DNA of 64,000 nt from Squalus acanthias (GCA_030390025.1 CM059452.1:5952001-6016000), one strand, 5' to 3'. Positions 1 to 64,000 are shown, numbered from the stretch's first letter. Numbers and translations: made by a program. The notes: generated by a model not told the origin, from the sequence alone.

Positions 1-310
1 CCGGATGTTGTTGGGGCCCATAGCCTTTGCTGAATCAAGTGCGCTCAGCCGTTTCTTGATATCACGTGGAGTGAATCGAATTGGCTGAAGACTGGCTTCT
101 GTGATGGTGGGGACCTCAGGAGTCGGCCGATGTCGATCATCCACTCGGCATTTCTGGCTGAAGATGGCTGCAAACACTTTTGCACTCAAGTGCTGGGCTC
201 CACCATCATTGAGGATGGGGACATTCCTGGAGCCTCCTCCTCCCGTTAGTTGTTTAATGGTCCACCACCATTCACGACTGGATGTGGCAGGACTGCAGAG
301 CTTTGATCTG
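1..310 (-). mobile_element. Non-LTR retrotransposon fragment (same family as 57840-60303)
   Basis: Bases 1-180 are the reverse complement of about 58590-58772 (AMGPDNIP region); the right boundary is approximate. Confidence 0.7.
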
Positions 311-1261
311 ATGGGACGGTGTAGAGGGAAACAGGGATAGGTACATTTTTATTTTGACCATCAATTGCACAAAGTTATTACACACTCGAGGTGTATATCA
401 GGAGATTCTGTGTGATGTTGAGGTGATCACTGGACAATAAAGCGCAGAGACTGGTGGGTAGCTGCTCATTATCCTCGGTGTGATTTCATTCCCTTCCCAA
501 CTGAATACTGCGGACAGACAGGATCACCATGGTAACGGAATGGTCAGTGTGACATCACTTTCTAAACAAGAGCACTCAGAGAATGTGTTATCAATAAAAT
601 TTGAAGGAATTAAACGATCAGAAATTATATTTTGAATAAAATAAAATAAAATGGTGAAAAATAACTGGTGAACATAATCATTTTTTGTGGAATGCACTTG
701 CAAACATTGACAAAAATGTGTTTTGTATACACACACACACACACACATCACACATATATACAGCAAACACTTCTTGTGTGCGCTCTATTCAGTTGTTCCT
801 CTTAACCAGATGAGGGTTAGATAATCGTGTGGACATTAGGACCCCGCGGCAGCCCATACGCCGGTGCTCTGAGGTCACGGTTCCAGGCTCTGTCACACAA
901 TCAGTGGGTCCCGCGAAAGCTCAATAGAAAATACTGCAGGAAAAATAAAGTAATCTTTAACACAACAGCGCTTGCCACTAAGTAGTGCAAAGTGCAGTGC
1001 ACTATTGCTCATCTTTAGCCCTGTCCCTCAATCCCAGCTCTTCTCTGGAAGCTTGTTCCAAGTTTCATCCTATCCTTTCAAAACAAATATTATCGACAAA
1101 ATACCAGATCAATTAGAAATTACACACAGCTGCTGATAGCTATTAACAACAATAAACGTGCATCGAAGTAAGAAAAATAATTGCATCCTCACACACGCAA
1201 ATATATATCTTTACTTACATCAATATCCATCTATCCCTCCAACGATCATCTGTCTGTCTCT

Positions 1262-2034
1262 CTAATAGACGCATGGTCTAGAGCCGTAATAACTGAGACA
1301 GAGTCTAGTGTAATATAAACAGAGACAGGGTCTAGTGTAATATAAAGAGAGACATTGTCTAGTGTAATATAAACAGAGACAGGGTCTAGTGTAATATAAA
1401 CAGAGACAGGGTCTAGTGCAATAATAACTAAGACAGGGTCCAGTGTAATATAAACAGAGACAGGGTCCAGTGTAATATAAACAGAGACAGGGTCAAGTGC
1501 AGTAATAAATGAGACAGGGTCTAGTGTAATAAAAACAGAGACAGGGTCTAGTGTAATATAAACAGAGATAGGGGTTAGTGTAATATAAACAGAGACGTGG
1601 TCTAGTGTAATATAAACAGAGACGTGGTCTAGTGTAATATAAACAGAGACAGGGTCTAGTGTAATATAAACAGAGACAGGGTCTAGTGTAATATAAACAG
1701 AGACAGGGTCTAGTGTAATATAAACAGAGACAGGGTCTAGTGTAATATAAACAGAGAAAGGGCCTAGTGTAATATAAACTGAGACAGGGTCTAGTGTAAT
1801 ATGAACAGAGACAGGATCTAGTGTAATATAAACTGAGACAGGGTCTAGTGTTATATAAACAGAGACAGGATCTAGTGTAATCTAAACAGAGACAGGATCT
1901 AGTGTAATATAAACAGAGACAGGATCCAGTGTAATATAAACAGAGACTGGGTCTAGTGTAATATAAACAGAGACTGGGTCTAGTGCATTAATAACAGAGA
2001 CAGGGTCTAGTGTAATATAAAGAGAGACGGGTCT
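1262..2034. repeat. 27-bp minisatellite (cagagacagggtctagtgtaatataaa)n, about 28 copies
   Basis: Directly visible tandem unit; degenerate continuation at 2868-3185 and 6350-6410. Confidence 0.95.
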
Positions 2035-2049
2035 CGGCAGTTATCCGAA

Positions 2050-2866
2050 CCCCAAGACATCGCTGCAGGAGTTCCTCAGGGCAGTGCCCTAGGCCCAACC
2101 ATCTTCAGCTGCTTCATCAATGACCTTCCCTCCAACATAAGGTCAGAAATGGGGATACTCGCTTTTGACTGCACATTGTTCAGTGCCATTCAGAACTCCT
2201 CAGATAATGTAGCAGTCCATGCCCACATGCAACAAGAGCTGGAAGACGTTCAGGCTTGGGCTGCTAAGTGGCAGGTAACATTTGCGCCACACAAGTGCCA
2301 GGCAATGACTATCTCCAACAAGCGAGAATCTAACCACTGCCCATTGATGTTCAACGGCATTTCCATCGCCGAATCCCCCACCATCAACATCCAGGGGTCA
2401 CCATTGACTAGAAACTTAACTGGACCAGCCACATAAATACTGTGGCAACAAGAGCAGGTCAGAAGCTAGGTATTCTGCGGCGAGTGTCTCACCTCCTGAC
2501 TCCTCAAATCATTTCCACTATCTACAAGGCACAAGTAAGGAGTGTGATGGAATACTCTCCACTTGCCTGGATGAGTGCAGCTCCAACAACACTCAAGAAG
2601 CTCGACACCATCCAGGATAAAGCAACTCGCTTGATTGACACCCCATCCACCACCTTAAACATTCACTCCTTCCACCACCGGCGTACCGTAGCTGCAGTGT
2701 GTACCCTCTACAAGATGCACCGCAGCAACTCGCCAAGGCTCCTTCGGCAGCACCACCCAAACTCGCGAACTCTTCCACCTAGAAGGACAAGGGCAGCAGG
2801 CGCATGGAAACACCACCACCTCCAAGTTCCCCTCCAGGTCACACACCATCCTGACGTAGAAGTATA
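2050..2866 (+). mobile_element. LINE RT fragment (CR1/L2-clade, family B), degenerate
   Basis: GVPQGS, 'WAAKWQVTFAPHKCQAM' and 'YKAQVRSVMEYSPLAW' motifs; homologous to 59290-60100. Confidence 0.9.
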
Positions 2867-3186
2867 TGTGAGACAGGGCCGAGTGTAATAGAAATAGAGG
2901 CATGGTCTGTTGTAGTAATAAGTAAGATAAAGCCATGTGTAGTATAAATAGCTACGTGGCCTAGTGCAGTAATAAATGAGACAGGGTTTAGTGTAATATT
3001 AACAGAGGCAGGGTCTAGTGAAATACAAACAGTGACGTGGTCTACTGCAGTATATCTGCGACAGGGCCTAGTGTAATAGTATCAAAACAGATGGTGTAGT
3101 GTAATGTAAAGAGCGACATTGCCTTTTGCGGGAGTATCTGAGACAGGCCCTCATGTAATAAGCTGATACGCTGTCTAATATAACAG

Positions 3187-6100
3187 GAACAGAGAAATAA
3201 GAACATAAGAACATAAGAAATAGGAGTAGGTGTAGGCCATTTGGCACTTCGAGCGTGCTCCGCCATTCAATAAGATCATGGCTGATCTTCTACCTCATCT
3301 CCACTTTCCTGCACTATCCCCATATCCCTTGATACCCTTAATATTCAAAAATCTATCGATCTCTGTCTTGAATATACTCAATGACTGAGCCTCCACGGCT
3401 CTCTGGGGTGGAGAATTCCAAAGATTCACCACCCTCTGAGTGAAGTAATTTCTCCTTATCTCACTCCTAAATGGTTGACCCCTTATTCTGAGGCTGTGAC
3501 CCCTGGTTCAAGATACCCGAGCCAGGGGAATCATCCTCCCTGCATCTTCCCTGTCAAGCCCTGTTGGAATTTTGTATGTTTCAATAAGATCATTTCTCAT
3601 TCTTCTAATCTCTCGAAAATATAGGCCTAGTCAACTCAATATGTCCTCAATCTTGTCACCCATCGCAGGAACCAGTCTGGTGAACCTTCGTTGCACTCCC
3701 TCTATGGCAAGTATATCCTTCCTTAGGTAAGGAGACCAAAACTGTAGACAATACTCCAGGTGTGGTCTCACCAGGGCCCTATATAATTGCAGTAAGACGT
3801 CTTTACACTTATACTCAAATCCTCTTGTAATAAAGGCCAACATACCTTTTACTTTCCTAATTGCATGCTGTACATACATGTTAACTTTCAGTGATTCGTG
3901 TACAAGGACACCCAGGTCCCTCTGAACACCAACATTTCCCAATCTCTCACCATTTAAAAAATACTCCGCTTTGCTATTTTTCCTACCAAAGTGGATAACT
4001 TCACATTTCTCCACATTATATTCCATTTGCCATGTTCTTGCCCACTCACTTCGCCTGTCTATATCTCCTTGAAGCCTCCTTGCATCCTTATCACAACTTA
4101 CATTCCCACCTAGCTTTGTATCATGAGCAAACTTGGATATATTACATTTGGTCCCCTCATCCAAATCATTGATGTAGATTGTGAATAGCTGAGGCCCCAG
4201 CACTGATCCTTGCGGTACCCCACTAGTTACAGCCTGCCAACCCGAAAATGACCCGTTGATTCCTACTCTCTGTTTCCTGCCGTTAACCAATCCTCAATCC
4301 ATGCTGGTATATTACCCCCAATCCCATGAGCCCTAATTTTGTTTAATAACCTCTTGTGTGGCATCTTATCGAATACCTTCTGAAAATCCAAATACACCAC
4401 ATCCACTGGTTCCCCTTTATCTATTCTGCCAGTTACAACCTCAAAAAACTCTAACAGATTTGTCAAACATGTTTTGCCTTTCATAAATCCGTGTTGGCTC
4501 TGCCCAATCCTATTATTATTTTCTAAGTGCCCTGTTACCACGTCCTTAATAATACATTCTATCATTTTCCCTACTACTGATGTCAGGCTAACTGGTCTGT
4601 AGTTCCCCGTTTTCTCTTTCCCTCCTTTCTTAAATAGTGGGGTTACATTTGCTACCTTGCAATCCGCGGGCACCATTCTAGAATCTATGCAATTTTGGAA
4701 AATGACAACCAATGCATCCACTATCTCTACAGCCACCTCATTCAAAACCCTCGGGTGTAGGCCATCAGTTCCAGGGGATTTATCGGCTTTAAGTCCCATT
4801 AATTTCTACAGTACTATTTTTTTAGTAATACTAATTTCTTTCTGTTCCTCATTCTCGCTAGACCCTTAGTTAACCACTGCTTCCAGGAAGATTTTTGCGT
4901 CTTCTTCCATGGAGACAGACACAAAGTATTTGTTTAATTTCTCTGCCATTTCCTTATTCCCCATTTTAATTTCTTCTGCTCAGCCTGTAAGGGACCCACA
5001 TTTACTTTTGCTAATCTTTTCCTTTTTACATACCTATAGAAGCTTTTACAGTCTGTTTTTATGTCTCTCGCTAGTTTACTCTAATATTCTATTTTCCCTG
5101 TCTGTATCAATTTCTTGGTCCTCCTTTGTTGAATTCTAAAATCCTCCCAATCCTCAGGCTTACTACTCTGTTTGGCAACATTATAAGCTTCTTCCTTTGA
5201 TCTAATACTATCTTTAACTTCTCTTGTTAGCCACGGGTGGACCACTTTTCCTGTGGGATTTTTGTGCCTTAAGGAATGTATATTTGTTGTAAATTATGTA
5301 TTAATTCTTTAAATGCTAGCAATTGCTTGTCAACCGTCATACTTTTTAATATATTTTCCCAATCTATCTTAGTCATCTCGCCCCTCATACCTACGTAGTT
5401 TGCTTTGTTTAGATTTAAGACCCTAGTTTCGGATTTAACTTACAAACTCAATATAAAATTCTATCATATTATGGTCACTCTTCCCTAAAGGTCCCTTCAC
5501 TACAAGGTTATTAATTAACTCTTTCTCATTGCACAATGCTAGATCTAAAATCGCCTGTTCCCTAGTTGGTTCCTCAACATACTGATCTAGAAACCTATCT
5601 TGCATACATTCCATGAATTCGTCCTCACACTATTGCTGCAAATTTGGTTTGGCCAGTCTATATGTAGATTAAAGTCCCCAATGATTACTGTATTACCCTT
5701 GTTACATGCGCCTCTAATTTCCTGATTTATACTCTGCCCTACATTACAACTACTGTTTGGGGGCCTATAAACAACTCCCACCAATGTTTGCTGCCCCTTG
5801 CTGTTTCTTACCTCCACCCAAACTGATTCTACTTTTTTATTTTCGGAGCTAAGATCCTTTCTCTCTTCTGTCTTTAACCCTTCCTTTATTATCAGGGCTA
5901 ACTCCTCCTCCTTTTCCATCTCTTTTAAAATTTAAGTATCCTGGAATATTCCATTCCCAAACTTGGTCACTGTACAACCACGTCTCCGTTATGGCTATTA
6001 GATCAAACCTGTTAATTTCTATCTGTGCTATTAATTTATCTATTTTGTTGTGAATGCTTTGCGCATTCAGATATAGTGCCTTTAGCTTTGATTTTTTTCT

Positions 6101-6340
6101 ATTTTTCCCTGATGTCACCTTAGTCACTGACATTTATGTCGCTGCTTTTAAATTTACTCTTTCCTGAATCATCCCGCACTGCACCTCCCCCCACCCCCCC
6201 CACCTTTCATGAGTTTAAAACCCTGTCTACTGCCCCAGTTATTCAGTTCGCCAGGACACTGGTCCCAGCCCAGTTTAAGTGGAGCACGTCCCAATGGAAC
6301 AGCTCCCTCTTTCCCCAGTAGTGGGGATAGTGCCCCATGA
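3187..6340 (-). mobile_element. CR1-type LINE (family A), near-complete ORF2 with frameshifts plus ORF1 3' end
   Basis: Endonuclease motifs (LYLNAQSI, IAITETWL, GVVYRPP, IIGDFN); RT motifs (NYRPVSLTS, YLDFQK, GVPQGSVLGP, FAHDTKL, VRPHLEYC); (tcttatgt)n-like 3' tail at 3190-3220. Confidence 0.92.
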
Positions 6341-6423
6341 ACTGAAAATGAACTAGACATGGTCTAGTGCAGTGATAACTGAGAAAGGACCGCGTGTATT
6401 CGAACAGAACAGATGAAAAGTCT

Positions 6424-6905
6424 GTGTGTCAGGTAGGTCCCTAACTCTCAGAATATTTTCCAGTGTCTGTGCATTGTGGTGTGTCAGATAGGTCCATAAT
6501 CTGGGCATCATTCCCAGGGTTTGTGCTCTCTGGTGTGTCATATAGATTCCAGACTCTGGGAATCATTCCCAGGGTTTGTACACTCTGGTGTGTCGGATAG
6601 TCCCCAGGCGCTCAGAATCATTCCCAGGGTTTGTGCTCTCTGATGTGTCAGATCGGCCCCAGGTTCTGGGAATCATTCCCAGGGTTTGTGCTCTCTGGTG
6701 TGACAGATAGGTCCCAGGCTCTGGGAATCATTCCCAGGGTTTGTGATCTCTGATGTGTCAGATAGGTCCCAGGTTCGGGGAATCATTCCCAGGGTTTGTG
6801 CTCTCTGATGTGTCAGATAGGCCCCAGGCTCGGGGCATCATTCCCAGGGTTTGTACACACTGGTGTGACAGATAGGCCCCAGGCTCTCAGAATCATTCCC
6901 AGGGT
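6424..6905. repeat. 55-bp minisatellite, about 9 copies, each containing the palindrome ctgggaat-c-attcccag
   Basis: Unit ctctgggaatcattcccagggtttgtgctctctggtgtgacagataggtcccagg is visible. Confidence 0.9.
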
Positions 6906-8227
6906 TATCAAGTGATTTGAAATGAACCTCCATATAACCAATGGGGTTATGTTTTACCTGTATGGGTATATTGTTGTTGGGCAGGTTTGTGTCCAAAGAG
7001 GTTCCACTCATGATAGGTGGGTTGTAGTTGGCTTGCTATCTCTGATCAGCGGGCTGGAAACAGCGCGTTGATTTTTCTGCACAGAACCAACAGATGTTTC
7101 CTGTAAGTTACATTGTGAGTTCTCGCCCCTCCCTGAGGGGGAAATGATTGATTTCTCTCACAAACTGTGTGGGAGAGATATGGACTGAGTATGGGTGGGA
7201 GCGAAGTGGAATTTAACTCTTCAACTACTGAATGATTAGACAACGTCCATCGAAAATATATTTCTTATGGCATGACCTTAAAAAATATGATGTTTCGTGT
7301 ATGACATGTGCAGAACTGAATAAAATACGATTAGAGCAATGAAAGCGTTTAAGACATTCATCATTAAAAGACAATTCTCTTCTGATTGAAGGCGATGTTC
7401 TATTACAATCCTGCAGAAGGCAATGGAAGCTGTGCTGGAATCACATAAACAGAGAGAGGCACAGATATAAAGAACCGATATAACAGTTCTTGGTTCCATT
7501 GGTAATTTTGTCCTTGACCCCATGACCTGCAGTCTGCCGAGTTACTGCTCTGACCAGGAATTCTAGTTACTCACTGAGGTTTTGGTCTAATTATCATTGA
7601 CAGCCTTTATATTTTAAAATGAAACACGCTCCGGTCCAGCTGTGAGAGACGTGCACTTGGTGTCAGAACAGCTGGCAACAGCTGGGTTAAGGTCAGCACT
7701 GAATCAAACTGCACGATGGTGACACTCAATTAAAGCATTTAATTTAATGAGTTCCCTTTGCTGGTGCAAATTAAAAATGTTACCTAAAACTAGTAATATC
7801 CCAAATCTACGACTGTAATGTCTCCTTTAATCTGCAGTGTTGAGGACATTTCCATGGTCGGCGGGACAGTAATGTAACTGCGATTGGAAAGGCAGGCAGC
7901 GTGATTGAATTCTCACCCAAACAGCTTGGGGCGGACCGTGCGGTCTCCTCACACCCACACAGATCGGTGTAGATCTTAACTTTTACAATTTAGAATTGTT
8001 CAGAGTGAAATAAAGTGACGGTCTTCACACAGGTGAACTGAGATCCAATGCCCGATTGAGGCAGGGATGATTGTATCAGGTGCGGAGCTGCGCAGGCGCG
8101 ATGGATACGATCTGACAATATGTGACGTTATTCCCAAACTTCGCTTCCCTCCTGTAAAACCGGGACAAATATCATCAACTCTTGTGTCCTTTTCCCTTCC
8201 ATCCCACAAGCAGTTGCCGATCGGAAA

Positions 8228-8510
8228 AAGAAAAACTTGCATTTATGCAGCGCCTGTCTCGACATCAGGATGTCCCAAAGCGCTTTAAAGCCAATGATGT
8301 ACTTTTTGAAATGTAATCACTGTTATAACCTCGGGAAACGCGGCAGCCAATTTGAGCGCACCAAGATCCAACTGACAGCAATGTGATAAATGACCAAATA
8401 ATCTGTTTTAGTCATGTTGGTTGAGGGATAAACATTGGCCAAACACCGGGGAGAATTCCCCCGCTCTTCTTCGAAATAATGCCATGGGATCTTTTACGTC
8501 CACCTGAGAG
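8228..8510 (-). mobile_element. SINE (SacSINE1/Deu-SINE-like, L2-type tail), partial
   Basis: Homologous to copies at 19740-20148 and 48385-48822; minus-strand tail reads ...ggcgctgcataaatgcaag; family name from recall. Confidence 0.65.
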
Positions 8511-8813
8511 GAATTGGACCCTGGGTAAATGTGGGCTGTTTGTGGGGAATGTAAATCCTCACAGTGATTCAGTTTTATACTAAATATGTTTTGGTTCGAC
8601 CGTATATAATCCCCAACAGTAAATCGGCAATCAAAGTCAAGGTAATTTTGGGGAATGGACACAGAACACGGATTATTAATGGTTAATTATATTTTACACA
8701 GCTGGACTCAGACAGGAAACAGAGGAGGAGTCAGGCTGCTGCTGGGGGAGGCGTGTAACTCCCAGTCCCCAGCTCCCCCTCTCTCTCTCACACACACACA
8801 GGGCTCCAGACAG

Positions 8814-8821
8814 TTTAAATA
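8814..8821 (+). promoter_or_regulatory. TATA-like box of the VH promoter
   Basis: tttaaata about 100 bp upstream of the leader ATG (8913). Confidence 0.45.
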
Positions 8822-8912
8822 GCGGGACGGTTCAGCTCCAAGTTCACAATCAGGAGGCGTTGTTGCGGCGCCGAGACACGTTCCCGAGTCAGTTACACCG
8901 AGAGACCGAACG

Positions 8913-9388
8913 ATGGGACTTGCCCCGTGCCTCTGTTTGTTACTGGCTTGCTTCGCCTGTGAGTATTCCTCACGGCTTTAGTGACACGATAGAAGATAGC
9001 TTCAGATATTGTGCTTTTATTTCTGTTCATTGATGTGAATGTTCTCCAATGTAATTGCATTTTTTTCATTCACTGACAGATGTCCGGTCCGATATCGTGC
9101 TGACCCAGTCGGCTTCTGTGTCGAAAAAGCCCGGAGAATCTCACAAACTGTCCTGTTCAGTGAGCGGGTTCACTCTGGGCAGCTACCACATGCTCTGGGT
9201 GAAACAAGTTCCCGGGAAGGGGCTGGAGTGGCTGCTTGCTTACAGAAGTCCGTCGCATACCAATTATTACGCGCCTGGAGTCCAAGGTCGAATCATCCCT
9301 TCAAAAGGATCTTCCACAACCTATATCGAGATCAATAATCTGAGAACCGATGACACCGCCATGTATTACTGTGCAAGAGACGGGGGGT
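8913..9388 (+). CDS. IGHV: Immunoglobulin heavy-chain V segment (leader exon 8913-8958, V exon 9080-9388), open frame, IgW-like sequence, ending in a probable D1 remnant
   Basis: Leader MGLAPCLCLLLACFA|gtgagt...acag|YVRS; DIVLTQ..C..WVKQVPGKGLEW..DTAMYYCARDGG. Confidence 0.95.
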
Positions 9389-9426
9389 CACGGTGCTGTA
9401 CAGAGCGAGCTCCTCATACAAAAACC
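9389..9426 (+). other. RSS, 22-bp spacer (cacggtg-22-acaaaaacc), D1-type
   Basis: Heptamer 9389-9395, spacer 9396-9417, nonamer 9418-9426. Confidence 0.92.
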
Positions 9427-9646
9427 CCAGACAGCGAGTTTGCTCACACCTGCGATCACTGCCACGGCAGGAGCGTCGAAGGAAATGAGGCTTGAATGCA
9501 AATAATGGGTAGAAGTAATATAGCTTTGTAAAATGACCAGCACAATCTGAAATATCTCACTGATGCACTCTTAGCGGAGTCGGAATCAGCGTTTTGAGAG
9601 CGCTGTGGAATTTCATCTCTGTATTTTACAGTTAACAGTCCGCCGG

Positions 9647-9715
9647 AGTATTTGGCACGGCGTGTCTCACTGTGGTACAGTGGGTGGCACAGCAGTTACT
9701 GTCAATACAAAAACC
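9647..9715 (+). other. IgH D segment (9675-9687, gtacagtgggtgg) with 12/12 RSS (D2-type)
   Basis: agtatttgg-12-cactgtg [D] cacagca-12-acaaaaacc. Confidence 0.92.
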
Positions 9716-10041
9716 CCTCAGCACTAATTGTGTGAGTCTGGGTCAGTGCTCGCTTTCACAATCCAACTGTAGATGCAGTGAAGTCCTATTTGTGTCCAGC
9801 ACTGTCCACTAGCACAGTTTAACATGGATAAACTGTGATAATTAATCATTGATCAGTTGGTGATTTCAATAACTGTTCATGGGTTACTCTGTGAAATATA
9901 AAACATCAGGGAATTTATAAAGAGTGAAAAGTATCCATTGACACATTTATCATTTTATGAAGATCCATCGTGACTTTACTTTTCCTCTGGGATGTGAATA
10001 TTTAAACTAATGTTGGATTTCTGTCTGTTTTACACAGAGCC

Positions 10042-10128
10042 GGTTATTGTGTGACCCAGCCCGGGGAATGTAACACTGTGACGCCATGGAATACTGGGGA
10101 CAAGGCACCATGGTGACGGTGACTGCAG
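10042..10128 (+). CDS. IGHJ: IgH J segment (coding 10081-10128) with 23-RSS
   Basis: ggttattgt-23-cactgtg; AMEYWGQGTMVTVTA|gtaaga. Confidence 0.95.
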
Positions 10129-10229
10129 GTAAGAAACATTCACTCTTTCAGCAACTGTTGTATTTGTGTCTTTATTTTATATTTCTGTTTATTTCAATAA
10201 TTCATTCATTCACTGAAACTTGGGTTCGG

Positions 10230-13200
10230 TGGATTCTGTATTGAGATTTTTTGCTCTGTTTCATTTGATTCTGCTGCAAAGGGATAATAGATTTAAACAG
10301 TTTCTTCAGAAAGAATTGTTGTTGAGGGATTGAGTCCCTGATTGATGTGATTTGGTGTTTATCTGCTGATGAGACTGTGAGCCTGGGTTACTTTAAATAC
10401 CTAACGGTCGTTGAACTGTTTGGAGTTTCTACAATGTTTAATCTCGGTGACATCTAATGGTTGCTGGTTTTCTGATCAAATGTAAACATATGTGACTAAA
10501 TGTGTTTGAAATAAGATTGTAGGCAGAAAACAGAAAGCTTTAGCGGCCAAAAATAATTTGAAGATATTTAAGGTATTTTTGTTTGTGATATTTAAATTGT
10601 CATCTATTAATCTAATGTTCACCAACGGTCATATTCAATACGTGAAATGTTATTGTAATTAATAACTACATAATTAACAAATTTGTTGCCTGAATCAGAT
10701 TTAAATTAATATAAATAATTATTATAATGTATTAATATCACTCAATATTACAACAATATGCTATATCAATCTTAATTTATTAAACATGATCCGTCTACTC
10801 ACAATTCTGCTGTCATTATTTTAAATTTATGTTTATTTCAATAATTAATTCGTTCAGTGATAGATGTGTTCGCTGGATTCTGTATTGAGATTTTTTGCAA
10901 TGTTACATTTGATTCTGCTGAAAGGGTTTATAGAATTAAGCTGCTTCTCCACAAAGCGTTCTGTTGCGGGATTCAGCCCCTCAGTGATGTGATTTGCTGT
11001 TTATCTGCTGAGGAGAGTGTGTGCCTGGGTTACTTTGAATAACTAAAGTTTGTGAAACTGTTTGGAGTTTCTGCAATGTTTAATCTCGGTGACATCGAAC
11101 TGCTGCAGGTTTTCTGATCTGTTTAAACTGTTTGAAAGATGATTGTCGGCAGACAAGTAGGTTTTATAAATCAAAAATCATTTAAAATAATTTAATGCAT
11201 CTTTCTATTGAAGTGAGAATTCCAGATTCAACCAATAACCTATGGTTTACGGTGCTCACATTTAATAGGTGAAATGTTACTGTAATTACGAATTATATAA
11301 TTAACAATTTGCAGGTTGAAGGAGAGTTAAATTAATATAACTCAAACGATTATAATGCGGTAATATCGCCCAATATCACGAAATATGTTGTAGTATTAAT
11401 ATTAATGTATTAAACATTATTCGCCTTCCACAATTCTGCTGTGCACTGGTCACAATTAACCTGAGCGGAGAATTTTAGAGGCTGGAGACAATTTCTGATT
11501 ATGTCTGAAATTATTTTAATAACAGCAGACTGATTCCACCGCAGTGTTCAGTTTAATGAGGGTTTGAAATTAATTGTTATCTCCCTGTTTCACACAGATG
11601 AATGACAGATTGTATTTAATTATGCATTAAATGCGAGTATAAATTCCAGTTTGTAAATGTAATAAATCTGCCGGGTTATTAAATTCTTACTGTGCAGCGG
11701 AAACCATGTTATTCCTTCAACATTATTTGTTGTTTGATAGCGAGACAATTATCACTAAACTAATCTTAAACAGTTTGTAAGATCATAGGCTGAGCGGTCG
11801 CTGGCAGTCAAAGAATTGTTCATATGATTCTATTTAAATTCACGGAAGGTGCAGACTGCGTAAGGCTGGAGACAGACAAATAACCCATTGACATTCAAGC
11901 AGATTAATTAATTACAAAAGGTTAATATTAGTTTTGAATTTAATAACAACATCCTGTCTCCCATAGCTGTGCTGTATACGGGATAGAATTATAGACAGTG
12001 AACAGATTACATCTGAGAGTTATGTTTAATTCTCATTAATGTTAAATTGATCAACAAAATCTCTCCTCCATTTGCTCATTAAATTTCAGTGTCGCAGATG
12101 GTCTGATTGATTTGTTCTCCGCCAGTTTTACATTGATCATTCTGGAACTGATTTTCAATAAATAGCAGAATATATTTAATAATTAATTTACGGGCATTGT
12201 GTGAATTACGGGAGTAAAGTATAAAAAGATTGTCTGTTATTAAATAGCGGAGTCTCTGTTACTGACTGCAAACTGGCCGGTTGTCTTTTAATTCACGAAA
12301 ATAGTATTTATAGTTAAGATTGAGGACAATGTTTAAACTCGAGAGCCCTGCTTTAGTAAACACACGGTGTTACAGTCCATCGGTAGTTAGTGAGATGTGA
12401 CCACGGCCAGACTTTGAACTATTTAAAATAGTCCACTCCTAAATCCATCATGTGAAATCCACTCTGAGAAAAGATGGAGTTTATGTTGTATCAGAGAGTT
12501 CAGAAACATGCAGAGTTTACAAGTGTGTAGATAGAGAGCGGGAATGTATTAGAAGTTAGTGACCATTTTAAACTATTCAAATGTGATTTGATTTAAATAA
12601 AAATAATATATTTGTCTGAATGTCTTTATCTATTAATATGATTCTTAATATTTTAATATTGATAAGTGTCATGTTAATTTAATTGAAACCCTATAAGTTC
12701 ACAAGTTACCAGGCAGAAACAGGATTAAAATTAATATCAACTAATTTTAATATAATGCAGCTAACATCAATATTAACTTAGAATATAATATGAGTGCGAA
12801 TTTATTAAACATAAATGACCTCCCACAATTGCGTTGTATACTGGACAGGATTACAGTTACTGCAAAATCTCAAGGGTTGGAGAGAATTTTAAATGATGTC
12901 TAAAATTAATTTAGAAACAATACATGTCTTACTCAGCTGTGCTCAGCTCGAGAAGGTGTCGCCGCAGATTTTAATGAATTAACTTCGTGTTTTGCCTCGA
13001 TGATTTTACCGGTTATATTTAATTATGAAATTATATTTACCCAGTGGTTCCTAGTTCGTTAAATTCTTACTCTGTCACGGAGTCCCTGTTATATGCAGCA
13101 AATTACCCTGTAATGTGAATTATTTCAGTAAACTAGTTTTCAGGGAAACTAAATCTTATTTGTTTGTAAGATTGTAGACAGGGAGGGAGAAATGGTTGGA

Positions 13201-13300
13201 AGTCGAAGAGAGTTTTTCAAATTAATATCAGTTTAATTTCAAAAAACGTGCAGACTTGAGGTGGTCGGAAATTGACAAGAGATCAATTAGAAATCAGCTT
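10230..13300. repeat. Local duplications in the AT-rich J-Cmu intron
   Basis: 10231-10810 matches 10876-11440; 11200-11880 matches, more degenerately, 12600-13260. Confidence 0.75.
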
Positions 13301-13613
13301 CATTGAAATTGACAGATTGAAGAGATCTATCTGCTGAGAGCACGATTGTTGCACCGTTTGTGTCTGTTCTGTTTCTGTGCGCCTGCTCACTGTGTGAGAA
13401 TCAGGAGTCCTCCTGACTGGTTGTAAACCTGCTGGTTTGTTCTCTTGTGTTTCATGGAGTACAATTCGACTCATTTATTTCAGAAGCTTGTATCTGTGAG
13501 AAATGCGATAGTTTGACTTTAAGTTTGAGGAGGCGCCTCCGAACTGGACTCAGTAACCCAGTTTGTGACAATCAGAAGAGCATTTCAGAAACACGTCTGG
13601 CAGAGAGTAGAAG

Positions 13614-14705
13614 GAGCTTTAATCAGTTTCTAACCCGTGCCGTACCTGCCCCGGGAGTGTTTAATGGGACAGTGTAGAGGGAGCTTTACTCTGTATCTAA
13701 CCCGTGCTGTACCTGCCCTGGGAGTGTTTGATGGGACAGTGTAGAGGGAGCTTTACTCTGTATCTAACCCGTGCTGTACCTGCCCTGGGAGTGTTTGATG
13801 GGACAGTGTAGAGGGAGCTTTACTCTGTATCGAACCCGTGCTGTACCTGCCCTGGGAGTGTTTGATGGGACAGTGTAGACGGAGCTTTACTCTGTATCGA
13901 ACCCGTGCTGTACCTGCCCTGGGAGTGTTTGATGGGACAGTGTAGACGGAGCTTTACTCTGTATCGAACCCGTGCTGTACCTGCCCTGGGAGTGTTTGAT
14001 GGGACAGTGTAGCGGGGGCTTTACTCTGTATCTAACCCGTGCTGCACCTGCCCCGGGAGTGTTTGATGGCACAGTGTAGATGGAGCTTTACTCTGTATCT
14101 AACCCGTGCTGTACCTGCCCTGAGCGTGTTTGATGGGATAGTGTAAAGGGAGCTTTACTCTGTATCTAACCCGTGCAGCAGCTGCCCTGGGAGTGTTTGA
14201 TGGGACAGTGTAGAGGAAGCTTTACTCTATATCTAACCTGTACTGTACCTGCCCTGAGCGTGTTTGATGGGACAGTGTAGAGGAAGCTTTACTCTATATC
14301 TAACCTGTACTGTACCTGCCCTGAGCGTGTTTGATGGGACAGTGTAGAGGGAGCTTTGCTCTATATCTAACCCGTGCTGTACCTGTCCTGGGAGTGTTTG
14401 ATGGGACAGTGTAGAGGGAGCTTTACTCTGTATCTAACCCATGCTGTTATGCCCCGTGAATCTTTGATGGTTCAATGTAGAGGGAGAATTTACTCTGTAT
14501 CTAGCCCATGTTGTACCTGCCTTGGGAGTGTTTGATTGTGCAATGTAGATGGGGCTTTACTCTGTATTTAACCAGTACGGTGCCTTACCCGGAGTGTTTG
14601 ACAGTGCTGTGCAGACTTGGCGTTGCTCGGAATCAATCCCTTCCTATACCTGACGGTACAGCAGATGGCAGGGCAGTGCAGAGGGAGCTTTACTCTGTAT
14701 CTGTA
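13614..14705. repeat. 67-bp minisatellite, about 16 copies
   Basis: Unit gagctttactctgtatctaacccgtgctgtacctgccctgggagtgtttgatgggacagtgtagagg; period 67 (13681 to 13748). Confidence 0.95.
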
Positions 14706-15459
14706 CTGTAACAGATCTGTGAGTGCTTTGTCCCGTGTTGTTCAAGGAAACTTAATGTGAATCCAACTAATAAAGTGTGAGTTCTCCAGCCAGATATATA
14801 AAAATAAAACTTTCCATTGCTCCGATGAAACAACCGCGCATTAATTGAGTTTAACCTCATTGCAAATAAAACTGCCCATTTTTTAATGAATTGATTAAAC
14901 TTTACACATTTTGAGTATCAGATAATGATTGAATGAGATTGGCCTGATCCTGAGCTCACTTTCAGAACAAACAGTTTCAGGAAGTGACTGTAACGCTCCA
15001 GAAAGCAGCGCCTGTTCTGATCTGATGGGAGGCGGGAAGTTATTTTGAGAATTTAAATGGAGAATGTCGAGACTCCCGCTCCAAATAACCATCATGGGAA
15101 GCTTATGTTTGAAAGCATTATTTTGTGCAATTGTTTTTAAAAAGGTAACAGGCAGGGATAAACTCGGGTGAGGTGCAGCTATTGGACTGGGTCACAGCAC
15201 AAGGCTCACAGTCACTGAGCCGCACCTCTGTGAAACATTTAAAGAGAAACAGTCAGCCTGCGATGAGTCGTCATTCACAATAAGCTTTAAGACTCTGTGA
15301 CGGGATCCAATTGAATCATTTGAGTCAAATTCCTCAGTTCCCTTTATTTTAAATATCCTCTTGTATTATAACAAACAATAAAATAGATCTGATGGAGATG
15401 TTCAACATTATGAAACGTTTCCTTCCATTAAATCGGGAAGAACTAATTCCGCTGAGCCG

Positions 15460-16110
15460 TGTAGAATCACAGAATCTCAGAGCACAGAAGGGGCCATTCG
15501 GTCCGTCTTGCCTGTGCTGGCTCTGAAAGAGCTGTCCAATCAAATCCCAACTTTTCCTCGTAACCCTTTCACTGAGTCTCTTCAAGAACATGTCCAGTTG
15601 CCTCGTGCATTCCAGAAATTAACAACTCTCCGTTTGAAAAAATGAGTCTCATTTCCCCTCTAGGTATTTTGCCAATTATTTTAAATCTGTGACCTTTGGT
15701 TACCGACATACTCGCCAGAGGAAACCGTGTCTCCCGATTTGCTCTGACAAAACCTCTCACAATTTTGAACACCTCTATTAGGTCTCCCCTTAACCTTCTC
15801 TGCTCCAAGGAACAATCCCAGCTTATCCAATCTCTCCACATAACTGAAGTCTCTCATCCCTGGTATCATCCTGGTCAACCTCCTCTGTACCCTCATCCTT
15901 CCTAAATTGTGGTGTCAGAATTCTATACACTGCTCCATCTGATGCCTAACCAGTGATTTGTAAAGGTTTAGCAGGAATTCCTTGTTTTTGTATTCAATGC
16001 CCCTTTTACAGTGGCAAGTACCCCACACACTTCCGGAACCGCCTGATCAACTTGCCCTGCCACCTTCACAGATTTGTGAATAAGCAGCCCAGGTCCCTCT
16101 GCTCTTGCTT
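15460..16110 (-). mobile_element. CR1 LINE 3' fragment
   Basis: VQRRLTRMIPGM, RRLRGDLIEVFKI motifs. Confidence 0.85.
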
Positions 16111-17842
16111 CCCCCACAAACCAGAAGCGAGAGTTGCCCATATCAGCAGTCAGCACATTAGTTATTGTTTGTCCTTCCTTGCATAGAACCCGCTGTTAAC
16201 CAATCGATTTATAATGTTTAAGGATTGCCAATATTAGATATTTAGAGAAGAAACCTGTCCCGATGTTTAGATTATGTTCGGTACAAACAGCAACAAGAAG
16301 TGACTGTAACGACCCAGAAAGCAGCGCCTGTTCTCACTGGTGGGAGGTTGGAAAGTAATTTGGAAAATGAAATGGAGCATTTAAAGAGCATCGTTCCATA
16401 TAATCGGCTTTGGGAATTGTAATTAATTCGGATTATTTAATTGAGTGAGTGGGAAGAGGAAATTCAGGAGACATCCATTCAGTAGAATGGGATAGAGCAC
16501 AAGTCACACTGCATCGCTCTCCCTCCAATTCTGAGAAGGAAAGAGAGAGACTCGAATCAATCCCGATTCATCTAAAGCTTGAATCTTAGAAACCAGGCTG
16601 TGCAAAAGTTCCCTATTCAAATCTGTGCGCTAAATTATTCCGCTCACATTTTAAAGGAGACTTCAACCATTTATTGTAAACGTCCTTTATTGTCATGGGA
16701 ACAAAGAAGATTTAGATGAGGTCTGATAGAGGGGTTTGGAATTATGAAGGGTTTTATGAAGGGATTCGGGAAACATATTTCCCCGGGTCGGTGAGTTGGT
16801 GAGTAACTGGCACTGATTGAAAATCAGCAGCAACAGAATGAAGGGCGAGGGTATTATTCTACTTTTCTACACACGGGGGCTGTTGAACATGGGATGTCCT
16901 ATCAGAAAGAGGGCTGCATGCAGAATCCACAATAGCTCGATAAAATTGCACAGTTGAGAAGATTGGGAATTGGAAGGTGCACGGGATTGGTGGAGAGATC
17001 TTACAGAGGTGTGATTGGCCGAATCGCCTCCTTCTGTGCTGTAAAGTTGTATTATTTTATAATTCTGGTCATGCTCTATAAACATGCTGGGATTTGTTTT
17101 AAAGGTAATACAACTAGTAGATCTAGCTGTAGGAGTTGTGTGATTAGGAGAACTAATCCCACCGCTATTCAAACAAGTCTATCCCCTGAAAACAACAACT
17201 TGCATTTATATAGCGCCTTTAACGTAGTAAAACGTCCCAAGACGATTCACAGGAGCGTCAGCAGATACAATCTGACACCGAGCCACATAAGGAGATATCA
17301 ATATATTATTTAGTATGGTTGGTAGTTACTCTGACAGTTGACCAAAAGCTTGGTCAAAGAGGTAGGTTTTAAGGCAGCATCTTACAATGGAGAGATGACG
17401 ACACTTTGATATCATGGAATGGCCTGATTCTGTGCTGATAATAAGAGGCTGACAGCAAAAGGATGTAGGGAGGAGCTCAGTGGACAGAATGTGAAAGAAT
17501 CTAATGTGAAAGTGGTTGAGGAATGAGGGGAGTGTTCCATAACAGGGGATCAAGAGCTGGAGGAAGTCCACGATACAATATTGCGGCATTCACTCGGTAT
17601 AAAGGGGCCTCATGGACAGAATGCCCCTTTCAGACTCCTGACTTTTCTTATGTACAAGACTGGAGTCACATGAAGGCGTTTCACGTCGGGTCTCACAACT
17701 CACAGAAACTCAAATACTGATGTAGGTTTTGATCGGCAAATGATGGAATTAGTTCATCCTGTAGTCACATTTCGAGTTGTTTGGTTATGTTATAAGCACG
17801 GATTACAGAGTCTAACTTGTTCAATGGCCCATTCTTTCCCAG

Positions 17843-18142
17843 CGACACAGTCTCCTCCCACCCTCTACGCCCTGCTCTCCTCCTGTGAACAACCCAACAC
17901 CGGCGGCCCCGTCACCTACGGCTGTTTGGCGATGGACTACTTCCCGGAAATCACCAGCCTTTCCTGGAGTAAAGATAAAGAGCCGATCACCACTGGATTG
18001 AAGACCTACCCGTCAGTGTTCAACAAGAAGGGAACCTACACCCTGAGCAGCCAGTTAACCATCACCGAGTCAGAGGTGGGGAGCAGCGCCATCTACTGCC
18101 AGGTTCGACAAAGTGGGTCGGACTGGAGCGTCAAAATGCCAG
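17843..18142 (+). CDS. IGHM: IgM heavy-chain constant exon Cmu1
   Basis: ag|(A)[67 protein letters not shown]..|gttagt; typical shark Cmu1. Confidence 0.95.
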
Positions 18143-18149
18143 GTTAGTT

Positions 18150-19070
18150 TTGTGGGATACAGGGGGAAACTGTGAAAAGGTGAGAAGTTATGTTCAACTT
18201 CTATACAACTTTGGTTAGACCAGACTTAGAGTACTGTGCACAGGTCTGGTCTCCAAATCACACTTAGAGTACTGAGTACAGGCCTAGTCTCCATATCACA
18301 CTTAGAGTACTGTGTACAGGTCTGGTCTCCATATCACACTTAGAGTACTGTGCACAGGTCTGGTCTCCATATCACACTTAGAGTACTGTGTACAGGTCTG
18401 GTCTCCATATCACACTTAGAGTACTGTGTACAGGTCTGGTCTCCATATCACACTTAGAGTACTGTGCACAGGTCTGGTCTCCATATCACACTTAGAGCAC
18501 TGTGTACAGGTCTGGTCTCCATATCACACTTAGAGTACTGTCTATAGTTCTGGTTTCCATATTATATGAATGATACAGAGGCACTGGAGAAGTGCAAAAA
18601 AGATTTACAAGGACGATACCAGAAAGAAAAATTGTAACTGTCAAGAATGATTGAACGGGCTTGGGATCGTTTCTCTCGAAAAGAGAAGTCTGAGGGGTGA
18701 CCAAATAGAGGTCTTTAAAATTCTGAAGGTGTTTGAAAGGTTAGATGTAGAGATAATATTTCTGCTTGAGGAGGAACCCGATACTAGGGATCATAAATAT
18801 AAGATAATCACTAATAAATCCAATATGGAATTCAGGAGAAACTTCTTTACCCAGAGAGTGGGTAGAATGTGGAACTCGCCACCACATGGAGTAGTTGAGG
18901 CGAATAGAATAGATGCGTTTCAGGGGAATCTAGATAAGTACAGGAGGGAGAAAGGAATAGAAGGTTATGTTGATGGGGAGATGAAGTAGGGAGAGAGGAG
19001 GCTCATGTGGAGAATAAACACCGACCTGTTGGGCCGAGTGGCCTGTTTCTGTGTTGTAGATTCTATGTAA
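18150..19070 (+). mobile_element. CR1 3' fragment containing a 38-bp tandem repeat (18222-18560)
   Basis: LEKRSLRGDQIEVFKIL, FRRNFFTQRV..WNS; repeat unit cacttagagtactgtgtacaggtctggtctccatatca. Confidence 0.85.
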
Positions 19071-19129
19071 AAAACCGCTTTACAGTTCTTAATTGCAACA
19101 TAATCCCAATAAAATGTATTTTCTTCCAG

Positions 19130-19441
19130 ATCGTGTGGTACATCATCCAACTGTGATCCTCACCCTGAGTTCCAGTGAAGAAATCATCAGCAGCAGGTCT
19201 GTAACCGCCGTGTGTTCAATCATCGATTTCCGTCCAAAGTCAATAACCGTGAATTGGCTGAAGAAAGGACAGCTCATGGATTCGGGCTTCGTCACCTCTC
19301 CCGTCTGTGAAGTGAACGGGAACTTCTCGGCGACCAGTCGGCTGACATTCCCCGCTGGGGAATGGTTCGCCGGCTCGGTCTATACCTGCCAGGTCACTCA
19401 TCAAGGGGTCACCCAAAGCCGAAACATCTCCAGATCTCAGG
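19130..19441 (+). CDS. IGHM: IgM constant exon Cmu2
   Basis: cag|(D)[59 protein letters not shown]|gtaaga. Confidence 0.95.
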
Positions 19442-19739
19442 GTAAGAGACTCAACCCCGAGAAGTCCCAGATCATTCTGACCGCTGATCTCTGCCAGCAA
19501 TTTTATTGGAATTCGTAAAAAGCACAGAAATATTTCTAATTTCCAATCACACAGTGTGTGTTTCCTTCCGATGTCAGTGCTGACTCAGGGTTCCTCACGG
19601 TTCAGGATTCCAGCACTTCGGCAAAGATTTCCCTCAGCTGTGATGTCAGTGAGTGAGGTGTCCTCAGTCTCAGGTTTACCCTGAGAAAGCTCTATTTCTA
19701 ATTTACAATCATGCTGTTTGTGTTTTCTTCCGATATAAA

Positions 19740-20148
19740 ATAAAAGAAAGAACTGCCTTTACATAGCGCCTTTCCCGACCTCTGGACGTCCCAAAGCGCT
19801 TTACCGCCAAGGAAGTACTTCCTGAAATGTGGTCACTGTTGTAATGTAGAAATCGCGGCGGCCAATTTGCAGACAGTAAGGTCCCACAAACAACAATGTA
19901 ATAATGATCAAATAATCTTATTATTTGGTGATGGATAGGTATTGGCCAGGCCACCTGGGAGAACTGCCCCGCTCTTCCTCCAAATAGAGCCATGGGATCG
20001 TTTATGTCCAACTGAGAGAGCAGACGTCGGTTTAACGTCTGATCCAGAAGGCGACAATGCAGCGCTCCCTCAGTGCTGCACTGGGAGTGTCAGCTCACAT
20101 TTTGTGTTCAAGTATCTGGAGTGCGACTTGAACCCACGATCCTCTGAA
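19740..20148 (-). mobile_element. SINE (SacSINE1-like)
   Basis: Homologous to 8228-8510 and 48385-48822. Confidence 0.65.
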
Positions 20149-20364
20149 TCAGGATTCCTCATGGCTCAGGATTCCATAACCTCGCCAAAGAAGGTTTCCC
20201 TCTGCTCTGATGTCAGAGAGTACATGAGGTGTCCTTGGTCTCAGGTTAATCCTGAGTTGGCTGATCATATTCGGAGCGGCAGTAGGTGTCTGGAACCCCT
20301 TACTGGTAACTGTCTCGGGGCGCACCCTATTTAGAGAACTGCGTTCAATTCTTGGCACCGCGCA

Positions 20365-20880
20365 TCAGGATGGATATATTGGCTTTAGAGGGATGCAACG
20401 CAAATTCACCCGAATCATACCGGGGCTGAAATAGTTAAATAATGAGGAGAGGTTGCACAGAATAGGCTTGTATTCCTTTGAGTATAGAAGATTAAGAGGT
20501 GATCTAATTGAGGTGTTTAAGTTGATAAATGGAATTGATAGGGGAGATAGAGAGAAACTATTTCCTCTGGTGCGGGAGTCCAGAACAAGGGGCATAACCT
20601 TAAAATTAGAACCGAACCGTTCAGGGGTGATGTCAGGAAGCACTTCTTCACACAAAGGACAGTGGAAATCTGGAACTCTCTCCCCCAAAAGCTGTTGAGG
20701 CTGGGGGTCAACGGAAAATTTCAAAACTGCGATTGATAGATTTTTGTAAGGCAAGGGTATCAAGGGTTACAGAAACAAGGCAGGTAGATGGTGTTGAGGT
20801 GTAGATCAGCCATGATCTCATTGAATGGCGGAACAGGCTGGATGGGCCGAATGGCCTACTCCTGTTCCCTTGTTGCTATT
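20365..20880 (+). mobile_element. CR1 3' fragment
   Basis: GLYSFEYRRLRGDLIEVFK motif and CR1 3' UTR. Confidence 0.85.
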
Positions 20881-21576
20881 ACTGCCCTGCGGTCATATTT
20901 CCTTCTGACTGTCTCTCACCAGACATGTTAAGTGCTCACTAATGACAGAGATGAAGAAACTACATCACATCGGCATTACACATTATTCACCACCACAAAA
21001 GACCCCTTGGAACTCCATTCTCCCGACCTTTCACTTCTCCTCTGACGGGGGCTGCAACTGATTCCTGCACATTTTCATCGCCCCAAAATCGCAACAAGAC
21101 ACCAGAAAATTAACTTTGTTTCCTGTTGCACCTAAAATCCTGGATATCATTTGACACTCGTTTTGAACCAGTGTAATTTTCGTGTAGAGCTCTTGACCCT
21201 GGGGGCGGAGCCAATATAATGAGCGGGAATGCGTTCGGGCACAAGGATCTATAGACGGGCGTAAAGGAGCAAGGGATTTCGGGAAGAGCGCTATTCAGTG
21301 CGTAAGACAATTGCGCCCGAATTTATTCATTTTTTACGCCGGGTATTTGCTTCACAGCCCATTACAGGAGGCTCTGGGAGCAAATACACAGGAAATGTTA
21401 AAGAGTCTCCCGGAATCGTTGTCAATTCGTTGTCCTTCCAATAACGATGGCGTTTAAGCAACAACGAGAGGTTGATATCTCAAAGGTGATTTATTCTCCC
21501 TGAGAGAGTGAAGGCTGAATACTGGTGTCCTGATTCTGAAGATGAAGCTTTGCTTGACTTTCATTTCTGTTCACAG

Positions 21577-21885
21577 ATGGTTCCTCATGCAACGATCCAG
21601 AAATCACTCTTCCGCAACCGTCACTAGAACAGGTCTTACTGGAGGCGACGGTGACCTTAACCTGCGTCGTGTCTAATGCTCCTTATGGAGTCAACGTGTC
21701 CTGGACCCGAGAAAAGGAGACTTTGAAATCAGAGATTGCCGTCCAACCCGGAGAGGCTCCCAACAGCGTGATCAGCAACTTAAACATCTCGACACAAGCC
21801 TGGCTGAGTGGGGATGAGTTCTACTGCGTGGTGAGCCATCAGGATATGCCGACTCCTATAAGAGATTCCATCCACAAGGAAAAAG
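21577..21885 (+). CDS. IGHM: IgM constant exon Cmu3
   Basis: cag|(D)[64 protein letters not shown]|gtgagc. Confidence 0.95.
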
Positions 21886-22403
21886 GTGAGCGGTGAGATT
21901 GTAGCAATAAGTGAGACTCTGTGACTATTTCCGGTGCTTGTGCACGGCCCAATTCATTCTATTCAGTGTTTTAATGGACTGCTCTGATAATTCAATGGGT
22001 AATTCCACTAACTAAACCCTCTGGGACCCGAGATGGTACATTTCAGGGGAAGCTGGATAAGTACATGAGGGGAAAATGAATAGAAGGATATGTTATTAGT
22101 GTTAGATGAAGTAAGGTGGGAGGAGTCTCGTGTGGAGCATAAACAGCGGCATTGACCAGTTGGGCCGAATGGTCTGTTTCTGTGATGTAAATTCTATATA
22201 ATTTTCCAGTCCAACTCTTCAAGCTCCCAGAGAGAAGGATTGTATCTCCCTCTGCTCCGGGCTGGAAAACCGGACAGGACACAGAGGGGAAAAGGGAATC
22301 CTTTAAAATTCAGCGCAAAGCACATTTCTCTCACATCTAACCGCCGGTTTCATTGTCTCTGGAATTCTCCAGTTTATTGACCTTTATTGTAATTGTTCTG
22401 CAG

Positions 22404-22795
22404 CTAAACATCCGCGGGAACCGTCCGTGTCTGTCCTCCTGCCCCCGGCAGAAGAAGTCTCCGCTCAGAGGTTCGTCAGCCTCACCTGCTTAGTGAGAGG
22501 TTTCTCCCCCCGAGAGATCTTCGTCAAGTGGACCGTCAATGACAAGCCGGTGAATTCCGGCAACTACAAGAACACCGAGGTGATGGCGGAGAACGGCAGC
22601 AGTTCCTTCTTCATGTACAGCCTGTTATCCATTGCAGCGGAGGAGTGGGCCAGCGGCGCTTCTTACTCCTGTGTGGTGGGACATGAAGCGATCCCCTTGA
22701 AGATCATCAACAGAACGGTTAATAAATCCAGCGGTAAACCCAGTTTTGTCAACATTTCCCTTGTTCTGATGGACACCGTCAATTCTTGTCAATGA
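22404..22795 (+). CDS. IGHM: IgM constant exon Cmu4 plus secretory tailpiece (internal donor after 22733 for the membrane form)
   Basis: [50 protein letters not shown]|gtaaac; tail [20 protein letters not shown] with an N-glycosylation site and penultimate Cys. Confidence 0.96.
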
Positions 22796-22823
22796 GAATC
22801 TCTCGATTGCATTTCAGTTCTTG

Positions 22824-22839
22824 AATAAAAACCAATAAA
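22824..22839 (+). terminator. Secretory-form polyadenylation signals
   Basis: aataaa at 22824 and 22834, just after the stop. Confidence 0.8.
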
Positions 22840-23228
22840 GGCCTTTTCTTCCAATCGTCAGTTACACACACAGCCGCTCAATTAATTTTGTTTCCCATTT
22901 TTGCCAAGGGGAGGGCTGTTTATCTGAAGCAGGATATTTGCCGGTCTCGGGCCCAAGGCTTGTACAGCCAGCGCTCCCAGCTCAGATACACCACGGGTTA
23001 GAGACAGACTGAAGCTCTTTCATGACAGGATTCCTCAAAGTCACTTCAGCAACTTTCCTCCCGCTGGGGGGAATCAAAAAGTTCCCATTTCAGACAAACA
23101 AACGCAGCACATTTAGATCTCGGTGTCCCTGTTTCTCGTGCTGTCCATCCCTTCAGAATTGGGGCCAGTTTTATTTTGCAGCATCGCACCCTCTGGGATC
23201 TGAAATAAGGCCACACACGAACACGAAC

Positions 23229-24568
23229 TGTACCCCCACTCCCCCACCAGAGAGAGGGGAAAGGGCAATTGTTAACCCACTGTACCCCCACTCCCCCACC
23301 AGAGAGAGGGGAAAGGGCAATTGTTAACCCACTGTACCTCCCACTCCCCCACCAGAGAGAGGGGAAAGGGCAATTGTTAACCCACTGTACCCCCACTCCC
23401 CCACCAGAGAGAGGGGAAAGGGCAATTGTTAACCCACTGTACCTCCCACTCCCCCACCAGAGAGAGGGGAAAGGGCAATTGTTAACCCACTGTACCCCCA
23501 CTCCCCCACCAGAGAGAGGGGAAAGGGCAATTGTTAACCCACTGTACCCCCCACTCCCCCACCAGAGAGAGGGGAAAGGGCAATTGTTAACCCACTGTAC
23601 CCCCCACTCCCCCACCAGAGAGAGGGGAAAGGGCAATTGTTAACCCACTGTACCCCCACTCCCCCACCAGAGAGAGGGGAAAGGGCAATTGTTAACCCAC
23701 TGTACCCCCCACTCCCCACCAGAGAGAGGGGAAAGGGCAATTGTTAACCCACTGTACCCCCACTCCCCCACCAGAGAGAGGGGAAAGGGCAATTGTTAAC
23801 CCACTGTACCCCCACTCCCCACCAGAGAGAGGGGAAAGGGCAATTGTTAACCCACTGTACCCCCACTCCCCCACCAGAGAGAGGGGAAAGGGCAATTGTT
23901 AACCCACTGTACCTCCCACTCCCCCACCAGAGAGAGGGGAAAGGGCAATTGTTAACCCACTGTACCCCCACTCCCCACCAGAGAGAGGGGAAAGGGCAAT
24001 TGTTAACCCACTGTACCCCCACTCCCCCACCAGAGAGAGGGGAAAGGGCAATTGTTAACCCACTGTACCCCCACTCCCCCACCAGAGAGAGGGGGAAAGG
24101 GCAATTGTTAACCCACTGTACCCCCACTCCCCCACCAGAGAGAGGGGAAAGGGCAATTGTTAACCCACTGTACCCCCACTCCCCCACCAGAGAGAGGGGA
24201 AAGGGCAATTGTTAACCCACTGTACCCCCACTCCCCCACCAGAGAGAGGGGAAAGGGCAATTGTTAACCCACTGTACCTCCCACTCCCCCACCAGAGAGA
24301 GGGGAAAGGGCAATTGTTAACCCACTGTACCCCCACTCCCCCACCAGAGAGAGGGGAAAGGGCAATTGTTAACCCACTGTACCCCCACTCCCCCACCAGA
24401 GAGAGGGGAAAGGGCAATTGTTAACCCACTGTACCTCCCACTCCCCCACCAGAGAGAGGGGAAAGGGCAATTGTTAACCCACTGTACCCCCCACTCCCCC
24501 ACCAGAGAGAGGGGAAAGGGCAATTGTTAACCCACTGTACCTCCCACTCCCCCACCAGAGAGAGGGGA
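23229..24568. repeat. About 52-bp minisatellite, about 25 copies
   Basis: Unit cactgtacccccactcccccaccagagagaggggaaagggcaattgttaacc. Confidence 0.95.
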
Positions 24569-24899
24569 GGTGAACCAATCTCTATTATATGAACTTAGTT
24601 GACATCAGTAAAAAGTCAGCTTTAACTCACAGTCTAAAAACGTTAAAGTTGCCGGATGAGAATCATATTGTAAAATAAATATTTATTTAACAACTTATCT
24701 TTAACTAGTGTTTGGGGTAAATCTGTCCCTGTTATTCATAAACTAACAGATTGAATTTTAATAGTCCAAATTTGAACTGGTGATTGAATCCTCTGCGGGT
24801 TTCTCACGGTTCTGTCCCTGATGGTTTGAGGCCCATCGGTTGACGTCACATTGCGTCTCACACAGAACACATTTACACAGAGCGGGGAAGAATGCGTGT

Positions 24900-25680
24900 A
24901 AAGTGAGTGTGTGTGTTTATGTGTCAGTGCGTTTGCGATTTTGTGTAAGTGTGTGTGTTTTGTGTAAGTGCACACTTACACATAAACACACACAGACTTA
25001 CACATAAACACACGCATTAACACATTGACATAGAATATTACACATACCCAGAATATAATACACACCGTCATTGTCAGACCCAGTTATTGGTACTCTCTGA
25101 AACTTTGAACAGTACCGGAAATACACACGCGCACACCCTTAAACAAACACACACAAACACATGCATTAACACACACACACTTACACACCCATAAACTCAC
25201 ACATGAACACAAACACACACACACAAACACACACTTACAAACAAACACACAATTACACAGAAACACTCACACGCTTACACCTGAACATACACAAACACTT
25301 CCACATAACCATAAACATAAACATAAACACACACATGGACGCACATACACAAAAAACAAACACACAATTAAACATAAACACATTTACAAATAAACTTACA
25401 CACAAACACACACACAATTACAAATAAACACACACACTTATACAAAGACTTACACATAAACATACACAAACTGACAAAAATACACGCACACTTACACATA
25501 ATCACACACTTACACATAAATACCCATATATAGAATTACACAAACACGCAAACTTACACATCAGCACACACACAATTACACAAAAAAACACACACACTTA
25601 CACAGCAACACACACATTAACACACAAACACAGACTAAAACAAAACAAGAGATTGTCAGACACACATACGCAAACACGAA
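24900..25680. repeat. CA-rich low-complexity tract
   Basis: Degenerate (ca)n/(tg)n. Confidence 0.85.
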
Positions 25681-26321
25681 TGCGCGAAAAAACCTCAGGC
25701 TATAGACGAATGTAGAATTAAAATGCACTTTTTGAACGAACACAGTTTCCAACGATTGTTCTGAATGAATAATTCCTGATACCATAACATCTCACATTTC
25801 TCTATTCTGGTCCTACACATACACTGAATCAATGTTCTTGTTGGAAACTGATACAAGTTAATTATGTTCAGAGTATTGCAATAACAAATAAATAAACAAG
25901 ATTATAAATCACATCTGATCTCTTACCCAGCCCCCTTGACAGTCTCCAAATAAGTAGCTATCTAAACCTATCGTTAAAATAATCGATATCAATCAGTAAA
26001 CCTCCCTCGATATTTCATCATATTATTCCCGAATGATAGATTGTACGAAATTGATGCAAAATCAATTAGCGTGTGACATTGAAGAAAAAACTGTCGTTTT
26101 TTCCAACACGGACTATAGGAGGATCATAAAGGAAGAGCGACTGTGGAGTTAGGAACAGAGATAGATTGCTGAGAGAGATTAACTTAACACAAGATATACA
26201 TTGAAAATTCAATTAGAGAAAAAACTGATACCTTAAGGAAAAGAAGGGAATATATAATAATAATATGATATCTTGGATTAATAAACGATCTGAATATATT
26301 TCCGCCTCTACATCCCCGTAG

Positions 26322-26449
26322 ATTCCTCAGACCACATCTTGATTGAAGACTATGAGGAAGAGAGCGGCAACATCTGGACAACCGCTTCCACATTCATCAT
26401 CCTGTTCTTCCTGAGCATGTCCTACAGCGCTGCCGTCACTCTAGTGAAG
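26322..26449 (+). CDS. IGHM: IgM transmembrane exon TM1
   Basis: gtag|(D)SSDHILIEDYEEESGNIWTTASTFIILFFLSMSYSAAVTLVK|gtgaga; conserved antigen-receptor TM motif. Confidence 0.95.
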
Positions 26450-26589
26450 GTGAGAAGATTCAATCCACTCACACTTCGATCTGACTGAAGCGGTTTGACA
26501 AATCTCTAAAAGTTTCATTGATAAAAACCCTGAGATAAATGCCCCAAACCACTAAATCTCTGCTTCATTCTTTTATCCCTCTTTTACAG

Positions 26590-26598
26590 ATCAAGTGA
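26590..26598 (+). CDS. IGHM: IgM exon TM2 (IK*; cytoplasmic tail KIK)
   Basis: ttttacag|atc aag tga; aataaa at 26662 and 27055. Confidence 0.88.
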   Translation: MK

Positions 26599-27498
26599 AC
26601 GGTTGAATTTCGGACGCCGTGGATTTTCCTCATCTGTTTATTAACATCTCTGTGTCCTGAAAATAAAATATATCCTCTTGGTGATTCTCAGAGTCAAATG
26701 TCTTCAGTTAATAGATCCGAATCTGTAGCTGAGAAAATCAGAACCGGGATTTCCGTCTCTCTGTTTGAAATGTGTGAGATAATCGTGGCTATAATGTAAA
26801 TGTATCTCAGAGTTTCACCGTTGTTTGAATATTTCATGTGTAAATAAGTCACTTTTCTCATTCGTAATTGACAATTGTTCCCTTCCCTTTATGTTGAGCC
26901 CCTGTTTTCTCTCCCTGGTGTCTGTTACAGTTGTACAGATAACTGGCAGCTCAGACCGCCTGTGATCTGGTCTCAATGTGACGCTCTGTTGTTATATTCA
27001 CTTTGTGTTAACTTTTTAAAAACTTCACTGTAAATTGTTCTCAGTGAAATTGTGAATAAATCTGGAATTACAAATGAACTAATTTGGACTTTGCTGAATT
27101 CCTTTCTCCAAGGTTCCTCCACACTGCTCCATTTTCCCTATCACACTTTGTTTTATTTCCCTGACAAGTATTTTTCACCCGTCCTGTCTGGGTTGTGTTT
27201 GAACCCAAGTCCCTTCGGTTAAGGAGCCACTGCGCCACCTAGTGTCCCATCAGAGTAACGACACCTTTACCCCTGACTTTTTATGTCAAGACCCAGAGGC
27301 GGAATGACTGCATAGCGACCAACAGCGACCAGGCGCACCTCGCAGTCTCCTCTAATATTATGGTCTGTAACAGTCACATGCCAGGTTCTAATAAAGAGCA
27401 GGGCTCTGGTCCATCACAGTTTGATACATTACAGGACATGGCAGAGTAAATCTCCCTCTACACTGTTCCATCATACACTCCCATGGCAGGTACACACT

Positions 27499-28460
27499 TA
27501 GCATAGAAGCATAGAAGATAGGAGCAGGAGTAGGGCATTCGGCCCCTCGAGCCTGCTCCGACATTTAATGAGATAATGGCTGATCATCCAAATTCAGTAC
27601 CCTGTACCTGCTTTCTCCCCATATCCCTTGATCCCTTTAGCCTTAAGAAATATATCAATCTCCTTCTTGAATATATTTAATGAATTGGCCTCAACTGCCT
27701 TCTGTGGTAGAGAATTCCACAGGTTCACCACTCTCTGGTGAAGAAAGTCCTCCTCATCTCAGTCCTAAATGGCTTACCCCTTATCCTTAGACTGTGACCC
27801 CTGGTTCTGGACTCCCCCGCCATCGGGAACATCCTTCCTGCATCTAGTCTGTCTAGTCCTGTTAGAATTTTATAAGTTTCAATGAGATCCCCTCTCATTC
27901 TTCGAAATTCTAGCGAATATAAGCCTAATCGACCCAATCTCTCTTCATACGTCATTCCTGCCATCCCAGGTATCAGTCTGGTAAATCTTCGCTGCACTCC
28001 CTCCATGGCAAGAGCATCCTTCCTCAGATAAGGCGACCAAAACTGCACACAGTACTCAAGGTGTGGTCTCACCAAGGCCTTGTACAACTGCAGCAAGACA
28101 TCCTTGCTCCTGTACTCGAATTTCTCTCGCTATGAAGGCCAACATACCATTTGCCTTCTTAACCGCCTGCTGCACCTGCATGCTTACCTTCAGCGACTGG
28201 TGCACAAGGACTCCCAGATCTCGTTGCACTTCCCCTTTTCCCAATCTATTGCCATTCAGATAATAATCTGTCTTCCTGTTTTTGCCACCAAAGTGGATAA
28301 CCTCGCATTTATCCACATTATACTGCATCTGCCATGCATCTGCCCAATCACCCAACCTGTCCAAATCATACTGGAGTTTATCTGCATCCTCCTCACAGCA
28401 CACACGCCCACCCAGCTTTGTGTCGTCTGCAAACTTGGAGATATTACATCTAGTTCCCTC
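27499..28460 (-). mobile_element. CR1 3' fragment, near-identical inverted copy of 32079-33035
   Basis: FADDTKLGGRVCCEEDA..., LVRPHLEYCVQFWSPYL, same 3' UTR. Confidence 0.92.
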
Positions 28461-28897
28461 GGGGTCACAGCCCTGAGCCAGGGGTCACAGGCTGCACACA
28501 CAGGGAATCTTTAGCGCTGAGCGGAGGCTGGAGACTGCCCGTGACATCTGACCCTCAGTGAATGTGAAAAACAGCCAATTGCGGTGCTCTGACATGCGAA
28601 AAGCATTGTGGCGTCATCCAGTGCAGGGCAAAGCGGTGACGGCCATGTTTGTGTGACGTACGGTGTGACGTGTGACTTCAATTCCAACAAAAGAAACGGT
28701 CTCCCTTTCTTAATAAAAAGGAGAAAATATGCGACAGAGATAAAGATACAGACAGCGATAATTGAAGCGGTTGGCGAGTTGCGCATGTGCGAAGAGTGCT
28801 CCCAGTGAGCAGCACGACCCGTGGTCTACATTGGGCCTATTCTGGCCGGCTGTGCATTGTGGGAATCTCTGTCCTTCATGGCTGCTTAAATCACTGA
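28461..28897 (-). repeat. About 440-bp CpG-rich element, inverted homologue of 56792-57260
   Basis: Shared blocks ttagcgctgagcggaggctggagac, ggccatgtttgtgtgacgta, gcgcatgtgc. Confidence 0.75.
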
Positions 28898-29394
28898 CAG
28901 GGTGTGAGCCAACTGAACCACTGAATGGCAATTTATTACAACCTCCCTCGGGGAAACTGCCACACAGTCAGAGTTCTCCTTACAGGCACTTGGTCAGATT
29001 TATTGCAGGTTAACTGACGCACTGAGGCAGCCAGTGAACGGAACAGCAAGAATAGCGAAAGAGTTCAGAAATCTCTCTATTTTCTCCACAGATCTCCCGC
29101 AACATTCAACTAATTTTCTCTTTCATGTCCTCTCCCATTCGGTTGTGGGTTTCCAACACCTCTGTTTTCAAGCTTGGAAAGTGGCATCTAAATATAGTGA
29201 AACTAAAATAGAATAATGGGTCGGAGGAATTCCCGAGCACCTCAATACATTAAATACTTGGTTTTGAAGGAATACACGAGATGAAATAACACACACAGGC
29301 AGAATATGGGAATCAGATCCTGTCCCATTACCGGAGCGACCAGCAGGATATTCCTGGCGCTGTCAGCAACCTCTTTCTCGGAGCAGATCTTAAC

Positions 29395-29806
29395 ATTATT
29401 CACTGACCTGTCTGCAGTTCCTGTTTATGGGAAGCTGGGTTAGAGCGGTTCTGAATTAATATGCCGTGCAGCAGTAAAGGTTTTATATCGTTAAACTAAA
29501 GACTGGAAGAAGAAAGTCCATACGATTAGTAAAGAGTGGAGACAAGGGATGAGAAGAGACAGGCAGGCCCGGAAATTACATCGAAAGACAAAAGGTGAGT
29601 TGTGGAACCACATACATGATTGCTGAAGTTCATTTTTAGTATAAATGCGAGTTGAAATCACAAACGAACATAATTCGGCCAGGGGACCTCACCTGTTCTT
29701 GTTGAGTGCTGAGTTTTTAAAATATTTTTAAGGAGATCCGTGTGACTCTCACTGTGGAGGCTGAATTATTGCTTCTGGTTATCGGTGTGAGAGCGCCCTC
29801 TCAGTG
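29395..29806 (-). other. Orphan 3' flank of a TCR V gene (V body absent)
   Basis: Reverse complement matches 47279-47675 and 33573-33790, including the CTCF-like motif. Confidence 0.75.
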
Positions 29807-29954
29807 TGCGTTTTGGTACACTAGGGACGTTGAATAGTTACAATTAATGCTCATTGAGGTTCCTTCCAGATATTGGGCTTCTGTTGGCCACTGCTTGAAG
29901 GAGTCTCCAGAACTCAGTTCTGCAGAAAACATTCCTGGTTTCCCATGGAAACAG

Positions 29955-30536
29955 AATGAAAGTGAGAGTGATTGCCCTTGATATCAAGGCAGCATTTGAC
30001 CGAGTGTGGCATCGAGGAGCCCTAGTAAAAGGGAAGTCAATGGGAATCAGGGGGAAAACTCTCCACTGGCTAGAGTCATACCGAGCACAAAGGAAGATGG
30101 TTGTGGTGGTTGAAGGTCAATCATCAAAGCCCCAGGACATCGCTGCAGGAGTTCCTCAGGGCAGTGTCCAAGGCCCAACCATCTCCAGCTGCTTCATCAA
30201 TGACCTTCCCTCCAACATAAGGTCAGAAATGGGGATGTTCGCTGATGACTGCACAGTGCTGAGTGCCATTCGCAACTCCTCTCAGATAATGAAGCAGTCC
30301 ATGCCCGCATGCAACAAGACCAGGCAATGACTATCTCCAACAAGCGACAGTCTAACCACCGCCCCATGACATTCAATGGCATTACCATCGCCGAATTCCC
30401 CACCATCAATATCCTGGGGGCGGGGGGGGCGGGGTGGGGTGGTGGGGGTCACCGTTGACCATAAACTTAACTGGACCAGCCACATAAATACTGTGGCAAC
30501 AAGAGCAGGTCAGAGGCTGGGTATTCTGTGGCGAGT
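29955..30536 (+). mobile_element. LINE family B RT fragment
   Basis: ALDIKAAFDRVWH, GVPQGSVQGP, FADDC. Confidence 0.88.
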
Positions 30537-33035
30537 TATCATGAGTGATTTTAATCTACATATAGATTGGGCTAACCAAATTAGTAACAATACCGTGGAG
30601 GAGGAATTCCTAGAGTGTATACGGGATGGTTTCCTGGACCAATATGTCGAGGAACCAACTAGAGACCAGGCCATCTTAGACTGGGTATTATGTAATGAGA
30701 AAGGATTAATTAGCAATCATGTTGTGCGAGGCCCCTTGGGGAGGAGCGATCATAATATGATAGAATTCTTCATTAAGATGGAGAGTGAATTAGTTGACTC
30801 AGAGACTAGGGTCCTGAATTTAAATAAAGGAAACTTCGATGGTATGAGGCGCGGGTTGGCTAGGGTGGATTGGGGGACGTTACTTAAAGGGTTGACGGTG
30901 GATAGGCAATGGTAAACATTTAAAGATCGCATGGATGATCTACAGAATTTGTTCATCCCTGTTTGGCATAAAAATAAAACAAAAAAGTTGACTCAACCGT
31001 GGCTAACAAGGGACATTAGGGATAGCATAAAATCCAAAGAGATGACATATAAATTGGCCAGAAAAAGCAGCAAACCTCAGGTTTGGGAGCAGTTTAGGAT
31101 TCAGAAAAGGAGGACAAAGGGATTAATTAAGAGGGGGAAAATAGAGTATGAGAGTAAGCTTGCAGGGAACATAAAAACTGACTGTAAAAGCTTCTATATA
31201 TATGTAAAGAGAAAAAGATTGGTGAAGTCAAGCGTAGGTCCCTTGCAGTCAGAATCAGGGGAATTTATAATGGGGAAAAAAGAAATGGCAGACCAATTAA
31301 ATACATACTTTGGCTCTGTCTTCACAAAGGAGGACACAAATAACCTCCCAGAGATGTCGGGGAAGATAGGGTCTTAATGAGGGGGAGGAACTGAATGAAA
31401 TCAGTATTTGTAGGGAAATGGTGTTAGGGAAATTGACGGGATTGAAGGCCGATAAATCCCCAGGGCCTGATAATCTACATCCTAGGGGACTTAAGGAAGT
31501 GGCCCTAGAAATAGTAGATGCATTGCTGGTCATCTTCCAAAATTCTATAGACTCTGGCACAGTTCCCATGGATTGGAGGGTAGCTAATGTAACCCCACAA
31601 TCTAAAAAAGGTGGTAGAGAGAAAACGGGGAATTATAGACCGGTATACCTGACATCGGTAGTGGGGAAAATGCTAGAGTCCATTATAAAAGATGTAATAG
31701 CAGAGCACTTGGAAAACAGCAACAGGATCGGACAAAGTCAACATGGATTTACAACAGGTAAGTCATGCTTGACTAATCTACTGGAATTTTTTGAGGATGT
31801 GACTGGTAGAATAGATAAGGGAGAACCTGTGGATGTGGTGTATTTGGACTTTCAGAAGGCTTTCGATAAGGTCCCGCATAAGAGATTAGCGTGCAAAGTT
31901 AAAGCACATGGGATTGGGGGTAAGGTACGAACTTGGATAGATAACTGGTTGGCAGACAGGAAGCAAAGAGTTGGAATAAACGGGTCTTTTTTCCGAGTGG
32001 CAGGCCGTGACTAGTGGGGTACCGCTGGGATCGGTGCGAGGACCCAAGCTATTCACAATATATATTAATGATCTAGGCGAGGGAACTAGATGTAATATCT
32101 CCAAGTTTGCTGACGACACAAAGCTGGGTGGGCGTGTGTGCTGTGAGGAGGATGCAGAGAAACTCCAGTATGATTTGGACAGGTTGGGTGATTGGGTAGA
32201 TGCATGGCAGATGCAGTATAATGTGGATAAATGCGAGGTTATCCACTTTGGTGGCAAAAACAGGAAGGCAGATTATTATCTGAACGGCAATAGATTGGGA
32301 AAAGGGGAAGTGCAACGAGACCTGGGTGTCCTTGTGCACCAGTCGCTGAAGGTAAGCATGCAGGTGCAGCAGGCGGTTAAGAAGGCAAATGGTATGTTGG
32401 CCTTCATAGCGAGAGGATTCGAGTACAGGGGCAATGATGTCTTGCTGCAGTTGTACCGGGCTTTGGTGAGACCACACCTTGAGTATTGTGTGTAGTTTTG
32501 GTCGCCTTATCTGAGGAAGGATGTTCTTGCCATGGAGGGAGTGCAGCGAAGATTCACCAGACTGATACCTGGGATGGCATGAATGACGTATGAAGAGAGA
32601 TTGGGTCGATTAGGCTTATATTCGCTAGAGTTTAGAAGAATGAGAGGGGATCTCATTGAAACTTATAAAATTCTAACAGGACTAGACAGACTAGATGCAG
32701 GAAGGATGTTCCCGATGGCGGGGGAGTCCAGAACCAGGGGTCACAGTCTAAGGATAAGGGGTAAGCCATTTAGGACTGAGATGAGGAGGAATTTCTTCAC
32801 CCAGAGAGTGGTGAACCTGTGGAATTCTCTACCACAGAAGGCAGTTGAGGCCAATTCATTAAATATATTCAAGAAGGAGATAGATATATTTCTTAAGGCT
32901 AAAGGGATCAAGGGATATGGGGAGAAAGCAGGGACAGGGTACTGAATTTGGATGATCAGCCATGATCTCATTAAATGGCGGAGCAGGCTCGAGGGGCCGA
33001 ATGGCCCACTCCTGCTCCTATCTTCTATGCTTCTA
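30537..33035 (+). mobile_element. CR1 LINE family A, 5'-truncated ORF2 with stops and a frameshift
   Basis: SDFNLHIDW, SDHNMIEF, NYRPV.LTS, YLDFQKAFDKVPH, FADDTKLGG, 3' UTR. Confidence 0.93.
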
Positions 33036-33076
33036 AAATGATCTGCTGTTTTCTGTCTAATTCTAAACCAGACACC

Positions 33077-33508
33077 ATGTGCTCCCCGTGTTCCATACTG
33101 ATAATAATGGTCGTGCTGTCCAGTGAGTACATGTGTAAATGGTCATTGTGTGTTTCACGGATTATCCTTACTCCCAGACTTTTGACACATTCTGTGTTTT
33201 GTTACAGGAACGAGTGGCAAAGAATCAGTGTCCCAGGATCCGTCTGAATTAATGGTTCAGGAAGGAAAAAACATTATATTGAACTGCAGTTACTCGGCAG
33301 CTGCTCCAACTCTGTTCTGGTACATCCAGTATCCCGGGGAAGCTCCGAGATATTTACTGAGGATATATAGCTCGGGGACGGTAGACCGGTCTCCAGATTT
33401 CCCAGTCCGGTTCTCTGCTGTTTTGCACAGAGACAGCAAAACGGTTCCTTTAAATATCACCGCGGTTCTTGTCACCGACAGCGCCGTGTATTTCTGTGCC
33501 ATGAGCCC
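33077..33508 (+). CDS. TCR alpha/delta V segment (V1), open frame; leader 33077-33122, V exon 33208-33508; RSS cacactg-24-acaaaaacc (33509-33548)
   Basis: MCSPCSILIIMVVLS|..ESVSQDP..LNCSYS..FWYIQYPGEAPRYLL..RFSA..DSAVYFCAMS. Confidence 0.88.
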
Positions 33509-33804
33509 CACACTGCTGCAGAGACATAGCGGATCCCGTACAAAAACCCACACTGAAAGTTCCAGTTAGTGATCACCAGAGGGCGCACTCACACTGATAA
33601 ACAGCAGCGATAATTCAGCCTCCACAGCGAGAGTCACAGGGAGATTCTTAACAGAGCGACAAGTCACAACACTCAACTAAAACAGGTCAGGTCCACTTGG
33701 GGATCTTTTAGGTGATTTCAACTCGTATTTATAATAAACATGAACTTCACAAATCATGTCTGTGGCGCCTTAACTCCCCTTTTGTCCTTTCTCTATTGTG
33801 TACA

Positions 33805-34310
33805 TTTCTGGGCACCACACGTTAGGAAGGATGCCAAGGCCCTGGAGAGGGTACAGAGGAGGTTTACCAGGATGATACCAGGGATGAGGGACTTCAGTTA
33901 TGTGGAGAGATTGTAGAAGCTGGGATTGTTCTCCTAAGAGCAGAGAAGGTTATGGGGAGACCTATTAGAATTATTCAAAATTATGAGGGGTTTTGACAGA
34001 GCAAATAGGGAGAAACGATTTCCTCTGGCAAGTGGGTTGATACCCAGAGGGAATAGATTTAAAATAATTGGAAAAAGAACTAGAGGGGAAATGAGGAGAC
34101 ATTTCTTCACAAAGAGAGTTGTTAAGATCTGAAAGGCAATGCCTGAAAGGGTGGTGGAATCAGATTTCATGGGAACTTTCAAAAGGCAATTGGACATGTA
34201 CTTGAAGAGGACTAATTTGCAGGGTTATGGAGAAAAATCTGGGATATGGGACTAAACAGGCACGACAGGCCGAAAGCCCCCTTCTGTGCTGTAAGATTCT
34301 ATGAATCTAT
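33805..34310 (+). mobile_element. CR1 3' fragment
   Basis: ALERVQRRFTRMIPGM and RRHFFTKRVV motifs. Confidence 0.8.
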
Positions 34311-34862
34311 GATGCCCTTTCCGTGCCTGCCTGCAATATTGTGCAGCCCTTTACTCATCTCCCCTGTCAGTGTCCCGGACCCATTGATCGCGGCCTGTAC
34401 ACAGGGTTTATTTGATCAGAGTATGTTGCTGGGTCAGAGACAGTTTATACACAATGAACAGATTTCACAAGGTAGTGATTGTGCTCTTTAAAACAGGCCC
34501 CAAGCACAGAGTTCCCCCAATGTCCATTGTCCTTCAGAATGTCTCTTTAATGCTGGAATATTTTCCGTCACCATTAACAATCCCTCAGCTTCCCGGTTAC
34601 AATAACCAGGCAAGAGTTTCATTCCCACCCCCGGTCTCTAAAAGCGGAACCATTCCCCCAAAAGGACACTGACTGTAGCCCAGCTCGGGGTGTTTCCATT
34701 CACTGGCAGCCAGCTCACCACCTACCGGTCTCACAGCACCACTGGGGACACCAGGAAGTGAGGTGAGAGCATCCTGAGACACGACAGCAGATTATTGAGG
34801 GCGGGGATTAGAACGGGTGTCTTCAAATATCCAACCCCCCTTTTACAGAGCGGACAGCGACA

Positions 34863-35338
34863 ATGCGGCTACTCAGCATCTGGGCTGTGTGGGGGGCATT
34901 TCTGACAGGTAATTGTGGACCAAACACATTTCATCTTTTCTCTCATTTCTAAACATGGTTTGAATCTGAATTTTAAACACCCGCCGGTCTGATCTTTTCC
35001 TGTTTGAACATGTTTTTCAGATCTGAGTCTTGGAGATTCTGTCACTCAGCCGCTGTCCTCAGGAGTTAAGACAGAAGGAGAAGCGGTGACTGTAAACTGT
35101 ACCTATGACACTAAATGGAGCACCTTTAATTATTTATATTGGTACCGGAACCACCCAGACACACAGCCCGAGTTTATACTGTGGAAGGATCATGATGGTG
35201 TTGATGGTGTTGAGCATAAAGCAGATTTTGATAAAACCCGTTTCTCTGCAGAAATCCAGACCTGGACTAAATTCACCAGTTTAACCATCTCGGGGCTGCA
35301 GCTGACCGACACTGCAGTTTATTACTGCGCCCTGAGAC
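34863..35338 (+). CDS. TCR delta/alpha V segment (V2), intact; leader 34863-34908, V exon 35021-35338; 23-RSS 35339-35377
   Basis: MRLLSIWAVWGAFLT|DLSLGDSVTQ..VTVNCTYDT..YLYWYRNHPDTQPEFIL..DTAVYYCALR; cacactg-23-acagaaact. Confidence 0.9.
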
Positions 35339-36128
35339 CACACTGATGGAAACCAGTTAAACCCTGGTACAGAAACTCCCGCCGCTTTGTAGATCAGAGG
35401 CTCCGCCTGCTGAAGCCGGATATAAGGCTCACTTTGTGCTGTTTGCGGTTCCGGCCATCCTGAGAACTGTTCCCAAAGTCTCTCATTTGTCGGTTGGGTT
35501 CAGTCTGTGCAGTTTCCGCGTTGTTTTCCCTGTTACTCACTGGGAACTGTCTCTCCTGAATCACTGCCACCTTCATCTTCAGACTATTGACTGTTGCTCT
35601 TTTGCCTGTTTTCAGGACAGTTTTCTCTGAGTTTGCGCACCAGCTGTGGAATGGGAGTCTCGCGGGGTCAGAGTTCAGCCGAGACTTCTTTGTTCTGAAG
35701 GGTTTTTGACTCCTCAATGGTTTATTACATCGTCACTGAATGTGTTCCCTCCGTTCAGTTCATTTCCTGCCGACTGGAGCGCCAGGTCTGAGTGCGATTC
35801 TGACACGGAATGAGAACTGGTTTATATTTGTTTCACTAAGTTTGAAAGTTGAGGTGCCCATTACATGAAAAGGGTTTGGAAGCACCGTCCCATCGAATAC
35901 CTTATTATCAAATTAGCAACACGATTATTTTTATTAATAATAAACATGATGTTTCCTGTTCTGTACTGTTAGTTGGATAGCGATTGATTTGTCAGTTTTT
36001 ACACAGACACTCTCCTGTGAGAAGTACTGACAGTCCCCGTTTCTCCCCACACTGCCCGCTATCCTGTTGTCCTTGTCACATTCCGGCAGTGTTTTTGTAC
36101 GAGGCTCCCTCTGGTTCCTGTCACTGTG

Positions 36129-36658
36129 TCTCTCAGCCCGCAGTGATACACCGCGCTGTCAGACAGCCGCAGGCCGCGGATGGTGAAATTCCCCATACTT
36201 TCTGAAATGTCGTGAAATGCGGAAATTCGAGCCCCCGCGTCCTCTGCTTTGAAAACATCTCCGTAGGAAGGGATATAGATCAGCAATGTGGGCCCTTGTC
36301 GCGGTCCTGACGGTACAGTTGTGAGGAATGTGAAGGAGCAGTGGTCGAATAGCTGTAATTAATGGTCACCGAGTCTCCTTCAAACTGCATCGCTGCAAGC
36401 GGCCCCTGTGAGACCGAGTCCGCGCAACTAACACCTACAGAAATATAGAAATACACAACTTTAAACTTTTATTATCATTTTATTATAACTGATAGCATCA
36501 AGGTGACGGAATATACAGGAAATAGAGGGAAAATACAGTTAAAAGGAAGATTCTCTGTGGCAGTGATACGTGCAAGAGGGAAGATTGTGTAATTTGTAAA
36601 CTTTACCAGTTAAGAGAGCCGCAGCTGTGACGAATGAATAAAAAGTAACTCCTAACAT
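36129..36658 (-). pseudogene. TCR V pseudogene (V3); leader 36607-36658, exon from 36434; 23-RSS 36090-36128
   Basis: First Cys to Tyr, Trp to Leu, 1-nt frameshift in FR2; ends DSAVYHCGLR; cacagtg-23-acaaaaaca. Confidence 0.88.
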
Positions 36659-37304
36659 GTTTGCAGAGAGTTGATGACAGATTTGAACAGAACGGGTTAA
36701 ACCTGAAGTATTTTAGTCAAGACTTGGGAAGACGTTGAATGATATCTGGCGTCCCTGCCGATTGGTTCATTCCTGACAGAGTCAAGAGGTGAGATCCAAT
36801 CAGCTCACAGCTCCTTTTTACTCCAATTCTTCCAATCAGCTCACAGCTATTTTGTTCTCCAATTCATCCAATCAGCTCATAACTCCTTTGTTCGTCACTT
36901 CATGACGTCTGTGTTCAAAATGCTCTTGCTCACTGAACAAGCGACTGGGAAGAAATAGAGTGAGAGCGTAATTAAGGGATTATACCGCATCAGAAATAAT
37001 GAGCCGCTTTAATCAGCTATAATCTTGATCTTTGAGAGCCAATAGCTGGCAATCGTGTTTTTATACATGACCAAAAACCTTAAATCTCCTCAATGACCTC
37101 ATTCTAAGGCTTAGGTAATACAATGCGCCAGCAGAGGGCGCCAAACTCAAGAATGATAATTAGAAAGTCATGTGATGCAAACGCCAAGGCCAACAGCAAT
37201 CGAAGCCTGAATGAGGTCACAATGGGGACGCCCCCTGCAGTGTGTGGGTGGAACAATGAGCTGAACAGCCCGGGTTACCGCTCTCCTTCTCAATCTCTGC
37301 CTCA

Positions 37305-37690
37305 TTGAAGCATACAAAATTATTACAGGGCTTGATAGGGTGGATGCTGGGAGAATGTTTCCCTTGGCTGGGGAGTCTAGAACCAGGGGCCACAGCCTCA
37401 GGATAAAGGTTAGGCCATTCAGGACTGAGATGAGAAGAAATTTCTTCACACAGAGGGTGGTGAATCTTTGGAATTCTCTACCCCAGAGGGCTGTGGAGGT
37501 TGGAGTCATTGGGTATATTCAAAACAGAAGTCGATAGATTTCTGACTAGTAAGGGCATCAAAGAATATGGCGATAAGGCCGGTGAATGGAATTGAGGCAG
37601 AAGATCAGTCATGATCTCATTGAATTGCGGAGCAGGCTCGAAGGGCCGAATGGCCTACTCCAGCTGCTATTGCTTATGTTCTTATGTTCA
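37305..37690 (+). mobile_element. CR1 3' fragment
   Basis: GESRTRGHSLRIK..RRNFFTQRVVNLWNSLP and 3' tail. Confidence 0.88.
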
Positions 37691-37709
37691 TTCAATTCCA
37701 AGTCACTGT

Positions 37710-38241
37710 GAGAGATTCAGTCAATTTCTAATAATACTGGCGGCTGTGTTGAACAGTAAGTATTGGATTATATATAAAATAGAGGTTAGCTGGTTGATGC
37801 AAAGAGCGTGTGCAGGGATTTAGTGCAATTACCGATCAGAAATATTCACATGATGGACAGCTGTGTAGATGAAGGGTTACACACTCTCATACAGATAGAC
37901 ACAAGTTTCGATTTAATCTTCTGCTCTTCTCTTCCCCTATGTTCACAGGCGGGCTGTGTGCAGATCCAGTAACTCAGTCTCCGGTGACAATTGCCGTGTC
38001 AACAGGGGGTTCGGTGCAGTTAGATTGTGAAAATACAATCCCGGATATTGACTGCATGCAATGGTATCGGCAGAAATCGGCACAGCCACCAAGCTGGATA
38101 ATTAGCAAAGTGGTAGCACTGAAGGGAGACGAAATCTCAGGACAATATCTGGCAGCTGCTAATACGTCGAGAAAGTACGGTTACCTCAATATAAGCAGCC
38201 TGAGTGTGGAGGACGGAGCGGTCTATTACTGTGCAGTGAGG
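37710..38241 (+). CDS. TCR V segment (V4): open V exon 37949-38241; leader exon ends 37755 but lacks a native ATG; RSS cacagcg-22-acaaaaacc (38242-38279)
   Basis: ..FSQFLIILAAVLN|gtaagt; DPVTQSP..VQLDC..CMQWYRQ..DGAVYYCAVR; may be a pseudogene. Confidence 0.75.
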
Positions 38242-38394
38242 CACAGCGTCAGAAAAAGCAAAGGCCCCGGACAAAAACCTCAGCGAGAATTTACAGCTCC
38301 ATCAAGTGTTCTTTTGTGCTGCTTTCTGTGGGGTTAATTTGATCCCAAACCCACGGAGACTAAAGACAGCCAGGTTTCTATTTCAACGAGTTGT

Positions 38395-38763
38395 ATTTGT
38401 GTCTGTGTCTTTGCCCAAATCAGCGGAGAACCGGTCTGGGAAATCTGGAGACTTCACTCCCTGCCCCGAGCTGTATCTCCTCATTAAATAACTCGGATCT
38501 TCCCCGGGGATACTGGTTGTACCAGAAGAGGTAGAGAAATCTATCGGCTGTGGAGTAACTAGAGCTCAGTATTAAGATCTGTCCTTCCTGAACCGTTAAT
38601 TCAGGTGGATCCTGGGAAAATGAGGCTTCGCCATTGTAACAAAATACTGAATCTGTCAGAAGTCTGGGAGTAAATATAACCCATGAAATACATACGATAT
38701 TTTAAACATAGACTCACCGGGCAGCACGACCATTATTATCAGTAAGAAACATGGGGAGCGCAT
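38395..38763 (-). pseudogene. TCR V pseudogene (V5; V1 family), 3'-truncated
   Basis: Leader MRSPCFLLIIMVVLP; acceptor deleted, Cys to Ser, frameshift, ends in FR3 with no RSS. Confidence 0.85.
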
Positions 38764-38928
38764 GGTGTCTGGTTTAGATGGGAGTCTCCGGCTCTGATAC
38801 CAGAACAACATCAACTATTGGTCACTGGCCCCATCTCACAGACTGACGCTGCTAAAGGGCGAACATTGGCTTTAATCCTCGTGCAGTTCTGAGGAGAACA
38901 ATTTCACTCCGTTCTCTGATCCCCGCTC

Positions 38929-39050
38929 TGACGTCATGAATTGGCGAACAAAGTAGCTGTGAGCTGATTGGTTGAATTGGAAAACAAAGGAGCTGCAAAC
39001 TGATTGGATAAATTGGAGAACAAAGGACCGAGAGCTGATTGGATGTGATC
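38929..39050. promoter_or_regulatory. CRE (tgacgtca) plus three CCAAT-box repeats between divergent V genes; inverted copy at 36790-36910
   Basis: tgacgtca at 38929-38936; three ctgattgg at about 36-bp spacing. Confidence 0.6.
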
Positions 39051-39179
39051 TGCTGACTCTGTCGGGAACGGACCAAACAGCAGAGAGACCGGATATTACT
39101 CAACATCTTCCCAATTCTTGACAAGACAATTTCAGCTTCAAACCGTTCTGTTCAAATCCACCACCAACTCTCTGCAAAC

Positions 39180-39870
39180 ATGTTGGGTGTTACTTTTTAT
39201 TTATTCGTCACAGCTGCAGCTCTCTTAACTGATAAGTTCACAAGTTACACAGCATTGTGTTTCACATCTGTATCATACATTATATTTAATATGTCAGTTC
39301 CCTGAACAGATGAATATCAATAGGTTGATCCGAAGTGAAGAAAACCATCAGGATCCACCTTGACTCAACACTGAACACTGTTTGGGGAAACTCGACAAAC
39401 TCCCTCAGTGAATGAAAGCGGATGAGTTGAGGTGAGATTACAGGCGAATGGCAGACAGACAAGCCCGTCGGCGTCAATGACGGACATTGACAGACACACG
39501 AGTCTTAAACCCACATACCGTTTGGAGTTTTCCCTTCACATCACAAGAGGTGAAGGTGAGGAACTGATCCCGTTGGAAGGTGCTGAAGGTTTATTAAAGG
39601 ATGTTTATTCAGTCGATCCCAGCGCCATCCCGTGAGCATCCCCTGAGCTGTGGGGATATATATTTATGTTCAACTGCCCTGATTTGCTTCACAGTTAAGT
39701 GTTGAGGGTGACGGGCTGATTCTGGTCGGTAAACAGAGTGAAGTGACATTGTTTAATTTAATATCGCTCTGGGCTCTTGCAGGACATGGGCGAGGAGACT
39801 CCGGTTCACAAACACCGGCTGCAACCACAGTAAATGAAGGAGACGATGTTCCGTTGTATTGTAATTATAC
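39180..39870 (+). pseudogene. TCR V (V3-type leader 39180-39231 with GT to AT donor; partial V exon from 39783, cut by a gap)
   Basis: MLGVTFYLFVTAAALLT g|ataagt; GDSGSQTPAATTVNEGDDVPLYCNY then Ns; pairing of this leader and exon is inferred. Confidence 0.6.
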
Positions 39871-40059
39871 NNNNNNNNNNNNNNNNNNNNNNNNNNNNNN
39901 NNNNNNNNNNNNNNNNNNNNNNNNNNNNNNNNNNNNNNNNNNNNNNNNNNNNNNNNNNNNNNNNNNNNNNNNNNNNNNNNNNNNNNNNNNNNNNNNNNNN
40001 NNNNNNNNNNNNNNNNNNNNNNNNNNNNNNNNNNNNNNNNNNNNNNNNNNNNNNNNNNN
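39871..40059. other. Assembly gap
   Basis: Run of N. Confidence 1.
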
Positions 40060-42457
40060 AGTGAAAGACTTTCATAGAGGTAACCAGGCTGCTGACTGAG
40101 AGACAGATGGACAGCGGCCTGTCTGGGCCTCGGTCGCTTGTTCTCCCTGAGCAGGGGGACCAGTTTGTATTCGGGTTCCCACAGTGCGGAGACACAGAGA
40201 AAGGAATCACTGGACACCGGGAAATGCAGGAGGAAAAACATACTGACTGTCTGGAGCCTGTGCACAAAGGTCACGAGCATCTGGCGCCAGTAGAACTGAA
40301 AGGAAATGAAAGTCAGTTGTTGTGAATGTGGGTTGTGAGATGTTGTTTATTTTTCAGTTCAGAAAGGGTTAAATCTGCGAGCGCAAGCTGTCAATTTCCG
40401 AGCTCGAATTCATCTGATTAATGTTTCTGTCGCTGTAAGTGTTGATGTAAAAGGCCGTCAGCATCACCGCAACACAGTTCGCTATAAATGGGCACTGGAA
40501 ACTGCCCATAGATTCACTGACTGTCTGTTTTCACCCAGGATCTCAAAAGTGTAAAAGTTCCCATTATATCCGCCAGAGGGCGCCGTGCTCATATGTTTCT
40601 CGCTGCTTCCTTCGCACTTCGTCCCATGTTATTCATGATATGTCGAAAACCATCAACATTTCAAACCTGTTTATATGTGTGTTGTGTTCCTGGTGTTCAG
40701 TAAAATACCTCCCCTCTCGCTTGTTCTGTCTTGCTTTCACCGTCACAATTTCTCTCCACCGCTCTTATGAATGATTTCCTTATACTGCAAATCTTAAAGC
40801 AACTGCAAAGTGACATTTTTGGTAGTTTTGTAAAGCTGCAGTTTGAAAAAAAATCTCTTATATGCTAAAATATGTAATGGGCGACACACTCAGAGAGACA
40901 GGATTGTAACCCGAGTGAGGAGTTTCTCCCGTGTCACTAACCACTGTTGGACAGCCTGGAGAGATGTATGTTGGACATCTTGGGGAGTTACGGGTTAACA
41001 GTCGAACTTCTTTGTATCTTGGATTAACAAGCTTCCAGGCTTTCCAAGATATGAACAGGATGACTTTGAAGTGTCGTAAAAAGAATGCACTGCTTTGTTT
41101 CTGAGATGTAAAGTGCTTGTGTAAGGGAATAAGTGATAGTAATGACGTCACCCATGAGTGGTTTAGTTTTAGGGTAATAAACATGGTTAGATGGATCCAT
41201 TAGCTACAGAGAGCAGTTGGTACAGTATTTACTTCAAAGATGCTAGCAAATGTCCTGTCAGGAAGTCTTGTTTAAGGGACGTAGTTATGAATTAAACAAA
41301 CAACAAACTGTTTAGATGAATATTCCGTTTTCAAAGGGTCTGGGAATAGATACGTCATACAGGCTTATCTATGACATTGCCCTTGGATGTAGTCAAATTA
41401 TTGTGTATAAAGGATTGTGGTTTTCAACAGTATCTCAGCGTGTACTCGAAAGATACAGAAACCGAAACAGTCACTCTCTGTATACAGTTAAAGGCTGGCC
41501 ACCTTTACTGTGCATCAATAAGGTCTGTTCCGTATACTCCACCACGGAGTCTCGTGCTTACTGGAAACGTGTTGCTGTGAACCACAGGAGAAAGGAGGTT
41601 GACTGCTGACAACCACCATTTCCCTCCCCGTGTGATTAATTTCCGCGCCTCCTGTTAGTTTCAGGCAGACATTAATCTAACGGGTTCAGCAGATATTTAG
41701 GAAAGGGGCTCCTATTCCCTCCGAGCTATTGTCAACACAGTCGGATGATGGCGGTTAGACATTATCTCGAAATGACAATATATCGGTTTGAATGTAGATG
41801 AAGATGTTCAGTTTATTTCACTCACTGTCAGTAATCAGACTGAGGTGGTTGACGGGGGCGGGTTTGATTAATCTTCTGATGGGGACACACAAGGGGAAGA
41901 TTTCCTCTGGTCTCTCTGTGGAATTCTCCTCTGAAATTGTTTTAACGAAATCGCAATCTCATTCTTTTAGAATGCGTTCATTATTTTGTTAGAAATAGCG
42001 ACCAGAGGAAATCTCAACCACAGTTTGGACACCTCGGTGTAAACACGAATGTTACAGGAGAATGAAGTTAATGCTCTCGATGAGTCGTCACACACCAGCA
42101 TAAAATAGACACTCAGTGTGACCGATTCGGCCCCGGTGAATATAATCCCACAATTAAGCAATGCTGAAGTTTTCCTCAGACCAAGGAATGCCCTCACTGA
42201 GTGACGGCTCCATAGGCCGATACTTTATGCTGTGACTGTCAGTATCGCTGATCAAACCCGCTATCAACTGGAAATTATAGAGACAAACCTTGCGGTCACA
42301 CTGCCTGCGGCAGCCCCGCCCACAGCTTCCGTTCGCTGCTCTCGCTCTGACCCGCCTTGCCAGCCCTATGTTTTTGGAGAGATTGCTGCAGCTGTTACGG
42401 GACTGTAAACAGGAGGGAGGTTTTTGTACAGTGACTGCCGCGTTTCCTCTCAGTGTA

Positions 42458-42888
42458 CGGCTGTATCGCACAGTAATACACCGCGGTATCCGCGCTCTCC
42501 GTGCTCTCAATGACCAATTGGCCGCGTTTGTCCGCAGTGGAAAGATCCATTTCAAATCGGTCCCTTCTCTCTTTGCCAGCCGATATTCGCCTTATTACCC
42601 ACTCCAGTCCCTGACTGGATCTCTGTTTGTACCAGTGCATGGCGTAAAAGCTGGACATGTCATAGCTGCAGTTTATCTGCACCGAATCCCCGCTCCGGAC
42701 TGTTATCGCAGCGGGAGACTGCAGCACTCGGTCCGAGAGACATCGACCTGTAAAAACATTCAGATAATAAAACACTGGAGCAACGTGAATAAAACAAACA
42801 CAGCGGGTTATTGAGCACAGCTCCTGTACCTACATGGTAGCAGCACCAGAATAACGAGTGATACATTCACTGGTACCGAGTAATACAT
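42458..42888 (-). pseudogene. TCR V segment (V6): open frame, but heptamer mutated (tacactg-23-acaaaaacc, 42419-42457)
   Basis: Leader MYYSVPVNVSLVILVLLP (42834-42888); exon from 42747 DRVLQSP..INCSY..MHWYKQ..DTAVYYCAIQ; the invariant CAC is lost. Confidence 0.8.
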
Positions 42889-43164
42889 CCTTGTAATTAC
42901 AATGTCAAGAGGAAAGCGGCAGACAGCTCGCATCAGAAGACCCCGAACCGAGTGACGACATTGAACAGGCGGCTGATTAAAGTCAGCACCGCCCAGTTAC
43001 AGTCTCAGTCACGTGGGTTTGCTGTGCTTGGATTGGCTGGAAATAGACATTGTTCACCCGCGGTTCACATCCGGACATGTCAGTTGTCTAATGGCCAGCA
43101 AGTTCCTCTCCTCCTTGTAGAGGGAAGTGAGGTGAACCCCATCCCTTTGTGATTTTGACTCACT

Positions 43165-43485
43165 AAAACACGTACTGTGGAGGCTGCCCAGGGTGCTGAC
43201 TGCACCAGTACACATAAGGGGTAGTAGCGGCTGTTTTCAAGGCGCCGTTTAGTGTGACATTACTTTCCGCTTCAACCGTTATTTCAGGAACCGCCTGTTC
43301 CACTGCGTCTTGCAGGATCGATTCTAATATAAAATAATAGTAATAGTCATCTCCTTCACAATGATCATCAGGATCATTTAACCAATTATCATAGCTGGGT
43401 TACAGCCGTCAGGATTTTAACTGGGGAGGAAATACTTACTGAGAAGTGATATAATGATGAGGAGCGGTGCGAGGCGGTTGCACAT
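43165..43485 (-). pseudogene. TCR V pseudogene (V7), 5' half only
   Basis: Leader MCNRLAPLLIIISLL|gtaagt; QDAVEQ..ESNVTLNG (Cys to Gly)..QHPGQPPQYVF*; paralog of V10. Confidence 0.8.
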
Positions 43486-44235
43486 TCTACAGTCCTGGAA
43501 AACCTCTGTAGGAGCAGAAATACAGATCCCCGCCGCACTGCACTGCTGATCCAACCAATGCCAAAGAAGTAACAGAGGCAATAATCCCTCCGATAACAGA
43601 AGGCGGGTCAGAGCGTGAGCAGCAAACGGAAGCTGTGGGCGGGGCTGCCGCGGGCAGTGTTACTGCAAGCTTTGTCTCCATCATTTCCAGTTGGTAACGG
43701 CCAGAAACATGTGACCACGGCGCCCTCTGGCGGTCACTCTGAGAACTTTGCACTGTCAGGATAATAGTTTGAGTAAGGTGTGAATTTATCTATGGCGAAA
43801 TTTCCAGCGTTCGAGTTTTGGGAGAGGCGGTTCAGACAATTTAATAATTTTTGAATCTCTTTCTTTATGGCTTTCTCTTACCTTTAAGATTTATGTTTCT
43901 CACTCGTTGTTTCTCACTTTCTTTAATTTCTCTTTTCCTCCTTTCCTAATTTGTTGTCCACTACACGTACTATTACATTGATTTGTCTCTTTCTCTCATT
44001 CTTTCATTAGTGCCTTCGCTTTGTTTTCCTCTCTCTGTGTTTCAAAATTTCTTCATTTCAGAATTTCTTTAAATCTCTCTCTTCTATATTTCCTATTATT
44101 TTTCTGTGTTCATTCCCTCTGCCCTCCGATTATTATATCCGGGCCCCTCACAATCCCGTTGCTCCAAACACAGCAGAGCGGCGCTCCCCCTCGGGGCAGG
44201 ATTCTGTGCGGACTCCGCCTGTTTGTTACACTGTG

Positions 44236-44677
44236 GGCTCACGGCGCAGCGATAGGTGGCGCTGTCTGTCACTCGCGCGGCTCTCACAGTCAGGGCACTG
44301 AGTTTATTGCCTCCCCCGATTGAAGCAGTGATCCTCCCGTGTTGATCGGTCCCGCTTGTGGTCATCACCAGGTGCTGGAGGGTCTGATCCGGGTTCTGTT
44401 TGTACCAGCGCACGACGCTAAACGCAGCGATAGTGGTGCAGTTGATGGACACGCTTCCCTCTTCACTTACAACCACCCGTCGAGGGAGCTGCTCCACCTC
44501 ATCTTCACCGCTCACATCCGTGCAGATCAGAGTGTAAATCAGCAGGGAAACTCAGTAAATCCGGAGCATTATCCGATCAGATGAAGAGGAGGCTGAAGGA
44601 ATTGTACACAGAGGTCGTGTTAGGACCAGGACACTGATATTATATTCAGGAGTATAAAAAAGGAGCCAAACTCCCAT
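44236..44677 (-). pseudogene. TCR V (V8): open V exon, but acceptor AG lost, leader degenerate, RSS spacer 21 bp
   Basis: EDEVEQLP..VSINC..WYKQNP..DSATYRCAVS; cacagtg-21-acagaatcc (44199-44235). Confidence 0.72.
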
Positions 44678-45623
44678 TCAAGGCTTCTTCCTGTCGAACT
44701 AACGAAACAAGCTGCATTTCTGGGTTTACACAACCGGGCCGCCCACACTCAGTGTTTCTCACTGACACCAGCTCACACTGTCTCTGAGCTCACACCGGGC
44801 CGCCCACACTCAGTGTTTCTCACAACTGTATCTATCTCCTTCTGTGTATCACTGATTGTACGCAGTCACATTTTTATCTATCTCCCTCTCTTATTGCTCA
44901 CTGTACTCAGTGACACCTTTATCTCTCCCCTTCTGTTGGTGTCTCTCTGTATCACTCACTGCACTCAGTCAAACATTTATCTATCTCCCTCTGTTGGTGT
45001 CTCTCTGTAGCACTATATTCTGTCACACCTTTATCTATCTCTCTCTACTGGTGTCTCCGTGTATTACTGTAGTCTGTGCGAAGATCCCTACCCTGAGAAC
45101 GAAGGTCCCTTTTTTGACCCAGAGGATTTGTGGGACATGAAATTCCCAAACAAAAGCAGCGAGGAAGCCTCATCCATAATAACGTTTAAAACGTAAATAG
45201 GTTAATATTTGATAAAGAAACTCACGTGTACAGTGAAAGAGGTGAAGAATTGGACTAAGTGAACAGTTTGCTCAGAGAAATGTCACAGGTCAAATGTGAT
45301 CGTCATGATTATGGGAGCCAGCTGGGCAAAGTAATCGATATATTGATGACCGATCGAGTTTACCCTGAAGCAGAAGATGTGAGACTGTCACTGACATTAA
45401 CTCTAGCAGATCTCGTATGACTGACAGCGAAACTGACGTGAGAAACCGTGGCCTTCTGTCGCATTGCCTCCTGGCTCCTGTACTATTGCCGGGGTCGCTG
45501 TGAAGTTATACAGAAGCAGAGAGCGCAGTCTCCTGGAGTCTGGGCAAGTTGCAGCCTCCAATAATCACCGCCAGCTCCAATACAGAGTGAGACGGAGCCT
45601 TGAGTAAAGAGTATAAATCAGCC

Positions 45624-46108
45624 ATGGGGGATATTCACCTCTTCCTGCTCTTATTATTCTGTGAGTATTACCCATCTGGTTTTATTAATTCTGCTCTATA
45701 AACTGCTGTTTTCCAATGTCAATGGAGTTGGGAGGAGACTCGTGTGGAGCATAATGACAGGTATAGACCAGTTGGGACGAATGACCTGTTTCTGTGCTGT
45801 ACATTCTGTGTAATTCTTAAATTGTGTCCAAAGATGCTCCGAGTTTGGCCCAGATTTCTCAACCTGTCCGAGAGTTCGCAGTGGAAGGAAATCCCGTCAG
45901 GATCCAGTGAGGGTTCAGCACGACCGACAACACCTGTTGGTACAGCCGACTGGTGAGCGAGGCCCCGGGATACATCCATTGTGGGTTCAAAGGAGAGCGC
46001 CACCAAGGCCGGTTTAAGATCCACACCGACCGGGATCAAAGTCTGAGCGCACTCGGCATCGACCAGACAGAGTTGGCGGATACCGGAATCTATTACTGTG
46101 CCGTGGGC
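45624..46108 (+). pseudogene. TCR V pseudogene (V9); 23-RSS 46109-46147
   Basis: Leader MGDIHLFLLLLF|gtgagt; exon from 45834; first Cys codon is TGA (45908-45910); ends DTGIYYCAVG. Confidence 0.85.
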
Positions 46109-46749
46109 CACAGTGTGCGGGAAAGGCCCCGCTCTCCTACAATATCTCCTCTCTGAGCAAAGTCTTGGTCGATTGGGTGACAGTCAAATCGGTTCCGAAA
46201 TCGACCAGTTCAGGCAAAGGGCGGTGGTCAATCCGCAATTATATTTCTCAATATTAATTAAGGTGAAATTCCTTTTCATTTCACATTTCTGCTCATTAAT
46301 TTTATAATTTCCTTACACTTTTTTTCTATTTCCCACCGCTAGTTTCAGCCATTGGTTTTAACCCACTTCACTGTTGAAGCCTTTGGTAACAATCGCATAA
46401 TATATTAATTCTGCAATTCCTTTCGCCGATCTGCTTGCCCCGAATTTGTAACGAATGTGAAAGTAACGCAGCCCTTATAGAGAGGCAGAGTTGTATAATT
46501 TCCGAACGGGCCATTATTATTGAATTCAGATCCTACGTGTGACAACACTGCCCGCGGCAGCCCCGCCCACAGCTTCCGTTTGCTGCTCTCGCTCTGACCC
46601 GCCTTGCCTGCCCCGTGTTATTGGAGGGATTTCTGCCCCTGTTCCCGCTTTGGCATTGGTTGGATCAGCAGTGCAGTGGGGCGGGGATCTGTATTTCTGT
46701 TCCGACAGAGGATTTCCCGCACTGCAGAGTTACAGACTCAGGGAGCATC

Positions 46750-47214
46750 ATGCGGAACCGTCTCGCACCGCTCCTCATTTTTATATCACTCCTCACTAAG
46801 GATTTCCTTCCCAGTTAAAATCCATTCTCCCCCTGACTGCTGTAACCCAGATATTATTATTGGTAAAATGATGATGAAGATGATAAAGTGATGATTATTT
46901 TATATTAGAATGGAGCCTCCAAGACGCAGTGGAACAGCTGGTTCCCGGAATGACGATTGAAGAGGAAAGTAATGTCACACTAACCTGCACCTTGAAAACA
47001 ACCGCTACTAACCTTTATGTGTTCTGGTACAGTCAGCACCCCAGGCAGCCTCCACAGTACGTGGTTTGTATTATTGCAGGTATAGTAAACTGGAACCCCG
47101 ACTTCACTGACCGGTTCAATTCTACGTTTAATAAAACCAGTAAGATTACCGAGCTAACGATCAGCAACGCCCTAATCTCAGAAACCGCCGTGTATTTCTG
47201 TGCCATGGAGCCCA
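46750..47214 (+). pseudogene. TCR V (V10): open V exon 46909-47214, leader donor mutated (ctaagg); RSS cacactg-24-acaaatacc (47215-47254)
   Basis: MRNRLAPLLIFISLL; QDAVEQ..VTLTC..FWYSQHP..ETAVYFCAMEP. Confidence 0.8.
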
Positions 47215-48384
47215 CACACTGCTGCAGAGATATAGCGGATCCCGCACAAATACCCACACTGAGAGTTCGAGTTAGTGCTCACCAGAGGGCGCTATCACCC
47301 CGATAAACAGAAGCGATAATTCAGCCTCCACAGTGAGAGTCACAGGGAGATTCTTGAAAGGGCATCAGAACACAACACTTAACAAGAAAAGGTGAGGCCC
47401 ACTTGCGGAATTATGTTAGTTTGTGATTTCTACTCCCATTTATAATAAAAAATAACTTCACAATTCCATCTGTGGTGCCTTACCTCCCCTTTTGTCTTTT
47501 GATGCCCTTTCAGTGCCTGCCTGTCCCTTCTCATATCTTGTCTCTACTCTTCACCCATAATCCTGCGAACTTCCTTCTTCCAGTCTTTAGTTTAACGATG
47601 TAAAACCTTTATTCAGAGCCGCTCCAACCCAGCTTCCCATAAACAGGAACTGCAGACAGGTCAATGAATAAACACAGGATTTCTCACCCTGTCCACCGAC
47701 ATCTGAACAGTTCTCAGAATATCCACCAGAGGGCGGCAGGTCACAATATTTACTTTTTGGCTCAGACACCGGGCAGTGAGTTAAATGCTGTTTCTCTCAT
47801 AGTTGTGCAAATGTTGGAATGAATTGAAGATTAATATTTGAAATCCACTTGACACAATGGGCTGGGTCGGTACGTCTGGCAATAATCATTAAAAAAGACA
47901 TCCATCGTATTGTAGGATTGAATTCCGATACCAACCAGTGAGTGGAAGGGTGTGGAAGATGGGGAAAGGAATATTAAAATGTGAATGAAAGACACACCTT
48001 GAGATCTGATTTCTGAAGCTATTAACTGTACCGATGGTGAAGATCGATGTTAAAGGGGCAAAAGAGAAACCGAAACCGCCTGTAGTTTGGTTTTTTTTCT
48101 GCGCCACGTCCTTTTCTAATACGAGTGAAAGTTGTAAGGAATTTTTCCACTCCCTGCTGGTGTTGAGCTCTTGTTATCGAGGACCCGCCCTACACCTCAC
48201 CCTCGGGGCTTTGAACCCGCTCCCGCGCTCTGCTCCCGGCCACTTTAAGCAGATGAGCGATAATTTGCTGAAACGCGCCGATGCGCCGCAGTCTCCGTTC
48301 TCTCTCATTGCAATTCCAAAACTGAAGATTATGGATCTCTAAATTAATTATTCCAGGCCCGAAGTAGGTCACAAATCACCAGAT

Positions 48385-48822
48385 AAAAAGAAAGAAAGCC
48401 TTGCATTTATGTAGCGCCTTTCACGACCTCAGGACGTCCCAAAGCACTTTACAGCCAATGAAGAACTTTTGACGTGTAGTCACTGTTGGAATGTCGGATA
48501 CGCGGCAACCAATTGCGCACAGCAAGCTCCCACAAACAGCAATGTGATAATGACCAGATGAGTTGTTTTTGTTATGTTGATTGAGGGATAAATATTGGCC
48601 AAGACACCGGGGATAATTCCCCTGCTCTGCTTCGAAATAGTGCCACGGGATCTTTGCCGTCCACTTGAGAGAGCAGACTGGGCCTCGGTTTACGTGTCAT
48701 CCAACAGCCAACACCTCGGACAGTGCAGCGCTCCCTCAGCACTGCACTGGAGTGTCAGCCTAGACTTGATCCCACAACCTTCTGACTCACGGGCGCGAGT
48801 GCCAGCACTGAGCCACACAAGA
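48385..48822 (-). mobile_element. SINE (SacSINE1-like)
   Basis: Longest of three homologous copies; (tttc)n tail on the minus strand. Confidence 0.7.
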
Positions 48823-50328
48823 CACAAGATAACAAGATAAGACATTTTTCACACTCATTACCATTCCGAAAGCAGGATTTTATATCAATTGATATTTGCA
48901 TCAACTGATGCTTACAGCGTAACTGCGGCATTGCAGTGTTTTAACATAGCTCCCACAATATCATCGTTTTGATGATAATTATTGTTCTCTACAGGGAGTT
49001 AATGGAATGTACTGTGAGACCAAACACAAAGATCAATAACTTCAATATTAGCCGCAAATCCAGTTCTCAAAGTAATAATTGCTCTGCATGTGCCATCTTC
49101 GGCGCCCCATAAATGATTGAAAGGCCCACAACACAGTTCAGTGTTCTGAGCAAAAGGTGGCTAAAAGGTGTTAACTTTTCGGTTCAGTTCCATGCTGAAC
49201 TGTGAATCGGTGGGCAGGCAAAAGGTATTTAAAATGTGAGATGGGCAGTTGTTAGGCGCAGAGCTGAAACAATGGCTATTTTTTAAAACTCTGTGGACAT
49301 TAGAACCCTGCGGCAGCCCATCCGGCCGTTCTGCGGTCACGGTTCAAGGCTCTGCCCAACACGGCCATCTTTGTGTGACGGACATTCGACCATGTTACAC
49401 ATCTCCCCTGTTAGTTTCCCGAACCCTTTAATCGCGGCCTGTACACAGGGTTTATTTGATCAGAATATGTTACTGAGTCAGAGAGAGTTTGTACACAATG
49501 AACAGATTTCACAAGGTAGCGTTTGTGCTCTTTACAACAAGCCCCAAGCACAGAGTTCCCCCAATGTCCATTGCCCTTCCGAGTGTCGTTTCATTCTCTG
49601 TCACTGCACCTGGAAACTCTAAATATTAGAGATTTTGAAATCAATCATTAGTTCATTGAAACATAACTTAAAATGCAAACCGCAGAAGGGAACGGTGTAC
49701 AAAGTATTTGTTTAAATTACAGAGAGAGTTTATTCTTTGTGTATATTGTGTGTATGTGCCTGTATATTGAATATGGCCCTGGACTGTCTCATATTGTAAC
49801 CTGACACTCAGTTGCTGGACTAAGGGAGTGCTACAGGGTCTGAGGCGCCGTCCTTCAATCAGAGGTTTAACCGAGGTCCCGCCAGCACGTTCAGGGAAAT
49901 GTTAAATAATCCCCAGCACTATTGGAATAAGAGCGGGGGATTCTCCCGGTGTCCTGGGACAACATTCCACCCTCAATAATCACCACCCAATAAAAACATA
50001 GGAACCGACCTCCCAGCTCATTACTGCGGGGCAAAGGACAGCGGCAGCCTCTGCTGACAGAACAACTCCCCCCCCCCCCTCCCCTGGACATCTGACTAAT
50101 GTGGGAGGGGCTTTCACACCGGGCTCAGAGACCCAATGAAGCGCCAGGAAACTTCAGGTTCCTTATTTAAACCTGTAGCTTATTCACACAACTCACAGCC
50201 AGAGATCCGGGAACCGTGCGGCCCATCAGTATTTCAGTCCAGGTCTGAGGTACAGTCTCCCAGAACAGTCCCGGGCTGCAGTCTCCAGCTCCCCGTCATA
50301 GAAACCATCCGCTCCAGCCAGCAGAACG

Positions 50329-50804
50329 ATGGGAATCCTCCTTGTTTTCACGCTGTGTGTCTGTTTACCCCGTGAGTACCGATCAAACAAACCGATATTG
50401 TGTGGATTTAATATAAAGCTGCCCGGGTCCATCCGAATTGCGGACACTCTCTGGGTTTTAGCCCCGTTGTGTGGTTCGGCTCTGATGGCCCATTAAACTC
50501 TCTCTGTTTAATTTCCAGGCTCTTTCAGTCAGTCAGTGACACAGACCCCGCCAGCGGTGACCAGGGAGGAGTGTCAGTCTCTCACCATCACCTGCGTTTT
50601 CTATGGTGGGTTTTGGGGTTATAATTTCCAAAATGGACATTTCTTCAGACAAACCCAGACCCGGACAGAGTGGGAGCGGATCTCGAGCGGAGGACGATTT
50701 GTTGTGAGGACGAATAAGGCAGAAACGACGTTTTTCCTGGAAATTCGGGATGTGCGAGTTGAAGACAGCGCCACCTATTACTGTAAAGCTGAGTACAGAG
50801 TCCA
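50329..50804 (+). CDS. NAR-TCR V segment (leader 50329-50371, V exon 50519-50804); RSS 50805-50841
   Basis: VTQTPPAVTREECQSLTITC..FFRQ..WERISSGGRFVVRTNKAETTFFLEIRDVRVEDSATYYCKA: short VNAR-type domain lacking CDR2, with an extra FR1 Cys. Confidence 0.88.
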
Positions 50805-51165
50805 CACAGTGATGGGCCTCGGTTCCCGCGATACAAAAACTCTCACTGCAGATTGTGACAGAAACAAATGAAAAAGCGGAGTCAATCTGCCGTTAAACCC
50901 ACAGTTCCGCCTCGCGCCGTCTGCCCCACAGTCTAGTTTATAATCAGATTGGATTATTGCAGTTAACACCTTGAGTTTTGTAAATGCTGAGTTTGTGCGG
51001 GCGGTGACGTCTTTCCCGGGATTGGTGGAAATGAATGGCGATTGGGAATGACTGATCCCAGTTACAAGTCCCGAACACCAGTTGGGATCCTGTTCTAACA
51101 GCTGGCACCGGGAACCGCGGTCCCCGCCGTGTAACTAATATCCCCCCATCTCACCGAGTCCCGGG

Positions 51166-51234
51166 GGATTTGATGCTGACTTGAAACACTGTGTTTACTG
51201 GAACCTCACAGTGGATGAGACCTGAGCAAATACC
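51166..51234 (+). other. NAR-TCR D segment (51194-51206, tttactggaacct) with 12/12 RSS
   Basis: ggatttgat-12-cactgtg [D] cacagtg-12-gcaaatacc. Confidence 0.88.
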
Positions 51235-51550
51235 TGTGTACAATTAAAATATAAATTCCCCGGGCCCGGAACCTGAATTGTAGGTTTGATCTTATTATCG
51301 GTGTAATCTGGTTTAATTCCATTGTTATTTCCTGCTTTCAGTTATCTTTCTTTGATATTTTCTCCGTTTCTATGAAGCGCCCATCTCCAGCCCGTGTTCC
51401 TGGGCCATTTTACTGAGAGCTCAGAGTCTCACAAACAACAGTTTGAACCGACGGGGACTGTGGAACACGGAATATTGTTTATTGATCCCTGGAATAATTG
51501 GGCAGCGCCGACTGTCTGGTGATGTGTGTCCGGCAGATTGAGGTGTCGGT

Positions 51551-51637
51551 GGTTCTTGTACCGGGGTGACTGAGAGCGGTGTCACTGTGGTTATTATTAT
51601 GTGGATGGATCCGGGACGGTGGTGACTGTCACAGCCG
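51551..51637 (+). CDS. NAR-TCR J segment (coding 51590-51637) with 23-RSS
   Basis: ggttcttgt-23-cactgtg; YYYVDGSGTVVTVTA|gtaagt. Confidence 0.9.
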
Positions 51638-52133
51638 GTAAGTGACTCCAAACCCCGCCGTGTTACAGACTGTCCCGGTTAATGTTCACCGTCAGTTTAT
51701 TATTGTGATCAGTATCACCTCAATCCCTTCAAAATAAGAGCGGTTTTCTAAGGGTGGAGGTTTCATTGCAGTTTTAGATTGGGGAGCAGAATATGAACCG
51801 GGGTCGGGTCCTGGTGTGAGTCCGGAGAGAGGAGGTGTGAGACCTCCACGGAGCAGGCAGTCTGGGGGGTTTGACCCCATTTGGACCATCATTGGTTTAA
51901 CGGGGACCTCGGGGATCCCATGAAGTCCCCGGACTCTCTCTCACACTGATCACCAGTTGGTTTAAATGAGCGCAGATTGTCGACACTCCGGCCTCCCTCT
52001 CGGTGTTAGCTGACTGAGGGAGCTCTGTCTGTCCCTGTGAGCAGGGCAGGGGATCACAGAACTCCTTCCCGGGCAGGAGATTGCAGTCCGAGCTGGGCAG
52101 TGTGAATGAGATTCCGGGAGAGTGAACCCAACA

Positions 52134-52308
52134 CTACAGCGGCCGGTTCGATACCTGCAGCGGCCGGTCCGATACCTGCAGCGGCCCGTCCGATACCTGC
52201 AGCTGCCCGTCCGATACCTGCAGGGGCCCGTCCGATACCTGCAGGGGCCCGTCCGATACCTGCAGCGGCCCGTCCGATACCTGCAGGGGCCCGTCCGATA
52301 CCTGCAGC
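52134..52308. repeat. 21-bp GC-rich tandem repeat, about 8 copies
   Basis: Unit ggcccgtccgatacctgcagc/g. Confidence 0.9.
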
Positions 52309-53219
52309 AGCAGAAACTCTGGAGCACAACAGGGCGGGGCTTCAGATGCAAGTGATCCGCCTGTAGGTCTGGATGGCATTTCATTATTGGGCATTCAGTG
52401 ACTTAAATTAGTTGTATTTTATCTGACATTGATTCCAATTGCTTTTATATAAACAATCATTTTGCCTCCATGTCTCTCGTTTAAGTCGAAATGTCAAAGC
52501 TCCGAACTACAGACACTTTGCTATATTATTTTATATTGTTCGATATTTTCTAATCAATCCAATAAGGAATTCAGGAGGAACTTCTTTCCCCAGAGAGTGG
52601 TCAGAATGTGGAACTCGCTGCCACAAGGAGCAGTTGAGCCGAATAACATCGATACATTGAAGGGGAATCTAGATAAGTAGGTGAGGGAGAAAGGAATCGA
52701 AGGATCTGTTGATGGGGTGAGATGGAGTAGGGGTGGGAGGAGGCTCGTGTGGAGCAGTAACACCGGCATGGACCGATTGGTCCCAATGGCCTGTTTCTGT
52801 GCTCTACATTCTGTGTAATTCTGTGTAATATTAATGTTCATGTTTGAGAGATCGGATTGCAGTAATTTATCTGTATCCATGGTTACTGTTAACTGAAACA
52901 ACACTGGGCAGTGAGCGAGTGAGGGCGAGGTTCTAATGTTCCTATAAAGGAGAGCAGGAACACCCGAGGGAACAAGTACAGACTGGAGGGAAGTCCATTT
53001 AGAACCAGCAAGAAATCATTCACCGAAAGGGAGAGAAATATCGGACTTCACTGGCCAGGTGGGGGTGTGGAGACACCGGTCTCTGGACCGTTCAAGGCAC
53101 AATATGACACCGGGGCAGTGAGATTTACTGGAGGGACGGGCTGCGATTGGACTCCGGCCCTTTTCTCAGCTTTGGATTTCTTACACTCCTGAGAGAAGAG
53201 ACATCAGCAGCAATCCACA

Positions 53220-54650
53220 CATTCCTGGAAAGATTGAACAGGCGGGGACTCTTTTCTCTGGAAAAGAGAAGAAAACGAGGAGACCTGATGGAGGTGATTA
53301 AAATGATGAAGGGGTTCGATAGGGTGCACGAGGAGAAACTGTTTCCATTGTGGGTGAGTCCAGAACAATAAATATGAATTAGTCACTAACGGGTCAAATG
53401 CAGGATTTAGAAAGAATTTCATTGCACAGAGAGTGGTGAGAATGTGGAACTCGCTGCCACATAGAATGGTTGAAGCAGATAAAAGTGACAAATGCAGATG
53501 ATACAAAGATGGGAGGGAAAGTAGAAAGTGAGGAGGACATAAAAAACCTACAAGGGGATATAGACAGGCTGGGTGAGTGGGCGGAGATTTGGCAGATGCA
53601 ATACAATATTGGAAAATGTGAGGTTATGCACTTTGCCAGGAAAAATCAGAGAGCAAGTTATTATCTTAATGGCGAGAAACTGGAAAGTACTGCAGTACAA
53701 AGGGATCTGGGGGTCCTAATGCAAGAAAATCAAAAAGTTAGTATGCAGGTGCAGCAGGTGATCAAGAAGGCCAACGGAATGTTGGCTTTTATTGCTAGGG
53801 GGATAGATTATAAAAACAGGGATGTATTGCTGCAGTTATATAAGGTATTGGTGAGACCGTACCTGGAATACTGCATGCAGGTTTGGTGTCCATACTTAAG
53901 AAAAGACATACTTGCTCTCGAGGCAGTACAAAGAAGGTTCACTCGGTTAATCCCGGGAATGAGGGGGTGGACATATGAGGAGAGGTTGGGTAGATTGGGA
54001 CTCTACTCATTGGAGTTCAGAAGAATGAGAGGCGATCTTATTGAAACATATAAGATTGTGAAGGGGCTTGATCGGGTGGATGCGGTAAGGATGTTCCCAA
54101 GGATGGGTGAAACTAGAACTAGGGGACATAATCTTAGAATAAGGGGCTGCTCTTTCAAAACTGAGATGAGGAGAAACTTCTTCACTCAGAGGGTAGTAGG
54201 TCTGTGGAATTTGCTGCCCCAGGAAGCTGTGGAAGCTACATCATTAAATAAATTTAAAACAGAAATAGACAGTTTCCTAGAAGTAAAGGGAATTAGGGGT
54301 TACGGGGAGCGGGCAGGAAATTGGACATGAGGCTGAGTTCGGATCGGTCAAGGCCCTGTGGGTGGCGGAGCGGGCCCAGGGGCTGAGTGGCCGGGTCCTG
54401 CTCCTACTTCTTGTGTTCTTTAGATTCGATGTTAGGATCAGATCAGCCATGATCTTATTGAATGGCGGAGCAGGCTATGTTCTTATTTAAGGGGAGACTT
54501 GATACAAACATGAGGGAGAAAGAAATCGAGGGACACAGGGGTCAGCGTGGGAAGAGGTAGTTAGAGTGGGAGGAGGCTCGTGTAGCGCATAAACACCGGC
54601 ACAGACCAGTTGGGCCGAATGGCCTGCTCCTGTTCTGCAGATTCTGTATA
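53220..54650 (+). mobile_element. Nested CR1 3' fragments (younger copy about 53490-54485)
   Basis: ADDTKMGG, LVRPYLEYC, RRMRGDLIETYKI motifs. Confidence 0.88.
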
Positions 54651-55666
54651 ATGTAAAACTCAGAGAAAACTCCGCCTGGAGAAGACGGGAGGGAATCAGC
54701 CAATGGGCTGAAGGAATTGAAGTTGTCAGAGAGCCGGAAGAGCCAGTTCCCAGTGAGTAACAGTAAAACCACAGCGGAAACTGCACAGACTGAACCCAAC
54801 CGACAACTGAGAGACTTTGGGACAAGTTCTCAGGCTGGCAAAAAACCACAAACAGCACAAAGTGAGCGACCCAGATGTGGAAATAAAATGAAACAAATTG
54901 TAAATAATTCAAATTAAAGTGAAATGGAGCAAAAGGCGCCCCACTGATGGAAGAAAAGAGACAAATAGAGCGAGAGACAGACAGGAGTTCCCGTGAACTG
55001 TCAAAACTGCAGTAAAAGATTGACCTTTGACCCACAGATTTTCAGTGTCAGTTTGGCTCAATCGGTGCTGATGAATCTCACTGCTTTCTGTTGGATCTTG
55101 CTGTGCACAGTGATATAACACAGCCGGGTCACTCTCGGTCAAACATCATTGGAATGTGGTTGTCTCAGTGAGGAGGAGAATGGACTATTATTTTTTTCGG
55201 GTTTGTCTTTCACCAAGAAAAATAAAAACAAAAATTTAATAGAAATCATAGAATCATACGGCAGAGAACGAGGCCATTCGGCCCACCTTGCCTGTGCGGC
55301 TCTTTGAAGGAGCTATTCAATTAGTCCCACTCGCCCCGCTCTTTCCCCATAGCCCCGATAAATTTTCCTTTTCCAGTATTAATCGAATTTCCTGTTGAAA
55401 GTTACTATTGAATCTGCTCCCACCACCCTTTCAGGCACTTCATTCCAGATCATAACGGCTCACTGCGTAAATACATTTCTCCTCAGTGCCCCGCCCCCCG
55501 CCCCTCCCCACGCCGGTGCGTTTGCCAATGACAGTGAATAAAGTCGGAACAGGCTTCAAATGAAGAACAGCATAAGCGCGAGAGGCAGAACTATTCCTGT
55601 GATTGACAAGTGTCCCCGGGTAAACAGCAGCCGAATAAATAACATTTCCCAATTTTAATCCCGCAG

Positions 55667-55972
55667 TTTCCAGTTTCTCGGTGTCCCAGGGACCGCCTCT
55701 ACAAACCTCTGCTGCCGGAGACACCGTTACTTTAAGCTGCGAATATTCAGGGATCTGTCAGCATACAGTACACTGGTACCGTCAGTCCACAGGGCAGGCT
55801 CCGAAATACCTGCTCCAGAGACACACTTCAGGAGAGGGGAATAAAGAAAACGCTGCCGGGGGACGAATTTCTGCTTCTGTGGATGGTGCGCAGAAAATCA
55901 GCCGGTTAAACATCGCGAAACTGCAACTGAGTGACTCCGCTGTGTATTACTGTGCACTGAGTCCGCGCACAG
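55667..55972 (+). CDS. NAR-TCR supporting TCR delta V (leaderless, CDR1 Cys); 23-RSS 55973-56011
   Basis: cgcag|(V)SSFSVSQGP..VTLSCEYSGICQHTVHWYRQ..DSAVYYCALS; phase matches the J donor at 51637; cacagtg-23-acaaaaacc. Confidence 0.88.
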
Positions 55973-56310
55973 CACAGTGATACAGAGCACGGAGAGAGCC
56001 GTACAAAAACCTGAACATGGTGAGGATTACAGACACACAGTGATACAGAGCACGGAGAGAGTTCAAAAACCTTAACATGGTGAGGATTACAGACACACAG
56101 TGATACAGAGCACGGAGAGAGTTCACAAACCTGAACATGGTGGGGATTACAGACACACAGTGATACAGAGCACGGAGAGAGTTCACAAACCTGAACATGG
56201 TGGGGATTACAGACACACAGTGATACAGAGCACGGAGGGAGTTCACAAACCTGAACATGGTGGTGATTACAGACACACAGTGACACAGGGCACGGGGAGA
56301 GAGTAAAAAT
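55973..56310 (+). repeat. 60-bp tandem array derived from the V RSS (five extra heptamers)
   Basis: cacagtg at 55973, 56036, 56096, 56156, 56216 and 56276. Confidence 0.93.
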
Positions 56311-56791
56311 ATTCTTCACGGATGCATTCTCGACGAATCTTAGAGTTTTCCCGCACAGAAACAAGTGATTAATCCCATCAAGTCTACACTTTCCTTTTCG
56401 CTCCTCACACACTTTAATATTCCCCTCTATCGAGTCTCCTATCCAATTCCCATGTTTAAATATTTCATGCATTTATTCCACATTTACCCCTCCTTCTGTG
56501 TAAATAATTGTTTTTCTCAACTGAAACATTTATATTTTGCCGTGTGATATTTCACCCTATGGCTTATATTTATTGTCCACCTGTTTCCACAGGGACCAGC
56601 AGAGTTTTATCTTTCCTTTTCTTTGGTTCAATCCGTCTTTCAACGCTTGGGTTGATGAGCGGTCACCACCTCCTGGGATTTCCCGGATTCGGTGTCGAAC
56701 CTGCTGAGCGATACTCTCCGCTCAACACGACACCCGCAGCCTGTCCGGACCAACAACCCGGCCAGGTCCCGGCTGAAGGAGGATGGGTTTG

Positions 56792-57260
56792 GATTCAGTG
56801 AGTTAATGACTCGGCCATGGCCGGCTGCGGCTCCCACAATTCACAGCAGAGAAAAGGCCCATTGTGACACGGGCCGGGCTGCATTTTGGGAGAACTGCCC
56901 GCACATGCGCAGCTCAGAAAAACCTTTTAATGACATTTTTTAAATTCTCTCGTGAGCCAGAATTTCACTTTAATTGATTAAGATCGAGCAGTTATTTTGA
57001 TGGAACCTGAAGTAAATTTTCTTTTCAATCACACAGCGGTTTACGTCACACAAACATGGCCGACTACGTCACACAAACATGGCCGCCGCCGGTTTGCCCT
57101 GCAGTTGATGACGCCAAAATCCCTCAGCAAGTCACAGCAACGTTATTGGCGGTTTCCCCCATTGATTCAGGGTCAGGATATCACGGGGCGTCTCCAGCCT
57201 CCGCTCAGCGCTAAACAGCCCCAGTTTGTGGCCCCTGTGACCACTGACTCAGCCCTATGA
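56792..57260 (+). repeat. CpG-rich element, inverted homologue of 28461-28897
   Basis: tacgtcacacaaacatggcc (twice), gcacatgcgcag, ctccagcctccgctcagcgctaa. Confidence 0.75.
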
Positions 57261-57524
57261 CCAGAAGAGGGGGCGGGGCAGCACGGGGCCTTTTAAAGGC
57301 ACCCTGCACTCCATGAGAACCACCGAGCCCGGAGTCAGTGAGAGGTTGGGAACAGGGCAGAGAGACGAGGGTGACATTAAAGATGATGGAGGCCCCGGAT
57401 AGAGGGAGGGATGAGAGATTGTAGCAGAGACGGAGTATAAGCACCAACTCCATACATTCCCAATCTCCCTTCAGACGGTCCATTCATTCTTCCCTCTCTT
57501 AACCCGATGTCATATTTAAGGAAA

Positions 57525-57838
57525 CGGTAGCGTAGTGGTAGTGTCACGGGACTAGTAATTTAGAGGCCTGGACTAATGATCCAGAGACTTGAATTCAAAT
57601 CCTAACACGGAAGCTGGGGAATTTAAATTAATTTAATTAAATAAATCTGGAAAAATTACTAATATTAGTAATGTTAACCATGAAGCTATTGGATTGTCGT
57701 AAAAACCCATCTGGTTCACTAATGTACTTCAGGGAAGAAAATCTGCCGTCCTTACCTGGTCTGGCCTATATGTGACTCCAGACCCACAGCAATGTGGTTG
57801 ACTCTTAACTGCCCTCTGAAATGGCCTAGCAGGCCACT
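57525..57838 (+). mobile_element. tRNA-derived SINE
   Basis: A-box-like tagcgtagtgg and B-box-like gaattcaaatcc; partial inverted copy at about 62630-62790. Confidence 0.65.
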
Positions 57839-57839
57839 C

Positions 57840-60303
57840 CGGACCCCATGAAGTCTCATGGCTTCAGGTCAAGCATGGGCAAGGAAATGCTGATTAACGC
57901 CCTCTCTCAGCTGATGAATCAGAGCTCATCCATGTTGAACAACACTTGGAAGAAACACTGAGAGTAGCAAGGGCACAGAATGTACTCTGGGTGGGGGACT
58001 TCAATGTCCATCACCAAGACTGGCTCGGTAGCACCACTACTGACCGAGCTGGCCGAGTCCTGAAGGACATAACTGCCCGTCTGGGCCTGCGACAGGTTGT
58101 GAGAGAACCAACACGAGGGAAATACCTACTTGACCTCGTCCTCACCAATCTACCTGTCGCAGATGCAGTATTGGTAGCAGTGACCACCGCACAGTCATTG
58201 TGGAGACGAAGTCCCGCCTTCACACTGAGGAAACCCTCCATCGTGTTGTGTGGCACTACCACCGTGTTAAATGGGATAGATTCAGGACAGATTTGCAGCT
58301 CAAAACTGGGCATCCATGAGGAGCTGTGGGCCATCAGCAACAGCAGAATTATATAATCTGTAATCTCATGGCCCGGCATATCCCTCACTCTACCATTAGC
58401 ATCAAACCCTGGTTCAATAAGGAGTGTACAGGAGCAGCACCAGGCGTACCTAAAAATGAGGTGCCAACCTGGGGAAGCAGCAACAAAGCTACAACATACA
58501 TGCTAAAAAGCGCAAGCAGCATGCTATGGACAGGGCTAAGCGTTCGCACAATCAACGGATCAGATCAAAGCTGAGTGCAAAAGACATGGCTGAAGCGTTT
58601 GCAACCATCTTCAGCCAGAAGTGTCCAGTGGATGATCCATATCGGCCTCCTCCTGAGGTCCCCACCATCACAGAGGCCAGTCTTCAGCCAATTCGATTCA
58701 CTCAACGCGATACCAAGAAACGGCTCAGCGCACTGGGTACAGCAAGGGCTATGGGCCCTGACAACATCCCGGCTATCCTGCAGAAGACTTGTGCTCCAGA
58801 ACTAGCCGCGCCTCCAGCCAACCTGTTTCAGTACAGCTACAACACTGGCATCTATCCGACAATGTGGAAGACTGCTCAGGTATGTCCTGTCCACAAAAAG
58901 CAGGACAAATCTAAACCGGCCAATTGCCGCCCCATCAGTCTACGCTCAATCATCAGCAAAGTGATGAAAGGTTTCATCGACAGTGCTATCAAGCAGCACT
59001 TACTCACCAATAACCTGCTCACTGATGCGCAGTTTGGGTTCCGGCAAGACCACTCGGCACCCGACCTGATTACAGCCTTGGTCTAAACATGGGCAAAGGA
59101 GCTAAATTCCAGAGATGAGTTGAGAGTGACTGCCCTTGACATCAAGGCAGCATTTGGCCGAGTGTGGCATGAAGGAGCCCTAGTAAAACTGAAGTCAATG
59201 GGAATCGGGGGGAAAACTCTCCACTGGCTGGAGTCATAACTATCACAAAGGAAGATGGTTGTGCTGATTGAAGGTCAATCATCACAGCTCCAGGACATCG
59301 CTGCAGGAGTTCCTCAGGGCAGTGTCCTAGGCCCAGCCATCTTCAGCTGCGTCATCAATGACCTTCACTCCAACATAATGTCAGTAATGGGGATGTTTGC
59401 TGATGAATGCACAGTGTTCAGTGCCATTTTAAAATCCTCAGATAATGAAGCAGTCCATGCCCGCATGCAACAAGACCTGGACGACGTTCAGGCTTGGGCT
59501 GATAAGTGGCAGGTAACATTCGAGCCACACAAGTGCCAGGCAATGACTATCTCCAACAAGCGAGAGTCTAACCACCGCCCCTTGACATTCAATGGCATTA
59601 CCATCTCCGAATCCCCCACCATCAACATACTGGGGATCACCATTAACCAGAGACTTAAGTGGACCAGCCACATAAATACTGTAGCAACAAGAGCAGGTCA
59701 GAGGCTAGGTATTCTGCGGCGAGTGTCTCACCTCCTGACTCCCCAAAGCCTTTCTACCATCTACAAGGCACAAGTAAGGAGTGTGATGGAATACTCTCCA
59801 CTTGTCTGGATGAGTGCAGCTCCAACAACACACAAGAAGCGCGACACCATCCAGGACAAAGCAGCCCGCTTGATTGGCACCCCATCTACCACCTTAAACA
59901 TTCACTCCCTCCACCACCGGCGTACTGTGGCTGCAGTGTGTACCATCTACAAGATGCACTGCAGCAACTCGCCAAGGCTTCTTCGGCAGCTCCACCCAAA
60001 CCCGCGACCTCTTCCATCTAGAAGGACAAGGGCAGCAGGCGCATGGGAACACCACCACCTCCAAGTTCCCCTCCAAGTCACACACCATCCTGACTTAGAA
60101 GTATATCGCCGATCCTTCATCGTCGCTGGGTCAAAATCCTGGAACTCCCTCCCTAACAGCACTGTGGAGTACCTTCACCACACGGACTGCAGCGGTTCAA
60201 GAAGGTGGCTCACCACCACCTTCTCAAGGGAAATTACGGATGGGCAATAAATGCTGGCCTTGCCAACGGCGCCCACATCCCATAAACGAATATTTAAAAA
60301 AAA
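57840..60303 (+). mobile_element. LINE family B (CR1/L2 clade), degenerate ORF2 with poly-A end
   Basis: VGDFNVHH, LDLVLTN, AMGPDNIP, QFGFR, GVPQGSVLGP, FADEC motifs. Confidence 0.9.
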
Positions 60304-60715
60304 GTGGTGTTCATCATGGAGGAATACTGATTCATCAGCTGAGGGAGGGCGGTACGTGGTCATCAGCAGGCGGTTTCCTTGACAATGTTTGACCTGATGC
60401 CACGAGAGTTCAAATGGTCCCGTGTCGAACGTTGAGGACTCCCAGTGCCATTCCCTGCCGACTGTATACCAAAATGCCGGCACCCCTGGTGGGACTGTCC
60501 TGCCGTTGGGACAGGACTTACTCAGGGATGGTGATGGAGGAGTCTGGGACTTTGGCTGAAAGGTATGATTCTGTGAGTATGACTATGTCAGGCTGATGCT
60601 TGACTAGTCTGTGGGACAGATCTCCCAATTTTGGCACAAGACCCCAGATGTTAATGAGGAGAACGTTGCAAGGTCGACTGGATTGTATACCTATGTCATG
60701 TCGGAATCCGGTGCC
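60304..60715 (-). mobile_element. LINE family B endonuclease N-terminal fragment
   Basis: LLINIWGL..PDIVILTESYL, TTYRPPSADES. Confidence 0.8.
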
Positions 60716-60721
60716 CACATT

Positions 60722-61068
60722 GGTGGCATAGTGGTTAGCACTGGTGCCTCACAGCGCCAGGGACCCGGGTTCGAATCTGGCCTCGGGTGACTGTCTGTGT
60801 GGATGTTTGCACATTCTCCCCGTGTCTGCGTGGGTTTTCTCCGGGTGCTCCGGTTTCTTCCCACAGTCCAAAAATGTGCGGGTTAGGTTGATTTGGCTAT
60901 GATAAATTGACCCTTAGTGTTAGGGGGGATTAAATATGTGGGGTTACGGGGATAGGATGGGATATGTTAGGGGGAATTAAATACGTGGGGTTACGGGGAT
61001 AGGGTGGGATATGTGTCGGTGCAGGCTCGATGGGCCGAGATGGTCTATATCTGTACTGTGGGGATTCT
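60722..61068 (+). mobile_element. HE1-type V-SINE
   Basis: tRNA-like head (gtggcatagtgg..gggttcgaatc) and V-domain gtttgcacattctccccgtgtctgcgtgggtt..ccgggtgctccggtttc. Confidence 0.8.
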
Positions 61069-63035
61069 GTGTGAGAAAGCAGGGACAGGGTACTGGATTT
61101 GGATGATCAGCCATGATCGTATTGAATGGTGGAGCAGGCTCGACGGGCCGAATGGCCTACTCCTGCTCCTAGTTTCTGTGTTTCTATGCTGTTTGGCTGT
61201 CCGGTTTTATTCCTATTGGCCCAAAAATTGCAGTTGGCTGCGTAGCTGCGGAGTATGCCGCCGACCTAGAAAAAGAATACGTACTTACATTGTGCGTGGC
61301 CGAGTACGGAGACTTGCACTTCGAGGCTGCAGAGTTGTGCGCAGCCTATTACATCACAGAGGCCAGGAGCGCTGCGCACATCCTATGCGTAAGGCAAGAC
61401 ACGCCCACAAAAGCTGTCAATACTAAGCCACGCCCACAGAAACTCCTTCTAGTCTCTTCCAGTGAAATTACATTTAAACATTTTTTAGAAGCCTCTAAAA
61501 ACTTTTTTAAAAACTTGTATTTGATTGTGAAGTAATACCAGAAAGGTTAGCAATCCTTTAAGACGCACTCAAAGGAGTTCCAATGTTTTCCTGCAAGGGC
61601 GACTAACACATTCGAACATTTAATAAGCAGGTTTTAAGAGGACACTGAATGAAATGATCTTAAAGAGGTTTATGTGTCACAGCAAAGTTCAATGTGAATT
61701 AAAGTTCGTGGCTACAGCTAAAGTGCAGTGAATTGTCAGCAGGTCATTTTCACAATCATCCTCACTGTATAACTTCTATTAGATTTTGTAAATAACCCGC
61801 ATACATAATTTTGCTTTATTTTTTCCATCCACATCACAATTTATTAGTCCTTAGATATACAACTTCCTGCTTTGATACTCAGAAAAGCTCTAACAATGTT
61901 TTATATCTCCAACAAGTAATGTTGTTAGAATTCAGAGAGATTCCCCGCCATATTTTCAATGTTAATTTTCAGGCTTAAAATATGTAATTCAGACCTCATT
62001 TAGACTGGTAATAGTGAAATCTATTTTCTTTGTTATAAATGCATTATATTGTTTGTTCTGGTGAAAGGACAGAATTGGTCGCTGAAATCTGATAGATGTT
62101 CACTTTATTTTATTTTCTTATTCAACTTCCCAAGTAATTAAAATGAAACTCGACCGACAAAAAATGTTTGCTCCACCAAAACTTACACAATATACAGACA
62201 CAGATCCTCTTTTAAGATGTGAAACAGGCTCCTGCGCCTGCTTTCACAAACCGTCACATTTTCGGACGTAATTGCTGGGCAATTCGCCCAACTCTGCGCC
62301 AGCAATGAGTATTTCCCCGTTGGTGCGGATCATCTGTCAAGGCGTACCTTGACAGATCGCAAGTTCGGGATTTAACGCATGCGGAAATCCAGAACTTGTA
62401 GTACATTTCAAAGGCGGTATGATGGCATATTGTAAGCCAGAAAACCCACCGCAAAAACTTCCCCATTATACTCTGTCACAGCGGTTTGGTAGATCTGCGC
62501 GGCTTGCTAGGTCATTTCATAGGGAGTTAAAAGCCAACCACATTGCTGGGGGCTGGAGTCAAACATCGGCCAGACCGTCAAAAGTGAAATGGATGTTTTT
62601 TTTTATAACAATCTTGTAATTTCATAGCCGCCAGTACTGATACCACTTTTTAATTCCAGATTTATTTAAGGAACTGAAACTGAATTCCCTAGCTGCCAGT
62701 GGTGGGATTTGAATTCACAGATTATCATAAATCATTAGCTTATGATTCTGGACTACTGGTGTAGTAACATAACCGCTATGCTGCTGTCCCCGGTTAGTTT
62801 AATTGGTCCCGAAACATCTCACTTGGCAGGTACAGGTAATGCCGGGGAAATAGCCACAGTTTTAATCTCAAAAAGAACTTGTTGCTCATTTCAAACTGGA
62901 GATTTTGTTCTTGATTTCGCTGAAAATCTCGAACAAAGGATCTTTTCACGTAAGCAGACACGTAGCAACTACAGGAATGTTTTCTCTCTGGTCCATTGAC
63001 AGGGAGAATGGTTTGTGTTCATTAAACAGGGACAC

Positions 63036-63119
63036 ACCAGGGTGGCCGAGTGGTTCAGGTGTTGGATTTAAAATCCAAAGGACTGAGTGTTGACCTGGGT
63101 TCCAGCTCCGCTCCGGGTA
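63036..63119 (+). pseudogene. tRNA-Leu(UAA) pseudogene
   Basis: accagggtggccgagtgg..ttgga-tttaaaa-tccaa anticodon arm; degenerate T-loop (ggttccagctcc) and an acceptor-stem mismatch. Confidence 0.75.
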
Positions 63120-63299
63120 ATCCGCCTCTCAGTGTTGCTTCTCCTTTGTTGCGTAAGGATGTCACGTGATCTGGAGGCAAGGGGGTAAACGAGGTTGATG
63201 GGCAGATCAGCAATGATCTCATTGATATTCGGGGCAAGCCCGAGGGGCTGAATAGCCTCCTCCTGTTCCTATAGAAGAAGAATTTATATTAAAAGTACA

Positions 63300-64000
63300 G
63301 AGACGGAGAGGGACAGACGGAGAAAGAGGCAGAGGGAGAGAGAGAGAGAGAGAGAGAGAGACGGAGAGAGAGAGAGAGAGATATCGATTGACAGACAGAG
63401 CAAGAATTATCAATTTCCTACAGTAAAAATATAGGTTCAGCAGAGAAGGCCACAATCGCAGATCGGTTTAGGAGTTTGTTAAGGCGGGTAAATTGAGTTA
63501 AGTAACAGATCAGCGCTGATCGAATTGAATTCAGGCTCGAGGGTCTGGATGGTCTACTCCTGTTCCTAATGTTTCTAAAGAAGAATTTATCTTAAAAATA
63601 CATAGACAGAGAGAGACAGTTGGAAAAAGTGGCAGAGGGAAAGAAACAGAGGGAGACAGACAGTCAGAGAGGAACATAAAAAGAGAAGGATAGGCAGAGA
63701 GGAACAGAGCGAGAGAGAGTAACAGATAAGCAGGCAGAGAGGAACAGAGGAACAGAGGGAGAGAAAGAGGCATAGAGGAACAAACCGAGAGAGAGAGAGC
63801 GAGAGACAGNNNNNNNNNNNNNNNNNNNNNNNNNNNNNNNNNNNNNNNNNNNNNNNNNNNNNNNNNNNNNNNNNNNNNNNNNNNNNNNNNNNNNNNNNNN
63901 NNNNNNNNNNNNNNNNNNNNNNNNNNNNNNNNNNNNNNNNNGAGAGAGAGTGACGGACAAGCAGACAGAGAGGAACAGAGGGAGAGAGAGAGCGAGAGTC
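63300..64000. repeat. GA-rich low-complexity tract with assembly gap (63810-63941)
   Basis: (ga)n tracts and a run of N. Confidence 0.9.

Follow-up and report, generated by a model that had tools for sequence, protein, structure and literature searches.

Why does an IgM heavy chain gene lie beside an array of TCR alpha/delta V segments and a NAR-TCR cassette in the spiny dogfish, and does this arrangement have consequences for either lineage? The stretch of DNA analysed here, hereafter the window, is 64,000 nucleotides of Squalus acanthias (GCA_030390025.1 CM059452.1:5952001-6016000), and its features are collected in Table 1. A first-pass annotation of the window treated the arrangement as a surprise, a valuation overtaken by Table S1 of PMC12227049, which lists intact IgM genes lying amid Vs of TCR alpha/delta and NAR-TCR in the great white shark and a stingray. 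With the layout itself published and a single junction of this kind unsurprising, the question becomes how the arrangement arose and what it does.

Table 1. Receptor gene segments and associated elements in the window (positions counted from its first nucleotide).
Feature	Position	Strand	Remarks
IgM leader exon	8913-8958	+	open frame, AG/GT borders
VH exon, germline-fused to D1 3' end	9080-9388	+	apparently IgW-related V family
22-bp RSS derived from D1	9389-9426	+	called by assumed RSS consensus
D2, 12-RSS both sides	9675-9687	+	
JH with 23-RSS	10081-10128	+	
Cmu1-to-tail region	17843-22795	+	
Cmu1	17843-18142	+	
Cmu2	19130-19441	+	
Cmu3	21577-21885	+	
Cmu4 with secretory tail	Cmu4 22404-22733; Cmu4 and tail 22404-22795; stop 22793-22795	+	
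TM1	26322-26449	+	
TM2	26590-26598	+	
CTCF-like motif, candidate 3' boundary	27232-27245	-	0.63 kb past TM2, directed back toward IgM gene
Inverted LINE pair	27503-28461 and 30534-33038 (span 27503-33038)		both also in copy at C29:8.666 Mb
TCR alpha/delta V, open frame	33077-33548	+	RSS 24-bp spacer (22 on alternative heptamer)
TCR alpha/delta V, open frame, 23-RSS	34863-35377	+	13 copies on C29, 92-100%
TCR V pseudogene, frameshift, good 23-RSS	36090-36658	-	
TCR V, open frame, 22-RSS	37650-38279	+	
TCR V pseudogene, frameshift, no RSS found	38398-38763	-	
TCR V, open frame, RSS 21-bp spacer	42419-42866	-	strand opposite IgM gene
TCR V fragment	43169-43485	-	
TCR V, open frame, RSS 21-bp spacer	44199-44551	-	no leader exon located
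TCR V pseudogene, first half frame broken	45624-46147	+	
TCR V, open frame	46887-47254	+	RSS 24-bp spacer (22 on alternative heptamer)
NAR-TCR leader	50329-50371	+	
NAR-TCR V, RSS spacer 21	50519-50804	+	
NAR-TCR D (12/12)	51194-51206	+	
NAR-TCR J, 23-RSS	51590-51637	+	
Leaderless supporting V-delta, 23-RSS	V 55667-55972; with RSS to 56011	+	
60-63 bp tandem repeats derived from the RSS of the supporting V; heptamer retained, spacer shorter	56012-56330	+	

The IgM gene is intact, as the first-pass annotation had claimed. All borders of its exons are AG/GT, and on translation the terminal stop is the sole stop in both the J-to-tail and the J-to-TM2 frame. A fused VD1, a free D2 and a J precede a single open and spliceable set of four Cmu domains with tail, TM1 and TM2, which is the plan of an elasmobranch IgM minicluster (one V, two D and one J at short distances before one C-exon set), and over Cmu4 and the tail the gene shares 90% identity with a named shark IgM and 86% with mu of the nurse shark. 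Contigs from four sequencing runs contain the Cmu2-Cmu3 and Cmu3-Cmu4 joints in three presumed-RNA runs and lack them in the fourth, a result that applies at the level of the family, the paralogues being 94-100% identical. RSS elements in the window were called with the RSS consensus.

The description of L, V, D and J as separate elements stands as far as their open frames are concerned and fails in that a germline join already unites V with D1. Comparison with unjoined paralogues, which are arranged V-D1-D2-J, identifies the window cluster as germline-joined VD1-D2-J and not V-D-J: the DNA between V and D1 has been lost together with the two RSS that face each other across it, a short G-rich insert provides extra bases at the join, and the V bears the retained downstream 22-bp RSS of D1 and the D1-D2 spacer, which in the unjoined paralogues lie 430-470 bases further on. 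The order of these paralogues, with the D1 RSS and spacer behind the window V, led us to drop the idea of a single-D cluster. An 855-base contig spans 9310-10125 without the V-D1 spacer (22 differing letters, 9 gaps), and so a VD-joined relative exists in another sample, of DNA or RNA source. The window VH is 69% identical to horn shark IgW V W26 and 63-64% to the V of a cluster with 7 C exons on C284, the unplaced scaffold of the IgW-like cluster, as against 42-58% to other IgM Vs; a tree also groups it with IgW Vs, the uniting branch being unstarred. On these comparisons IgW V, and not the main IgM V family of this genome, seems the nearer relative of the window VH.

Downstream of the IgM gene, the claim that intact TCR Vs share its orientation is correct for the Vs with open frame and RSS at 33.2, 35.0, 37.9 and 46.9 kb, with the NAR V and the supporting V also on the plus strand, and incorrect for those at 42.5 and 44.2 kb, on the minus strand. 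Four Vs, at 36.1, 38.5, 43.2 and 45.9 kb, are broken (a tally that leaves out one partly-N V-like segment). Measured on the best heptamer, the RSS spacer is 24 bp long in two of the window's open Vs and 21 bp long in three, which may lower their use. The NAR-TCR cassette is complete from leader to supporting V, with a NAR-type V, D and J bearing RSS and a leaderless supporting V with 23-RSS; the best PDB match to its V is an IgNAR V domain, as are the majority of the other 40.

Is the abutment real? The distance of about 6.5 kb without N gap reported between TM2 and the first TCR V was reproduced, with 6,478 bases from the end of TM2 to the leader at 33077 and zero N between. The annotation had itself raised the worry of a mis-join at the LINE pair, whose pieces are presumably CR1-like, and such an error would be invited by the junction, which holds near-identical repeats besides the inverted LINE pair, in a region rich in 94-100% paralogues for which unplaced pieces exist. 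All ten other copies that were fetched, nine of them chosen for having the IgM/V pairing, are nevertheless collinear with the window, at 94-98% identity, over an interval that starts at TM1 and takes in the first two Vs, each with its own differences and no N, and one (C29:8.666 Mb) matches window positions 26000-39870 in a single 96% block that includes both LINE pieces. The IgM/TCR V junction is thus supported as real, and not as a single abutment but as one of many copies. A junction type shared by ten copies with private differences rules out a mis-join for that type, and for the window we give this explanation hardly any credence.

These copies belong to a mosaic on the scaffold of the window (C29), of which the window is one unit, at 5.96-10.32 Mb, among TCR Vs. 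The mosaic contains at least 30 Cmu4 exons at 94-100% identity, 18 on the plus and 12 on the minus strand at a median spacing of 103 kb, as well as 16 NAR-TCR cassettes, and it shows the interleaving of IgM with TCR alpha/delta V and NARTCR V by which an elasmobranch antigen-receptor complex (AgRC) is recognised. For 12 of the 13 copies on C29 of the V at 35 kb there is an IgM TM region on the same strand 9-13 kb upstream, against a null mean of 0.76 and a maximum of 6 in 10,000; similarly, a NAR V lies 1.5-5.3 kb upstream of 16/16 supporting Vs on C29. IgM/V unit copies occur in both orientations with NAR-TCR cassettes among them, and a 250-kb sample of the mosaic yielded two complete IgM clusters and 48 TCR-V-like matches, 33 of them full-length without stop. 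Not every cluster is a copy of this one unit, because the IgM on the unplaced scaffold C911 and a TM at 6.035 Mb have V neighbours unlike those of the window. IgM clusters are also found outside the mosaic, on C130, C988 and at C29:16.6-18.2 Mb; none of the matches listed by the TCR V searches lies near them, and the control flanks of the C130 and C988 clusters have no TCR V within ~6 and ~15 kb, respectively, past TM1. Clusters inside and outside the mosaic therefore provide internal controls for position versus lineage state. Another mark of an AgRC is synteny with PSMB5, IgW and UrIg2; of 28 proteasome-family matches, none is on C29, and the IgW-like cluster is on the unplaced C284.

The Ddelta-Jdelta-Cdelta sought by the first-pass annotation was not found on C29, nor was Calpha; both are on C911, which carries the sole Cdelta and Calpha found. 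This scaffold was read at 1-450 kb and 515-595 kb, both N-free. It starts inside an IgM cluster of the same family as the mosaic clusters and runs in the order Cmu1-TM1, TCR-V-like matches (99; 72 plus, 27 minus), VH-like segments (30, directly 5' of Ddelta), one Ddelta (12/23), ten Jdelta RSS, Cdelta, Jalpha and Calpha. A gap of 500 N bounds the contig of the window on each side, at C29:5.803 and 6.036 Mb. The first of these gaps comes after an IgM V-D1-D2 that could continue into the Cmu1 of C911, but the end of C911 matched neither gap flank. No gap exists at C29:10.31-10.41 Mb. Linkage in cis of the window to Cdelta/Calpha is likely, and the mosaic likely makes up the variable region of TCR alpha/delta in this shark.

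The lack of Cdelta and Calpha on C29, the gaps on both sides, 150 kb of DNA upstream that is 70% tandem repeat, a zinc-finger-like stretch downstream and the four broken Vs might instead suggest that the window island is a displaced orphon of the mosaic, severed from Ddelta-Jdelta-Cdelta, in which IgM alone works and the TCR Vs are unused. Ig/TCR matches were absent from 14/14 sampled 10-kb pieces of the ~0.39 Mb between the window contig and the main mosaic. That mosaic is, however, on the same scaffold only 0.4 Mb away, open frames are kept in eight V exons and the entire NAR-TCR cassette, and the great white mosaic is likewise broken by long gene-free stretches, so that we consider a severed island very improbable. 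An orphon V array is also unlikely because 18/18 strong matches to the supporting V fall within the IgM mosaic or on either of two further unplaced pieces, and none of them on C911.

Our preferred reading, which we regard as probable, is that the window is a copy of a repeatedly co-duplicated IgM minicluster and TCR V block, within a ~4-Mb mosaic that is likely the TCR alpha/delta V region, and that the embedded IgM clusters are cut as bystanders in thymocytes. In B cells the window gene would behave like any ordinary IgM cluster, complete in itself and short of just two joins, VD to D2 and D2 to J. In thymocytes RAG would gain access to the mosaic, and its TCR Vs and NAR-TCR cassettes would be joined, with deletion or inversion, to the single region of Ddelta/Jdelta and Jalpha; the bystander cuts would mostly remain within an IgM cluster, where partners are 300-400 bases off. 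A minority of V or VD segments with a 22/23-RSS could join Ddelta in cis, producing the IgHV-TCRdelta chains long called trans-rearrangements, and VDD- or VDDJ-joined clusters would be unable to do so. Under the 12/23 rule, the 22-bp RSS of the window gene is a permitted partner for the 12-RSS of the only Ddelta on C911, and of the 22 clusters examined 10 keep such a 22/23-RSS (7 unjoined, 3 VD), 4 are VDD and 8 VDDJ. Contigs from four runs aligned to four Jdelta segments were dominated by repeats and speak neither for nor against chimeras. Counting against this reading are the unplaced state of C911 relative to C29, the Ig/TCR-free separation and the gaps around the window contig, the clusters with other V neighbours, the 24-bp and 21-bp spacers, and the CTCF-like motif.

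The same layout could also result from passive hitchhiking, in which neighbours were co-duplicated, the IgM clusters are insulated, RAG/AID targeting is unaffected and chimeras come mainly from the VH-like segments beside Ddelta. The candidate CTCF-like motif, identified with the CTCF consensus, lies between TM2 and the first V and could insulate the IgM gene, which would run counter to the proposal of the first-pass annotation that this gene shares a chromatin domain with T-cell V genes. It is present at the same site in 11/11 copies when up to 3 substitutions are allowed and also behind the IgM cluster on C130, outside the mosaic; these motifs flip with each duplicated unit and thus give no pointer toward Ddelta. 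The 30 VH-like segments immediately before Ddelta and the 12/22 clusters joined beyond its reach point the same way. This predicted site, however, passes a stricter threshold in only 3/10 copies, IgM and IgW V-TCRdelta chimeras are described as common in the available text of PMC12227049, and nurse shark thymocytes, according to the available parts of PMC2435157, have extensive, partial and untranscribed rearrangements of most IgH genes, with few if any of light-chain genes. Passive hitchhiking is therefore, in our judgement, unlikely. The same parts of PMC2435157 place two nurse shark IgM genes 120 kb apart, attribute thymocyte IgH rearrangement to a general precursor chromatin state and report that mouse thymocytes rearrange IgH too, without such embedding; this account, the mouse case and the nurse shark being another species all speak against the bystander model.

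The interleaving would explain both antibody-gene rearrangement and hybrid receptors in shark T cells. We put forward only tentatively, as a possibility, the wider proposal that most shark IgM genes are part of the TCR alpha/delta locus, with the IgM gene and TCR V block as duplication unit; IgM and TCR V/NAR-TCR repertoires would then expand jointly, and embedding would cause the untranscribed thymocyte IgH rearrangements and make IgHV-TCRdelta 'trans' joins ordinary cis V-D joins gated by germline-join state. On this proposal, a T cell making TCR alpha or delta would be expected to lose or turn round megabases of DNA with IgM genes. The RSS state sorts clusters into those able and those unable to donate a V to TCRdelta, and the assembly of this genome offers a direct test of the old nurse shark thymocyte puzzle, as set out in the available text of PMC2435157. 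The mosaic also bears on AID access to shark TCR alpha (PMC5931798, available text) and on the cluster-to-translocon transition.

Among known systems, the AgRC (Flajnik et al. 2025) resembles the window in that its IgM miniclusters share a chromosome with TCR alpha/delta and are separated by TCR Vs (PMC12227049). Its Table S1 has IgM in alternation with Vs of TCR alpha/delta and NARTCR, both for the stingray and for the great white shark (at 8.4-17.1 Mb). The order tabulated there is V/IgM, Ig-like V, Cdelta, Calpha, that of the stingray being the same as on C911. The available text of that paper gives the IgM interleaving one sentence, treats the loci as linked neighbours that trans-rearrange, and contains no account of IgM and V block co-duplication, a scale of at least 30 clusters, RSS compatibility or thymocyte consequences. 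Co-duplication of IgM and TCR V as a unit is undescribed in the literature searched, although Deiss 2019, Ott 2021 and Criscitiello 2006/2010 may partly cover it, and in the portions of that literature available such a unit was not found invoked for untranscribed thymocyte IgH rearrangements. Germline-joined elasmobranch IgM clusters of VD-J, VD-DJ and VDJ types are described in the available text of PMC5192425 and share with the window a V fused to D in open frame and an otherwise intact cluster. The window differs from them in its VD1 with free D2 and J, the apparent grouping of its V with IgW V, and a 22-RSS usable for Ddelta.

NAR-TCR was reportedly described in Criscitiello 2006, and VH-delta/TAILV segments are said to have been found in TCR alpha/delta loci in Deiss 2019 and Ott 2021. 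In the available texts of PMC12227049 and PMC6795676, as in the window, NAR-TCR has a NAR-type V, D and J with a leaderless supporting V-delta and its 23-RSS behind them. Here, by contrast, all cassettes found lie among IgM clusters, off the Cdelta scaffold and in both orientations, and an RSS-derived tandem array stands behind each supporting V examined. VH-delta/TAILV of sharks, frogs, birds and monotremes are Ig-type Vs able to join Ddelta (PMC12227049, available text), and their counterpart on C911 is the series of VH-like segments before Ddelta. Whereas those are Vs without a constant region of their own, the window contains a whole intact B-cell receptor gene.

At the protein level the relatives of the window all come from cartilaginous fish, and Cmu4 and tail of its IgM gene share 90% identity with a named shark IgM and 86% with nurse shark mu. 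The first-pass annotation had described every IgM exon as open, with canonical splice sites, and this is borne out: AG/GT borders are present at all exons, and each of the two frames, the secreted one of 453 codons counted from J and the membrane one of 478 codons, has the terminal stop as its sole stop. Its claim that TM2 closely precedes the first TCR V likewise holds, with zero N between position 26598 and the start of the V leader at 33077.

In this 3.7 Gb assembly the window occupies G000:C29:5,952,001-6,016,000, and the arrangement is repeated along the scaffold C29. Cmu4 has at least 30 full-length matches on C29 (94-100%, 5.97-10.27 Mb; at least 18 on the + and at least 12 on the - strand) with a median spacing of 103 kb, and 32 of the 40 TM-region matches scored, from 83 candidates, lie on this scaffold. 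The V at window 35 kb has 13 copies on C29 (92-100%), 12 of them preceded on the same strand by a TM region at a distance of 9-13 kb, where 10,000 random placements gave 0.76 expected and a maximum of 6. Ten copies were fetched, nine chosen for this pairing and one for TM alone. All ten match the window collinearly and without N (94-98%) over the span that begins at TM1 and takes in the first and second V, and in nine of them the collinear stretch extends to approximately window position 42 kb or further. One copy, at 8.666 Mb, forms a single 96% block over window 26000-39870 that includes both LINE pieces. Because of these copies, an assembly mis-join at the IgM-TCR V junction is not credible. 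The junction is thus real, but the single abutment that had been envisaged is one of many copies. Neighbours unlike those of the window flank the IgM of C911, an unplaced piece, and also the TM at 6.035 Mb, and therefore more than one junction type exists.

IgM clusters, TCR Vs and NAR-TCR cassettes together form a mosaic of approximately 4 Mb on C29. A contiguous 250-kb sample of it holds two whole IgM clusters approximately 135 kb apart and 48 TCR-V-like matches on both strands, 33 of them full-length without a stop. Sixteen supporting Vs on C29, each with a NAR V 1.5-5.3 kb upstream, alternate with IgM clusters. On C130, another piece of the assembly, paired Cmu4-like exons suggest IgM genes in which the last domain is duplicated.

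Coordinates of features in the window and elsewhere in the assembly (G000)
Feature	Location	Strand	Remarks
IgM gene	window 8913-26598	+	
V of the IgM gene	window 9080-9388		probably IgW-related family
67-bp satellite	window 13598-14702		J-Cmu1 intron; also much of 150 kb upstream (G000:C29:5.77-5.95 Mb)
LINE pieces	window 27503-28461, 30534-33038		inverted pair
CTCF-like motifs beside TCR Vs	window 33573, 37128, 40570, 43733, 47279, 47723		two lie 25-30 bases past RSS; orientation tracks duplicated unit
NAR-TCR leader/V/D/J	window 50329-51637		
Supporting V	window 55667-56011		
RSS-derived tandem array	window 55973-56330		60-63 bp unit, 5 copies
37-kb array of same unit	G000:C29:6,051,802-6,089,079		~600 copies, 491 perfect heptamers, spacer mostly 20; stops at 200-N run inside locus
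Unjoined paralogue of window V, with D1 and D2	G000:C29:5,801,887		runs into 500-N gap
Two NAR Vs before one supporting V	G000:C29:6,801-6,814, 7,891-7,901, 8,193-8,205, 8,592-8,602 kb		four NAR-TCR cassettes
Paired Cmu4-like exons	C130, four places (e.g. 538,710 and 543,019)		~4 kb apart
Cmu2-like relics	C911, 65-231 kb		six, among TCR Vs
VH-like segments	C911, 373-519 kb	+	30, ~4 kb apart, directly 5' of single Ddelta
Cdelta	C911, 583 kb	+	
Calpha	C911, 782-784 kb	+	

The paralogue at C29 5.802 Mb has the layout V(23)-(12)D1(22)-(12)D2. The V of the window carries at its 3' end a short G-rich insert together with the terminal bases of D1; the 22-bp RSS of D1 and the D1-D2 spacer come next. 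As read from the sequence, this V is pre-joined to D1 in the germline. Partly joined clusters are already known (PMC5192425, accessible part). The window, this paralogue and 20 further clusters, picked to span both V families rather than at random, comprise 7 unjoined, 3 VD, 4 VDD and 8 VDDJ. The V itself shares 69% identity with horn shark IgW V W26 and 63-64% with the V in a C284 cluster whose seven C exons are unlike Cmu, compared with 42-58% for other IgM Vs. It appears to be IgW-related, and in a 30-row tree it stands beside the horn shark and C284 IgW-type Vs, but on no starred branch. Twelve matches of this V family (76-100%) lie on Cmu clusters, with unjoined, VD, VDD and VDDJ states all represented. 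A catshark model is 81% identical to the V, and since its locus tag is consecutive to that of an IgM C model, on contigs equally long, the pairing of such a V with Cmu is suggested to be old.

The IgM gene had been described as sharing the orientation of the intact TCR Vs, which is correct for the six (+) Vs between 33 and 56 kb with an open frame and RSS but not for two on the opposite strand; four more are broken, and one, partly N, was left unjudged. All parts of the NAR-TCR cassette are present and in phase; its NAR V has IgNAR V as best structure matches and also matches shark gene models of V-V or V-V-Cdelta build. The RSS of the supporting V has grown into a tandem array, as it has, with 3-28 copies within 2 kb, in all ten other supporting Vs examined.

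With all 131 candidates scored, Cdelta matched on C911 only. This 864-kb piece begins 121 bases before a Cmu1 and carries, in order, Cmu1-4 and TM1, TCR-V-like matches (99; 72 + and 27 -), VH-like segments, one Ddelta with 12- and 23-RSS, ten Jdelta RSS, Cdelta, Jalpha and Calpha, with all D-J-C parts on the + strand and zero N in the fetched 1-450 kb and 515-595 kb. The VH-like segments are, by position, presumably TAILV-like. In this assembly an IgM gene of the window's family, that of C911, is therefore in cis with Cdelta, and such linkage is likely for the window; the V-D1-D2 at C29:5,801,887 is a candidate 5' half for the IgM that opens C911. NAR-TCR chains use Cdelta (PMC12227049, accessible part). 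A search of C911 for NAR-TCR cassettes yielded none, so the mosaic presumably supplies the cassettes for these chains. The window's contig lies between 500-N gaps at C29 5.803 and 6.036 Mb, approximately 0.39 Mb from the main mosaic; the stretch between contains 84-bp zinc-finger-type repeats, and none of 14 samples from it gave an Ig/TCR match.

In B cells the IgM of the window would work alone, with two joins needed. Structure, copy number, orientation and RSS types were observed directly; beyond this we infer that in thymocytes the mosaic would serve as V region, so that its opening to RAG would expose the embedded IgM segments. Joins within one IgM cluster would be favoured by distance, and only V(23) or VD(22) ends, present in 10 of the 22 clusters including the window's, could pair with the 12-RSS of Ddelta. 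Since segments lie on either strand, in the mosaic as well as on C911, some joins would have to be inversions. A predicted CTCF-like motif 0.63 kb after TM2, one of 9 matches in the window (0.55 in 20 shuffles), may insulate the IgM cluster.

In nurse shark, according to the accessible part of PMC2435157, thymus shows a 60% loss of a germline IgH band, and IgH is rearranged in 44 of 48 thymocytes examined singly; thymocytes have no IgH transcripts, their light-chain joins are rare or absent, and 120 kb separate two IgM genes. Exposure of embedded IgM segments as bystanders would fit these data, but the fit is no proof, because the authors of that paper put forward a precursor chromatin state as the explanation and point out that IgH rearrangement occurs in mouse thymocytes as well. 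A bolder joint reading, possible though somewhat on the doubtful side, is that shark IgM lies mostly within the TCR alpha/delta locus and duplicates with a TCR V block, and that this embedding causes thymocyte IgH rearrangement and IgHV-TCRdelta joins in cis, with T cells losing or inverting megabases of IgM. In the literature searched, which did not extend to some key papers, no description was found of a co-duplicated IgM and TCR V unit or of a link between such a mosaic and thymocyte IgH rearrangement.

The IgM/TCR arrangement is real, is no artefact, and is larger than first reported; its anatomy makes an old question testable. PMC12227049, in its accessible part, describes linkage of all IgH isotypes with TCR alpha/delta and places some TCR Vs among the IgH clusters; it ascribes chimeras and TCR hypermutation to this proximity. 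The IgM-TCR V junction of the window is a further case of this published layout, since in Table S1 of that paper, for both great white shark and stingray, IgM entries alternate with entries for TCR and NARTCR Vs.
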